A DNA stretch of 63,935 nt, filler included, from Reclinomonas americana ATCC 50394 (GCA_048213135.1; 9 parts of 3 records of this genome joined end to end with filler, not necessarily neighbours in it), one strand, 5' to 3'. Positions 1 through 63,935 are shown, counted from the whole stretch's first letter. Translations and numbers: made by a program. The notes: generated by a model from the sequence alone, not told the origin.

Positions 1-1003
1 GTCGCTGGTGCACCTAATTGATCTCGCTTCGCAGAATCATGATCTGCCTCTTGAGTTGGTGCCGTGGACATTCGTGGTCATATGGTGAGTCTGGAGTAAG
101 CAAAGGGAAACCGTTCACTCCTTGCCCCTGTCCTTAGGGGGAAATTGGGGGCGACATTGCTGATTCTGTGTTGCGAATTAGGCTCACCGGCATCTTCCTC
201 ATCATCATGACCCTGCTCACGGCGTCGAGGTTGGTCTCCTTTCGCCTGTGTAGGCCATTTCGACTGCCCTGTTGGATTCACGTTCCGCGCTTGTACAGAG
301 TGCTGAATGATTTGGAGGCGGCTGGCAACGGTGGTCTGATTGCCTCGGCGTGTGGAATCAGGTATGGGAACGTGTCCTTCTGTCGCTTGAGCATTGCACA
401 AGATCGCGTGCTAACTGACAATAATGTGCACGGCAGCGGTGTGTCTGCGTGTGTGCGTACTGTTGTTCTTCTGTCTGTGTTTGCTCACGAATAATCCCCT
501 ATGCGTACTTTCTGCCGCACCTGTTCGCACACAATCAGTGGTGAGTGCTTTGGTCTATCACGCGCTGCCTGCTTGAGTTCTGAACGCCAGTTTTTCTGTC
601 TGCAGGGTCAAGGTTAGACAAGGAGGGCGTGAATGTGCATCGAAAGGCAAACTCACATTGCGTGTTGCAGACATCCTGATCAACGAGCCGCTCAAGATCG
701 TCTTCTTTGCCTTCCTCGGTGCGTGGCGTGGTTGGCGGTATGGATGGCGATGACTCGATGCTGACTCTGTTTTTTTGCTTCGCAGGACTGAGTCACACAG
801 CCATGCTGTCGAGTGCGACTGCCAGCGCTGTTGTGAAGGTTGTGAACGTGGCGACGTGAGGAAACCAGTGAACCATTGCAAGTTACATTGTAGAGGGAGA
901 AAGAGAAGTCACGCGAGTGGGAGGAAGAAACACACAACGATCCACACAAGCACGAGAATGCGAGGTGCCATAGGCCACTCTACTGGCTGGCAAGGATGAA
1001 CAA

Positions 1004-1332
1004 CTAAGAACCGAGAGAATGGGATGGCTCACCGGCACTCACAATGTGCAGACCATCGGGAGAGACGGCCACAGACGACACCCATCCAGTGTGTCCCTCC
1101 AACCGCCGCACTTCCGCCCCGCTAACCAGTGACCGCACTCGCACTGCCTCGGCGCCACAGCCGCTCACAATGTGCAGACCATCGGGGGTGATGGCGAGCG
1201 AGTACACCGCGTAGGTGTAGCCGTCCAGGATCTGTGTGAAGCGCAGAAGGTGAGGCGACAAGGGCAGGCACACTCACGGACACAAGCACACGATGACCAC
1301 GCAAGTGCGCATATTCACACCTTGGTTGCCAT
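1004..1332 (-). pseudogene. Truncated WD40-repeat family copy (MATK micro-exon 1332-1321, second exon from 1231, about 1.6 repeats)
   Basis: ATGGCAACCAAG|GTGTGA donor, then CACAG|ATCCTG acceptor. The exon reads ILDGYTYAVYSLAITPDGLHIVSG...RRLEGHTGWVSSVAVSPDGLHIVSAG and then loses similarity. Confidence 0.7.
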
Positions 1333-2228
1333 TCTCCGTGTGTGTGTGTGAGAGAGAGAAAGAGGGTGTGTGTGTGCGTGCGTGCGCGCGTGTGTGCGTG
1401 TGCGTTACGAGAAGCAGCAGCGAGAGGCTGATTCATGAATTCATCCGACGGAATATCAACATCCTCTTTCTCTCTCGCGCGTGGTGTGCGCCTCGCGGTG
1501 CTGTCTGTGTCTCAGTGCCCCCTCTTTCTCCGCGTCCTCGGCGTGGTGCTCCCTTCTCAAACTGCAAAATGAGTGAGATGTTGCGGCATTGAATGTGCGT
1601 GCATGCATGCATATGCCGAGCCTGGACAACTCGACCCGCCATGATCCCTCCGAGCCACGCATGTGAGTCGGATGGAGAGGCAACAACACACGATTCTGAA
1701 AGAGAGCGACGAGGCATCGCAACTCGTGAGTGGGTGCGTCACACCAGTTGTCTGGACACACAAGCATGTGTGGGCGCAACTCCCTCTCCTCGTGCCCGTG
1801 TGCGGCGAGAAGGGTGGCCCTCTGAATCGATGCTTGACGTGCTCAGCATGGACATGCAGTGCCAGTGTGAGGAGGGGAGGCGACCATGATGCCACTGGCC
1901 GCTGCTTCAAAGCCACAGGCTGGCGTCTCCGCCGCGTTCGAATGACAAGGCGACATGAGCTCGAGGGCACAAGGCTTGTGTATGTGGGTGGATGAGCGAG
2001 GACTCGCTCAATGCCGAGCAGCGCGTGTCTGTTCATTCCATGGTCTCACCTCAACCACACACCCACACCTCCTTCTTGGCATGCTCCACTGCACTGTGCT
2101 GCATCTTCTTTCTCGCGGCCTCGACTTGGCAATGCAACAAGGAAGCACCTGTGTGCACCAGGCGGTGTGGTGGCCAACATGACAGAGTTGCGCAGTGACA
2201 GCAATCGGTCTTCGTACATTCATTGAGC
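1333..2228. repeat. WD40-array spacer A, copy 1 (about 0.9 kb, non-coding)
   Basis: Blocks such as CATCCGACGGAA.ATCAACA, GAGATGTTGCGGCATTGAATG, CACGATTC.GAAAGAGAG and GCGTGTCTGTTCATTCC recur in the same order, with minor variation, at 18.2-19.1, 20.3-21.4 and 27.8-28.7 kb. Confidence 0.9.
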
Positions 2229-2750
2229 TCACTCCGTCCNNNNNNNNNNNNNNNNNNNNNNNNNNNNNNNNNNNNNNNNNNNNNNNNNNNNNNNNNNNNN
2301 NNNNNNNNNNNNNNNNNNNNNNNNNNNNNNNNNNNNNNNNNNNNNNNNNNNNNNNNNNNNNNNNNNNNNNNNNNNNNNNNNNNNNNNNNNNNNNNNNNNN
2401 NNNNNNNNNNNNNNNNNNNNNNNNNNNNNNNNNNNNNNNNNNNNNNNNNNNNNNNNNNNNNNNNNNNNNNNNNNNNNNNNNNNNNNNNNNNNNNNNNNNN
2501 NNNNNNNNNNNNNNNNNNNNNNNNNNNNNNNNNNNNNNNNNNNNNNNNNNNNNNNNNNNNNNNNNNNNNNNNNNNNNNNNNNNNNNNNNNNNNNNNNNNN
2601 NNNNNNNNNNNNNNNNNNNNNNNNNNNNNNNNNNNNNNNNNNNNNNNNNNNNNNNNNNNNNNNNNNNNNNNNNNNNNNNNNNNNNNNNNNNNNNNNNNNN
2701 NNNNNNNNNNNNNNNNNNNNNNNNNNNNNNNNNNTGAATGGTCGACACAG

Positions 2751-3788
2751 GTCCTGGAGGGCCACACTGGAATGGTGTGCTCACTTGCTGTCACCCCCGA
2801 CGGTCACCATGTGGTTAGCGGCGGCGACATGACTGTCCGAGTGTGGTCTCTGACGAGCAGAGAGGAAGTGCGGCGGTTGGAGGGACACACTGCGTGGGTG
2901 ACCTCCGTCGCTGTCACTTCTGACGGCAACTGCATTGTGAGTGGCGGCTATGAGAAGACTGTGCGGGTGTGGTCTCTGGCGAGTGGCGAAGAAGTGCGAC
3001 GGTTGGAGGGGCACTCTGAAAGAGTGCGATCTATCGCCATTACTCCCGATGGTCTGCACGTTGTGAGCGGCAGTGAGGACAAGACAGTGCGGGTGTGGTC
3101 ACTGGCGAATGGGGCACTTGTGCGACGGTTGATGGGGCACTCTGGCATGGTGCTCTCCGTCGCCATCACGCCGGACGGTCACCACATTGTCAGTGGCAGC
3201 TGGGACAGCACTGTACGAGTGTGGTCTGTCGCGAGCGGAAAGAAGTACGGCGACTGGAAGGGCACACTGGAAGAGTGTGGTCTGTCGCCGTCTCTCCCGA
3301 CGGTCAGCATGTTGTGAGCGGGGGCGATGACCATACGGTACGAATGTGGTCGCTGGCGAGTGGAGAGGTAGCACAGAGGTTGGAAGGGCACAACGGTGCA
3401 GTGCTGTCTGTTGCCGTCACTCCCGACGGCCAGCACGTTTTGAGTGGTGGAGTGGACAACACGGTGCGCATGTGGTCGGTGGTGAGTGGGCAACAAGTGC
3501 GACGGTTGGAAGGGCACACTGGCTCGGTGTGGTCTGTTGCAGTCTCTGCTGATGGCCAGCACATCGTGAGTGGCAGTCAGGATAAATCGATCCGAGTGTG
3601 GTCCTCGCCGAGTGCGCTGGCGCGGCAAGAGGTTGCGGCCGCGCGACTGGCCGTGCTGGCCGTCAACGAGCTGCTTGCCGGCGGGGATGACGACGGCGAC
3701 TGTGACTGGATCCTGATCGATGTCGTGCTGCGGTGTTTTGTGTTGGAGGATGCAGAGATGATTGACCATCGTGCGCCTGGATGGTGCT
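2751..3788 (+). CDS. WD40 exon with 7 repeats and APGWC(WTE)-type tail; one frameshift near 3240; contig probably inverted
   Basis: Seven GH..V.S.AV.PDG..V.SG..D.TVRVW repeats across ORFs 2223-3317 and 3095-4372. Acceptor CACAG at 2746-2750. Tail LARQEVAAARLAVLAVNELL...DWILIDVVLRCF. Confidence 0.85.
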
Positions 3789-4056
3789 NNNNNNNNNNNN
3801 NNNNNNNNNNNNNNNNNNNNNNNNNNNNNNNNNNNNNNNNNNNNNNNNNNNNNNNNNNNNNNNNNNNNNNNNNNNNNNNNNNNNNNNNNNNNNNNNNNNN
3901 NNNNNNNNNNNNNNNNNNNNNNNNNNNNNNNNNNNNNNNNNNNNNNNNNNNNNNNNNNNNNNNNNNNNNNNNNNNNNNNNNNNNNNNNNNNNNNNNNNNN
4001 NNNNNCGGTAAGAGAGAGAGAGAGAAGCAGCCACATACACGCGCATGTGAGCAGAC

Positions 4057-4068
4057 CTTGGTTGCCAT
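4057..4068 (-). CDS. MATK micro-exon (probable first exon of the 2751-3788 WD40 exon)
   Basis: Minus strand ATGGCAACCAAG|GT, identical to the leaders at 1332 and 24840. Confidence 0.7.
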
Positions 4069-4199
4069 TGGAGAAGCGGAAGGAAAAATGCCTCTTGTGT
4101 CTTCTCTTTTTGGTTCGCTTCTGTTGACTTTCTCTCTTCTGATAGCAAGCTACCTGGTTGGTACGGTGGTAAACGAACAGTCTGTTGTTTCTCGTGTGT

Positions 4200-6096
4200 G
4201 TGTTATGTGTGTGTGTGATTTGCTCGCTCCGGATTGTCACTGTTTCCCGCCTTTCTTCTCCCGCCTTGCTCTGAGGCGTCTTACATCCCTCGCCAGGCTG
4301 CAGCCAGCACCCCACATAGCATATGGTAGTGTGGGCGACGTGACTCCGATGATGCGTGTGGGCTTTCGATGACCGACATGGGACTCGTCGCTGTAGCGAT
4401 GAGAAATCGGCAGAATGGACGCGCAAGGCGGTGACACGAGGTGGCGCTCCGCTGCATCGCGCTGCTGACCAGCGACACTCCCTTTTGACTGGCCTGCATT
4501 CTCTATCAACGAGGACTGGCATGTCGTGCTGCTTGGATACGCAGTTGTGGCCCTAGGCCAGGTGTGCTGGTGCTACTGCATTCCCGAGAATCCAAGTCAT
4601 GGATACCTCACCCCGTCTTGGATCGATCCACAGCAAGGTTAACGAGGGCACGATGAAAAAAGAGAGCCACAAGGGACGGGAGAGAAGCGACCAGCACAGC
4701 AGCACAGCGATGGAAGAGGCAGCTGTGTTGTGTGTAGCCTCCCCTTCACCCAAATCACAATCAATGCCTCGTGCCTTCAATCACACTCACAGTCGGCCGG
4801 TGAATCGTCTCATGCAGGCACTGTGAAGCACGGAACCACGTGTCTTCGCATGCCAATCACTTGCCAGCACGCTTGTGTTACGATCACACATAGAACCGAG
4901 TCAGTCAAATCTCCATGTCTCACCAACTTGTTCCTCAACGCAAATGCAGAACGCACACGCACCATGAGTTGCTGGCCTCGCACGTGTCTGCAGTCTCCCA
5001 TGACCACCACATGGTCACTCGACAGAGACGGCGGCAGCCAAGGTGTGCACACCATCGATCCGCGCAGACCTGCCAGCCGGGATTGAAAACGATCCACCGA
5101 CCAGGCCACCCATCGCACAGCACGGCACGCAGGTGTACACCCACCACGCCACGCCCTCCATGGCATGGACGGCCTGCAGGAATGAAGTGAGTGGGAGGGA
5201 AAGAGGAAAGAGAGATCAAGACGCAAACATGGTCACACACCTGCATCGTGCATCGGTGGGATTCAGGTGTGGAGCCGACTGAGTGAGGTGACAGCCGGCA
5301 GCGGGCGATGCACAACACGCCTGCAATCATTACGGAACAACGAGGGGGACCTGCACCTAAGGTGTCTGCATGTCGGTATGCTGTGAGCGAAAGAAATGAG
5401 GAAGGAGAGAGATATCTGCTCTGTCTCACGTGACGAAAACACCGATCAGCACCTGATGCCAACACGCGTTTGGTCAAGAGGCAAGCCGAGGGAAGCTTCT
5501 GCACACACAACCATCCTTCAATAGGGGGAGAGCGGAGTCAGTCTGCAGTCATGTCACCTCACACACTTCGGTGTCGAGATGCTCACCATGATGGACTGAC
5601 CAACTCGACGGCAGAATGGCAGTCGGAAAACGGTGAGCAGACCAGCATGCTCGGCCTCGAGCTTGTGCGGCAAGGAGGGGTGGATGGCTGGGGAAGCAGA
5701 TAAGCGCACAAAGGAGGGAGACGGTGGAGAAAGAGAGAGACTCTGCAAGGGAGAAAAAAGGGGAGAGCTGAATGACAGGCATTTTTCAGAACCGGAAAGA
5801 GAATGTCCGCGGCGCACAGGCACAATGGGAAGCAGGGCGGTGGCGCCAAGGAAGTGTGCAAAACAAGACGCGAGGAAATAGACAACGGCGACTTGCTCTC
5901 CTGAAGCACACGCATGCACGAATAAGATGCACACACAACAGACTTCACAACAAGACAAAATGACACAACAGACTCCCAAGTGATTCATCGCGCTCGCATG
6001 CGCACACACAAATAGAGGTGAGAAAGAGACACGCCAACAGATGGAGACATGCTCCACGCCCACCCACTCTCATTCACATGAAAGGGGAACAAGCAC
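4200..6096. repeat. WD40-array spacer B, copy 1 (about 1.9 kb)
   Basis: Colinear with about 24865-27063, e.g. TCAACGAGGACTGGCATGTCG, CTTCAATCACACTCACAGTCGG and AATAAGATGCACACACAACAGACTTCACAACAAGACAAAA. Confidence 0.9.
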
Positions 6097-6125
6097 NNNN
6101 NNNNNNNNNNNNNNNNNNNNNNCAG

Positions 6126-7161
6126 ATCATTCAGAGTCTCGCTGCTGCAGTGCGATCCATCGCCGTCACTCCCGACGGCAAGCACATTGTTGGTGGATGC
6201 ATGGACAGTACCGCCCGAGTGTGGTCTGTGGCGAGTGGCAAGGAGGTGCGACGGCTGGATGGACACACCGCCACGGTGACATCTGTCGCCGTCACTCCCG
6301 ATGGCCACCACGTTGTCAGTGGCAGCTATGACAACACAGTTCGAGTGTGGTCGCTGGCTAGTGGGGAGGAGGTAAGACGGCAAGAGGGACACACTTGTGC
6401 GGTGGCATCTGTCGCCGTCACCCCCGACGGTAAGCACGTCATCAGCGGCAGCTACGATAGCACAGTGAGAGTGTGGCTGTTGGCAAGTGGAGAGGAGGTG
6501 CGACGGATGGAGGGACACGGAGGGCTATACTCTGTTGCCGTCACTCCCGATTGTCAACACATTGTCAGTGGTGGTAGCGACAACACCGTACGGGTATTGT
6601 TGCTGGCGAGTGGGGAGGAGGTGCTGCGGTCGGAGGGGCACACCGACATCGTGGAGTCTGTCGCTGTCACTCTCGACGGTCGAGCGCATCGTGAGCGGCA
6701 GTTTCGACGAGACAGTGCGAGTGTGGTCATTGGCGAGTGGAGAAGAGGTGCGACGGTAGAGGGACACACTGACTGGGTGTCTTCTGTCGCCATCACTCCC
6801 GAGTCAGCACATTGTTAGCGGGAGCGGAGACAGCACTGTGCGGGTGTGGTCTCTGGCGAGTGGCGAGGAAGTACGACGGTTGGAGGGACATGAGGGATGG
6901 GTGTCGTCTGTGGCCGTCTCTCCCGATGGTCAGCACATTGTGAGTGCGGGTGGTAAGGACAGGACCGTAAGAGTGTGGTCCACACCGCGTGGCCTTGCTC
7001 GGTTCGAACTCGACGCCGCACGCTCGGCCATGCATGCTGTGCAGGAGATGCAGGAGGAGGAGAGGGCCACCGAGGAGGAAGTAGATTCTCGATGCCTTCC
7101 CGAGCTGGTTCTGCGCTGCTTCATCGTCGAGGATGCCGAGGTCGTCTTTTTCCGGTGCTGA
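6126..7161 (+). pseudogene. WD40 exon with 7 repeats and FFRC-type tail; about 3 frameshifts (near 6682, 6757, 6802); contig probably inverted
   Basis: Repeats are spread over ORFs 6018-6818, 6487-6759 and 6838-7161. Tail STPRGLARFELDAARSAMHAVQEM...CLPELVLRCFIVEDAEVVFFRC. The frameshifts may be real or read errors. Confidence 0.75.
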
Positions 7162-7299
7162 GTTGGTGAGTCGGAGGAAGGGAAGGTGGCTACTGGTGAT
7201 CGTGAGTTGTTTTTCGTGTCTTGCGAGGGAGAGTGGGTGATCATGTGGGTGCGGGTGGGGAAAGAGAGTACGACAGAGGAGGAGAGAGAGGTCGTTGTT

Positions 7300-7399
7300 N
7301 NNNNNNNNNNNNNNNNNNNNNNNNNNNNNNNNNNNNNNNNNNNTTAATTAATTAANNNNNNNNNNNNNNNNNNNNNNNNNNNNNNNNNNNNNNNNNNNN
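7300..7399. other. Artificial contig-join linker (44 N + TTAATTAATTAA + 44 N); also at 13876, 24433, 37415, 48256, 52682, 55629 and 57894
   Basis: The same 100-bp pattern, with stops in all six frames, occurs eight times. Confidence 0.97.
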
Positions 7400-9057
7400 A
7401 GATCGGCGGTCCGCTGCATCGTGGCGTGGAACAGGCGTGTGGCCACTTGGGCCGTCAAGGCCTGCGCGTGCTCGCGCTCTGCTTCCGACTCGTGCGCAAC
7501 GGCCTGATGCGCACGCCAAGTGTTCCTGATCTGGCTCATCTGGCGTCGTTGAACCGCGACCGTCATGGACACTCTTCGGCTGCATTGCGCCGCTCGGCTT
7601 CCTTTCTGCGTTCGCACTCTGGGCAAGGCGTCTTGCGCGACGACCCCAATGTGCCCAATCTCGAATCGTCGCTTGAGGTGGTTCGCGGCTTGTTGCAAGG
7701 GCCCATGGTGTCGCGCTTCCTGGGTCACGTGACGCATATTGTGCTCGACGACGAGGGCGAAGCTCTCGACCTGGCGTCCGTGGACTTGCGCGGTACGGAT
7801 CTGCTTGTGCCGACCACCATCGACCTTCGCGAGAGTCACGTTGGCGACTTTGACCGTGCGGAGATTGAATGCGACCTGGTGTTCGTCGGTCTGGTCGGCG
7901 TGCGCGACCCGCCGAAGCCAGAGTCGGCACCGGCCGTGGCCGAGTGCAAGCAGGCCGGTATCACTGTTCGTATGCTCACTGGTGATCATCGTGAGACTGC
8001 CACCACGATTGCGAAGGAGATAGGCATTTTGCCGAGACCAGACGACGAAGGCGAGGGAACTGCATTGCAAGACAGCGTCTTTTGCCCTCGTCGTGCTCAC
8101 CCTTCACGCCGTCGTCACTGTGCAGAATATGACCCCGAACTGGCTGGCGACATCCAGCACAGCTTCATGGTGATGACGGGACCGCAGGTAGACCGCATGA
8201 CGGCTGCCGAACTTGACGCACTTCCCGATCTCCCGCTTGTGGTGGCTCGGTGAGTCGTGTGTGTGTATGTGTGTGTGTGTGTGTGTGCATGTTTCTGTGC
8301 CGCTTGGCAGACCACTGGCGATTGGTATGACTACTCACCTTGTGTTAAACTGCAGCTGCACGCCGGAGAGTAAAGTGCGCTTGGTGGAGGCCCTGCATCG
8401 CCGCAAGCGCATTGTGGCGATGACTGGTGACGGCGTGAACGACTCGCCGGCAATCAAAGTGGCCGACGTGGGCGTGGCCATGGGCATCACCGGCTCCGAG
8501 ATCACCAAGTCCGTGGCCGACATTGTGTTGTCGGACGACAACTTTGCCACGATTGTTTCGGCCGTGCGCGAAGGTCGTCGCATCTCGACTCCATCACCAA
8601 GTTCGTCCTACATCTGCTCAGCAGCAATGTGGCCGAGGGCATGCGCATTGCGTTGATGCTGGCGTTGGCCTTTGCTCTTGATACCGATGGCTTGCCAGTG
8701 TTCGTGCTCAGCCCGCTGGCCATATTGTGGCTGAACACCATGACTGGGACGGGACCAGCCATCGGCTTGGCGATGGACCCCGCTCCGATAGACATTATGC
8801 AGCGACCGCCTCTGTCGCGCTCTATCTTTACGTTTGAGCTGCTGTTGGACATGACGGTTTACGGGGTGATTATGGGCGGCTTGACTCTTGGTGGCTTCTC
8901 CATCGCCACCTGGAGCGGGAAGCCAGACTCGCTCGGCCGCGACTGTAACAAGGGCGACGTGAGCGACCGCTCCGATTGTGATCCGGTGCTTCGCGGGCGA
9001 GCAGTGGCGTTTGCCGTGCTGAGCTTGCAGTTGCTGTTGCTGGCTTTCAACTGCCGG
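7400..9057 (+). CDS. ENA1: P-type ATPase, type IID (ENA-like Na+/K+-exporting), partial
   Basis: GVRDPPK, MLTGDH, ENA-like [20 protein letters not shown] (across intron 8250-8355), [40 protein letters not shown], then TM helices. A 1-nt frameshift lies near 8586. Both ends run into gaps. Confidence 0.88.
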
Positions 9058-9568
9058 NNNNNNNNNNNNNNNNNNNNNNNNNNNNNNNNNNNNNNNNNNN
9101 NNNNNNNNNNNNNNNNNNNNNNNNNNNNNNNNNNNNNNNNNNNNNNNNNNNNNNNNNNNNNNNNNNNNNNNNNNNNNNNNNNNNNNNNNNNNNNNNNNNN
9201 NNNNNNNNNNNNNNNNNNNNNNNNNNNNNNNNNNNNNNNNNNNNNNNNNNNNNNNNNNNNNNNNNNNNNNNNNNNNNNNNNNNNNNNNNNNNNNNNNNNN
9301 NNNNNNNNNNNNNNNNNNNNNNNNNNNAGGAGATCGGAGGTGGTGTGCACGAGTCACTGTTCTTGCAGCGGTGGCCGTATAGCGAGAACAGAAAACCTGA
9401 GGTCTGTATGTAGGCGACATGCACATGTCTTTCGTTTACTGGTGACAACATGCACGATCGCCGACAACTTCACGTGGTGCAGAATCGCAAAGCAAGAAGA
9501 AAAGGAAATAGCGAAGTGGGAGCATAGGGCAAGGCAGAACCCCCGAGTAAAGGCGTACCATTGACTTC

Positions 9569-12500
9569 TCAAGCACACTTGACATCTGTGGCCGCAACAC
9601 AGCCGAGGCGCTGTCCGTTGCTCCAGTTGAATGCCTGGTACGGAGTCGCGCCCTTGTTCAGCAACTGGCACGCACCCTCGATGCGGCACTGGCAGTGCGT
9701 GCCAATGGCACCGGTGCTGGCATAAGGCGCATACGGGTAGGTGCAAGAGCACACACTGCACTCATACACGGTCGCGTCAGCATCAAGTGAAGTGGTTGTT
9801 TCGTCGAGCTGTTCACGCAACTTGTTCGCGCATCGCCCGCCGACAAACAGGCCGCCATTGTCAGCACGACCCACACCGTATCCCAAGCACTGCGAGTCGC
9901 TGGTGCACACAGGCGGCGGCGCCACGACCGAGCACGTCGGTCCACTGAACCCGCTCTTGCACACACAGCCGGTGCCAGTGCGGCCCGTCGAGCACGATTG
10001 CGTACCTGCGGCGTTGCATGTCGAGCAGCTCTTGCTGCAGTCCGAGCCCCTGTACCCCACACGGATGGTGATGAGAAACGACGACACAGCACAGCACAGA
10101 ACAATACAGAGCAGCACAGAAGAGCACAGAAAAGTACATAACAGCACAGCAGATACAACACAGCACAACAGCACAGCACAGAACAGAACAGCACAGAGAA
10201 GCCCAGAAGTGTACAGAGAAGCACATAACAACACACAGCACAGCACAGCACAGCACAGCACAGCACAGTACATCACAGCACAGCACAGCACAGCACAGCA
10301 CAGTACATCACAACCTGCACACACACACACACTCTTTCTCTCTCTCTCTCACACACACACACAAACCAGCGATCAGGCGCACAGTTGTCGCACAGAGCTC
10401 CAGCAAAACCGGCCTTGCATACTGCGAAGAAAAAAGAGTCTCTCGTAAGTCTTCCGAATCACATCCTTTTCCAACGACTTCACTCACCGCAGCCGCTGGC
10501 ACTCGCACAGCTCGCAGTTCCAGCCGCCAGACACGACGTGCATGTCTGGCTGCAGTTGGCGCCAAAGTGCTGCGCGTCACACTGCGCACAGGTCGAGCCG
10601 GCAAATGGCACGTAGCACGAGCACGATCCGTCGTCTAGGAAGCACGAGCCGTGACCAGAGCAGTCCTCCACGGGGCGGCACTATTTGAAGGAGAGATGTG
10701 GGGGGAAATGCAATGAGTGTGGTAACAACAACAAGACATTTGCGAAGGCGATCTAGGGTGGCGACTGAGAGGAGAGCAGAAAAGCCATTGAATGACATTC
10801 CCACCAAGAAACAGAGAGAGCCACTGCATAACAAGCCAACACTCAAACACACTTTGTCACTCGGGGGGTGAGAAGGCGAAGACCCACACACAGAACGAGA
10901 GACGAGGATCAACACCGCATGACTCAGCCTGTGGCCTTTGCAATTGCCACCACCTTTTTTCTCTCCACTCACCTGGCAGTTCTTGCCACCAATGCCGGGC
11001 AAGCACGCACACTTTCCGGACGACTGGCCACTCGACAACACGCAATAGCCACTCAGGCTCGACTTGTTGCCAATAGTCACCGGCTGAGTGTTGCCTGCGC
11101 GCAGAAAAGGTANNNNNNNNNNNNNNNNNNNNNNNNNNNNNNNNNNNNNNNNNNNNNNNNNNNNNNNNNNNNNNNNNNNNNNNNNNNNNNNNNNNNNNNN
11201 NNNNNNNNNNNNNNNNNNNNNNNNNNNNNNNNNNNNNNNNNNNNNNNNNNNNNNNNNNNNNNNNNNNNNNNNNNNNNNNNNNNNNNNNNNNNNNNNNNNN
11301 NNNNNNNNNNNNNNNNNNNNNNNNNNNNNNNNNNNNNNNNNNNNNNNNNNNNNNNNNNNNNNNNNNNNNNNNNNNNNNNNNNNNNNNNNNNNNNNNNNNN
11401 NNNNNNNNNNNNNNNNNNNNNNNNNNNNNNNNNNNNNNNNNNNNNNNNNNNNNNNNNNNNNNNNNNNNNNNNNNNNNNNNNNNNNNNNNNNNNNNNNNNN
11501 NNNNNNNNNNNNNNNNNNNNNNNNNNNNNNNNNNNNNNNNNNNNNNNNNNNNNNNNNNNNNNNNNNNNNNNNNNNNNNNNNNNNNNNNNNNNNNNNNNNN
11601 NNNNNNNNNNNNNNNNNNNNNNNNNNNNNNNNNNNNNNNNCCCCTACTTCCCTTCTCATATCCCCCTCTCACCATTGATACTCAGGTGATTCCAGTTGCA
11701 GTGCATGTCGGTCTCACAGAACCCATCTGCACGCACTGTCAGTCACCAATCTCAACATTCACCGTCCGCGATGCGCAACTCGTCGGATTGACACACACTC
11801 CATCCGCGTCGCGGCATGTCTCCGTGTTGTTGCATCCCGAGCACACGCTGCAGGTGGGACCCGTCCACTTACCAACGCACGATCCACAGTCCACACCGGT
11901 CCAGTGCGAGCTGCACTTGCATGTGTTGTCGGCCTGGCACGTACCATGCAAGCACGAGCAGGCAGTGCACTTGGGCTGTATGCGCGATCCGAATGGCGTG
12001 TTGGTGATGCCCACAAAGGCAACGTTGTCGATGAGCCAGCCAAGATCCGGATAGTACATATCTGACCCAATGCGGAAGCGAATTGCGACCGTCTTGCCTG
12101 TGTGCCGAGGAAACGCGGAGATCACGTTACTCAGGTATCACACGCACGTACACATGGTGCGCGACCATAACACACCCGCGAAAGCCTGACCAAAATCGAG
12201 CGTCTCACGCCGCAGAACCCACCCTTCTGGAAGGAGATCGCCGCCCGTGTAGGCGCGTCGACCACCCAGTGGATTATCGTAGTTTACAGAGATCACACCA
12301 GTATACGAGGGCTGTGTGAAACGCAAGAATGAGAGTGAGCATTGTTGCACAAGGAATACACCAACACTCGTTACACGCTATACTCGCAATACCTCAATCA
12401 CCAGTACGTATACGCATTGCGTGCCGATACCCTGCTGCGTGCACTCGCAAACTATATCTTCCTGCCGCTCCTCACTTATTCCCTTCCCCTTTCTGCCATC

Positions 12501-13804
12501 TTCGTCTCTTCTTCATCTTTCTGTTGATTCTCTCGGTTCAACCACTCACCGACGCCCACTGCGAGACATCATTCCAGGTCAATTCATCGTCACTGGAAAT
12601 CTCCACCACACCGCCATCAAATGCTTCGGACGTGTCCGCGTAGTACTCAAACGAGTACGCGTGATCAAAGGTGACAACAAAGGCCTTTGTAGGATCACTC
12701 GACACGACCACCGGGGGCGACTGCAGCCACGTGTCGCTGGTAAAAGCAGAGTCCTCGCCGTAGAATAGTGAATTGCCGAACGTAGGCGTGATAATGTACC
12801 ACGCATTCGCAGTGCCACCAGCCTTCCACACTCCCTGGATATAGGGCGTGTCCACAGTCTCTGTCGCGGAAAGCGCTGGTGCGTATTCCACGCTGACAAG
12901 ACTTACAAACGAGCCGACTGTCTCACGGCACGCCTTGTCACCGGTGATCGACACATGGCCTTGCAGTAAAATCGGATCGATGTTGCGCAACGATGACGCT
13001 AGGTGGAACGAGAAATCGATTGTTGTCGACTGTCCAAAAGACGGCACAGGAACAATCTTGGACAGCACGGCAAACTCCACGTCGGCAGGTGTGTTGGGAT
13101 CCGCAACGAGCGTCACCGTCATTGTTGTGTTGATGCCAGTAAAGTATTGGGGATTGCGAACAACCACTCGCACCACACCCTCCTCACCGGCTTGCTGCGA
13201 GCATTTGTGCACAGATACGAGAGAGTGAGCTGGTGGGAAGCGTAAGAATGGTGTCGGATGCGAAAATGAACGCACGCACCACCAAGCCATCGTGATTGCA
13301 GTTCACAGCACCCTCTTCCACGCTCGCTTGGTCCACCACAATACTGAACTTGGACCAATCATTGTCAAACGACTCAACCACATCAGAGTTGTCATACTGC
13401 GTCGGCGAGGCCGCGCATGCACCTGAGTGTGGACAACTTGTTAGTAAGGCTCAGTGGCATGAACAGGCAGTGACAAGAACAGGCAGGGCTTACCGAGTCC
13501 GCGCACAGCAAATGCTGCAGCCATAGTTACTGCGTCTGCTGGGTTCACAACGCTGGTCGCCATCAGCAATGCATCACGCTGCTGTGTAAATGTGGCATCG
13601 GCTGGTGTGATCAGCAAGCCGGCCACCACGTAGTCGGCCATGGCGCGCTTGACTTGCGCAAAGGTGCGACCATAGGCGTTCTTGTGGAGGTTGATGTAGG
13701 CCTGCATGAAGGAGGAGAGGGGAAGAAGTGAGTAAATGGAGAAGGAGTGGGATGAAATCCAAACACAGACGGACCTTCAACGAGAGACACAGACAGACGG
13801 AGAC

Positions 13805-13875
<71 letters not shown>

Positions 13876-16312
13876 NNNNNNNNNNNNNNNNNNNNNNNNN
13901 NNNNNNNNNNNNNNNNNNNTTAATTAATTAANNNNNNNNNNNNNNNNNNNNNNNNNNNNNNNNNNNNNNNNNNNNGAAGAAAAAGCGAAGGGCGGAAGAA
14001 AAGGAGTGAAGGGATACGCGAATTATGAGGTGGAATGAGAAAAATGGAATGATTTTGCCTTCCGCTTCATCCTTTTCCCATCCCTCCCAGCTTACCTCAA
14101 ACATGGCACTTGCCCAGATCTCACCCACATTGTGAAGCTCGGAATTCGATATGCCGTAGCTCGCAACGGGGCCAACGGGCACTGGTGGAGTGAACAGGAA
14201 GGGCACGTTGTCGGAGATGTACTTGAACGTCAACGGGTTCTTGCTCTTGTCAACCGAATACGGAAGACGCCGGACGCCAAAGTACGCGTCGAGCACGACA
14301 TAAGCGGCGATGGCATACGTTCCGTCCAGGCTGTCGCCCTCACGCAACACCTGGTGCAGGGCGACAAAGTCTGCGATGCCTTCCGACATGGAGTCACACT
14401 GTATGCTGCCGCACTGCGCGAGGCGGTGATGGAGATAGTGGCCCCACTCGTGACTGGTGCTCGTGTCCAGCGCACTGGCACGTGTCCTCGCTGGCTTCAA
14501 CTCTCCAGTCACAGTTCCGTTGCTGCTGTTGAGAATGGCGAGCAGAGCGTTACCGTCGGTGTTGCCGATCGATACAGTCGGGATGTTCACAGACGGCGCA
14601 AATAATTCAGAAGGGATATCTATTGCGGGATCGAAGGTGTTAATAATCAGCATGCCGACGGCACCCGCTTGCTCGGCGAGGGCGGCCTGGGTCTGCGGAC
14701 TGCATATGTAACCAGCACTCTGAATAAGCGCAATGGATCCAGTCACATTCTCCGTCACGGCTGCGCACGCCGCGGGATCGATGGTCGCCGCCACAATCGG
14801 GGCAGACACCTTCGCTCGTGTGCGTGTGCGTGTGCGTGTGTGAGTGGCACATTGTGAACGCACGACGAGGGACATCCACGAACCGAATATACCACCGGGC
14901 TAAAACCCGCCGTGCGAGTTGGGTACGACACACCCGGCGGTGTCACCAGCACACGTGGACCGGAATCGCCGGTGACACCGACGGTTGAAAGAAACAATTG
15001 CATGCGTGGGTGCATGCCATCAGACGGAGTCGACATGTTGGCGTTGTCCACACCGCCGAAGTCCTGCGCCTCCGCCTTCATCGAATCACCGCCCACACCA
15101 CCGCGTCCGTAGTTGTCGTTCTGCGCGTTGCCGGCCGCCTCATCGAACCCAGAGTCGTACCAGTAGTTGTGCAGGAAGTTGATGGTGTAAAACAACTGCG
15201 TAACATCGGCCATGGTCTGGCTCTGCGACGCCAGCGCATCTTTCGTCTCGTCGTAGACGTAGTCGAAGGTGTTTGGTGAAGTGATGGTGGCACGCAAGTC
15301 GCCCGCACTGAATCCGTCGGGTGACGCCAAGTCGGCGTACGCGTCCACATTATTACCGCGCGTCTCTGTGGCACCCGATGGCAGCCACGGGTCGTTAAAC
15401 TTGTTGAACGAGTCCATCGAAACAAGCGACTGTGGCACGAAAGCCGGGAACAGGCCGTCGGGCATGCCAGTGGGATGCGGCGTCCAATCCTCTGTTGGGC
15501 CGTCGGCCGGCAGTTTGTCGCCGTCGGTGCGCGCCCACACGCGGTAGTTGAAGGTCTCACTGGCAGTGAGGTTGGCCGACTCGAGCACGTGCCACGAGTC
15601 GCTGGCGATGACGAAGCGGAAGACGGAGGGTGATGCGGTGGTGGAGGAGGTAGCGTCAAACTCGACAAAGAAGGCCGGGAGGAGGGTGCCGGAGGGGGTG
15701 GGGAAGAAGGCCTGCTCATAAGGGAAAGGGAGGGTGAGCGGGAAGGAGAAGGGGAAAGGGGAAGGGGAAAGGGAAGGGAGAGGGGAACAGAGAGGGGAAC
15801 AGATAGGGGAAGGGGGAGGGGAAGAGGAAGGGGCAGGAAAGAAAGAAGGGCGCAGAACCACGGGGGAGGGAGAGGGCGAGAGACGAGATGAGATAAAGTG
15901 AGAGAGAAAATGATGGGAGCTTGTGGCTTGCACAGCGATAAGAGAGGAAAGAGGAGAGAAAATGAAGGAATAGGATGAGGAATGAGGAACGAGGTGATGA
16001 CAGAAAAAGGCAGGGCAAAGTGAACGAGAAAGCTGGTACGAAGGAGAACGACGACGGAGAGCATCGGCAGAGTAACAAGGATGATCTCCTTCAGCTTCAT
16101 GCACAGTGCGCTGAGCAAAGGATACGCGGAGAGGAGAGAAGGGCGCAGAAGGGAATGAGAGAAAAAGTGTGCCCACGTGAGCGAGAAAGCATGTCAAGAG
16201 ACAACAGTGAAATGCTGATCCACCTAGCGCCAAGCGCAGAGACTGTGTGTGCGTGTGCGTGTGTGAGAGAGAGAGGAGACGTAGGGAGACGAGAGAGATA
16301 AGAGTGACAAAG

Positions 16313-16375
<63 letters not shown>

Positions 16376-17921
16376 AGAGAGAGAGAGAGACNNNNNNNNN
16401 NNNNNNNNNNNNNNNNNNNNNNNNNNNNNNNNNNNNNNNNNNNNNNNNNNNNNNNNNNNNNNNNNNNNNNNNNNNNNNNNNNNNNNNNNNNNNNNNNNNN
16501 NNNNNNNNNNNNNNNNNNNNNNNNNNNNNNNNNNNNNNNNNNNNNNNNNNNNNNNNNNNNNNNNNNNNNNNNNNNNNNNNNNNNNNNNNNNNNNNNNNNN
16601 NNNNNNNNNNNNNNNNNNNNNNNNNNNNNNNNNNNNNNNNNNNNNNNNNNNNNNNNNNNNNNNNNNNNNNNNNNNNNNNNNNNNNGCCGTGCGGACTGCG
16701 GACAGACACCGACGCGCCCTCACTCGTGTACAGCCACACATCGCTGTGCAAACCGTGGCGCGTGAACTCCTCCACGCGCACATCGTCGACGCTGACGGCA
16801 TTGTCGGCGCCGAAGTGAGCGTTCAGCGCAGCGACCAGGGCCAGCTTGTACTGTCCGACGTCGACGTCGGCGGGCACCGCGAAGGCGCCATCGACAGACG
16901 AGGAGGCGACGTGGTGCTCGGAGGAGGGCGTGAAGGAGGCAACGTCAACCAGCGATCCAGTGGCCGACAGCAACTGGAACGAAGTCGGGTGGAGAAGCAT
17001 GCGAACTTCGCTGTTCAACACCTCGACACCGTGGACCGACTGGCGGACGTGTGCGGCCGCGACACGCCCACCGTGCAGTGAGGTAACCACACGAGCCACA
17101 TGCAGGGAGACGGAGGCGGACTCGGCTGCGAGCGGGGGAAGGCACAGAGTAAGCACACATCGAACAGAATTCAATTTCCAAGAGCTGCACAAGCTCGGAA
17201 AAACTGTGTGTGCAATGATTCGACGGAAACCAAGCAAGACCACACGCACGATGGCATCACACGGGTTGCCGACATGGGCGAGTGGGTGGTCAAGGAAGAG
17301 CGACGTAGAGAGCGCGGAGAGAATCGGTGTGCGTTAACGTTAAAACATGCAAGCTGACACGAACACGGCCACCGACACGCAGCGCTGCGCAACGCGCGTG
17401 CGGATCCGGAGGGACATTAAACACAGAGAGACGTTTCTGCCTCCTCTTTCTCTCTGTATCACTCACCAGCAGGTGTCGCGTGCACTCCAAAGCTGTGCTG
17501 ACGGCGAGTGCGAGTCGAAGAAGTGGTGGCCACGGACATTTCCACTTGTACACCCACGAGACGACGCACGTGAATCAGCGCCGCATCCTCAACCGTGCGC
17601 ACACTCGCTGGTAGCACGTCGTGATGCGCCGACGAGGTAGAAGAGGAGCTCGAGTGAGTGGCGTGGAATGAGAGGTGAATGCGCGAGGAGGGCGCGCGGT
17701 TCCACTGTGCATCATTGTCAGCAGGAAATACTTGAGTCGTGATAAACGCGCGTGTGTGTGTGTGTTTTCTGTGTGCGTGTTCGTTGCGTGTGCGCATCAA
17801 AACTGAAACGCACCGAGGGAGAGCTAGGGTCGCGCGAGAGGGCACTCGCAGTTAACACAGTGAGTGCGCCCACAACGAGAACCAGCGTCAGCATGGCGGA
17901 ATGCCGAATATCGAAGCGCAT
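9569..17921 (-). CDS. Secreted M36 (fungalysin-like) zinc metallopeptidase with propeptide, PA insert, beta-sandwich domain and C-terminal EGF-like/Cys-rich repeats; multi-exon
   Basis: Signal-like MLTLVLVVGALTVLTASA; ETRGNNVDAY; GFDEAAGNAQ.DNYGRGG; NANMSTPSDG..PRMQ; PA-like AEQAGAVGMLIIN; HEWGH followed by MSEGIADF; GVRRLPYS; ELHNVGEIWA; AFAVRGLG; DGGVVEIS..GWLIDNV; CxC..W/F.G..C repeats. MFE|AYINL splices across the 13876 linker. Confidence 0.88.
10085..10310. repeat. Imperfect (CAGCA)n microsatellite in an intron of the M36 gene
   Basis: Visible pentamer repeats; they account for the spurious CCAVL ORFs. Confidence 0.9.
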
Positions 17922-18236
17922 CGCGATTCCGCTGCCCGCATCGCGATCGAGTGAGTGAGGCCATGGGGGAGAGAGGAAGAGAAATGGAGAGGGAGAAAGG
18001 GAAAGAGGGTGTGTCAACTCACCAAATGCTGAAATGACGAAGTGGCGAAAAGCACTTCGAATTCGAATTCACGATTTATTCCGATGAGCGCCGCTTGCTC
18101 GAAAGACGACCGTACCGATTCACTGCCAGTGCATGCCTAAGGTTTATTTGTCATCACAAACATGATCGCTGCGCGTGTTGAATGCATCAGGGATCCGGAT
18201 TTCGTCAACAACAGCCGCACACATATACATTCACAC

Positions 18237-19064
18237 CTTTGCTGTCACTCTCCCTCTGTGTGTGTGTGTGTGTATGTGTGTGTGTGTGTGTGTATGTGTG
18301 TGTGTGTGAGAGAGAGAGAGAAGCACTCTGTTCATTCGGCGGAACATCCATCAACTCTCTCGCGCACTTGTCAGCGTGCGCCTCGCGGTGCTTCCTCTCT
18401 GCATCCTCGTCATGGTGCTCCCTTCTCAACCTGCGCTGTGAGTGAGATGTTGCGGCGTTGAATGTGCATGCATGACGCGCCTGTTCAACTCGACACGCCT
18501 TGAGCATCAACCCTCTCCTGGGTGGAGAGGCAACACCACACGATTCAGAAAGAGAGTAACGCGGCAGCGCAACTCGTGACTGCCCCAGTTGTCAAGGCGC
18601 ACATGCAGAAACGAGTGTGCAGGGCAAGTGCACACCCTCTCCCCGTGGCGAGCGGGGGCGAGAAGGGTGGCCATCTGAATCGATGCTTGTGCTATCAATG
18701 GTCATGCGGTGCCCCTGTGAGAACGGAGGCGACAATGATGCCACTGGCCGCTGCTTCAAAAGCGACACGGGAGGTCTCCACATTGCGGTCAAATGACAAG
18801 GCGACATGAAGGCACAAGCACAAAGCGTGTGTGGACCGGTGAGCGCAGCGCGTGTCTGTTCATTCCTTGGTCTCACGTTTACCACCTACACACACCTCGC
18901 ACTCGGGATACTCTTGTTACAATCCCACTGCATTACGCTGTGTCTGCTTTCTGGCTTCCTCCACTTCGCAGGGCAACCCCAGCGTGCGCACGAAGCAGTG
19001 TGGCAGTCAACAAGACAGAGTGGCGCGCAACAACAGCAATTGGCCTTTGTACATTCACTAAAGC
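18237..19064. repeat. Spacer A copy ending in an orphan degenerate leader (GTGACAGCAAAG|GTGTGA, 18248-18237) with no WD40 exon downstream
   Basis: Colinear with 1321-2228. The ATG has become GTG, and sequence left of about 18210 is unique. Confidence 0.85.
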
Positions 19065-20267
19065 TCACTCCGTCCAGCTCCAACCAGGCGCACGGTGTTC
19101 AATAACCGCTGCATCCTCCGACACAAAACACCGCAGCACGACATCGACCAGGATCCAGTCACGATCGCTATCGTCATCTTCTTCGGCAAGCAGCTCGTTG
19201 ACGGCCTGCACGGCTGATCGTGCGGCCGCAAGCTCTTGCCGCGCCAGCCCACGCGGCGTGGACCACACTCGGATCGTCTCGTCAGAACTGCCACTCAGAA
19301 TGTGCTGCCCGTCGGGTGTCACTGCCACGCACGACACCCATCCAGTGTGTCCCTCCAACCGCCGCACTTCCTCGCCACTTGCCACCGACCACACCCGTAC
19401 AGTTTGATCCCAACTGCCACTAACAATGAGCTGGTCATCGGGTGCTACAGCCACTGCACATACCCCACGCGTGTGGCCTTCCAGTCGGCGCACCTCCTTG
19501 CCACTTGCCACCGACCACACTCGGACTGTCTTGTCATCGCTGCCGCTCACGACGTGCTGGCCATCGGGTGCTACAGCCACTGCACATACCCCACGCGTGT
19601 GGCCTTCCAGTCGGCGCACCTCCTTGCCACTTGCCACCGTCCACACTCGGACTGTCTTGTCATCACTGCCGCTCACGACGTGCTGGCCATCGGGAGTAAC
19701 AGCGACAGACCGTATCTCGTCAGCGTGTCCCTCCAGCTGTCGCACCTCATCGCCACTTCCCAGCAACCACACTCGGACTGTGTAGTCTCCACACCCACTG
19801 ACAATGTGCTGACCATCTGGGGTGACGGCGACAGACGTCACCGCGTCGGTGTGTCCCTCCAACTGTCGCACTTCATCGCCTCTTGCCAGGGACCACACAC
19901 GTACGGTACTGTCTCCACACCCACACACCATTTGCTTGCCATCGGGGGTGACAGCGATAGAGAACACCATGTAAGTGTGTCCCTCCAGCTGTCGCACCTC
20001 ATCGCTACTTGCCAGTGACCACACACGAACTGTGTCGTCCGCACACCCACCGACAATGTGCTTGCCATCGGGAGTGACGGCGACGGATCGCACTGTTGCG
20101 AAACTCTGAATGATCTGCGTCGACCACTCGCGATGAGACGCATGCACAGCAACATTCAAAGACACACACACACACACACAACAACACAAAGAACAACACA
20201 AGCACACGAATGCACGCACAGACGACAACAACGCAAAGTGCGCACACATTCACACCTTTGTGTCCAT
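19065..20267 (-). CDS. Intact stand-alone 7-bladed WD40 protein, about 353 aa (exons 20267-20256 and 20114-19065)
   Basis: ATGGACACAAAG|GTGTGA, a 141-nt intron, GCAG|ATCATT, then seven ~42-aa repeats and a tail ending APGWSWTE-stop, with an open frame throughout. Confidence 0.92.
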
Positions 20268-20378
20268 TCTCCGTGTGCGTGAGTGCGTGCGTGCGTGCGT
20301 GCGTGAGTGAGTGAGTGAGTGAGTGAGTGAGTGAGTGAGTGAGTGAGTGAGTGAGTGTGTGTGTGTGTGCGCGTGTGA

Positions 20379-20411
<33 letters not shown>

Positions 20412-21077
20412 GCTCTGATTCATCCGACGGAACATCAACAACCTCTTTCTCTCGCGCGCGTGTGTGTACGTGCGACTCGCGGTGCTCTCTGTGTCTCATT
20501 GCCTCCTGTGTCTCTCCGCATCCCCGTCGTGGTGCTGCTTTCACAATCTGCGATGTGAGCAAGATGTTGCGGCATAGAATGCGTGCACGCATGCATGCCG
20601 AGCCTTTTCATCTCGGCCGAGCCACGCACGTGAGTTGAGTGGAGAGGCAACAGCACACGATTCAGAAAGAGAGTCGCGAGGCAGCACCAGCACGTGAGTG
20701 GGGTGCGTCACACCAGTTGTCAGGGCACACAGGCGTGTGCAGGAAACGAGTGCGCAGGGCAAGTACACCCTCTCTCTCTCTCNNNNNNNNNNNNNNNNNN
20801 NNNNNNNNNNNNNNNNNNNNNNNNNNNNNNNNNNNNNNNNNNNNNNNNNNNNNNNNNNNNNNNNNNNNNNNNNNNNNNNNNNNNNNNNNNNNNNNNNNNN
20901 NNNNNNNNNNNNNNNNNNNNNNNNNNNNNNNNNNNNNNNNNNNNNNNNNNNNNNNNNNNNCCGAACCGACGACGTACGTACGGTAGGGTGGGTCGGTCGT
21001 ACGACCACGTACGTTCGTACGGACGGACGACGACGACGCGTGTCGCGACGAACGAGTCGCGCGACGACGACGACTAC

Positions 21078-21123
<46 letters not shown>

Positions 21124-21366
21124 CGTGGCCTGTGTGGCGAAAAGAGTAGCCATCTGAATCAATGCTTGATGCGCTCACCATGTTCATGCGATGCCAGAGT
21201 GAAAAGAGGAGGCGGGCAGTGATGCTGCTTCAGAAAGCAACCACGCCGCGTTCGAATGACAGGGCGACATGGGCGGATGTCGATATGTGAGCGAGGACTC
21301 GCTGAACGGTAAGCAGCGCGCGTGTCTGTCGCCGTTCCATGTCCTCATCTCATCCACCCACACACC
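20268..21366. repeat. Spacer A copy upstream of the intact WD40 gene (gap inside)
   Basis: Same conserved blocks as the other A copies; similarity ends near 21366. Confidence 0.85.
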
Positions 21367-21604
21367 AGAGACGTCTTCGACGTCAAATTTAAATGCAGAC
21401 AGATGGTAGACGACATGCACCTTGTGCGGTAAGAAAGTTAGATCGCGATCATCTGGGATGGAGAAGTCCCGAGCAGCGACTCGAGACGTGTCAGCAAGCG
21501 ACGGGAGGACAAGTGTTCGGAAAAACGAGATCCGCAAAATCGAACACGCACACACCACCACCAACAAGCGCCACCACTCTTCCAACCCCGTGTACCAAAC
21601 AACA

Positions 21605-22137
21605 ATGTCCACCAACCGTGGTGAGTGGTGCCGTGCTGGCTTCAGCTTCATACTCTCCTTTGTTGTTTGTCTGATAATTTCTCCACCTCCCCTCTTCGCA
21701 GTCACCTCTCGTCTCCTTGTGACGCTGTTGTGTGTCATCATCCTGCTCGTCGGCGTCTCGCATGGTGAGTCGCACGACGTGCATGGATGTACTCGCGTGT
21801 TGTGGGCGCGGTTGTTGAGAGTGTGTGTGTAAATGGCGGACGGAGCCGCGCACCATGTCGCGCCCGATCTTAAACTGTTTTCTGTGTAACCAGGTGTGCC
21901 TCTGCCGGTCAGGCAAATCTCCACCGGCTTCAAGGGGACGTCCATTGCACCGCCGGTGGGTACTGGCGTCACGTACTCGCAAGACGACCACTGGAGTGTC
22001 TCGTTGAACGGCCAATCAGCCACGAAGGCTTACGTGAGCAACCCTTCGCTGTGCTACTCGACCATTTGCTGGGACTCTGCCTCTGCGGCCTCTGCGTGGG
22101 TGACTCCATGTGAGTAGTCGAGATCGGATTCTGTGCT

Positions 22138-22180
<43 letters not shown>

Positions 22181-24432
22181 GTCGCGGTCGGTCTCTGTCT
22201 ATCTGCGTGTCTCTCATAAAGCACCAGTCTTCCCGTCTGTCTCTTTACGTCTCTCTGTGCTCCTCCTCCTCAACCATTCTCTCTCTCTCTCTCTTTCCCC
22301 ATCGATATCCATTTGCCTCTCTCGCACAGCCAGCAGCAGCACGGCTCCGTTTGTGTGGGACGACAAGACATTGCAGTACACGACCAGTTTCGACATGACA
22401 GGCTACGATCCGAGCAAGGCAATTCTGCAGATTCGAATCGAGGGCGATCCCATTCCTGCCAACCCGACGACCGCCTTTGTACAACTGACGCCTGCCGGCA
22501 CCTCCAACGTGATCACAGTGCCATATCCTGCGTGGTTATACAGCAGTACGTATTTGCTGTCCAACCATCCGTGGGTGACGGTAGATGGTTGGGCCCCCAA
22601 GGCCGGTAATGTGCTGTCGGTGAAAATCTACAATGGCGCCAACGGCACCGGACTCCGAGTGGAAGCGCAATGTGAGTGTGCAGCATGCTTGCGGCGTCAT
22701 GACTGGCTGCGCACTCTTACTAACTTCCCAAACCGTGCATGCAGTGCTCTGCAAAACAAGCGCATGCGCGGCGCCATTGACGTGCTGCGTCGGCCTGTGC
22801 CAGGACCTCCTCCACGATGTCAACAACTGCGGCACGTGCGATAAAGTGTGCCCCGTTGCGTTGACTGTGATCACGAGACAATCTCCCTCCCATGACCATA
22901 ATCTCATTCATCTACCGTTCATTGCCCGCCTTCCTGCGCCCGCCCTTCCTTCCCTTCTTCTTCTTCTTCTTTTCCCACAGAACCCTCAAGCATGCTGCCG
23001 AGGCGCGTGTACAGATCTGACTTCGAGTATCAACAACTGCGGCGCGTGTGGCAAGATTTGCGGTCCGGCAGATTCCTGTTGCGCTGGTGTGTGCACCAGT
23101 GTGCTCAGCATGCAGACGGATCCCAAGAACTGCGGCAAATGCGGCAACGTGNNNNNNNNNNNNNNNNNNNNCGCCGCCGGTCAGGACTGCTGCAACGGCG
23201 TGTGCTACACCATCAGCAACTACGCCACCGACGCCAAGAACTGCGGCAAATGCGGCAACGTGTGCCCCACTGGCCAGTCGTGCTGCAACGGCGTCTGCAC
23301 CAATCTCAGCAACACCGCCAGCAACTGCGGCACTTGTGGATAGTCGTGCGCCGCCGGTCAGGTCTGCTGCAACGGCTTGTGTGTCTTCCCCAGCGCCTTT
23401 ACGTTTGACAGCAAGAACTGCGGTTCTTGCGGCTTCGTGTGCCCCGCCGCTGGCCAGTCATGCTGCTACGGCAAGTGCGTCTTTGTGAGCAGCAATTCGA
23501 GCAACTGTGGCACCTGCGGCAAGACGTGCGCCACCGGTCAGTCGTGCTGTAACGGCGTCTGCGTCAGTACCCAGAGCTTCGCCACGGACGCCAAGAATTG
23601 TGGCACGTGCGGGCATGTGTGCCCGCTGTCGGCACCCAATTGCTGCAGCGGATCGTGCGTGGCACCGACCAATGATCCGCTGAAATGCGGTCCGTGCGCC
23701 AATATACAGTGTCTTCCCGGTCGTGCCTGCTGCAGCGGCGTCTGTATCAATCTCAGCAACGACACCAGCAACTGTGGTACTTGTGGGAAACCGTGCGCTC
23801 CCGGTCAGGACTGCTGCAACGGTGTGTGTTACGCGATCAGCAACTACGCCACCGACGTCAAAAACTGCGGCAAATGCGGCAACGTGTGCCCCACTGGTCA
23901 GCCGTGCTGCGCCNNNNNNNNNNNNNNNNNNNNNNNNNNNNNNNNNNNNNNNNNNNNNNNNNNNNNNNNNNNNNNNNNNNNNNNNNNNNNNNNNNNNNNN
24001 NNNNNNNNNNNNNNNNNNNNNNNNNNNNNNNNNNNNNNNNNNNNNNNNNNNNNNNNNNNNNNNNNNNNNNNNNNNNNNNNNNNNNNNNNNNNNNNNNNNN
24101 NNNNNNNNNNNNNNNNNNNNNNNNNNNNNNNNNNNNNNNNNNNNNNNNNNNNNNNNNNNNNNNNNNNNNNNNNNNNNNNNNNNNNNNNNNNNNNNNNNNN
24201 NNNNNNNNNNNNNNNNNNNNNNNNNNNNNNNNNNNNNNNNNNNNTGCTGCCGGCCAGGACTGCTGCAACAGCGTGTGCTACACCATCAGCAACTACGCCA
24301 CCGACGCCAAGAACTGCGGCAAATGCGGCAACGTATGCCCCACTGGCCAGTCGTGCTGCAACGGCGTCTGCACCAATCTCAGCAACAACGCCAACAACTG
24401 TGGCACCTGTGGCAAGACGTGCGCCACCGGTC
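21605..24432 (+). CDS. Secreted protein: signal peptide, beta-rich N-domain and many STIG1-like Cys-rich repeats; in-frame TAG at 23341; 3' incomplete
   Basis: Spliced MSTNRV-TSRLLVTLLCVIILLVGVSHG-VPLP start. Repeats of the form D.KNCG.CG.VC..GQ.CC.G.C. The N-domain contains YTTSFDMTGYDPSKA...NGANGTGLRVE. Confidence 0.8.
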
Positions 24433-24532
24433 NNNNNNNNNNNNNNNNNNNNNNNNNNNNNNNNNNNNNNNNNNNNTTAATTAATTAANNNNNNNNNNNN
24501 NNNNNNNNNNNNNNNNNNNNNNNNNNNNNNNN

Positions 24533-24840
24533 CCTGGGGTGATGGCGACAGAAAACACCACATCAGAGTGTCCCGTCAGCCGGCGCACAGCCTCGCCACT
24601 TGCCAGAGACCACATTCGAACGGTGCTGTCCATGCACCCACCAACAATGTGCTTGCCATCGGGAGTGATGGCGACGGATCGCACCACTGCGAGACTCTGA
24701 ATGATCTGCGTCGATCATTCGCGGTGAGGCGCACATGCACAGCGACACAAACTACAACTGCACATACGCACGAGCACACCAATGAACACACAGACACCAA
24801 CTACGCAAAAGTGCGCACACATTCACACCTTGGTTGCCAT
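24533..24840 (-). CDS. WD40 family copy, 5' part (exon 1 24840-24829, exon 2 from 24705, cut by the contig end)
   Basis: MATK|IIQSLAVVRSVAITPDGKHIVGGCMDSTVRMWSLASGEAVRRLTGHSDVVFSVAITP. Confidence 0.85.
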
Positions 24841-24864
24841 TCTCCGTGCGTGCGTGCGTGCGTG

Positions 24865-27063
24865 TTTGTGAGATTGTGCTCGCTCATGTCACCGTTCCCC
24901 GCCTTTCTTCTCTCGCCTTGCTCCAAGACGTCGTTCATCCGTCGCCAGGCTGCAACCAGTACCCCACACACCATACAGCAGTGTGTGAACGATGTAGCTT
25001 CGTTGATGCATGTGGGCTTTCGAAGACCATGAAATCGGCAGAATGGACATGCAAGGTGGTGATGATGAGACGAGGTTGTCGCTCCACTCCGCTGTGCATG
25101 TCCAGCTGCGACACTCTCTTTCGACTGGCCTGCATTATCTCTCAACGAGGACTGGCATGTCGGGCTGCTTGGATACGCAGCTGTGGCCCTGCACCCGAGA
25201 ACCCATTGAGCGGCGAGTCTTGAAACCTCACACCTCCTTGGATCCGCCCACAGCGAGGTTGACGAGGGCACGACGAAGAAAGAGAGCCACAAGGAACAAG
25301 AGAGCACAGCGATGGAAGAGGCAGCTGCGTCGTGAGACTTGCCTCCTGTCACCCAAGTCACAGTCAATGCCTCGCGCCTTCAATCACACTCACAGTCGGT
25401 CGGTGCATTGTCTCATGCATGCACTGTGTGGCACGGAACCACGTGTCTTCGCATGCCAGTGACGAGTCACTTGCCAGCACGCCTGTCACACAGAATTGAG
25501 TCAGTCAATCTCCAAGTCTCACCAACTCGCTCCTCAACGCAGATGCAGAACACGTACGCACCAGGCCACGCGCGCGTCTGCAGTCTCCCATGGCCATCAC
25601 CATCATTACTTGGCGGCGACAGCAGCAACCAAGAAGCGCACATCATCGATCCGCTCTGACTTGCCAACCGGGATCGAGAACGATCCACCGACCAGGCCAC
25701 CCATCGGGAACACTACACGCATGTGTCCACCCATGAGTAGATTGCCGAGCACGCGTCTGCAGTCTTCCATGGCCACCACCATTGTCACTCGACAGAGACG
25801 GCGGCAGCCAAGAAGCGCACATCATCGATCCGCTCCGACTTGCCAGCCGGGATTGAAAACGATCCACCAACCAGGCCACCATCACACATCACGGCACACA
25901 TGTGCACATCCACCCAACCACGTTCTCCATGACGTGCACGGCCTGCATAATTGAGGTGAGTGGGAGGGAAGGAGGAGAGAGAGATCACGAAGAACAGGGC
26001 CACACAACTGCATCGTGCATTGGCGGGATGCGAATGGGGAGCCGAGTGAGTGAGGTGACAGCCGGGAATGGGCGATGCACATCACGCCTGTCCTCGCCAC
26101 GACATGCTTTCCATGGTGCATGCCGGTGTGCTGTGAGCGAAAGAATGGAGAAAGGAGAGAGAAATCTGCTCTGTCTCACTGACAAACACACCGATCAGCA
26201 GCTAATACCAACACGCGTTTGGGCAAGAGGCAAGCCAGGAGATGCTCACACAACCATCCTGCAAGGGAGAGAAGGAGCGGAGTCAGTATACAGGTATGTC
26301 ACCTCAGGCAAGCACGTGCTTCCAAGGTGCCTGCATATCGGTGCAATGTGAGCAAAAGAATGGAGGAAGGAGAGAAAAATCTGCTCTGTCTCACCTGACA
26401 ATCACACCGATCAGCATCTGAAACCAACACGCGTTTGAGCAAGATGCAAGCCAAGGGACGCTCACACAACCATCCTACAAGAGTGCAGAGTGAGCAGAGT
26501 TAGCATGTAGTCAACCACCCCACACACTTCGGTATCGGGATGCTCACCATGGCCATGATGGACTGGCAGGATGGCAATTGGAACACGGTGAGCAGACCAG
26601 CATGTTCGGCCTCGAGCGTGTGCGGCAAGGAGGGGTGGATGACTGGGGAAGCAGATAAGCGCACAAAGGAGGGAGACGGTGGAGAAAGAGAGAGAGAGAG
26701 ACTCTACAAGGGACAGAGAAGGAGGGCTCGAGAGCTGAAAGACAGGCATTCTTCATAGCAGGAAGGAGAATGTCCACAGCACACAGGCACGATCGGACAC
26801 AGAGTAGTGGCGCCAAGGAAGTATGCAAAGCAAGACGGGAGGAAACAGACAACGGCGACTTGCCCTCCTGAGGCACACACATGCACGAATAAGATGCACA
26901 CACAACAGACTTCACAACAAGACAAAAAGACACAACAGACTACCAAGTGATTCATCGCGCTCGCACACACAAATTGAGGTGAGAAAGTGAGACGCATGAA
27001 GAGGGAGACATGCTTCACGCCCACACACTCTCATTCACGTGTACATGACAGGGCAACAAGCAC
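24865..27063. repeat. Spacer B, copy 2, with internal duplications (about 25570-25880 and 26120-26480)
   Basis: Colinear with 4200-6096. CAAGAAGCGCACATCATCGATCCGCTC occurs twice, and AATCTGCTCTGTCTCAC...CACACCGATCAGCA occurs twice. Confidence 0.88.
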
Positions 27064-27442
27064 GGGAGAACAATTCTTCATCAACGACCTCTCTCTCTTC
27101 CTCTGTCGTCCTCTCTTCCCCCACCCACACTCCCTCGTAAGACACGAAAAAACAACTCACGATCACCAGCAACCCTNNNNNNNNNNNNNNNNNNNNNNNN
27201 NNNNNNNNNNNNNNNNNNNNNNNNNNNNNNNNNNNNNNNNNNNNNNNNNNNNNNNNNNNNNNNNNNNNNNNNNNNNNNNNNNNNNNNNNNNNNNNNNNNN
27301 NNNNNNNNNNNNNNNNNNNNNNNNNNNNNNNNNNNNNNNNNNNNNNNNNNNNNNNNNNNNNNNNNNNNNNNNNNNNNNNNNNNNNNNNNNNNNNNNNNNN
27401 NNNNNNNNNNNNNNNNNNNNNNNNNNNNNNNNNNNNNNNNNN

Positions 27443-27768
27443 AATGTGCTGGCCATCAGGGGTGACGGCGACACAAAGCACCCATCCAGTGTGTCCCACC
27501 AGCCGTCGCACTTCTTCTCCACTTGCCAAAGACCACACACGAACGGTACTGTCCATACACCCACCGACAATGTGCTCGCCGTCGGGAGTGACGGTGACGG
27601 ACCGCACCGAAGAAGCGAGACTCTGAATGATCTGTGCCGACCATTCGCGATGAGACGCACAGGCACAAAAACAACCACCGCACATGCACGAGCACAAGCA
27701 CACGCTGCGAATGCATGTACAGACACCAACCACGCAAAGTGCGCACACATTCACACCTTTGTTGCCAT
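27443..27768 (-). CDS. WD40 family copy, 5' part (exon 1 27768-27757, exon 2 from 27631 into a gap); 3' flank is of the FFRC type
   Basis: MATK|IIQSLASSVRSVTVTPDGEHIVGGCMDSTVRVW... Bases 27080-27176 are the reverse complement of the 3' flank at 7185-7299. Confidence 0.85.
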
Positions 27769-28659
27769 TCTCCGTGTGGTGAGAGAGAGAGAGCGAGAGA
27801 GAGTGCGTGTGTGTGCGTGTGTGTGTGAAGTTAAGCACCAACTCTATTCATCCGACGGAACATCAACATCAACTCTCTCTCGCGCGTGTGTGTGTGCGCC
27901 TCGGTGCTGTCTGTGTCTCTGTGCCCTGTGTCTCTCTGCGTCCCCGTCGTGGTGCTCCATTCTCAACCAGCAATGTGAGTGAGATGTTGCGGCATTGAAT
28001 GTGCATGCATGCATGCTGAGCCTGTTCAACTCAACACGCCTTGAGCATCAACTCCCTCTGAGCCACGCACGTGAGTCGGGTGGAGGCCAACAACACACGA
28101 TTCAGAAAGAGAGCGAAGAAGCAGCGCAGTTCGTGAGTGGGGTGCGTCACACCATGGCCAGTTGTCTGGGCACGCACGGCGGGAAACGAGTATGCAGGGC
28201 AAGTGCACTCCCTCCCCGTGGCGTGTGTAACGAGAAGAGTGGCCATCTGAATCGATGCCTGACGCGCTCTCCATGTTCACGCGGTGCCAGTGTGAGAGGG
28301 GGAGGCGGGCAATGATGCCACTTCAAAAGCCAAAGGCTGGCATCCACGCCGTGTTCGAATGACAGGGCGACATGAAGGCACAAGCACAAGGCGTGTGTGT
28401 GGGTGGGAGAGCGAGGACTCGCCCAACGCCGAGTAGCACGCGTGTCTGTTCATTCCATGGTCTCACCTCAACCACCCACGCACATCCACACACACCTCGC
28501 ACTCGGGATTCTCTTCTTGCAATCCCACTGCACTGTGCTGTGTCTGCTTTCCGGCTGCCTGCACTTGGCAAGGCAGTGGAGAAGCACGTGTGAGGCGGTG
28601 TGGCGGTCAACACGAGAGAGTCGCGCAGTGACAGATCGGTCTTCGTACATTCATTGAGC
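27769..28659. repeat. Spacer A copy
   Basis: Colinear with 1333-2228. Confidence 0.9.
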
Positions 28660-28950
28660 TCACTCCGTCCAGCACCATCCAGGCGCACGGCGTTGAATCA
28701 CCTCTGCATCCTCCAGCACGAAGCACCGCAGCACGACATTGACCAGGATCCAGTCACGATCATCTTCGTCGACGAGCAGCTCGTTGACAGCCAGCACGGC
28801 TGAGCGTGCGGCCGCAACCTCTTGTCCCGCCAGCCCACGCGGCGTGAACCACACACGGATCGTTTTATCCGCACTCCAACTCGCAATGTGCTGGCCATCG
28901 GGAGTAACGACGACAGAGTATACCCATCCAGTGTGTTCCCTCCAACCGTC
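28660..28950 (-). pseudogene. WD40 family 3' fragment (last repeat and APGWCWTE tail); 5' part replaced by low-complexity repeat
   Basis: HTGWVYSVVVTPDGQHIASWSADKTIRVWFTPRGLAGQEVAAARSAVLAVNELL..DWILVNVVLRCF; an extra base lies in GGGAACAC. Confidence 0.75.
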
Positions 28951-29379
28951 CAACACTGCGCAACAGGAACAAAAGGAAAGAATGAAGAAACAATCAGAGA
29001 GAGTGGGTTGTGAAGCAAGAGGACAGACATCGGCGAACGGGATGCAATGAGGGGAATGAGAGAGGAGTAGCGTGCTGCAATTACGTGGGCGCAAAAGGAA
29101 GAGAAGAGAGGGTAGGCACAAATCGGAATGGGGAGGAAGAGGAGAGCAAGCGAGGAACGCGGCACAGTGACGAGCAAGCATCCCTCAATCGACATGAAGC
29201 AGAACAATGCGAGACGAGAAGAAAGAGAGAGTGGGCGCACGGAGGCATGAACAATGCAAGTGCATGACATGAAGGGAGGAGAAAAAGGGCGGATCTTGAG
29301 AAGCGGACGATGAAGACAGCAGGGAGGCATTGAAAGGGAAGCCATTGAAGAGCGCTCAGCTGACACAGGAGAGAACGAA

Positions 29380-30200
29380 ACGAGGTGAGGAGAAATAGAG
29401 TGGGAGGAGGCGTGAAGGACGCAAGTGAAAAAAGATCAAGGAAGGAGAGAGGGACCGAAAAGGGAAGTCGTTGAAGCACAGACAGGTGAAGGAGAAAGAG
29501 AGTGGAAGGAGGCGTGAAGAATGCAAGTGAAAAGAGATAACGAAAGGAGAAAGAGACCGAAAAGGGAAGTCGTTGAAGCAAAGAGAGGTGAGGAGAAGGA
29601 GAGTGAGAGTGGACAGAGTCGTGAAGAATGCAAGTGAGAAGAGACCAAGAAANNNNNNNNNNNNNNNNNNNNNNNNNNNNNNNNNNNNNNNNNNNNNNNN
29701 NNNNNNNNNNNNNNNNNNNNNNNNNNNNNNNNNNNNNNNNNNNNNNNNNNNNNNNNNNNNNNNNNNNNNNNNNNNNNNNNNNNNNNNNNNNNNNNNNNNN
29801 NNNNNNNNNNNNNNNNNNNNNNNNNNNNNNNNNNNNNNNNNNNNNNNNNNNNNNNNNNNNNNNNNNNNNNNNNNNNNNNNNNNNNNNNNNNNNNNNNNNN
29901 NNNNNNNNNNNNNNNNNNNNNNNNNNNNNNNNNNNNNNNNNNNNNNNNNNNNNNNNNNNNNNNNNNNNNNNGAGGTGAGGAGAGTGAGAGAGGATGGAGG
30001 CGCGAACAAGTGAAAAGAGATCAACGAAAAGCAACAAGGGCGGCTCACGGGAATTGAACACTGGAGAGGAAAGAGGCCAAGAAAGGAAGACACAAGAAAG
30101 AGCGAAACGAGACGAGACGAGGTGAGGAAATGGGGAGCGGGAGGAGTCGTGAAGGGTGCAAGTGAACGTGACCAATGCGAGTGAATGGTGGAGGTGAAAA
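29380..30200. repeat. Purine-rich degenerate tandem repeat (about 100-120 bp unit)
   Basis: GAGGTGAGGAGA..GCGTGAAG..GCAAGTGAAAA and GACCGAAAAGGGAAGTCGTTGAAGCA recur. Confidence 0.75.
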
Positions 30201-31199
30201 AGAACGAGAGACAAAAGTAACGTGAATCGCTCACCTGCTCAGTATGTGAGACACAAGAACACAGTCGGCGCAGCGTGTACTCGCTCCGCGTCATGGGTGC
30301 CGCACAAGGCGGGCAAGGAGAGATCTGAATGTGATGCTGGAGCGCGCCATTGCGAGGCACATGTACACATCTCGTCGCCACGGTGCTCCGTCTCGCACAA
30401 CACAAAGGACAGATGGTGCGATGACAGGCCTCACTCCCCTGCGACATGAGAGCGCATATGTGAGCAACGAAAAAAAGCAGAGCAGCCGGCATTCGTGTTG
30501 CATGCACCACAAGCACACACCGATCGACAGAAAATGCGTGTGGGCATTCGAGCAGTCAAGGGACACCGCGGCAAGTGACAGGATGCCGCCCAGCTGCACC
30601 TGCTGCAGCAGAGCATGTGGACCGGGCGAGTCGAAATGCATCCCACATCTGTCGCAAAGGTGGCATCATGCGTGTCAGTGCATGACCATGCTGGTCGCCC
30701 TCCCTTCAACCTCAAATCGCAAACGATCCTCTTTTCTCTCTCTCCACTCCTCTCACCGCCCCCGTCAACTCACCCCGCACGTGTGTCTCGTTGCGCGCCA
30801 CCAGCATCACCAGTTGCTGCTGTGGAGGAGTGCGTGACGGTCGATCAACGAAGAGCCACCAACAGGAAGAACAAGATGCGCCACATTGCGAATCCGGCGG
30901 TGGCCGACGACTGGCTCACACGAGCTCCCATCGATATCACGCCGGCTGACAAGCGACGTCGACGTTCGAATGGCACCGCTCTCACGCAATCATCGCCTGC
31001 AGGCGGAGAGCGCGATAAGGTGAGTGTGGGCGCAGAATTGGGCGAAGAAGGAGGGCGTAGAGAGTGAATCGGTGAATCTGAAGCGAGAGGGAGAGGTGGG
31101 TGGAGGAGACAGAAGAAAGCAACGGTGGCATGGCGGACAAGGGGGGAGAGGGGGGAGAGGGAAGATGCGAAGGAAGAGAAAGCAGAAAGCAGAAGAGAA

Positions 31200-31790
31200 G
31201 GGAGAGGCAGAGACAACAGAGCGATGATTCAACGAGGATGAAGATGAAAGGGAAAGAAAAGACGCGAAGGAAGAGAAAGGGAAAGAGAAGGAAGAGGCAG
31301 AGACAACAACAGAGCGATGATTCAACGAGGGGGGACGCGGAAGGGAAAGGAAAGAGAAGGAAGAGGCAGAGACAACAACAGAGCGATGATTCAACGAGGA
31401 TGAAGATGGAAGGGAAAAGGAAGACGCGAAGGAAGTGAGGCGAAAAAGAAGGAAGAGGCAGAGACAACAACAGAGCGATGATTCAACGAGGGGGGACGCG
31501 GAAGGGAGAGGGAAGACGCGAAGGAAGGGATAGGGAAAGAGAAGGAAGAGGCAGAGACAACAGAGCGATGATTCAACGAGGGTGAAGACAGAAGAGAAAG
31601 GGAAGATGCGAAGAAAGAGAAAGCAGAAAGCGGAAGGAGAATGAAGACAACAACAGAGCGATGATCCAACGAGGGAGAACACGGTAGGGAGAGGGAAGAC
31701 GCGAAGGAAGGGAAAGCGAAAGAGGGGGGCGGAGGGGGAAGAGAGAATGAGGAGGAAGAGATAACAGTGCGATGATTCAACGAGGGTGGA
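31200..31790. repeat. Purine-rich minisatellite with core ACAACAGAGCGATGATTCAACGAGG (7 copies, 70-115 bp spacing)
   Basis: Core seen near 31213, 31306, 31375, 31466, 31557, 31651 and 31763. Confidence 0.88.
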
Positions 31791-32619
31791 GAGGAGAGAG
31801 AGAGAGAGAGGCGATTGCATGAACGCACAAATGCACGTCCNNNNNNNNNNNNNNNNNNNNNNNNNNNNNNNNNNNNNNNNNNNNNNNNNNNNNNNNNNNN
31901 NNNNNNNNNNNNNNNNNNNNNNNNNNNNNNNNNNNNNNNNNNNNNNNNNNNNNNNNNNNNNNNNNNNNNNNNNNNNNNNNNNNNNNNNNNNNNNNNNNNN
32001 NNNNNNNNNNNNNNNNNNNNNNNNNNNNNNNNNNNNNNNNNNNNNNNNNNNNNNNNNNNNNNNNNNNNNNNNNNNNNNNNNNNNNNNNNNNNNNNNNNNN
32101 NNNNNNNNNNNNNNNNNNNNNNNNNNNNNNNNNNNNNNNNNNNNNNNNNNNNAGGAGGAGGAAGAGAGGAAGAGATGGATGGAGCGACGCTGTGCCAATC
32201 TCCTTGCACCGCATGAGCATCGACTGTGGCCGATGGGAGAGAGAGAGAGAGCAACGAAGGCGACGGAGTGGAAAGTTTGCCATCCCGCTCATTGCAGCAG
32301 AGGGGGGAAAGCGGGGAAGGGGGAAGGGGAGAGAGCTCAAGTAGAATGTTGAGAGGTTGAGAGTGGGAAGAGGAGGAGGATGGGGAGTGAGGAAAACAAT
32401 CCAGCAGGAACATGTACAAGCATGCAAACACACACACACACTCTATCCTCTTTCTCTCTCTCTCTCTCTCACACACACACATGCTGTTGCAATCGATGGC
32501 GGTTATTGTGAAGGAAGAAAACGACAAGCAGCGTGTCGCAATGCCGCGTGCGGTCTACATGCAATACGCTCCTGTTTGACGAGCCAGGCATGACTGGATC
32601 AATGGTGAGAAAGGAGCGC

Positions 32620-33505
32620 GAGTGAGGGGAAGAAGGAACAATGCAACAGGGACAACTCACAGAGACGTCCGAGCCTTGCAATGCATGCACCGGCGATGGT
32701 GGAGACAGGGAGAGAGAGATAGCTCTCCATTTGAGCAGGATCACGGATCGTGCTGCTGAACAGACACAATGAATGAATGAATGAGTGAGTGAGGAGAGCG
32801 ACGGAGGGGGAAGAATGAACAATGCAACAGGGACAACTCACAGAGACGTCCGAACCTTGCGATGTACCGGCAATGCATGCACCGGCGATGGTGAGACAGG
32901 GAGAGAGAGACAGCTCTCCATTTGAGCAGGATCACGGATCGTGCTGCTGAACAGACACAATGGATGAATGAGTGAGCGAGGAGAGCGAGAGAAGGGGGAA
33001 GAAGGAACAATGCAACAGGGACAACTCACAGAGACGTTCGAGCCTTGCGATGCATGCACCGGCAATGGTGGAGACAGGAAGCGAGACAGCTCTCCATTTG
33101 AGCGGGATCGCGGATCGTGCTACTGAACAGACACAATGAATGAATGAGTGAGTGAGGAGAGCGGGGGAGGGAGGGAGAAGGAACAATGCAACAGGGACAA
33201 CTCACATAGACGTCCGAGCCTTGCGATGCATGCACCGGCGATGGTGGAGACAGGAAGAGAGACAACTCTCCATTTGAGCGGGGGATCACGGATCGACCTG
33301 CTGAACAGACACAATGAATGATTGAGAAAGGAGAGCGAGAGAAGGGGGGAGAAGGAACAATGCAACAGGGACAACTTACAGAGACGTCCGAGCCTTGCGA
33401 TGCATGCACCGGCGATGGTGGAGAGAGGGAGAGAGACAGCTCTCCATTTGAGCAGGATCACGGATCGAGCTGCTGAACAGACACAATTAATGATTGAGTG
33501 AGCGA
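32620..33505. repeat. Tandem repeat, five units of about 180 bp
   Basis: GAACAATGCAACAGGGACAACT.ACA.AGACGT.CGA...CTCTCCATTTGAGC...TGAACAGACACAAT occurs five times. Confidence 0.93.
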
Positions 33506-35049
33506 GGCAGACGCGGTTGATTTCCCATCCGCACCCCAAGGCGCACATACGCACGTACCTCCAAAAGATGCCTATGTCGCCACATCCAGCAGGTCATCTT
33601 CTTTTCTCCTTCGCCTCCTCCCCCTCCTCCTCAAGGAGAAGACGATGAAATGGCACAACAGCAATAACTGAGGGCCGCTAGCCAAGCCGGAGGAGGCGAA
33701 TTGGGAACAATAATCGTCCAGCAGATGGAGGAGGTGGAGGTGTGAGTCGCGCTCCATGAGTGTCTCTTGCATCATCAATGAGAGCGTCTGTGCGAGCAGG
33801 AAACCATGCTGATGAGCGAGAGCACGCAGCGTGAGAAGAGAGAAAGAGAGAGAAACAAAACGATGGGCTGCTGCGGTGTGGAGGTTTCTCTTTTCTTCAT
33901 CTCTTTAACGGCCAGTCTTCCTCTCTCTCTCCCCACACCGACACCGCTTCTTGCGTCAAGCACACGAAGATTGATCTTCCTTCTGTGTTCTGCAAGCCAA
34001 CGGCTCAAAATGGCAACAACAGCAACCGCACACACGAAGACATTCACTCGTTGCGCATATGCATCGGAAGAATAGAAAACGGGACAAGCGGCGGACAGCA
34101 CGGCCGTGAGAACAAAGTGGGTGGAGAGAGAAGAGAGAAGAGAAAGAGAGTAGGGATGATGAATGAATGAGGGAAGGAAGAGTGAATAAAGAAAGGATGG
34201 AGAAGGAATTGAGCGCGGAAGGGATAAAGAAGGAAAGGAGCTCAAGCGGGAAAGAGGCGAAGAAGGAAAGGATGCGTAATGGGGAGAGGAATGAGGAAGG
34301 GATGAAGAAGGACAGGAGTGGGGAAGAAGAAGAGGCGAAGAAGGAAGGGATGCAGAGGAAAAAGAGCGGTGAAGAAAAAAGGAGAGGGAGTGGCAGGAGA
34401 AGAACGAGAGAAAGAGGCGAAGAAGNNNNNNNNNNNNNNNNNNNNNNNNNNNNNNNNNNNNNNNNNNNNNNNNNNNNNNNNNNNNNNNNNNNNNNNNNNN
34501 NNNNNNNNNNNNNNNNNNNNNNNNNNNNNNNNNNNNNNNNNNNNNNNNNNNNNNNNNNNNNNNNNNNNNNNNNNNNNNNNNNNNNNNNNNNNNNNNNNNN
34601 NNNNNNNNNNNNNNNNNNNNNNNNNNNNNNNNNNNNNNNNNNNNNNNNNNNNNNNNNNNNNNNNNNNNNNNNNNNNNNNNNNNNNNNNNNNNNNNNNNNN
34701 NNNNNNNNNNNNNNNNNNNNNNNNNNNNNNNNNNNNNNNNNNNNNNNNNNNNNNNNNNNNNNNNNNNNNNNNNNNNNNNNNNNNNNNNNNNNNNNNNNNN
34801 NNNNNNNNNNNNNNNGAAGGTAGGAAAAGATGCATTGCGTGTGGGCGGAAGAACTGTACCATTACGAGGGGCAGTGGCGAATCCAAGCACGAAGACACGC
34901 AACACGCACGGCGAGAGAGGCGACGAAATACATAGAGAAAGAATGAGACAGCAAGGGAGGTGGGGAGTGGAGAAAGGGAGAGAGGAAGAGAGGAAGGGAG
35001 AGGAAGGGAGGCGAAGAGGAGAGGAATAGGGAGAAAGGGAGGAAGAAGT

Positions 35050-35474
35050 GTGCAATCACGCGGAGCAATGGCGAGTTGATGCACGGAGATACACACAAAC
35101 GTGCTCTCAACAAGAGAGGAGGAGGAGAGGAAGAGAGTGAGAGAGGAAGGAAGGAAGGGAGAGGCAAGGAGGAAGGGAGAGCGTGATCCGTGTCGGAAGA
35201 ATTGTGTAATCAAGCGGAGCAATGGCGAGTTGATGCACGGAGATACACACAGCAGTGCTCTCAGCAAGAGAGGAGGACGAGGAGAGGAAGGGAGGCGAAG
35301 AGGATGCGTGTGGACGGAAGAATTGCTCAATCACGCGGAGCAGTGGCGAGTCAATGCACGAAGACGCGATGGCGAGAGAGGAGGAGGAGAGGAAGGTACG
35401 GGAAAGGGAGAGAGCGTGATTCGTGTCGGAAGAATTGTGTAATCAAGCGGAGCAGTGGCGAGTTGATGCACGGA
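35050..35474. repeat. Degenerate tandem repeat (about 120-160 bp)
   Basis: AATCA.GCGGAGCA.TGGCGAGT..ATGCACG occurs four times. Confidence 0.8.
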
Positions 35475-36001
35475 NNNNNNNNNNNNNNNNNNNNNNNNNN
35501 NNNNNNNNNNNNNNNNNNNNNNNNNNNNNNNNNNNNNNNNNNNNNNNNNNNNNNNNNNNNNNNNNNNNNNNNNNNNNNNNNNNNNNNNNNNNNNNNNNNN
35601 NNNNNNNNNNNNNNNNNNNNNNNNNNNNNNNNNNNNNNNNNNNNNNNNNNNNNNNNNNNNNNNNNNNNNNNNNNNNNNNNNNNNNNNNNNNNNNNNNNNN
35701 NNNNNNNNNNNNNNNNNNNNNNNNNNNNNNNNNNNNNNNNNNNNNNNNNNNNNNNNNNNNNNNNNNNNNNNNNNNNNNNNNNNNNNNNNNNNNNNNNNNN
35801 NNNNNNNNNNNNNNNNNNNNNNNNNNNNNNNNNNNNNNNNNNNNNNNNNNNNNNNNNNNNNNNNNNNNNNNNNNNNNNNNNNNNNNNNNNNNNNNNNNNN
35901 NNNNNNNNNNNNNNNNNNNNNNNNNNNNNNNNNNNNNNNNNNNNNNNNNNNNNNNNNNNNNNNNNNNNNNNNNNNNNNNNNNNNNNNNNNNNNNNNNNNN
36001 N

Positions 36002-36100
<99 letters not shown>

Positions 36101-37514
36101 GAATGATTGTGACAGCCAATGCACGCAAAGATACGCACACACACGACTCATTCTGTCTGTCTCTCTCTCCCGCTCTCTTTCGTCTCGCCCATCTGCACGA
36201 AAACAACACGCACACAACACACGCGCAAACACTCACCGTGGAATGTGCAGCGCAGCAACAACCGTGTGGTCGATGCGTCCCTCCTCCGTCGAATCCTGCC
36301 TGTCTCTCCCTCTCCATCTCGTTCACCAACAAGAGAACACGCTCTCTCTCTCTCCTCCCCTCCTCTCCTCCATTCATTCTTGCTCACACACAAACACAGA
36401 GGCACAGCGATCACCACCACCGTCATTCTCACGAGTGGGAAAGGAGAAATCGGTTGAACTGTCGGACAGGTGAAATGAGGCAAAAACCGATTGCATGCTG
36501 GCCGCCCTCCTGGTGGGTGTGGGTGCGTGGCGGAGGGAGACAGCCGGTTGCTGTTAATGTATGAATAGGGGGCCTGAGTTGGGGGGAGGAAAAGAACTCT
36601 GCAAGAAATGGAATTGGAGAAAGGGGAAGAAAGGAAGCACGAACGGGCGGTGAGCGGTGGAAATCGAAGCGATCCGGCATGGCACCGAATGAAATGCAGC
36701 CGAGAAATCCGGCAGGGGGATGGGTGGAAGGTGTGAGTGAGATGAATTGCACGATGGAGTCGATGGAGAGAGTGGAGAAGATGCACGGCATGCGAAACAT
36801 TCACTCACAGACGCATGCAGCAAGCAAACGGTGCGGATTCAGCTGAAATGATGGCCATAGATGGAATAACAGGCGGGAATGAGGTCAGATTTGGAAACAA
36901 AGGATGAGATCACATGGGCGGAAAGGGGGAGAAGGATTCTGCCAGAGGGAATGCGGAATGAAGATGCCGGTGAGGAGCTGCAATGGATTGACTGATGCAA
37001 TTCCGATGGAAGATTGAGAAAATCATGGAGGGCGGAGGAGAGGTGGAGCAGGTCATTTGGTGCAAGCATCATGTACAGGGAGAAGAAAAGGAAGGGTACT
37101 ACGGTGGGGAATCAAGAATTGAGATACTGGTGGGGAGATACGAGGAGAGACATTTGATTGGTCACTTCCGAATTCACATGAATCGCAGAGAGAGTGTGAA
37201 AGGAGAGGTCAAATCGATCAGTGATTGATGGAGGAGTGGGGATGGAGAGGTGCGAGAGTGTATTCTTGGAGTGGAATGAGGAAAATAAGAAAGGCACGGG
37301 TGAGAATTGGGGAAAGGAGATGGAAGGGCGAGAATTGGGGAAGGAGATGGAAGGGCGAGAATTGGGAAAGGAGATGGGGAGAGAATAGAATGTGGAAACA
37401 TACTCTTGAAGTGANNNNNNNNNNNNNNNNNNNNNNNNNNNNNNNNNNNNNNNNNNNNTTAATTAATTAANNNNNNNNNNNNNNNNNNNNNNNNNNNNNN
37501 NNNNNNNNNNNNNN

Positions 37515-40500
37515 TTACTGGCGGCAGTGTGACAACCGCTGGTTCTCTGCAAGGCGGTAGCGTCAGCACCCTCGGTGTGATCAATGCTGGCGGTGTGATT
37601 ACTGGCGGTAGCGTGACAACCGCTGGCACTGTGCAGGGCCTGTCTCTCAGCGCATCTGGTGTCATTAGCGGCGGCAGTGTGACGACAGCCGGCTCTCTGC
37701 AGGGCGGTAGCATCAGCACCCTCGGCGTGATCAATGCGGGCGGTTTGATTACTGGCGGCAGTGTGACAACCGCTGGCACTGTGCAGGGCCTGTCTCTCAG
37801 CGCATCAGGAGTCATCAGCGGTGGCAGTGTGACCACTGTGGGCTCTCTGCAAGGCGGCAGCGTAAGCACTCTCGGTGTTATCAATGCCGGTGGTGTGATT
37901 ACTGGCGGCAGTGTGACGACCGCCGGTTCTCTGCAAGGAGGCAGCATCAGCACCCTCGGCGTGATCAGTGCCGGTGGCTTGATTACTGGCGGTAGCGTGA
38001 CAACCGCCGGCTCTCTGCAAGGCGGCAGCGTCAGCACTCTCGGCGTGATCAATGCTGGCGGTCTGATTACTGGCGGTAGTGTGACGACCGCTGGATCGCT
38101 GCAAGGCGGTAGCATCAGCACCCTCGGTGTGATCAATGCTGGCGGTGTGATTACTGGCGGTAGCGTGACGACAGCTGGTTCGCTGCAAGGAGGCAGCGTC
38201 AGCACTCTTGGTGTGATCAATGCCGGTGGTGTGATTACTGGCGGCAGTGTGACGACCGCTGGTTCTCTGCAAGGCGGNNNNNNNNNNNNNNNNNNNNNNN
38301 NNNNNNNNNNNNNNNNNNNNNNNNNNNNNNNNNNNNNNNNNNNNNNNNNNNNNNNNNNNNNNNNNNNNNNNNNNNNNNNNNNNNNNNNNNNNNNNNNNNN
38401 NNNNNNNNNNNNNNNNNNNNNNNNNNNNNNNNNNNNNNNNNNNNNNNNNNNNNNNNNNNNNNNNNNNNNNNNNNNNNNNNNNNNNNNNNNNNNNNNNNNN
38501 NNNNNNNNNNNNNNNNNNNNNNNNNNNNNNNNNNNNNNNNNNNNNNNNNNNNNNNNNNNNNAACCGCTGGTTCTCTGCAAGGCGGCAGCATCAGCACCCT
38601 CGGTGTCATCAATGCCGGCGGTCTGATTACTGGCGGCAGTGTGACAACCGCTGGTTCTCTGCAAGGCGGCAGTATCAGCACCGTCGGCGTGATCAATGCC
38701 GGCGGTCTGATTTCTGGCGGCAGTGTGACGACTGCTGGCTCTCTGCAAGGCGGCAGCATCAGCACTCTGGGTGTGATCAATGCCGGTGGTTTGATTACTG
38801 GCGGTAGCGTGACGACCGCTGGTTCGCTGCAAGGCGGAAGCGTCAGCACTCTTGGTGTGATCAATGCCGGTGGTGTGATTACCGGCGGCAGCGTGACGAC
38901 AGCTGGCACTGTGCAGGGCCTGTCTCTTAGTGCATCCGGCGTCATCAGCGGCGGAAGTGTGACCACTGTGGGCTCACTGCAAGGCGGCAGCGTCAGCACT
39001 CTCGGCGTGATCAATGCTGGCGGTCTGATTACTGGCGGTAGTGTTACGACCGCCGGTTCTCTGCAAGGCGGCAGTGTCAGCACTCTCGGCGTGATCAACG
39101 CTGGCGGTCTGATTACTGGCGGCAGCGTGACGACAGCTGGCACTGTGCAAGGCCTGTCTCTGAGTGCATCCGGCGTCATCAGCGGTGGCAGTGTGACCAC
39201 CGTGGGCTCACTGCAAGGTGGTAGCGTCAGCACTCTCGGCGTGATTAACGCTGGCGGTCTGATCACCGGTGGTAGTGTGACGACAGCTGGTTCACTGCAA
39301 GGCGGCAGCATCAGCACCCTCGGTGTGATCAATGCTGGCGGTCTGATTACCGGCGGCAGCGTGACGACAGCTGGCACTGTGCAGGGCCTGTCTCTTAGTG
39401 CATCCGGCGTCATCAGCGGCGGAAGTGTGACCACTGTGGGCTCACTGCAAGGCGGCAGCGTCAGCACTCTCGGCGTGATCAATGCTGGCGGTCTGATTAC
39501 TGGCGGTAGTGTGACGACCGCTGGATCGCTGCAAGGCGGCAGCATCAGCACCCTCGGCGTCATCAATGCCGGTGGCGTGATTACTGGCGGCAGTGTTACG
39601 ACCGCCGGTTCTCTGCAAGGCGGCAGTGTCAGCACTCTCGGCGTGATCAACGCTGGCGGTCTGATTACTGGCGGCAGTGTGACGACAGCTGGCACTGTGC
39701 AGGGCCTGTCTCTTAGTGCATCAGGAGTCATCAGCGGTGGCAGTGTGACCACTGTGGGCTCTCTGCAGGGCGGCAGTGTCAGCACTCTCGGNNNNNNNNN
39801 NNNNNNNNNNNNNNNNNNNNNNNNNNNNNNNNNNNNNNNNNNNNNNNNNNNNNNNNNNNNNNNNNNNNNNNNNNNNNNNNNNNNNNNNNNNNNGGCAGTG
39901 TGACGACAGCCGGCTCTCTGCAAGGCGGCAGCATCAGCACTCTGGGTGTGATCAATGCCGGTGGCTTGATTACTGGCGGCAGTGTGACGACAGCTGGCAC
40001 TGTGCAGGGCCTGTCTCTTAGTGCATCAGGAGTCATCAGCGGTGGTAGTGTGACGACCGCTGGTTCTCTCCAAGGCGGCAGTGTCAGCACTCTTGGTGTG
40101 ATCAATGCCGGCGGTCTGATTACCGGCGGCAGCGTGACGACAGCTGGTTCACTGCAGGGCGGCAGTATCAGTACTCTCGGTGTGATCAATGCCGGCGGTC
40201 TGATCACTGGCGGCAGTGTGACGACCGCTGGCACTGTGCAGGGCCTGTCTCTCAGCGCATCTGGTGTCATCAGCGGTGGCAGTGTGACGACAGCTGGTTC
40301 TCTGCAAGGTGGCAGCATCAGCACTCTCGGCGTCATCAACGCTGGTGGCTTGATCACTGGCGGCAGTGTGACGACAGCCGGCTCTCTGCAAGGAGGCAGC
40401 ATCAGCACTCTGGGTGTGATCAATGCCGGTGGCTTGATTACTGGTGGCAGTGTGACGACCGCTGGCTCTCTGCAAGGCGGGAGCGTCAGCACTCTCGGCG

Positions 40501-41794
40501 TGATCAACGCTGGCGGTCTGATTACTGGTGGCAGTGTGACGACATCTGGTTCCGTGTCAACGTCGACACTCAGCGTCGCATCCACGACAACAATCAACGG
40601 TCGGCTGCGCCTGAAGCAGGACAATACTAACTATACGGTTTCCACACCCGATGGATATGGCTTCCTGCAGTACACGTCGACGCAGAAAGTTTCGTGTTCG
40701 TTTCCCGGTCGAAGTTTTTCTTGCTTTGTACTCATCATTGATGCTGCCGCCAGTTGTACTTGCTCGGTGACGATGGAACGTACTACAGCATGACAACCAC
40801 GGTCAGTTCATGTTTTTGTCGATTCTGCTCTGCTCGCTGTGCTCAACTTTTTCGTTCTCCGATGCAGACGGGCTCAACGCCCTCGGACGCCCGCCTGAAG
40901 CAGAACGTTCAGCCAATCGCAGGCGCCAATAGCCTCGTCCGTCGACTCCGTGGCCGCACGTTTGAGTGGAATACGGTGGGTGTTGCAATGTGGCTGTGTG
41001 TGCGTGTGTGTCTGTGGACATTTGTGAGATTCATGACGTCGATTCGTTGTATTGCAGGCCGCCAAAGCATTCGGGTTTGAGCCAGGCGAGAAGTCGATCG
41101 GCTTCATCGCCCAGGAGCTCGAAATGTTGGTTCCTGAACTAATCGAGACCGAGCGGCACCCCAGTGGCTTGGTGAGTCTTGCTTCCCCAGTCTGGCAGTC
41201 GAAAGAGCCGAGATCGCTAACGTATCTACATCACAGTCTGTTAAGCGAGTCGCTTACGGCCCGGTGGTGGCCATTCTTGTTGAAGCGCTGAAAGAGCAAC
41301 AGTTGACGCTGGAGCAGCAGCAATTGACATTGGAGCAGCAGCAGTTGACGGTGGAGCAGCAGCAGAATGCGCTCACCGTCTACGATGCCGAGTTTGCGAA
41401 TCAGCGGCTGAAGATGGCTGATCAGGAACGGATTAATCGGGAACAGGAAGTCGAGCTGGTGAACCAGCGGCGTGTGGCTCACGAGCAGGAGCTGAAGGCG
41501 GCTGAACAAGAGCGGATTAATCGGGAGCAGGAGCTGAAGCTCGCGGAACAACAACGCATCACTCGGGAACAGGAGTTGAAGATGGCTGAACAGGAACGCA
41601 TCACTCGGGAGCAGGAGCTGAAGGTGGCTGAACAGGAGCTGAAGCTCGCGGAACAGGAACGCGAGTTGACCGAACTTCGTCGTCTTGCCGAGGTGCACTC
41701 GCAGCAAATCGCCGAACTGAGCCGTTTGATGGCCACGCTGGCGGCAGCACGTTCCAGCAACGAACTCTCACAGCAAGACAACAAGCCAATGTAA
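37515..41794 (+). CDS. Tail-fibre-like protein: long G/S/T repeat stalk, peptidase S74 intramolecular chaperone and coiled coil; 5' incomplete
   Basis: 28-aa and 22-aa repeat units over about 3 kb. Four GT-AG introns (40689-40753, 40802-40867, 40976-41057, 41172-41236) give PSDARLKQNVQPI...LRGRTFEWN...IGFIAQELEMLVPELI...VAYGPVVAILVEALKEQQ, then heptad and 14-aa EQERI.REQELK.A repeats. Confidence 0.88.
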
Positions 41795-41850
41795 CAACAT
41801 GCGGTGTTTTATTGACAATCTCCCCCTCAATGATTTGGCGCCTCTATTCT

Positions 41851-44800
41851 TCAGGGAGAGTGACGGTCTCGGTTGATGAGCACATGCGGACTCTTGTATG
41901 GGTCGGGGCGTGCACAAGGAATCACATGCCAGATTTGCTCGGCATACTGCAATAGATCTCGATTAGTAGTGACACTTGCAGCTGCACATGTAAGTTCTGC
42001 ACGCCGCACCTCGCGCACACTGCGATCGGAGGAAAAGTAGCCGCTGCGAGCAGTCGAAGTCAGACTCTTCCGAATCCACTCTCGCGGATTCTTGTACAGC
42101 TCGTCCACATTGCCCTGAATCCGGAGATAGTCGGCAAAGTCATATGCCGCAATGTACTGTCATTGTCGCACGATGAGCTCAGCAAGTGAGCGAGCAACCA
42201 TATGCGCACAGGCGGGGGAGCATAACGCACCTTGTTGAAGATGGTGCCGACAAAACGATCAAATCCGAACTGCCGATAATCGCCAAACGTGCCACTCCGA
42301 ATGAGATCCAGCACGCGAGTTAGCCGCTGGTCCTCGCGGAAGCTGCCTGAACGCACTGACTCCCAGGCGGATTGCACCTGATCACAGCGGCAGCCAAAGA
42401 TGAACATGTTGTCCTCGCCGATTTGCTCCGCAATCTCCACATTAGCGCCATCCATCGTGCCGATAATCAGGCAGCCGTTCATGGCAAACTTCATGTTGCT
42501 GCAGCCATGTGATGAGTGGCCACCATTCTTCTTGCACTATTCTGCATGGCGGCTCTGACGCAAACAAACCTGGTACCGGAAGCCTCATAACCGGCAGTTG
42601 AAATCTGCTGGCACACATCCGCTGCCGGGATGATGATCTCGGCCAGTGACACCTTGTAATCCGGCAGGAACACCAGTTTCAAGTACGCATTCGTTTCAAG
42701 GTCGTGATTGATCACCGCGGCCACGTTGTTGATCAACTTGATTGTGATCTTGGCGACCTCGTATCCGGGGGCGGCTTTTCCGGCAAAAATCACGGTTCTC
42801 TTGACCGTTCGCGCACGCTCCTCGGCCGACATTCGCTTCAGTTCGTCCCACCGATGAATCACACTGCATCGTAAGCCACGGGGCATTAACACAACCGCCA
42901 TGGAAAGTATGCATGCACAGTCCATGTCACACACCTCAGCAAGTTGAGCGACTGCCGCTTGTACTCTGCCAACCGAGAGCGCACCATTGAGCACTGCTGT
43001 AAGAATCGACGGCGAGCGTTCCACCACCACCACCACCAAGAACTTACCATGAATGCGCTTCACGTGCACATCAAACAGCGACGACCGATCGACGACGATG
43101 CCAGTCTCGTCCTCGATGTGCAGTGCTGCATGAGTTGGGATTGTGAGTGAGTGGCGGATTCAGTCACGCAGCGCGCGCTCTCGTGTTGCGACAGACCCAG
43201 AATCTCCTTGTTGTACCGCCGTACTTCTTGCCACTCGCGCTCCAGTTCCGGATCACCAATCACATCGAGCAGGGCTGTCAGTTTTGAGAGCTTGGTCATC
43301 CAGTGATGGTCATCGCACCACTTGCACACCAGTTCGGTGTACTTGGGATTCGCGAGAGCCATCCACCTGTGGGGCCGGGGGGAAATTGTCGTGGTGGTAG
43401 TGAGTGCGAGAAGAAGAGAGAGAGAAAACATGTGGAAGTTCTCACCGCCGCGGTGTCACTCCGTTCGTGACATTGACAAAGCGATCCGGAAACATGCTGG
43501 CAAAGTCGGCAAAGAGCGAATCACGCAGAATCTCCGAGTGCATTCGCGAGACACCATTGACTTTGAAGGAGCCGACGGCTGCCAAGTGAGACATGCGAAC
43601 CCACTTGGGCTCACCCTCCTCGATGAGACTCATGCGAGCCAGCTTGTCGCGATTGCCAAAGTGTGCCTCCACGTCGATCAGGAAGCGGCGATTGATTTCG
43701 TAGATGATTTGCATGTGACTGAGCACAAGAACACAAGAGGCGACTGTGAGGTGGTGGCAACTCGGGGTGGCTCACAATGATTACACGGACGCACCGAGGC
43801 AGCAAGTTCTCCATCAGCGGCACGCGCCACTTCTCCAGCGCCTCAGGCAGCACGGTGTGGTTCGTGTACGCAAACGTGTTGCGCGTGATCTCCCAGGCCT
43901 CCTCCCATCCGAGGAACTCTGTGTGTACGTGTGCGTGTGGCAAGACATGAGCTGCTGTCAAGCTGCGTGGCGCGCACGGGCGCACGTACCTTCGTCGAGA
44001 AGAATGCGCATCAATTCGGGAATGGAAATGGTGGGATGGGTGTCGTTCAGTTGAATCACCACCTGCGGAATAAATGAGTACCCTCATGGTGACAAGAAGG
44101 AAAACTGGGCTATGTGAACCTTGTTTGGCAGCTCGCTCAACGGCAGCGACAGCTTTTTGAATCGTCGCAGAATGTCCTGGATGGTGGCACTCGAGAAGAA
44201 GTATTGCTGCTTCAGGCGAAGCTCGTTTCCTGGGGCGGGAGAAACAGTGAGAGGGGGAAGCGAGAACAATAGAAGTGCGCCTCACGTACCTCGGTACTGG
44301 TGGTCATTCGGGTACAGCACCGACGTGATGGTCTCCGACTTGTTCTTCTCTCCAATGGCACCTACGTAGTCGAATCTACACGAACCGCATCGTGATGAGC
44401 GACGGAAGCAGCGAGAGGCGCGTGGAAGGGGGTGGACTGACGCAACGAGTTGAACAGATCGTAGTCAAACTCGCGAGACGGCTTGGCCTTCCACAGGCGC
44501 AGATTGTTCACATTGAAGGTGTCGTAGCCGGGGATCGGGTTGTCGTAGGCACAGGCAAACACGCTTTCGCCACCTTGCCAGTGCACCTATTCTTCCCCCG
44601 CATGAGAAACACCGTGTCACAAGAGGGAACGAAGCAGCTGCAGTGCCGTGCAACAAACCCTCATGCACCCGAGCTCGTCCTCATACCACGATGTCTCGCC
44701 GTAGAAACGAACTGGATAGTACACGTCGAGTCGCTCAATCTCCCACGGGTTTCCGCGAGACAGCCTGCCACAATAACTAAGACTGACGGCGCAGCGCGAG

Positions 44801-46500
44801 AAGGACGATGATCCGTGTCTCACCAGTAATCAGGACGCTCCTTCTGGAACCCGTCGACGATGCTCTGCGCAAACATGCCGTACGTGTAGCGGATGCCGTA
44901 TCCCCACGCCGGCAAGTTGGCCGTGGTCATCGAGTCCTGCACAAGCAGAGGGGGTGAAATGGTCAGCCCAGATGCCCTCCGCATAACGGTGCACGACAGC
45001 AGCAGCAGCAGCAGACCAGATAGCAGGCCGCCAGACGCCCGAGGCCGCCGTTTCCGAGTGCTGCATCCTGCTCTTCGTCGTACAGCTCCTCCAGCGCGTA
45101 CCCAAAGTCAGTCATCGCTGTGAAACAAGGAGGTGAGTACCGAGGAGTGCACAAACGCAGCGGGATACACACACACACACCTTGTCCGTACTCGGAGGTG
45201 AGATCGAGATTGAAGAGTGCGTTTTGCAGGCTGCGGCCCATCAGGAACTCCAGACTCATGTAGTACACACGTTTGCCTGCATGCTCGGTGATGTACTGTG
45301 TGGTGGGGATGGAAAGAGAGGTGAGAGAGGGGAGAGGGAGGGAGGGAGGGAGAAAAGGGGAGGGAGGGGGAGGGGGGAGGGAGAGAAGGGGAGGGAGGGG
45401 GAGAAGCGAAGAGGCGGGAGACGGAGAGGAGATAGCAGAAGTGAGAGAGCGAGAGACAGGCAGGGGGAGACGGAGAGCAAATGGGTGTGAGGCGAGGTGT
45501 GCGAGAGAGTGTGAGAGAGAAGGAGAGAAGCCACAAGCCTGCACTTGCGGCCATGCGGTGGAGAAAAACAACACACAGGAGTACTACAACTGTCGCGCCC
45601 AGACAACGGCCACCACCACACACACACAACGACGAAGGCACACCTGCTGCGTGTCATTCCAGCTCTCGATCAACCGATCGCGCACACTCAACGCTGTGGC
45701 CATGTACGTCGCCCACGACTCAATGTTGAAGCGAGTGCGTGCCAGCGTGTATTCGACATGGTTGACCACGTACTGCTCAATGTCACGCGGGTCCTTGGAC
45801 AGGTACGTCGACATGAGCTCCCACATGCGACTGGTGCCGATCGGATTGCGCAGGTCCGCAGGTCTGTGCAATTGCAATGACAGGCGATCAGTATAGTATC
45901 GTCGACCAGCAACATGATGGCACGTAGCGCAAGACGCCGTACCGATACGCGATCTCGTTCTTGGCTGATGGTGACGCGCGATGTGATCAATGTGAGACAA
46001 CACGATTCGGACGTGTCCGCATCGACATGACGACTTACCGTGACTGCGTCGGCGTTTGAGATGAGGCGTCTTGCGCGGAATCACCGCCATGGAGGTGGGC
46101 GAACCTCCTCCACTGTAGGTGACCTCCACACGCGCAGTCGGGCTGCTTCCATCGTAGCTGTCGACCACGGGCGGAAATCCACTGTCGCAGTGATGAGAAA
46201 AAGCACAGTGAAAGACGAAGGCGGAGTAAGGAAGCACTCTGACCAGGGCGACTGCGGCGTGCTGCTGAACTGTGTTGTTTGCGAGTGAGCGAGAGAGAGA
46301 GGAAGAACGCACATTGTGAGTGACGCAACACGAGATTCCTCAGTGTCGGGCATTCCGCCACTGAGCGAGTTGCGTCGGCGTCGCTCACGTGGCGACATGC
46401 TGCCTCCTGCGCCTTGAGTGCCTGTGACTGATGCAGAGGCTGGTGTACCACTCATCATCTGCTGTTGTTGTTGTTGTGCGACAAAGTCCAACGTGTTCAT
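41851..46500 (-). CDS. glgP: Glycogen phosphorylase (GT35), multi-exon
   Basis: [129 protein letters not shown]. The start codon is tentative. Confidence 0.96.
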
Positions 46501-47073
46501 CGCTCCGCAACAACAACACAAAGGAAAACGATTGGCAAGGAGCGAATCTTGAAGCGAATCTTTTCACGCACTCTCGTTCCCTCTCTCTCTCTCTTTCTCT
46601 GTGTGTTGCGTGCATGCCGCGTGCTGCTGCGACCGGTGGTGATTGGATACGACGAGGAAAAAAATCATCGTTCACTCATGAAGGTGGCGCGATTGGTAAG
46701 CAGTTGTGCGATTATTGGTTGTAAAGACGACATCATGGTGTGGAACCTTCTTGCAGTGCGATACGAACGCGTGCCGAAACGCATAAGGCGAGAGGATGAG
46801 GTGTGTTGATACGCAAGTTCTAGTGCGCGGGCAGGCGCCATGTTCATCACAGAGTTTCCCAATTCGGACGGACCACATGGCCATGGATGCTGGCTGTGAA
46901 GAGAAGAGGGCAAGCGGTGTGCGGGCAGCACACAGCTGGGCCGAGGCGTAAGAGAGGCGTGGCACACTGTGACAGTGAGACTGCAGCAGTGCGTGAATCC
47001 GAACCGGCGCGAATCCGAACGCGCGGTGATTGAAAGAAAAAGTACGAATGCGGCGAGTACATAAGGCGGTTTC

Positions 47074-48105
47074 ATGACTCGCAGAGAGTGGCGTTGAAGG
47101 CCACAGTGGCCTCGGAGTGTGGGTGATGGCCAACTCCTGTGCCGCTGTGAGTGAGGGGTGCGAGAGTGGCAAGCGAAGTGAAAAAACAAACCTTGCAACT
47201 CGATGACTTTGAAGTTGGGAGACTTGTTGCAGAGGGCGCGCATGTGCGGCCCGAAGGATGGATCGACAAACGGGTCGTCTCTGGTGACATGCAAGAGCGT
47301 GAGGGGCGACTGTGCTTCACCAAAGAACGACGCAGGCAGGCAGGCACTCACCGTCCGTAAATTACAGTGACCTGCAAAACGGGTGGAGCGTGAGTGGAGC
47401 GGCAAGGAGGGTGAGAGAGGAAGGGGATAAAGAGCGCACCGGTATGGTCAACGAGGGGAGATCTTCCTCCAACGGGTGCGTCCTGCGTTGGCCGTTGAAT
47501 ACAGTGCGTGTGCGTGAAGATGCAGCAGACGATTACATACCACGGACTGTTTCGCGGCGACGGCAGCAACCGCGTCCAGGCGACTTCACCACTGGCCGGC
47601 ATAGCGGAAATATGGTACAGATACTCGGCCTGCCAACGCACATGTGAGCCGGTGGGCATAATAAAGCACCGGGAAAAATTGACGGCGAACCAGTCGATTG
47701 TCAGACCACGGGAAGCGGCCGCGATCCTGCCATCGAGCCGTCGACACCACCAAGTAGCCTGCGCACAGGTCGGAGACAGAGGGTTGATGAGCACACAGAG
47801 ACAAACGTGCGGCAGAAAGACCATGAAGCAATAATCTCCGGTTGTGAGCACTCTCACCAAAGTGAGGTCCGAGCGACCGAACGACATCCTGCGGTGTGAT
47901 GCCGAGTACGCCAAATCCACCGGCGTCGCGGTCCAGATCGCCCGACTGCATGTACTCGTGAAGGAACTGATCGAGTCGAGGGCTCTTGCGCAGGCCTGCG
48001 AGACGCAGTTAGTCTCTAGAATGTCTCGCGGCCGACGACCACTCACCAACAGGCGCATTCAGTATCAGCCGCCGAACTCGTTGCGGGTGCTCCAGGGCAT
48101 ACGAC
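47074..48105 (-). CDS. Alpha/beta hydrolase (ABHD4/ABHD5-like), C-terminal exons
   Basis: Spliced exons read AASYALEHPQRVRRLILNAPVG, ITPQDVVRSLGPHFG and terminal GVGHHPHSEA. The N-terminus is lost at the contig end. Confidence 0.65.
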
Positions 48106-48214
48106 GCGGCCTGCACGACGAGTGAGCGCACGCGAGAGAAGGAGAAGGAAAAGGAGGAGGAGGAGGAGGAGGAGGAGGAGGAGGAGGAGGAGAAGGAGAA
48201 GGAGAAGAAGAAGA

Positions 48215-48255
<41 letters not shown>

Positions 48256-48375
48256 NNNNNNNNNNNNNNNNNNNNNNNNNNNNNNNNNNNNNNNNNNNNT
48301 TAATTAATTAANNNNNNNNNNNNNNNNNNNNNNNNNNNNNNNNNNNNNNNNNNNNGCGCGCGGGGGAGCGAGCGC

Positions 48376-48475
<100 letters not shown>

Positions 48476-48499
48476 CAAGGGAGGTAAGGGACACCTTCC

Positions 48500-49360
48500 T
48501 TGTGTCACTCCACAGCTCGTCTTTCATGCTGCACTCGTTCATCGCCAAGTTGTCCAAGGAAGATTCATCCTGCTTCTCTGCATTGTGGTGTCCCCACTCT
48601 CCTTGCTCGCCGTCTGCAGTTCAGTTGTGATCGTGCTGCTCTTCCTCCAGTGCAGACCGTGACACATGGCGATCATTCCTCTTGCCCTTGCCTCTCCTTT
48701 CACGAGTCCATTCGGCTCCCCTTTCTCACTGTCTGCTGGTTTCATCCTGCACGTTCCCCCATTCTGCTCTGTTCCTCACTGTGGCCACACCGTTGGCGAT
48801 CTTTGCGTCTGCCTCTCTGCCTCACGATGCCCAGCATTCCGCTCTCCTTCCACGCTGTCTGCAGTTGTGATCTCACTGTTCTTCCGCTGTTGCAGACCGT
48901 GACGTGCCCTTGGCGATCACTCCTTGCCTCTCTGCAGTCCACCCTTCATGAATCCATTCGGCTCTCCTTCTCACTGTCTGCTGATGTTCATCCTGCACGT
49001 TCCCCTTCCCCGTTCAGTTCTCTTCCTCCACTGCAGACCGCGACACACCCTGGCGATCTTTGCATTGCCTCTCTGCCTCACCATGTCCAGCATTCTTCTC
49101 TCCTTTCTCGCTGTTCTTCCGTTCTCTTCCTCCATTGTGTCCACACCTTTGGCGATCACTCTCCTTTGTCCGTGTCTCTCTGAAGTCCACCTTTTACAGT
49201 ATTCCCCTCTCGGTGCTCCTGCTCTCTTCTGCATCGAAAGATGCATCTTCTTCCGTTGTCTTCCTCCACTGTATTCGCACCTACGGTGATCGCTCCTCTT
49301 TGCCCTCGCCTCTGTTTACAGTATTCCGCTCTCATCCTTCGCCCTTCTCGTTTCAGACCA
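48500..49360. repeat. Pyrimidine-rich degenerate repeat, probably intronic
   Basis: TGCAGACCG.GACAC..TGGCGATC and TCCATTCGGCTC..TCTCACTGTCTGCTG..TCATCCTGCACGTTCCCC recur. Confidence 0.75.
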
Positions 49361-49459
49361 CGACGCCTCACCTGTCTTTCCTTCTCGTTCGCGTTCCGCT
49401 CACCTCCTTCCCCCTGTTCCTTCCCCCTTGCCCCTTCTCCCTTTCCCTCCTCCTCGCAG

Positions 49460-49711
49460 ATCGTGACCGCCCGTCGCGGCGTCTCCATCATCGGCATGGA
49501 GCAGACTGGTCGCTACGGCCTGCGCATCACCTTTGACGATCTGCACGAGACGGGCATCTACTCATGGGAGTACTTGTACTGGCTGGGCCTCAACAAGACG
49601 CGCCTCATGCGCGAGTACGTGCGAGAACTGCGCGCCCGCGGTCTTTCGCGAGATCGACGGCAGCGCAAGTCATCTTCTCCTTCTCCAACACCACCGGGAG
49701 TCGTCAAGTGA
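49460..49711 (+). CDS. Last exon of a DUF971 / gamma-butyrobetaine hydroxylase N-terminal-like protein
   Basis: Polypyrimidine tract and CAG, then VSIIGMEQTGRYGLRITFDDLHETGIYSWEYLYWLG...YVRELRARGLSRD. Confidence 0.8.
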   Translation: MVTARRGVSIIGMEQTGRYGLRITFDDLHETGIYSWEYLYWLGLNKTRLMREYVRELRARGLSRDRRQRKSSSPSPTPPGVVK

Positions 49712-49755
49712 AATATATAGAACTCGCCATTGTCGTCGTCGTCGGTCGTCGCCCC

Positions 49756-52100
49756 TCATGCCTGGAAGAACTTTTTCCACGCCTTGGCCTTGTCGGCGAG
49801 CGTCTCGCGAGCCGATGCCGACTGTTCGGGGGCGGTTGCACCGATTGACCAGTCGGGCGGCGTTGCGCCGACGTGGGACATGGCACTGGCGACGGCGTTC
49901 TCGTACGTGGTCACCGTGTGATCAGAGATCATGGTCGGCGACAGGCGGATGCGCAGGTACTCGCCGCGAGACGACACTCGTGGTCGCCAGGAAACCGGGG
50001 CGGGGGTGGTGCTGCTGCTGCTGCTGCCGCTCGCAGAGGTGCTGGAAGCGAACATCGGCGACGACAACTGGTTACGCGCCGTGGCGACCGCATTGGCCAC
50101 GGCGGCGGCTGAGCGTTGGAGCACGGGGACTGGCGTCGCCACGTCACCCGTATTCGGATCAATGCCACCGGTGGCTTCGGCAGCAGCACCGGCGGCGGCG
50201 GCGGCATCCTTGTTGAGGGTCGCTGCCATGGCAGCCTGCCGCAGCTTGGAGATGCGCTCCGTGACGTTGGTGACCAGGGCGCTCAGCTCAAACCCGGCTG
50301 TAGATGTTGACGCAGCGTTGCTCTTGATGGTGGACGTGGCGGCCGCAAAGGGGTTGTGTGGCAGCTGGAAGGGAACCGGCGCCGGTGGAACCACAGTGTC
50401 TGTGTGGGGAGAGAGTAAGAGAGAGAGATGGAGAGAGCACTGCATGAAAAGAAGCGTGAAAACTCACCTGGAATCACGCGCGCCAGCTGAATGATGCGAC
50501 CGGGCACGCCCAGTGTCGTGGAATCTGTCTCGCTCCACTGGCCCAGACTGCGGTGCGAGAGCACAGAGATATGAGAGTGGAAGGAAGTCGTGCGACAAAA
50601 ACGAGAAGAGTATTACCTATAGGTCAGCGTGAGCGGCACGAGGTCGCGCTGCACGCGTGAGAACTCGTCCACAAATGTGTTGAGGGAGGAGATGGAGAGG
50701 CGGGGAATGATATCGTCACCCGCCACCACCGACACCACGTGGTCCTGCAGTACTTCGCTCACGGCAGCCGAGCCGCAGGGCGGGACTGTGGGCGGCACGA
50801 GAATGAGCGGGGGGGTGCGAAGACAAGGCGATGGAGGAACATTGGCACTCAACTGGCAAATGCGTAGCACTTGACTTTGCACTGCACGTGCTCCTCTGTG
50901 AAAAGCACAGTGAGACGGAAAGGAGGGTGCAGAAGTGATGCAGGTCAACGCACGCAACTCTGCACAATCAGGTACGCTGCGAAATGACAAGGGTGAGCAA
51001 AACAGCATGATCTCAGCAAAGGGCACGCGCGACGAAACTCAAGAGCGCCGCCACTCCGCCACCCAATGAGTGCCCGCAAATGTACAGAGTCTCATTCGGG
51101 TTCTGCGTGAGCGACTGGAACCACGGCTTCTCCTCGATCTGCTTGTACACGAACACGGCAGCCTTCCATACTCCCCAGTGAACCCACACATCTCCGTCGC
51201 CCACATGTGCCTCCTGCAGAGACAAGAAAGTGAGAAGTGCGGAGGATGAACTTTCCGCTCCCCGCTCCCAGACGCACCTCCAGTGGCTCTTCTCCCGAAA
51301 ACCGCAAATCCGTCACCACATCGTGCACACTCTCCGTTCCTCGAATCGTCAGCACTACGCGCTCTTCACCGAGCTTGCCGGGGATGCCCTCGCCCACCCG
51401 CTCCCGCACCACGCAGAATACTGGCTGCAGTGCGGAGTTGCGCTTCTCCTCTTGCAGCACCACTCCCAGCGGACCGTGACCGGTGCGATACAAGGTGCGC
51501 GCATGTCGGAAAAACCACCCGACCTCGTACATCTCCTCGACGGTTGGCGTCAGCTTGCTAAACACTCCCAGCACATTGTCGAGCAACTCGGAACGCTTGT
51601 CGCGGTACGCGGCCAGCGCTCGCATCCACACACAACGGTCCATCCAGTCTTGCAAGTCTCGCACATCGCGCACCGTCACGTGCATGAGCGACAGCAAATC
51701 CAACATGGTCGCCAGCTGACTCTGCCCGACACTGTGTGGCGGGAGTGAGAAAGTGGAGAGAAAGAGGGAGGGTGAGGGAGGGAGAGGGAGAGACACGCAA
51801 CAACGACGCCGCAATGTCGTACAGCCAGCTGACACTCTTTTGCACTCTGCAGAGCACGGTGAGAGCGCGTCTTCAACCCTGCGTGTTGGCGAGCATCGCA
51901 ACTGTGGATCCGCGACTGCGACTGTCGGTGGTGGTGCCTGATTGGTGGAACTGCTGCTGGTCAGCGTGGCACTCAGTGCCTGCTCCCACTTCTTTGTCAG
52001 AAACGCGCTGGCTCCACGAGCCTGCGAACAGCATGTTAACTACAAGCAGCGACGACGAGAGGTCAATGTGAATGCTCACCTTGACTGTGAGCTTCTCCAG
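49756..52100 (-). CDS. Class 3 (DAG-lipase-like) lipase, multi-exon; start uncertain
   Basis: VVLTIRGTESVHDVVTDL, VHWGVWKAA, nucleophile elbow ICGHSLGGGVAALL, SVVAGDDIIPRLS, PGRIIQL, IRLSPTMISDH...Y. Confidence 0.88.
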
Positions 52101-52443
52101 GGCGACGGGTGGCGAGGCGAGGCGGGAGGCCTGTGGAAACGGAGCATGAGGAAAGGAAGGAGAGCGGCTGGTCTCGCCTTTGTTCTTCAGTCAACACCCA
52201 GAGTCGTCTCTCAGTCTGATCCAAGCTTTGGTCACATATCCCTTGCTAATCTTGTCTCTTCACGCTGTTCTTCTGTTTCTGATCAATGCCGTCTGCCTTC
52301 CTCTCGCCAGCCCCTCAACTGCATCCTCTCTTTCTCACTCCGATCTTTGTCAAGCTTCCTGCACACAATTCTTCTGTCTCTTCTCTTCATCCGATCCTGG
52401 CCATTGCCTCCTGCACTCCTCTCACCAGGCCATCGCCTGCCTT

Positions 52444-52474
<31 letters not shown>

Positions 52475-52834
52475 AATCTCTGCTGTTCCTTATCTGCGAT
52501 CCTGATCATCGTTGTCTGCCTTCCTCTCACATATCCCTTCCTGTTCATCCCCTTCTTCATCTCCTTCTCTCTCTCTCTCTCTCAATCTCTGCAGTTCCTT
52601 ATCTGCGATCCTGATCATCGTTGTCTGTCTTCCTCTCACGTATCCCTTGCTGCTGGCTCCCCTCCCCCTCCTCTCTCTCTCNNNNNNNNNNNNNNNNNNN
52701 NNNNNNNNNNNNNNNNNNNNNNNNNTTAATTAATTAANNNNNNNNNNNNNNNNNNNNNNNNNNNNNNNNNNNNNNNNNNNNGAGAGAGAGAGAGAGAGAG
52801 AGAGGACTTTGACGCCAGAGAACAACAAAGAGTG

Positions 52835-55500
52835 TCACGGTGAAGCAAGCGTGGTCAAATCGACCGCCACCACGGCTCCCCGTGTCAGCCGACAACCACC
52901 GCCACCGCCACGCAACTGCCACCGCGAGAGCGCATCCAAAATATCCGCGCGCACCACGAACGCATTCGGGTCGCTTGGATCCAGCTCCAACGCTCTCGTC
53001 TGCGCCAAACCAGTCCAGTCAGCCACTCAGCACGTCGCACCCCGCACAAACACTCACTCACTCACCACATCCTCCAGCGCCAGAGTCAGCATGTTCACCG
53101 TGAGTCGCTCGACTGCACGGCCCACCAGCGTGTCGGCACGATTCGGCTCCAGTTCCAGTGCGAGGCTATAATCGTGAATCTAACAAAAGGTGTGAGACAG
53201 CAGCGACCGCAACAGACACGAACACCCAACGCAACTGCCTCCTCGTGTCGTTGCATGCTCGACAGCACCTTTGCGCGGTTGTACAGAGTGGCGGCGTCGT
53301 CGGGTTTCAGATGCAAGGCGAGATTGTAGTCCTCCAGGGCCTGGCACTCGACGGTTGAGAAACAAGCAGAATGCACGACAAGGGGGATTGAAAGCGCGCA
53401 AGGTCACCTGTGGGAGCGAGCCAAGAAGCTGGCGCAGGTAGCCGCGTCCCGCAAGTGCCTCGGCGTAATGTGGTTGCAGTTGGATGGCTCGGTCGCTGTT
53501 CGCCAACGAATGAGAACAAAGGAAGGAGCAACGACGACTAAAGACAGCTGCACTCACTAATCCGCCAGCGCCTCCAGCCGCCTTCCCAGTTGCAGATTCG
53601 CGCCGGCACGGTTGTGGTAGCCGACCGCATGCGTTGGATTCAAGTACAGCGCCACATTGTAGTCCTCGATCGCCGCGTCGTGGTTGCCGAGTGCCTGTCG
53701 GGCGAAACCCCGATGCTGCACGTCACGCAATCAGTACGACAGATCTCCCTCCATCGGGATCAGGGCTCTCAACTTCGATCCCGAGCACAAGGATCGGCCA
53801 CTATCTATTCCACTCCGCTGATCACGACACCAAGCAAAAATCACAGTCTTCTCTCTCCTTCTTCCTGAAGAACGGAGGGCACAACAATTCCATCTCTCGC
53901 TCTGCTTCCTGACTCGCACACAGCTTGATTTCCCCGATCGTAACAGCAACCAACGATCACGGTCTCTTCCTGCTTGGAGGAGCGCACAAAAATTCTCTCC
54001 CGCTCTCTCTTCTCTCACGCAGCTCCATTTACCCGAATCATATCTCCAAGCAAAGATCACTGTTTCTTCTCACGGAGCCAAGCACACAAAGATCAGTCTC
54101 CCACTCTTCCTGACTCTTCCTCTCTCTCCATTCCTCATTTACAACACGAAGCAAATCACAGTATCTTCCCCCAATGAGCCAACCACCCAAGATCCAGTCT
54201 CCCGCTCTTCGTGCTCCCTCTCTCCATACCTCATCTACAACACCAAACAAAGATCAGTCTGCTACTTCCGGAACCGAGTACACAACAAGTTCTCTCTCCC
54301 GCTCTTCCTGACACCCCCCTTTTTCTCTCTCTCTCTCTCTCATCCACAGCTCCACTCCCCCGATCACAATACCAACCAATGATAACAGTCTCTTCTCCCA
54401 GAGGCGAGCACACAACACAGTTGCTCTTCCTGACTCTCCACTCTCTCTCTCTCTCTCTCTCACACAGCTCGATGCCTCGACCACAACACCAGCTAATGAG
54501 CCCAGCCTCTTCTCACTCTTTGTCCCTCCAAGACCTCCACAACAGCTCCAAGACCACAATCCTCTGTCTCCCTTGTCTCCCCCTTTCCTCCCCCTTCCTC
54601 ACCAAGTGCGCTTGCACATCATCGGGATTCAGTTCGAGGGCCCTATGGACCGCGTCAAAAAAATCGATCCCCCTCACAGACCGGACCCAACAACACTAAA
54701 CGGCACCTCTCAAAATCCGACAGCGACCGGTCAAAGAACCGTAGCCTCGTGTGCAGCATGCCACGCAGCGTATGCGCCGCCGCGTCAAACGGATTCCATT
54801 CAATGGCCTGATCGGTGGACCGGAGGGCCTCCCAAAAATCCTGCAGTCCAAACAGCGCCACCGCCCTCGCCATCAGCGCCGCCGCACGCTGCACATACAG
54901 TGAACACAGCACCCCGTCAGCTGCTGCAACGCACGGGCATACACACGCTCTTCTCCCTTCTATGCTGGCGCAACTGCATTGGCCTCGACATCATTCATCG
55001 GCTCACGCGGTGCCAGCTCCACCGCCTGATTCGCATCGCGGACGCCCTGCATGTAGTCGCCCCGATCATTATAGGCCCGCGCTCGCAGTACCAGGCTCTC
55101 CACTAGGCGCGCCCCCCCTCATAGTGAGTCACGAGAGTGAGAGGGAGAAGGAACGGAAAAGCGGCACCTCTCTGCGCATTGTTGGTGGTGATCGCCAACG
55201 CCTCGGTCGACAGCGAACAGGCCCGCACCAGATCGCCCTCCCGCAGCGCCCGATCGCCATCCGCAATGAGCTGCTCGGCTCGGATCTCCGGGTTCTGCAG
55301 TGTCACAAAGCGCGACTTTTCCAGCGATCCTATATACAAAACAAAGGGCGTTCAGTCACCAATGAGAGAGAGATATCATGGCAAGCACATGCCTCGTGGA
55401 GACGACGATGAGCGCGGGGAACTGCTGCTGCGTGCGGGCACCGAGGGCGGTGCTGGCAGGCGCAGACGGACTCCGCTGGCGGTGATCACTTCGTAGGTGC
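52835..55500 (-). CDS. Tetratricopeptide repeat protein, multi-exon, partial
   Basis: AIEWNPFDAAAHTLRG, AIQLQPHYAEALAGRG, ALEDYNLALHLKPDDAATLYNRA, ALELDPSDPNAFVVRA. Confidence 0.82.
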
Positions 55501-55755
55501 GACGGCGACTGATGGGAGGGAGAGAGGAGAAGGGTGAGAGAGAGAGAGAGAGAGGAGGAGAGAGAGAGGAGAACGAGAGGAGGGAGCGCGGAGGGAACAG
55601 TGGGGAGAGAGAGGAGTGGAGAGAAGAGNNNNNNNNNNNNNNNNNNNNNNNNNNNNNNNNNNNNNNNNNNNNTTAATTAATTAANNNNNNNNNNNNNNNN
55701 NNNNNNNNNNNNNNNNNNNNNNNNNNNNACGGTAACGTACTACTACTACTACTCT

Positions 55756-55888
<133 letters not shown>

Positions 55889-56449
55889 CTCTCTCCCTGT
55901 AATCCCATAACTGGACACTCACCCGCTGAGCGAATCCGAGCCAGTGAAGTAGTAGTTCACCATGTGGAAACGACGACGGGTTGCTCAAACAAAGAGAGGA
56001 ACTGTGTGAAAAGAGAGTGAGTGTGAGAAGTGTGTGCGGCCATCTCACGAGATGGCGCGCGCCCCTCGACTGTCGTTTACAGACGTACATGCGTGTGTAT
56101 GCGTGTGTGTATGTGTGTTATGTTGAGTGGCGTGGCGTGTGCGTGCTCTCACCTGGCGCGTTACGACAATTACGAGGAACAGGACACGCGACGTCGGTCG
56201 AAAAAACAAGCGCGGGCCTGCGGACTGCCCGTGCCACTGCAACCACTGCCAAGGAGCGAACGTGACAATGTAAGACGGCACGAACTAATGAGCGCAGGAA
56301 AAGTCGACGTCGCGATAAAGCTTGACACCGGGCAAGCAAGCGCGGTGCTCGGAAACCACATGCACAGTGAGCAGTATGGTTTATGCACATTGGTGAGAAG
56401 TAGCGACTGCGGTTCAGCAGGCGACCGCAGCCGAGGAAGCATGCACATC

Positions 56450-57270
56450 AAAATCCGAACATGTTCCCGACCCCGGCTTCCTCAACTCTCCTCATACCAT
56501 AACCTTGCCTACATGTACAATGCACATAGCACTACTCATTCCGTTGCTCAAAAGGCCGCTAACCGTGCCGCACAACCAAATAATAACAGCGCAGGACACA
56601 GTCGACGTTCCCACTTTTCCCCACAAACATGAGCGGGGAGGAAGACCCCGCCTCCTCCTCCTCCTCTCCAGGCAACCTTGAGATCTTCTCACTCTCTCGC
56701 GTACTTGCGCTCTCTGCTGCGCGACACGGAGGTGGACACCACGCGCACACTTCTTCGTCATGATCAGTGACTGCTGGTGCTGGTTGTGCGAGTGCTGCGA
56801 ACGGAGCAGTCGGTAGTGTGCACGTACGCATGCGTAGTGAGCAGCATGGCATACACAGGCGTGCAGCAACTGCAGTTCAGCACGAGGTTTCATGCACAAC
56901 AAAATCCGAACATGTACCGGACCCAGGCTTCCTCCACTCTTCTCACGCCGCCACTTTGCCTACAGATAAAGCGCACATAGTACTACCCATTCCACGCGCA
57001 CTATACCTCACTGGACTCCACTACGACCACTCAACAGCACAGGACACTCGCGACGTTCCCACTTTTCCCTACAATCATGAGCGGGGAGGAAGACCCCGCC
57101 TCCTCCTCCTCCTCCTCTCCAGGCAACCTCGAGATCTTCTCACTCTCTCGCGTGCTTGCGCTCTCTGCTGCGCGACACGGAGGTGGACACCACGCGCACA
57201 CTTCGTCGTCTGTGACTGGTGGTGCTGGTGGTGTGAGTGCTGCGAATGGAGCAGTCGGCAGTGTGCATGT
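56450..57270. repeat. Tandem duplication of about 450 bp (two units)
   Basis: AAATCCGAACATGT at 56451 and 56902. A near-identical block GACGTTCCCACTTTTCCC...CACCACGCGCACACTTC starts at about 56604 and 57052. Confidence 0.9.
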
Positions 57271-57744
57271 GGGAAGAGGCGCGCGGGAAGGCGCGGCGGA
57301 GGCGGATGATGCCGGGTTAGTCGCGTGTGTGTGTGTGTGTGAGGATGAGTGGAAGGCAATGGGGGGATACGTGTGGTCACTTGCGCGTGCATAGAGAGGC
57401 TGTGTGTTGCTCACTCTTCTCTCTCTCCTCTCTCTCTCTCTCTCTGTTGATTCAGTCGTGCATGCATTGATTGACTGCATTACTCGCTCACTCACTCATT
57501 GGCTCCGTTCTTCTCGTCTATCACTCTCGCTCTCTCGCTCTCTCGCTCTCTCTTACGCACACACACACACACACACACGCACACACACACACTGAATCAC
57601 TCATCGACTCACCTTCCCTCCCTCCAACTCTCCCTCACACTCACTCACTGACTGACCCACGCTGCAGCCTTGCCTGCCTCTCACTCTCTCACTATCTTCT
57701 CGCTCATTCATCCGCTGTGTTCTCTCCCGTCCTGCCTCCCTCCC

Positions 57745-57787
<43 letters not shown>

Positions 57788-58006
57788 CTCTCTCTCTCTC
57801 TCTCTCTTCTTCTTCTTCTCTCTCTACTCTCCTCCTCTCTCTCTCCTCCTCTCTCTACGCGCGCGCGTCGTCGTACGACCGACGACGACTACGNNNNNNN
57901 NNNNNNNNNNNNNNNNNNNNNNNNNNNNNNNNNNNNNTTAATTAATTAANNNNNNNNNNNNNNNNNNNNNNNNNNNNNNNNNNNNNNNNNNNNGAGAGAG
58001 AGAGAG

Positions 58007-58053
<47 letters not shown>

Positions 58054-58645
58054 AGAGAGAGAGAAGGAGCATGGGTGTCGATGCGAATGTGTTTGGTGCG
58101 CGCGCGAGTTGAGTGCACGTGCACGCTTGTGCCTGTTTCTTCTCTCTCCCTCACACCTCGTGGCTCTCTCTCCCTCCCTCCATCTCTTGCAGGCAGGATG
58201 GATCCGTACCACGCTGTCGGACCAGCCTCTGGGCCAGGAATACATGTCAGCATGTGCAAACAGTGTCCGTGGCGCTTCTTCAGACCACTGGTTGCTTCTT
58301 CTTTGCCCCACTTGGACGTCTAGTGAGTAGCATACTGTGTGACAGTGTGTGTGGGTGAACAAATGGCCACGAAATGGTGTCCAAATTCACTGTACCACGG
58401 ATGATCCACTGATTATTACTCGTACGTGTGGAAGGTGCTCGTGCATTCGACACGCCGTTGCCATGGCGATCGCGAGCACGGCTGGAGTGGTACTTGAGAG
58501 CTAAGTGGGCACTGAACCACTGCCACTCATGCTGCGTGAGGGAGGAGGCGGAGATGGTGGTACCCGGGCGAGTCTGGTGAGGTACGAGCCACCGCGTGTG
58601 TGACGAGCCGTTTCCGCTGGATAGGTTGTATCGGATCCGGACACA

Positions 58646-58790
58646 GTCGGCGAATGCCAATGGCCGTGGAGGAGGCGGCGGAGGTGGTTCCCTGGCCGGC
58701 ACTGATGTTCATAGTGCTGATATGTCATACACTGTCACTGTCGGTGGTGGTGGAGCTGGAGGTGCGGATTCGACGAGTGGTGCACTGGAG
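58646..58790 (+). pseudogene. Degenerate partial duplicate of the Gly-rich exon at 59840
   Basis: SANANGRGGGGGGGSLAGTDVHSADMSYTVTVGGGGAGGADSTSG versus PPNGNGRGGGGAGGFLAGTDVISADTSYTVTVGGGGAGGAGSASG. Confidence 0.75.
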
Positions 58791-59240
58791 GAGCGCGACC
58801 TGTGGCACGCGGACATTGAGCGAGCATGCTGGAACGGCTGCGTGATGGTGGTGATGAGGATTCAGCAAGCGCAGTTTGATACGATGCATTTCCTTGCCGA
58901 GTACCCGCATAGCAGGTGAGTGATGAGATGCCATGAATGTGCATGTGTCAGAAAAGATGCTAACGACCGGTCGCTGGCTGTAGTACGCAAAGGCAAAGCG
59001 CGCTGAATTTTGGTTGGGCGAGGGCGTGGCGGTGGCGGAGGAGGAGGACGATGATGATGGTGAAAGGTAGTTGCAACTCTCGACGGCATTTCTTGATTGC
59101 TCCGGGTCTCCGCCTATCACTCCGACTGAAGAATAATGCTTCGCATCCAGTTTTCGCGCGTTCGGTAGCGTTCGATCGCACATCACACACTCGTGCGCGT
59201 TAGTCACGCCCGTCTGCGTCTTGGTGGTGTCTAAGTGTTT

Positions 59241-59271
<31 letters not shown>

Positions 59272-59574
59272 GTCTTCGTGTCGTGAGTGTGTCTTCGTGT
59301 CGTGAGTGTGTGTGGTACATGTCCACGCATTTGTTTTGTAGCAGTCGCAAAATGCGGCTGCTGGTTGCTGGTGTGCCACTACAATACATGTATGCGTTCG
59401 CGGTTTTGGTCTTCTGCATGGCTGCTGGTGTGTGTTTTCGCTGTGCGCGCGCGCGCATTGATTGAATTTGTTCGTGCGTGTGTATGCGTGTGTGTGTGTG
59501 TGTGCGCGATTGTGTGTGTGTGTGTGTGTTCGCACCTCCGTGTTGCAGCATCTGACCCATTTTGTAATTGGCAG

Positions 59575-62500
59575 GCCCCGCGCTGGCAGCACCGATCAAG
59601 ATGGTGGGCAGCGGCGGCACCATGTCCACGCTCGACGTATCGGGCGACGAGTACCAGGTGCACACGTTTACCACCGTTGGTGGCAATCAATCACTCTCCA
59701 TTCCGCTCGGTGCAGCCAGTCGAGATCATCTGGTGGTCGCTGGCGGTGGCGGTGGCGGAGGCATTGCGGCTGCGTGCTCCTTTGTTGATTCATTTATTAT
59801 TTAGTGACGCATTCCGCTCAATGGCCTGCCGAAATACAGCCGCCGAATGGAAATGGCCGTGGAGGAGGCGGCGCAGGTGGTTTCCTGGCCGGCACTGATG
59901 TGATTAGCGCTGATACATCGTACACTGTCACCGTCGGTGGTGGTGGAGCTGGAGGGGCGGGTTCGGCGAGTGGTGAATCCGGCGGTTCCTCATCCATTTC
60001 TAGCGTGGTGGTTGCAAGCGGTGGGGGTGGTGGTTCAGGTGTCATCGGCACTGCAGGCAAAAATGGAGGCTCTGGCGGTGGTGGTGTCGGCAGCGCTGGT
60101 CCTGCTGGTAGAGCCGGAACAGGTATTTCAGGTCAGGGCTTTGATGGCGGCCTTGGATCAGCCAGCTTAGCCGCGGGAGGTGGTGGCGGTGGAGCCGGGA
60201 GTGCTGGTTCCAATAGCACCACCACTTCTGGCGGTTCCGGAGGAGCGGGAAAGTCGTCGGACATCACTGGAAGCACAGTGTGAGTCAGTGTCTGTGCCAA
60301 TGTCGCCCATGTGCGAGCGCTCAGAGTTCTGTCTCCTCACGACGCATCACGCAATGCACATGCGCGTGCCACAGGTTTTATTCTGGCGGAGGTGGCGGCG
60401 GTGGCACAACTTCATCGAGCCGTGTGGGTGGTGCTGGCGGAAAAGGCGGTGGAGCTAGTGCACCATCAACTCGAACCGATGGTGTCGATGCGACAGCGAA
60501 CACTGGTGGAGGTGGATCTGGCGTCACAGGAGGTAATTCCAACTCCGGCACATTTACCGGTGGCGCAGGCGGCTCCGGCATTGTCATTGTCCGTTATCGA
60601 GCTGGCACACTTGAGCTCTCCACGCAACCGGCGGCGGATGTAATCGTTAGCGGCGTCGTCTTTACCACGCAGCCGGCGTTGACGATCCTTGACGGGTCGG
60701 GCGCCGGTGTCAGTGGCGCGACGGTGACTGCCGCATTATATTCTGGTTCCGGTACACTGGGTGGCACCACCACCGCAACAACCGACGGCTCGGGAATCGC
60801 CGCGTTCTCCGATCTCTCCATCACCGGGACGGGAACACACTCCCTGCGGTTCACTGTGTCGGGCTTCACTGTGGACTCGGTGTCGTTCACGGTGGCGAAC
60901 TTTATCGCCATTACGCCAGCGTCATTCACGTCCATCAATAACCAGACGGCCTTGGTCAGCGGTGTTCTCATCCCCGACCTGTCGACCGACTCGGCAGCCT
61001 TCGTCGTCTCCAGCACTGACTGCGCTGCACCGACGATCGTCAGTGGCACCAGCGTGGCCTCAGTGGCGCCTCCGTCTCCATTCACTTCCGTCACTGTCAC
61101 CATCAACGCGCTCAATGTGCCGACAACTGGATCGCTTCGTCTGTGCGTGCGCGGGTGAGTGCATAAGTGTTTCTCACGCGCTTAACCAAAGTATCAGGAT
61201 TCTATTGCTGATTGCATAGTCTCTTGTAAGGTCGCCCAATGCAGCGTATTCTCGAGTCGGCACAGCAGACTTGAGTATCGGTGTGTATGTGTCTATCTTT
61301 GTAGATTGCGGGTACCTTGCTGCTCACAATCGCACACTCCCTGCACTCAGCAAATACACCACCCAGTGCGCCACAACTGTCCACCTCCACCTATACGCCA
61401 CCACTGGTACTAAATGGAGTGATTGGCACGCTGCTTGCGACCGACATCGACACCGGGCAAACGCCGTCGTTCAGCATTACTGGCGGCAGTGGCGCCGCCA
61501 AGTTTAATGTCAGTGGCAATCAACTGCGATCGAACGTGAATGGTCTCACGGGGAACAATCTACAAGTTACTGTGCAAGCGAGTGATGGCGCAGGTGGTAC
61601 GGCAAGCGCCACGTTCACCATTAGCGAAGGTACGTTGTGTTTCAGAAGTTTCAACGACAGAGTAGAATACGTCGTGATTCATTCTGCTTTGTGCTTCAGT
61701 CAATGTTGCGCCGACGACGCCGACCCTGTCTCCGTCGACATACACACCACCTTTGGCTCTCAATGGCGTGATCGGTACTCTGGCCTCGACCGATCCCAAC
61801 ACGGGTCAGACTCTCAGCTACACCGTCACCGGTGGCACGAATCAGGCCTCGTTCAACATCAGCGGTACCAGCTTGCGGTCGAATGTGGCTGGTCTCACTG
61901 GCAATGGCCTGCAAGTTACTGTGCAAGTAAGTGACGGTGCGGGTGGCACTGCGAACTCCACGTTCACCATCAACGAGGTTGAAGGTGAGTGTGTCTGTGT
62001 GTCTGTGTGCAAGAAGGTGTGAAGTGTGCGGATGGAACCTGATGTGTTTGCTTCGATAATTAGCCTCGTCGACGACGTCGTGTTCAGCGATTCCCCACGA
62101 GTCCAAGCGCATTTGGTGGTCCGTCGCCTCCAACGCCGACGGCACCAAGCTGGCGGCCGTGGTCGAGTTCGGCCGCATCTACACCTCCGCTGACTCGGGT
62201 GCGACGTGGACGCCGCGCGACACGAACCGCTACTGGGTCAGTGTGGCCTCCAGCAGCGACGGCACCAAGTTGGTGGCCTGCGTCTACTGCAACGGCAACA
62301 TTTACACCTCCTCCGACTCGGGCGTGACGTGGACGCCGCGCGCGTCACTGCAAGCGTGGTCGGCGGTGGCCTCCAGTGCTGACGGCTCGAAGCTGGTGGC
62401 TGTGGCCGTCGGCGATTCGATCTACACCTCCGCCGACTCGGGCGCGACGTGGACGCCGCGTGACTCGCATCGTCAGTGGGTCGCCGTGGCCTCCAGCAGT

Positions 62501-62929
62501 GACGGCACCAAGTTGGTGGCCGCTGTGCGTGACGGCGCGCTCTACACCTCCACCGACTCGGGCTCGACGTGGACGGCTCGCGACTCCAATCGCCCGTGGG
62601 TCGGTGTGGCCTCCAGCTCGGACGGCGCCAAGCTGGTGGCCGTCACCCATGGTGGCCAGATCTACACCTCCGCTGATTCCGGCGCAACGTGGACGGCTCG
62701 CGAGTCGGCGCGGCTGTGGCGATCGGTGGCCTCGAGCAGCGACGGGTCGAAGCTGGTGGCTGTGGTCGGCAACGACAAGATCTACACGTCGAGCGACTCG
62801 GGTGTGACGTGGACGGCGCGCGACTCGAATCGCAACTGGTTTGCCGTGGCCTCCAACGCCGCCGGCACGAAGGTGGTGGCGAGTGTGTACGACGGTCGGA
62901 TCTACACGCTGGACCTCGGCTCATGCTAG
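59575..62929 (+). CDS. Mosaic adhesin-like protein: phage-type Gly-rich domain, bacterial Ig-like domain, 2 cadherin-like domains and a 7-repeat BNR/Asp-box propeller; multi-exon, start not identified
   Basis: VHTFT..LVVAGGGGGG..YTVTVGGGG..ANTGGGG..GGSGIVIVRY; TQP..GSGTLGGTTTATT..GIAAFSDLSI; two copies of IGTL..TD..TGQT.S...TGG....FN.SG..LRS; seven repeats of the type W..VASS.DG.KLVA....IYTS.DSG.TWT.R (the last is truncated). Confidence 0.82.
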
Positions 62930-63935
62930 AACAACCAGCGTGAGCGCAACTCTCTCTCTGTCTCGCTCTCTTGCACGCGCGCATTTTTCCTACTTTCTCT
63001 ATCTCTCTCTCTCTCAGACACACGCACTCGCGTTCATTTTTTCTGTTGATTCCTTTGCTGTCCTCGGTGGCCTTCTCATTTTCCGCCATGCTGTCTCCCT
63101 GGCGCTCGTGAAAAGAATGTGCCTCATGATCGCCTCCACACTTATCCGGACCCGGCTTTGCTTTGTTTGCCTGGCTTCGGCCTTTCCCCGAATTCGATGT
63201 GCCGTGTACGATCGCAGAAAATGCTATGCGTCTTATGCAAGTGCGTCAAATCCACTGGTCAATCACGCTTGAGCGGTGCAGATCGCAGTTCTCGACTTGT
63301 TCACCCAAGGAACCTGCCACTGCCCTCAAGATTGGGTTGATTGATGTTTTGGATCCGGTACAGGTTGCAATTGAACTCGGTCATCAAGACGGCTGTTGCT
63401 TGTTTGCTGGTGAATGCAGTTGTTGTTAGCAGCAGCAGGTTTTCAGCTCATGTTCTCGCAATCGGAAATTCGAACAACTGCAATTATTACAAGTCGAAAA
63501 CTGCGACCCACCTTTTTTTCTTTGGTCTCCTTTCTGCAGCTGGAGTGCATGCATTTTAGGTTTCCAAGTAGGCGAACGTCACGCATGCACGTGTGTGGCA
63601 TTCAGCAAAAGTTTGCGGACAAACGACTGCGAGCATTACTGTCCCTTTCTCCGTTTGTCCATGAGCGACCACCACGAGCACGACGCCGATCACGCGCACG
63701 CGGATCACACTCACCACGAAGCAGCGCCGGCGGCTGCAGCTCCACCCGCACCCGCTGCAGAGCGCGCGCCATCTCCATCACCATCACCATCTCCGCCCGC
63801 CGCCGAACGCCCAGTCGCTGCTGCCCCGCGACCGCCAGTTGCACCTGCACCAGCAGCTGCTCCTGCCCCGCCACCGGCCGCCGCAGCTGCAGCTCCCTCA
63901 TCGAGAAAGGTGCGCGATCGGTATCTGGACATGCC

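Follow-up and report, generated by a model that had tools for sequence, protein, structure and literature searches.

Bacteria, fungi and protists have been reported to contain moderately and highly repetitive WD40 proteins (Hu et al. 2017, PMC5587647). As characterised in that survey, they contain consensus-like blades with high inter-repeat identity, complete Asp-His-Ser/Thr-Trp tetrads and diverse predicted hotspot residues on a conserved scaffold, and they are divided into a Highly Repetitive class, with an internal repeat identity of at least 0.7, and a Moderately Repetitive class (0.4-0.7) (PMC5587647). The HNWD proteins of Podospora, represented by HET-E and HET-D, combine a HET effector and a NACHT domain with repeats that are up to 100% identical (Paoletti et al. 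2007, PMC1805685). According to the same report, HNWD repeats undergo concerted evolution within and between loci, and four of their codons are under positive selection (PMC1805685). Jakobids and heteroloboseans also possess Gcp1-3, which came into consideration through the Reclinomonas link; they are presented as Pex7-like WD40 proteins and not as repetitive ones (PMC8134430). These genes lie in a stretch of 63,935 nucleotides, filler included, from Reclinomonas americana ATCC 50394 (GCA_048213135.1), hereafter the window. They are probably best read, with moderate confidence, as head-to-tail tandem arrays of a lineage-restricted family of stand-alone WD40-plus-tail genes that are mosaic in composition and variable on the top face of the propeller.

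Gene model and arrangement of the loci

The original prediction had counted at least seven WD40 loci; a tblastn search placed the WD40 coding sequence of the window in eight, between 1031 and 28950. An nhmmer scan of the window with a 126-nt profile recovered 28 units across the eight loci, in addition to one relic first exon, and TRF delimited period-126 arrays at 2791-3603, 6160-6946 and 19291-20084. The scaffold around the loci is poorly assembled, with 32 N gaps and two inverted contigs, and therefore some of the breaks described below may be errors and some copies may be collapsed. As the contigs at 2735-3788 and 6123-7299 are the inverted ones, all copies are arranged head to tail on the minus strand.

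Each unit would consist of a 12-nt exon encoding M-A/D-T-K, an intron and a single exon carrying the rest of seven consensus-like 126-nt blades and the tail. The predicted 12-nt MATK/MDTK exon followed by a GT...CAG intron was present at all five visible 5′ ends, with introns of 89-141 nt across the copies, and the acceptor CAG|ATC is kept in the four copies that reach it. The pattern ATGGMNACAAAGGTG, searched with up to two mismatches, matched six times against 0.59 matches expected from shuffling. Five of these matches immediately precede WD loci A, C, E, F and G on the minus strand; the remaining one, on the plus strand at 45309-45323, is unrelated. None of 24 public sequencing runs contained half of the words of the stretch (the largest share, 0.06, probably reflects microsatellites), and since no public run covers it, we infer the MATK splice from conservation as the only basis. 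The product of the intact copy, 353 residues, would consist of one closed propeller of seven blades, complete in itself and free of further domains. Its four exon-1 residues and the first residues of exon 2 align in register with the outer strand by which blade 7 is closed. The absence of an N-terminal extension is the sole indication of a presumed cytosolic location.

Locus E is the sole uninterrupted copy. Its exon 2 (19065-20114, minus strand), established by Pfam, translation and modelling, holds seven blades, the tail and a stop codon, and is preceded by a 141-nt intron (20115-20255) and exon 1 ATGGACACAAAG (20256-20267), both assigned by pattern search and acceptor comparison. Downstream of E, a copy of the short spacer (18249-19064, minus strand, recognised by spacer identity) leads to the relic exon 1 at 18237-18248 (minus strand), in which ATG has become GTG before GTGTGAAT and after which no exon 2 is present. 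Two further long copies, B and D, were delimited by tblastn and unit alignment on the plus strand of the inverted contigs. Exon 2 of B (2735-3788, exon 2 from 2751) has seven blades and a tail, one frameshift caused by a 1-nt deletion near 3242, and gaps cutting both ends. It belongs with the exon 1 ATGGCAACCAAG at 4057-4068, which a pattern search identified together with the gap-cut start of its intron as locus C (4006-4068, minus strand). Locus D (6123-7299; exon 2 at 6126-7161) has seven blades and a divergent tail, and three indels at ~6683-6810 place its start and its tail in different frames; its 3′ flank at 7186-7299 (plus strand) matches 27176-27080 (minus strand). The prediction of three complete second exons thus stood in that B, D and E each have seven blades and a helical acidic tail; an open frame is found in E only (19065-20267, minus strand), one of the eight loci in the assembly.

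The remaining loci, all on the minus strand, are partial. Locus A comprises an exon 2 fragment of two blades (1031-1231; tblastn, unit alignment and sequence), the second of which resembles a last blade and ends after strand b at ~1031, with an intron at 1232-1320 and a 12-nt exon 1, again ATGGCAACCAAG, at 1321-1332 (pattern search, acceptor comparison and sequence). Loci F (24533-24840) and G (27443-27768), both defined by tblastn and unit alignment, each retain an exon 1 (24829-24840 and 27757-27768), an intron (24706-24828 and 27632-27756) and about 1.5 blades; F then ends in the gap 24433-24532, and G runs into the N gap 27177-27442. Locus H (28660-28950, by the same two methods) contains the tail, its stop codon and a single last blade, which is frameshifted at its start and preceded by a pyrimidine tract and CAG, with no further blades upstream. 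Two kinds of spacer separate the genes on the minus strand. The long spacer at 4069-6096, whose ORFs yielded no Pfam domain, is 76-83% identical to 24862-27038 in the copy that extends from G to F (24841-27176, assigned by spacer identity). The short spacer at 1333-2239 is 78% identical to 27846-28670, within the copy at 27769-28659, which spacer identity assigns to the interval from the H stop codon to exon 1 of G. Bases 2239-2229 are the final codons and stop of the B gene, and 2239 follows on from 3788 with no base missing. The distance from a stop codon to the next exon 1 is about 0.9 kb in two places (H to G and B to A), and the relic after E provides a third.

The predicted absence of NACHT and effector domains also held. 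Among 134 minus-strand ORFs of at least 70 aa outside gaps, the 71 that flank the loci contain no NACHT, NB-ARC or effector domain and no Pfam domain besides WD40. As the 0.9-kb spacers reach from the stop to the next MATK exon, they leave no room for such a domain.

Propeller, top face and helical tail

The locus E protein contains seven WD40 repeats (Pfam PF00400, E=4.2e-82), enough to close a propeller, and AlphaFold models it with 28 strands forming seven four-stranded blades; the mean pLDDT is 83.5 when no alignment is supplied and 90.2 with one of 11 rows. Among solved folds, the WD40 domain of PkwA is the closest (5yzv; 44% identity, TM 0.98), and designer and highly repetitive propellers come next. 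The blade comprises 42 residues. Over 24-28 blades, units 10, 11, 13, 29 and 31 show an entropy of 2.5-3.4 bits with 8-12 residue types, while most remaining positions do not exceed 1.5 bits, the exceptions being units 9, 22, 28 and 42 at 1.5-2.05 bits. The variable positions map to the D-A loop, the beginning of strand a and the B-C turn, elements that together make up the top face. The variable sites claimed beforehand are real. There are five per blade, or up to 35 per protein, and the combination of five residues is distinct in all 24 complete blades. The Asp-His-Ser-Trp tetrad is complete in most blades. The scaffold proved less uniform than the "almost fixed" framework that had been proposed, since blades within a gene are 69-74% identical at scaffold positions; mean pairwise blade identity is 0.62 in E and 0.66 in both B and D. 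The top face would be the ligand-binding surface, and each paralogue may bind a different ligand. Substrate receptors of the DWD/DCAF type carry a WDxR motif at the end of strand c. Membership in that group was rejected, as the blades terminate in VRVWS[LV]A and have neither D nor R at the required places.

The propeller is followed by a tail of 60-65 residues that is predicted to form two helices joined by an acidic loop. Its motif, STP.GLAR.E...A.AV.E, the acidic loop and VLRCF[IV].EDA, directly follows the last blade in E, H, B and D and in three database proteins, P0122, P0123 and P0124, which were the only proteins retrieved by the tail profile among 1.84 billion representatives. All three are uncharacterised. 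P0123 is a full-length protein of 394 aa that starts directly with the propeller and is collinear with E from its first residues and over its whole length; compared with E, its blades are irregular, divergent (29% identity) and interrupted by insertions, so the family defined by the tail predates the branch with regular blades that occupies the window. P0122, an ORF of 116 aa, is 68% identical to blade 7 and the tail of D, and because it derives from a Reclinomonas americana EST, a relative is transcribed. P0124 (147 aa) has the same tail. Other searches with the tail gave no match in the PDB (best E=1) or the ESM Atlas (best score 0.79, inside the noise range), nothing among the 134 candidates of 194-618 aa from a word-index search with the tail alone, and none confirmed among the 90 pattern stretches matched in a profile scan of JGI metagenomes. 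The tail has a dN/dS of 0.24-0.68 and a pLDDT of 53-77 in the AlphaFold models. Judged from its sequence, it is an orphan domain with three database relatives, and this conserved segment might, as the constant end of the protein, link the propeller to a shared partner or to itself.

Evolution of the family and readings of its function

The blades are 52-88% identical at the DNA level, which indicates that HNWD-style concerted evolution is not operating. Blade-to-blade pS is ~0.57, as against a plateau of 0.88 for shuffled sequences, and first and last blades cluster by position in the blade tree (support 0.993 and 0.953); the supposed concerted 126-bp repeats of the HNWD kind accordingly fail on all three counts. 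When E is compared with B, the tail has a pS of 0.18 and blades 2-6 one of 0.62 (Fisher p=4e-8); pairing each E blade with its best B partner lowers the latter only to 0.55 (p=4e-6). Identity amounts to 79-85% in spacers, 85-88% in tails and 65-74% in positional interior blades. Tails and spacers are therefore much younger than interior blades, and the genes are mosaics. Tandem duplication, loss and recombination would drive the family, such that the genes have similar, young tails, spacers and 5′ ends, and interior blades that are old and unrelated from gene to gene. The proposal that stand-alone WD40 proteins of seven blades form a multi-copy family evolving by birth and death is supported.

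The scaffold evolves under purifying selection (omega 0.16-0.29), with 21 of 42 codons significantly negative in an FEL-like fit. For the five variable codons, parsimony counting gave an omega of 1.02 (p=0.51) and a codon-model fit gave 0.62 (p=0.08 against 1); across methods the estimates span 0.62-1.08, approximately the neutral rate. None of the 42 codons had beta>alpha at p<0.05, in a comparison of deeply diverged paralogous blades on a weak tree. Per-site fits of the codon model were not fully converged at units 22, 29 and 36 (negative LRT), and the all-pairs NG86 comparison is too near saturation for use alone. A roughly neutral rate would be equally expected of unconstrained surface loops, and diversifying selection, as put forward in the original prediction, was not shown.

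With the variable sites at an omega near 1, five of the eight loci either broken or truncated within the sequenced DNA (A, B, D and H) or left as a relic exon, and two further loci unreadable through gaps, the array could be mostly dead: E, and perhaps B, would be a housekeeping-type WD40 gene, and the others decaying duplicates whose blade differences have no functional meaning. We consider this unlikely. Scaffold omega is ~0.2 over the blades of all loci, B and D included, implying that selection has constrained these copies over most of their past; the relative transcribed in Reclinomonas americana has a D-type tail, and the one-base break in B may stem from a sequencing error.

A role as a recognition repertoire is speculative. 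The prediction envisaged a diversifying repertoire for non-self or ligand recognition, similar to HNWD/HET-E without NACHT; in such a repertoire, selection would keep the blades diverse, and the constant parts would be homogenised. Its components of birth and death, stand-alone architecture, top-face variation and absence of NACHT stand, diversifying selection received no support, and HNWD-like concerted repeats have to be given up. The variable residues occupy the same kind of top-face positions as those reported for HET-E (PMC1805685), every one of the 24 blades has its own combination, the copies are in tandem with signs of birth and death, and young tails and spacers beside old blades fit homogenised constant and preserved variable parts. 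This reading is nevertheless rather doubtful: omega at the five sites is 0.62-1.08 with no significant codon among 42, the end blades cluster by position at a pS of 0.57 instead of evolving in concert, no signalling domain is present, and the majority of the window's copies are either broken or incomplete. Still more tentative is the fuller proposal of a NACHT-less repertoire in a deep-branching and poorly sampled protist lineage, with old, distinct blade sets, a constant tail, spacer and 5′ end that tandem copies repeatedly homogenise or exchange, and the tail as a common output, convergent with HNWD; were it true, each small propeller would display up to 35 variable top-face residues. It is highly improbable that the WD40 exons encode C-terminal sensors of NLR/STAND genes with missed NACHT or effector exons. 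Fusions to TIR, sigma-factor, kinase or protease domains are frequent among the nearest database WD40 sequences (from names and Pfam lists), and some DNA is hidden in N gaps. Against this reading, the 71 flanking ORFs lack NACHT, NB-ARC or any other such domain, each 0.9-kb spacer begins at a stop codon and extends to the following ATG exon, exon 1 is in blade register and closes the propeller, the 394-aa P0123 begins with the propeller, and no long protein is among the tail-profile matches.

Relation to described WD40 systems

Searches with the whole protein returned generic WD40 matches only (30-62% identity), and the literature searched gave no description of stand-alone tandem WD40 arrays with such a tail. 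The proteins of this eukaryote have few close database relatives, the best being 43-51% identical for a P-type ATPase. At present the genes constitute a lineage-specific family, and the window is a useful warning on scaffold errors in repeat-rich loci. If several copies were expressed and polymorphic, they would offer a simple system for the diversification of a propeller face without an NLR chassis.

HNWD, as reported, and the Reclinomonas family have in common 42-residue repeats, few variable top-face codons and a multi-gene organisation with pseudogenes, whereas the latter lacks NACHT, has blades of 52-88% DNA identity and shows clustering of end blades by position. The relation to repetitive WD40 proteins, of which PkwA (5yzv) and 2ymu have been solved, lies in the features described for them, namely consensus-like blades, tetrads, a stable scaffold and variable hotspots. 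The blade identity of 0.62-0.66 is below 0.7 and fits the moderate class, with the reservation that the contiguous-repeat measure of that study differs (PMC5587647). In contrast to those proteins, the Reclinomonas blades are not young (pS ~0.57), and the genes are intron-bearing, stand-alone and arranged in head-to-tail arrays with an orphan helical tail. Repetitive propellers with variable hotspots have been known chiefly as the sensor ends of multidomain proteins in bacteria and fungi; here the same propeller design occurs as a free-standing, intron-bearing and tandemly amplified gene with a private tail, and this stand-alone combination is a variant of the repetitive WD40 proteins.

Tandem array of WD40 genes and its genomic setting

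Eight WD40 loci (A-H) were located in the window by tblastn, queried with one blade (a WD40 unit of 42 residues or 126 nt) and with the N-terminal and tail segments of the intact copy E, and by nhmmer with a profile of the 126-nt unit, which recovered 28 units; tblastn found no WD40-family sequence in the remaining half of the window. Locus E (19065-20267, minus strand) is complete and its reading frame is open. Locus B (2751-3788, plus strand as assembled) contains seven blades and the tail with a 1-nt deletion near 3242, and locus D (6126-7161, written on the plus strand) contains seven blades and a divergent tail, with an inserted G, one deleted base and a 2-base deletion, all within about 130 nt, so that its start and end lie in different frames. 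These indels are not homopolymer slips. The other copies, all on the minus strand, are partial. Locus A (1031-1332) has exon 1 (the 12-nt MATK/MDTK exon), the intron and two blades, breaking off within blade 2, where the sequence turns unrelated; C (4057-4068) is exon 1 only, followed by a gap; F (24533-24840) and G (27443-27768) each have exon 1, the intron and about 1.5 blades before N gaps, because of which the state of their frames cannot be read; and H (28660-28950) retains only the last blade and tail, the blade being out of frame at its start and preceded by a pyrimidine tract and CAG. A ninth trace, a relic exon 1 downstream of E (18237-18248, minus strand) with ATG changed to GTG, an intact donor GTGTGAAT and no second exon after it, marks one edge of the duplicated unit.

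Two gap-bounded contigs, 2735-3788 and 6123-7299, appear from their end sequences to be inverted relative to their scaffold neighbours. The end of B at 3788 (...GGATGGTGCT) and the minus-strand contig start at 2239 (GGACGGAGTGA...) together reproduce exactly the end of H (...GGATGGTGCTGGACGGAGTGA) with 0 bases missing, and the first bases of B are the start of exon 2, facing the gap after the C intron, which argues that 2735-3788 is inverted and that C and B are one gene; once this contig is flipped, the reading frame is continuous across 3788/2239. On the 3′ side of D, the flanking DNA (7186-7299, plus strand) aligns with DNA downstream of G (27176 to 27080, minus strand), and the match runs on into a long spacer common to 5359-6077 and 26324-27038, pointing to inversion of 6123-7299. 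With both contigs flipped, all WD40 copies lie head to tail on the minus strand, in the orders D, long spacer, C/B, short spacer, A; H, short spacer, G, long spacer, F; and E, short spacer, relic exon.

The window is a eukaryotic draft scaffold with GT-AG introns, abundant microsatellites and 32 N runs over 63,935 bases. A gap in which 12 bases stand between two blocks of 44 N recurs at 8 places (7300-7399, 13876-13975, 24433-24532, 37415-37514, 48256-48355, 52682-52781, 55629-55728 and 57894-57993) and looks like an assembly or masking artefact, not biology. The neighbours of the WD40 loci are an ENA-type ATPase, a multi-exon M36 fungalysin-type metalloprotease gene with a PA domain (12541-17249, minus strand) and, between E and F (22110-24480, plus strand), a gap-broken gene whose cysteine-rich repeat product has Stig1-like domains (E=2e-28). 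Their database relatives are distant, an exon of the ENA-type P-type ATPase having a best match of 43-51% identity, and none of them suggests a functional link to the WD40 family. Farther along, 37520-40550 (plus strand) holds long ORFs with tandem repeats of 84, 150 and 234 nt encoding Gly/Ser/Thr-rich units, whose sole Pfam match, Bflower_2, is weak and under the cut-off, and 120-nt repeats at 62159-62926 (plus strand) encode BNR/Asp-box, Sortilin-Vps10-like units.

Gene structure, fold and orphan tail

Regarding the gene model, a 15-mer spanning exon 1 occurs six times (0.59 expected), five of them upstream of WD40 loci, and CACGGAGAATGGCAACMAAGGTGTGAATGTG is the best-conserved stretch in an alignment of five 5′ regions. 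The acceptor CAG|ATCATTCAG (CAG|ATCCTGGAC in A) is retained by each of the four copies whose sequence extends that far; an alternative candidate AG is present in E only, and F has an in-frame TGA immediately before the acceptor CAG. From this conservation across copies we infer a splice of exon 1 to exon 2, with introns of 141 nt (E), 125 nt (G), 123 nt (F) and 89 nt (A), giving a product of 4 + 349 = 353 residues for E. The four residues of exon 1 and the start of exon 2 occupy the position that EVRRLEGH has in a regular blade, and would therefore supply the outer ring-closing strand.

The product of E contains seven WD40 repeats (Pfam), modelled by AlphaFold as 28 strands and then a helix (291-314); an 11-row alignment added a second helix at 323-345, with a mean pLDDT of 90.2 (tail only 53-77). 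The best Foldseek match was the PkwA WD40 domain (5yzv; 44% identity, TM 0.98), and other top matches were designer WRAP-T propellers and 2ymu, titled a highly repetitive propeller. The tail profile matched nothing in the PDB (best E=1), and the tail nothing credible in the ESM Atlas (best 0.79); among 1.84 billion representative proteins the profile had three matches. P0123 (394 aa; 29% identity to E) is collinear with E from its first residues and has irregular blades, P0124 is a 147-aa fragment, and P0122, the sole named relative of the family, is an ORF derived from an EST of the jakobid Reclinomonas americana, 68% identical to D blade 7 plus tail. The propeller with tail and no further domain is thus attested independently, with transcription of at least one relative. 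The original prediction that these propellers stand alone, lacking NACHT or effector domains, agrees with a scan of the 71 ORFs flanking the WD40 loci, among 134 minus-strand stop-to-stop ORFs of at least 70 residues in 1-32.5 kb (ORFs inside the ATPase, protease and Stig1-like genes or antisense to B and D being left out), in which only WD40 families and no other domains were detected.

Variable top-face positions and selection

Entropy along the 42-residue unit peaks at positions 10, 11, 13, 29 and 31 (2.5-3.4 bits), followed by 9, 22, 28 and 42 (1.5-2.05 bits), with lower values elsewhere. DSSP of the E models assigns strand a to units 12-17, b to 23-28, c to 33-37 and d to 1-5; this puts units 10 and 11 into the D-A loop, unit 13 where strand a begins, and units 29 and 31 into the B-C turn, elements that make up the top face in the established WD40 topology. 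The five-residue combination differs in all 24 complete blades, in line with the blade-to-blade variation originally noted, and blades of one gene have an identity of 0.69-0.74 in the scaffold and only 0.08-0.17 at the five sites.

Across every pairing of 22 near-complete blades, pN and pS were 0.15 and 0.56 for the scaffold and 0.61 and 0.71 for the five sites. Among the 14 closest pairs, the five sites had a pN of 0.35 against a pooled pS of 0.325 (ratio 1.08; 0.73 against their own pS), with a ratio of 0.29 for the rest of the blade. Parsimony counts on a FastTree tree gave S=24.1, N=100.9 and omega 1.02 (p=0.51) for the five sites and 0.25 for the rest, and a FEL-like MG94 fit gave class omegas of 0.62 (p=0.08 versus 1) and 0.21 (p=6e-41), respectively, with 21 codons significantly negative. 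The WD40 fold is clearly under constraint and the variable sites change at roughly the neutral rate, a pattern that differs from neutral decay at all sites. Diversifying selection on the top face, as originally predicted, did not emerge: beta exceeded alpha at p<0.05 in none of the 42 codons and omega at the five sites was 0.62-1.08, in tests made weak here by deep divergence, poorly supported tree nodes and likely recombination.

Blade ages, probable exchange between copies and relation to known systems

Blades are 52-88% identical in DNA, and the synonymous difference at same-residue codon pairs is 0.569, compared with 0.884 for codons shuffled within residues, which shows that the blades are old without being saturated. 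In the blade tree, the first blades of D, G, F and E group together (support 0.993), as do the last blades with A2 and G2 (0.953) and E4, E5 and E6 (0.972), the remaining nodes being weak. Blades 4-6 of E (19371-19748, minus strand) are 83-87% identical between neighbours and have the variable residues RGC and DK in common, which points to a recent blade duplication within the gene. The tails of E, H and B differ by a pS of only 0.18-0.27; tail DNA is 85-88% identical, downstream spacers 79-85%, upstream regions among E, G and A 79-84%, and exon 1 with the intron among E, G and F 82-85%, whereas same-position interior blades are only 65-74% identical. Between E and B, pS is 0.18 in the tail versus 0.62 in blades 2-6 (p=4e-8), the blade matrix gives 0.63 on and off the diagonal alike, and pS remains 0.55 (p=4e-6) when each E blade is paired with its best B partner. 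Constrained coding blades are thus more diverged than the adjoining non-coding DNA. E itself is F-like at its 5′ end (87% identity in blade 1) and B/H-like at its 3′ end. The simplest reading of such mixed ages within a gene unit is that family members exchange sequence; the flanks may be homogenised among copies, or blade sets may be swapped with copies outside this window.

Taken together, the loci make up a lineage-restricted family whose products are free-standing seven-bladed WD40 propellers ending in an orphan helical tail. The family was amplified in tandem and evolves by duplication, loss and recombination, and every blade sets top-face residues of its own on a conserved scaffold. The propeller face would be a putative binding surface and the tail a putative constant coupling end. 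An immune-like recognition repertoire is a speculative extension, mildly favoured by the pattern of young flanks and old blades; however, the positive selection that it predicts is not demonstrable from the window data, and neither are its concerted repeats seen. Repeats of HNWD, the fungal NACHT-bearing receptors on which that expectation was modelled, are described in PMC1805685 as near-identical, and the blades here are far from that. A contrast like the one seen here, of a conserved scaffold set against diverse sites, is reported by Hu et al. 2017 (PMC5587647) in repetitive WD40 proteins from bacteria, fungi and protists.

Follow-up and report, generated by a model that had tools for sequence, protein, structure and literature searches.

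An intron-bearing gene for a predicted S74-capped fibre protein in the assembly of Reclinomonas americana

Layout of the locus and exon structure

In the assembly of Reclinomonas americana ATCC 50394, a fibre gene lies on the plus strand at positions 37517-41794 of the window, by which we mean the whole analysed stretch of 63,935 nucleotides. Its 1201 sequenced codons encode, in order, three repeat blocks, a short neck, an S74 domain that is divided among three exons, and a helix of 174 residues. A scaffold join at 37415-37514 (44 N, TTAATTAATTAA, 44 N) cuts off the 5' end of the gene; 3' of this join the sequence resumes at 37516, and the stop codon is found at 41792-41794. A convergent, multi-exon gene for glycogen phosphorylase follows on the minus strand (41851-45583), with 56 nt between the two stop codons. 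The N-free contig 39894-48255 holds both the S74 exons and the phosphorylase, the latter with a 71-nt GT..AG intron between EASGT and SNMKF and a second intron of about 63 nt that was read by eye. Neighbouring genes in the window encode WD40, P-type ATPase and M36 peptidase proteins besides the phosphorylase. Upstream, a purine-rich tandem repeat of about 9 kb without a Pfam match fills 28000-37414, so that the upstream flank of the fibre gene consists of repeats and gaps.

A single reading frame stays open through the three sequenced blocks of exon 1, namely 37517-38275 (253 codons of 28- and 22-residue units), 38563-39789 (409 codons) and 39897-40688 (264 codons). Two runs of N interrupt the array, at 38278-38561 and 39792-39893. 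Within the third block, units of the same two lengths continue over 39897-40529, and a last degenerate unit together with a non-repeat neck (40530-40688) closes the exon. In all, 926 sequenced codons precede the first intron; the sequence-only reading had put the repeats at more than 800 codons, which this count bears out.

That reading had also proposed four phase-0 GT-AG introns downstream, and four such introns are predicted here, of 65, 66, 82 and 65 nt. Their removal joins the S74 domain in a single frame from exons that lie in frames 0, 2, 2, 0 and 2, and three of the four are required for this. Intron 1 (40689-40753) is needed for the frame and contains, in the frame of exon 2, a stop four codons 5' of that exon. 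Exon 2 (40754-40801) adds only 16 codons, a strand directly before the predicted cleavage site, and skipping it would formally leave the frame unbroken. Intron 2 (40802-40867) is the least certain of the four: because its length is a multiple of three and it has no in-frame stop, the case for removing it is made by its GT..AG ends and by homologue spacing, not by the frame. Exon 3 (40868-40975) carries the first part of the S74 domain and is followed by intron 3 (40976-41057); exon 4 (41058-41171) supplies the middle of the domain with its GFIAQE motif and is followed by intron 4 (41172-41236), which reads GTGAGT..CAG. Exon 5 (41237-41794) comprises the end of the S74 domain, the helix and the stop codon. 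The introns have a GC content of 0.47-0.52 against 0.50-0.64 in the exons, or 0.57-0.64 when the 48-nt exon 2 is left aside.

Homologue alignments cover these junctions unevenly. Among 113 alignments, 112 span both the exon 3/4 and the exon 4/5 junctions, 61 cover the exon 2/3 junction and 21 cross the exon 1/2 junction. Insertions or deletions within about five residues of the junction are present in 73/112 alignments at exon 3/4, 109/112 at exon 4/5 and 54/61 at exon 2/3. The junctions coincide with variable loops, and homology therefore fixes the exons but not the exact predicted splice sites.

Predicted architecture of the protein

The Peptidase_S74 profile (PF13884) matches exons 3 and 4 in collinear order, with exon 3 covering profile positions 1-31 at 28.2 bits (E 2.3e-6, cut-off 22) and exon 4 covering positions 36-56 at 17 bits, in agreement with the S74 assignment made from the sequence. 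The motifs SDARLK, GFIAQE and LVEALKEQQ that had been read there are all present, the last of them at the start of exon 5 (41237-41302), where homologue alignment and HMM place the final S74 strand and helix (VAY..LVEALKEQQ). When the domain was spliced in the script and compared with an HMM built from the fetched homologues, it scored 103 bits over positions 2-95 of 95 (94 of the 95). It aligns with 113 of the 131 fetched proteins and keeps all 12 near-invariant columns, including the S, D and K of the dyad. The codons for this Ser (40883-40885) and Lys (40898-40900) both lie in the SDARLK motif of exon 3, and the S, D and K columns of the S-D-x-x-x-K pattern are common to 20, 20 and 19 of 20 aligned homologues, respectively. 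After splicing of intron 3, the loop from W to GFIAQE measures 16 residues, the same as in the homologue P0012. Judged from its sequence, the S74 domain is complete and its putative Ser/Lys dyad is intact.

Beyond the S74 domain, a continuous predicted helix rich in E, Q, L, A and R spans residues 8-181 of exon 5 (41258-41779), with 7- and 14-residue repeats in both DNA and protein. In the AlphaFold2 monomer model, these residues form one helix with a mean pLDDT of 91.3. The long coiled coil proposed earlier is therefore upheld only in part: a single helix is confidently predicted, and this C-terminal helix is amphipathic and continuous, but its hydrophobic pattern lacks the canonical a/d heptad. 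No membrane segment was found after the S74 domain, the top Kyte-Doolittle 19-residue mean in the 254-residue C-terminal fragment being 1.38.

Upstream, 33 units begin in the repeat array and 30 are complete, 22 with 28 residues and 8 with 22 residues; the array is composed mainly of G (27%), S (16%), T (14%), V (11%), L (10%) and I (8%). Among the 22 longer units, differences at codon positions 1, 2 and 3 number 313, 93 and 2334, and codon differences comprise 2293 synonymous and 351 non-synonymous changes; among the eight shorter units, all 140 differences are synonymous. Since the units differ almost only synonymously, the array is coding and under selection, and we conclude that purifying selection acts on the repeat units. 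This bears directly on the suggestion that what remains here is the relic of a transferred gene, in decay and without expression or function. Such a relic would fit with the 5' end not having been found and with the satellite-like region that the gene adjoins, but the strong synonymous excess, an open frame in every sequenced exon, the 12 intact S74 positions out of 12 and canonical splice sites at all four introns make it quite improbable.

Relatives of the shaft are hard to name. No significant Pfam family was found in the two of three sequenced upstream blocks that were scanned, where only Bflower_2 (the sole match in block 2) and FapA appeared, both below threshold. There was likewise no PHROG family for the shaft, and no relative of it among 50,697 phage records, IMG/VR viral contigs or metagenome contigs. 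A comparison of shaft and neck with longer proteins gave 11 matches, 33-39% identical, to metagenomic proteins with G/T/S/V repeats, of which some also carry phage-family domains. We take these matches as a lead only, because the composition is of low complexity. The same holds for a protein atlas, in which the first matches (at most 0.91, with low recognition values) fall in beta-helix-like, viral and Chlorophyta clusters. The AlphaFold2 monomer of the shaft consists of beta-strands throughout, roughly three to each 28-residue unit, but at a pLDDT of only 50.9; on this model, the shaft could equally be a single-chain solenoid rather than a trimeric fibre.

Taken as a whole, the encoded protein is predicted to comprise at least 1201 residues: an N-terminus, a shaft of at least 33 beta-strand units of 28 or 22 residues, the neck, and the S74/ICA domain with a helix of about 26 nm. 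The arrangement first read from the sequence, a long beta-rich repeat shaft capped by an intact S74 domain, is thus recovered, with the complete domain following the 926 codons of the repeat exon.

Host signal, relatives and proposed role

The gene is eukaryotic in structure, as had been claimed, not only by its four phase-0 GT-AG introns but also by its codon usage. GC3 is 0.691 in the fibre gene and 0.682 in host genes, and the RSCU correlation between the fibre gene and the host genes (r = 0.68-0.71) may be compared with that between the two halves of the host set (0.75). Contamination with bacterial or phage DNA, or a chimera in which such DNA was assembled onto a eukaryotic contig, might be suspected, since bacterial or metagenomic sequences are the nearest S74 relatives and the scaffold is broken by many gaps and linkers. 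However, the S74 domain is readable only after removal of frame-shifting GT..AG segments, which counts against contamination since a prokaryotic gene would be continuous. In addition, no N separates the domain from the phosphorylase, and codon usage fits host genes. The earlier argument that the introns speak against contamination holds together with this gap-free linkage to an intron-bearing gene and the host-like codon usage, and we regard contamination as very improbable. Gene structure, intact S74 domain, purifying selection and host context are all directly supported by these data.

A viral source within the host genome deserves more weight. MYRF-type factors had been named as the main characterised eukaryotic carriers of S74 domains, but this is incomplete: polinton-like viruses that sit integrated in the genomes of protists are reported to carry S74-capped fibre proteins ubiquitously (PMC12220804), and such proteins occur in giant viruses too, so that a viral route is a real alternative. 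The fibre gene could then belong to an endogenous insertion of a polinton-like virus, a virophage or a giant virus, still viral or recently derived, without a host function. Giant-virus papers also mention the S74 domain, and the 5' flank, a gap with about 9 kb of repeats upstream of it, hides the upstream neighbours. Against such an insertion stand the four host-sized introns and host-like codon usage, in place of an uninterrupted viral-type coding sequence, and the intron-bearing phosphorylase that ends 56 nt downstream. Neither capsid, packaging ATPase, integrase nor polymerase families were found by Pfam in 198 of the 220 ORFs of at least 110 residues in the 64-kb window plus 6 of the remaining 22, with the proviso that divergent viral proteins can escape Pfam. 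From IMG/VR, exon 5 retrieved 7 loci with short matches (20-34 residues) to the last S74 helix, and the shaft none. We therefore consider a viral insertion unlikely.

The nearest S74 domains, 37-49% identical, belong to bacterial or metagenomic proteins annotated as "tail fiber domain-containing"; the 91-residue core shows 37-45% identity to the best database proteins, and the metagenome locus L010 reaches 49% over 86 columns. Exon 3 (43 residues with flanking codons) yielded 17 candidates and one match in the protein search, P0012 at E 3.1, and nothing at E <=10 among solved structures. Exon 4 found only 6f45 (E 1.5) among solved structures and exon 5 only chance helical matches, while 11 metagenome loci matched exon 5, mostly confined to the last S74 helix. 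Alignment A2, used as a profile against 1.84 billion representatives, returned 339,398 proteins at E <=0.001. The best 150 of these are giant repeat proteins because the profile included N-terminal repeat columns, and none of these 150 is closer than the homologues already in the set. For 10 near matches, the cluster records carry hardly any organism names. For the domain tree, 29 short or duplicate matches were dropped, and 128 of 234 extracted domains (all loci, the 70 most similar database proteins and every fourth of the rest) were used over 93 columns. The tree indicates no donor; among these database proteins and loci, the S74 domain of the fibre gene has a long branch (0.94) and falls outside every supported clade. 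Searches of proteins, viral contigs and metagenome contigs gave no orthologue or eukaryotic relative.

A membrane-bound transcription factor of the MYRF type, released by its ICA domain, is so improbable that it barely counts as a rival. The ICA domain is common to both, and the S74-subgroup profile hits the MYRF ICA structure 7dc3 at 43.9 bits, but the same profile scores 66.5 bits on the long tail fibre of phage S16 (6f45). Upstream of the S74 domain there are 926 codons of fibre repeats and not an Ndt80-type domain, and no hydrophobic segment follows it. Specifically, Pfam found no Ndt80/PhoG-type domain in two of the three sequenced upstream blocks, the third consisting of the same units and the true N-terminus being missing. 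On architecture and PDB profile scores, the view that the gene is not MYRF-like thus stands for the sequenced part.

The fibre gene is probably a real nuclear gene of the source eukaryote, whose ancestor arrived by horizontal transfer from a bacterium, a phage or a protist virus and has since been "eukaryotised". By this we mean that its spliceosomal introns are of host size and that its codon usage is that of the host. A microbial fibre design thus seems to have been adopted by a eukaryotic cell.

Trimerisation, cleavage, secretion and the role of the protein are matters that we infer, and the mechanism outlined here draws on homology with phage endosialidase, T5 fibres, Bdellovibrio MAT fibres and MYRF. 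Three chains would associate at the C-terminal S74 domain, possibly aided by the helical tail, and this association would act as a template on which the beta-rich shaft folds up as a stable trimeric fibre. The Ser-Lys dyad, correctly placed only in the folded trimer, would then cut just before the Ser of SDARLK, releasing a 254-residue C-terminal fragment that consists of chaperone and helix and leaving a mature fibre that ends in ...TGSTP. The mature predicted product would most likely be an extracellular or surface adhesive filament; the extrusome part that the sequence-only reading also suggested is speculative. More tentatively, the gene may represent a second, independent eukaryotic take-over of the self-cleaving S74 cap which, unlike MYRF, kept the job of making a trimeric fibre. 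It would then be the cell's own surface or secreted adhesive filament, serving for instance to attach the cell or to handle prey, much as a eukaryotic equivalent of the MAT fibres of Bdellovibrio, and the unusually long helix (about 26 nm) on the released fragment might have a role of its own.

If expressed, an intron-bearing gene with the whole fibre architecture would mean that eukaryotic cells can adopt the fibre itself. It would also offer a tractable case for how a gene, once transferred, comes to have introns and the codon usage of its host, for whether an S74 cap can work in the eukaryotic secretory pathway and for the role of such a filament in a protist. For annotation, S74 fibre genes in protist genomes should not automatically be taken as viral insertions or contamination.

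Comparison with known S74 systems

S74/ICA caps are a textbook viral folding device that eukaryotes have reused. To our knowledge, MYRF is the only cellular eukaryotic use of S74 that has been studied, and the fibre is there replaced by a transcription factor. The openly accessible literature, supplementary files aside, yielded no report of a eukaryote with a cellular S74 fibre gene of non-MYRF type that carries introns.

S74-capped fibres in eukaryote-associated genomes are already known from protist polinton-like and giant viruses, and the present gene is a variant on them. As described in PMC12220804, these viral fibres are very large, modular or repetitive, and end in a single C-terminal S74 domain, as does ours, but they reside inside viral elements with capsid and hallmark genes, whereas no viral neighbour was seen here. 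Compared by description, their shafts carry collagen, laminin_G_3, adenovirus-fibre or phage tail repeat domains, while the present gene has another repeat and introns.

Phage tail fibres and tailspikes (K1F endosialidase, T5 pb1, S16 gp37, cyanophage) share the domain, the dyad and the position at the end of the fibre, and fibre genes from 91 phage records match exon 3 at 45-53% identity. In six fetched phage fibre genes, coding ends about 65-85 codons after the match to exon 3, compared with 254 residues from the Ser here. The present gene also differs in being cellular and intron-bearing, with a shaft that matched nothing in the phage records and PHROGs searched.

MYRF/MrfA resemble the present gene as eukaryotic nuclear genes with an ICA domain and the same Ser-Lys dyad, which in MYRF/MrfA serves trimerisation-dependent self-cleavage. 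In contrast, no Ndt80-type DNA-binding domain was found upstream in the sequenced part of the fibre gene, nor a transmembrane segment, and its predicted cleaved N-terminal product is a fibre rather than a transcription factor. Experiments on MYRF demonstrate S74 self-cleavage at the Ser of SDxxxK and show that this cleavage serves as a quality control of the trimer (PMC3742443), and both points were also shown for the cellular Bdellovibrio fibre Bd3182 (PMC10769870).

The best sequence matches are the bacterial chromosomal tail-fiber-domain proteins, among them the S74 subgroup of the mosaic adhesive trimer (MAT) fibres of Bdellovibrio (PMC10769870), which are made by the cell and are not virion fibres. 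They likewise have an S74 domain with SDxxxK after a long beta-rich shaft, followed by a helical tail. Such fibres are also marked by a signal peptide and then a conserved beta-rich N-terminal domain of about 130 residues; with the N-terminus of our gene lost in the join at 37415-37514, the comparison covers the sequenced part. A strict regular expression written for the MAT capping loop found nothing in our gene, nor even in the bacterial homologues, and is uninformative as a pattern. The shaft motif GxVGIGT is absent from the 1201 residues here, whereas 7 of the 10 nearest homologues have at least one copy. Finally, about 163 residues of helical tail follow KEQQ in the present protein, against roughly 20-60 in P0012, P0084 and L010, and the present gene, unlike these bacterial fibres, is eukaryotic and carries four introns.

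Exon structure and the S74 domain

The reading frame of the shaft is open on the plus strand from just after the join at 37415-37514, running in three blocks (37517-38275, 38563-39789 and 39897-40688) that are separated by N gaps and together hold 926 sequenced codons. Downstream of the shaft, four GT..AG segments of 65, 66, 82 and 65 nt, all in phase 0, set off exons 2 to 5 (40754-40801, 40868-40975, 41058-41171 and 41237-41794, plus strand). The sequence-only reading, which had described an open repeat frame, four phase-0 introns and an S74 domain, was correct in its description, at the coordinates it gave. Because the exons lie, in order, in frames 0, 2, 2, 0 and 2, the S74 domain is readable only with introns 1, 3 and 4 removed. 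Intron 2 is in frame and stop-free; the case for splicing it out, and for including exon 2 at all, rests on its GT..AG ends and on the 61 of 113 homologue alignments that cover exon 2.

For homology comparisons the spliced domain was assembled in silico. It aligned with 113 of 131 fetched proteins, and all but one of these alignments (112/113) were collinear across both the exon 3/4 and the exon 4/5 junctions. Indels occur near the exon 3/4 junction in 73 of the 112 and near the exon 4/5 junction in 109, and since they fall in variable loops, homology pins down the exons, not the precise splice sites. Once the introns are removed, the loop from W to GFIAQE has 16 residues, equal to that of P0012, a fetched S74 protein. 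The Pfam Peptidase_S74 profile, the check proposed for the domain, matched exon 3 at profile positions 1-31 with 28.2 bits (cut-off 22) and exon 4 at positions 36-56 with 17 bits, while an HMM built from the fetched homologues matched 94 of its 95 positions to the spliced domain at 103 bits. At all 12 near-invariant columns the residue is conserved, the Ser, Asp and Lys of SDxxxK among them. By profile, dyad and core residues alike, the domain belongs to the S74/ICA family.

Genomic setting of the fibre gene

The scaffold is eukaryotic and gap-rich, with 32 N runs in the window. Eight pairs of runs share one geometry of 44 N on each side of 12 bases (7300-7399, 13876-13975, 24433-24532, 37415-37514, 48256-48355, 52682-52781, 55629-55728 and 57894-57993), and in the one pair that was read the linker is TTAATTAATTAA. 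In appearance they are artificial joins between contigs, so only scaffolding places the two sides of each next to each other. Directly upstream of the truncated 5' end of the fibre gene, 28000-37414 holds tandem repeats over about 9 kb (periods 69-183 nt), which are rich in purines, have strong GC and AT skew and include (GA)n at 36006-36100; Pfam gave no match on these repeats.

The stretch 39894-48255 is free of N and carries both the S74 part of the fibre gene and, on the opposite strand, a glycogen phosphorylase gene whose Pfam profile is spread across five or more ORFs. One phosphorylase intron of 71 nt (GTTTGT..TGCAG) splits the conserved EASGT|SNMKF, and a second of about 63 nt, by reading of the sequence, splits SDRSVRE|YAEQIW. 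The two genes are convergent, with the phosphorylase stop codon (41851-41853) 56 nt from that of the fibre gene; the 3' untranslated regions facing each other across 41794-41853 must therefore overlap or be very short. The fibre-gene introns are of the same size class as those of the phosphorylase. Their GC content is 0.47-0.52, against 0.50-0.64 in the exons; the 48-nt exon 2 is at 0.50, and the other exons (0.57-0.64) are all richer than the introns. For GC3, the fibre gene outside its repeats stands at 0.691 and a set of 1530 Pfam-supported host codons at 0.682, and the RSCU correlation between fibre gene and host is 0.68-0.71, compared with 0.75 when one half of the host set is set against the other. 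The earlier argument that the introns speak against contamination thus holds, and with the shared N-free contig, the matching intron size class and the host-like GC3 and RSCU, contamination is very unlikely.

The fibre gene could instead be part of a still-viral element, a reading for which its missing 5' flank leaves room. However, such an element is unlikely: Pfam scans of 198 of the 220 window ORFs of at least 110 aa, and of 6 among the other 22, turned up no family of capsids, packaging ATPases, integrases or polymerases. The scanned ORFs include WD40 proteins (2736-7158, 19068-20249 and 27443-29184, both strands), a P-type ATPase, an M36 fungalysin gene with a PA domain (13444-16389, minus strand), Stig1-like cysteine-rich ORFs (22624-23913, plus strand) and the phosphorylase.

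At 59789-62926 (plus strand), consecutive ORFs match Pfam Gly_rich_2, DUF7382, Big_9 and Sortilin/BNR, and the fibre repeat weakly matches 60026-60280 (32% over 85 aa, with E 6e-4 uncorrected for composition). Here the scaffold may carry a second gene for a bacterial- or phage-like surface protein.

Repeat shaft, helical tail and a proposed mechanism

Tandem Repeats Finder gave periods of 84, 150, 234 and 318 nt in the array. In translation the array shows 33 unit starts; 30 of the units are complete, 22 of them 28 residues long and 8 of them 22, and the composition is rich in G/S/T/V/L/I. Differences among the 28-residue units fall 313/93/2334 at codon positions 1/2/3, with 2293 synonymous and 351 non-synonymous codon differences, and all 140 differences among the 22-residue units are synonymous. 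Purifying selection acts on the repeat array, which argues against the gene being a dead relic. Neither Pfam nor PHROG assigns the shaft to a family, and phage records gave no match to it; its only matches, which we treat as a lead, are metagenome G/T/S/V-repeat proteins at 33-39% identity. AlphaFold2 models the shaft monomer as all-beta, with about 3 strands per 28-residue unit, at a low pLDDT of 50.9.

Exon 5 is modelled as one helix (residues 8-181, mean pLDDT 91.3), 35% charged and with a hydrophobic stripe at 7/14 residues. Of the long coiled coil proposed earlier, the long helix stands, but the canonical a/d pattern is absent; the tail may be stable as a lone helix or may form a trimeric coiled coil of a non-canonical kind. 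No transmembrane segment follows the S74 domain.

In endosialidases, T5 pb1, MYRF and Bdellovibrio Bd3182, trimerisation is reported to be both driven and checked by the S74 domain, which then cuts at its own Ser; Ser-to-Ala substitution abolishes cleavage (PMC3742443, PMC10769870). Given that every conserved residue is in place, the fibre-gene domain most likely follows the same order of events by analogy: it would drive and check trimerisation and then cleave itself before the Ser of SDARLK, yielding a mature fibre of >940 residues and a released cap-plus-helix fragment of 254 residues. By analogy with bacterial and viral counterparts, the fibre would be secreted and adhesive, while the extrusome part suggested by the sequence-only reading finds no support.

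Relatives and comparison with known systems

Over its 91 residues, the S74 core shares 37-45% identity with the best of the fetched proteins; with the metagenome locus L010 the identity is 49%, counted over 86 columns of the tree. Those relatives that carry a name are 'tail fiber domain-containing' proteins and come from uncultured bacteria, in some cases from megabase contigs. Exon 3 alone, at 45-53% identity, picks up fibre genes in 91 phage records. Among solved structures, the subgroup profile matches the phage S16 long tail fibre (6f45, 66.5 bits), Bdellovibrio fibres (8ond and others) and MYRF (7dc3, 43.9 bits). A quickly built maximum-likelihood tree covered 128 domains from outside MYRF and eukaryotic viruses; in it the fibre-gene domain is a long branch that pairs with no other sequence with support, and hence no donor can be named. 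Two fetched proteins align with the domain twice, P0013 at 108-213 and 406-523 and P0048 at 657-787 and 829-973; each seems to have a pair of S74 domains, an arrangement not expected of a self-cleaving cap at the C-terminus.

Membership in the MYRF family was rejected, as neither its DNA-binding domain, in the sequenced part of the protein, nor its membrane segment, after the S74 domain, was found. S74 fibres have already been described in protist-integrated polinton-like viruses (PMC12220804), so an S74 domain in a protist genome is not new in itself; the literature searched described no host-type, spliced S74 fibre copy outside a viral element. The helical tail continues from ...LVEALKEQQ in the relatives, as it does here. 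The fibre-gene protein would work like the fibres of phages, bacterial mosaic adhesive trimers and polinton-like viruses. In contrast to them, however, the fibre gene is an intron-bearing nuclear gene, its shaft is built of an unclassified 28/22-residue unit without GxVGIGT motifs, and its helical tail is very long.
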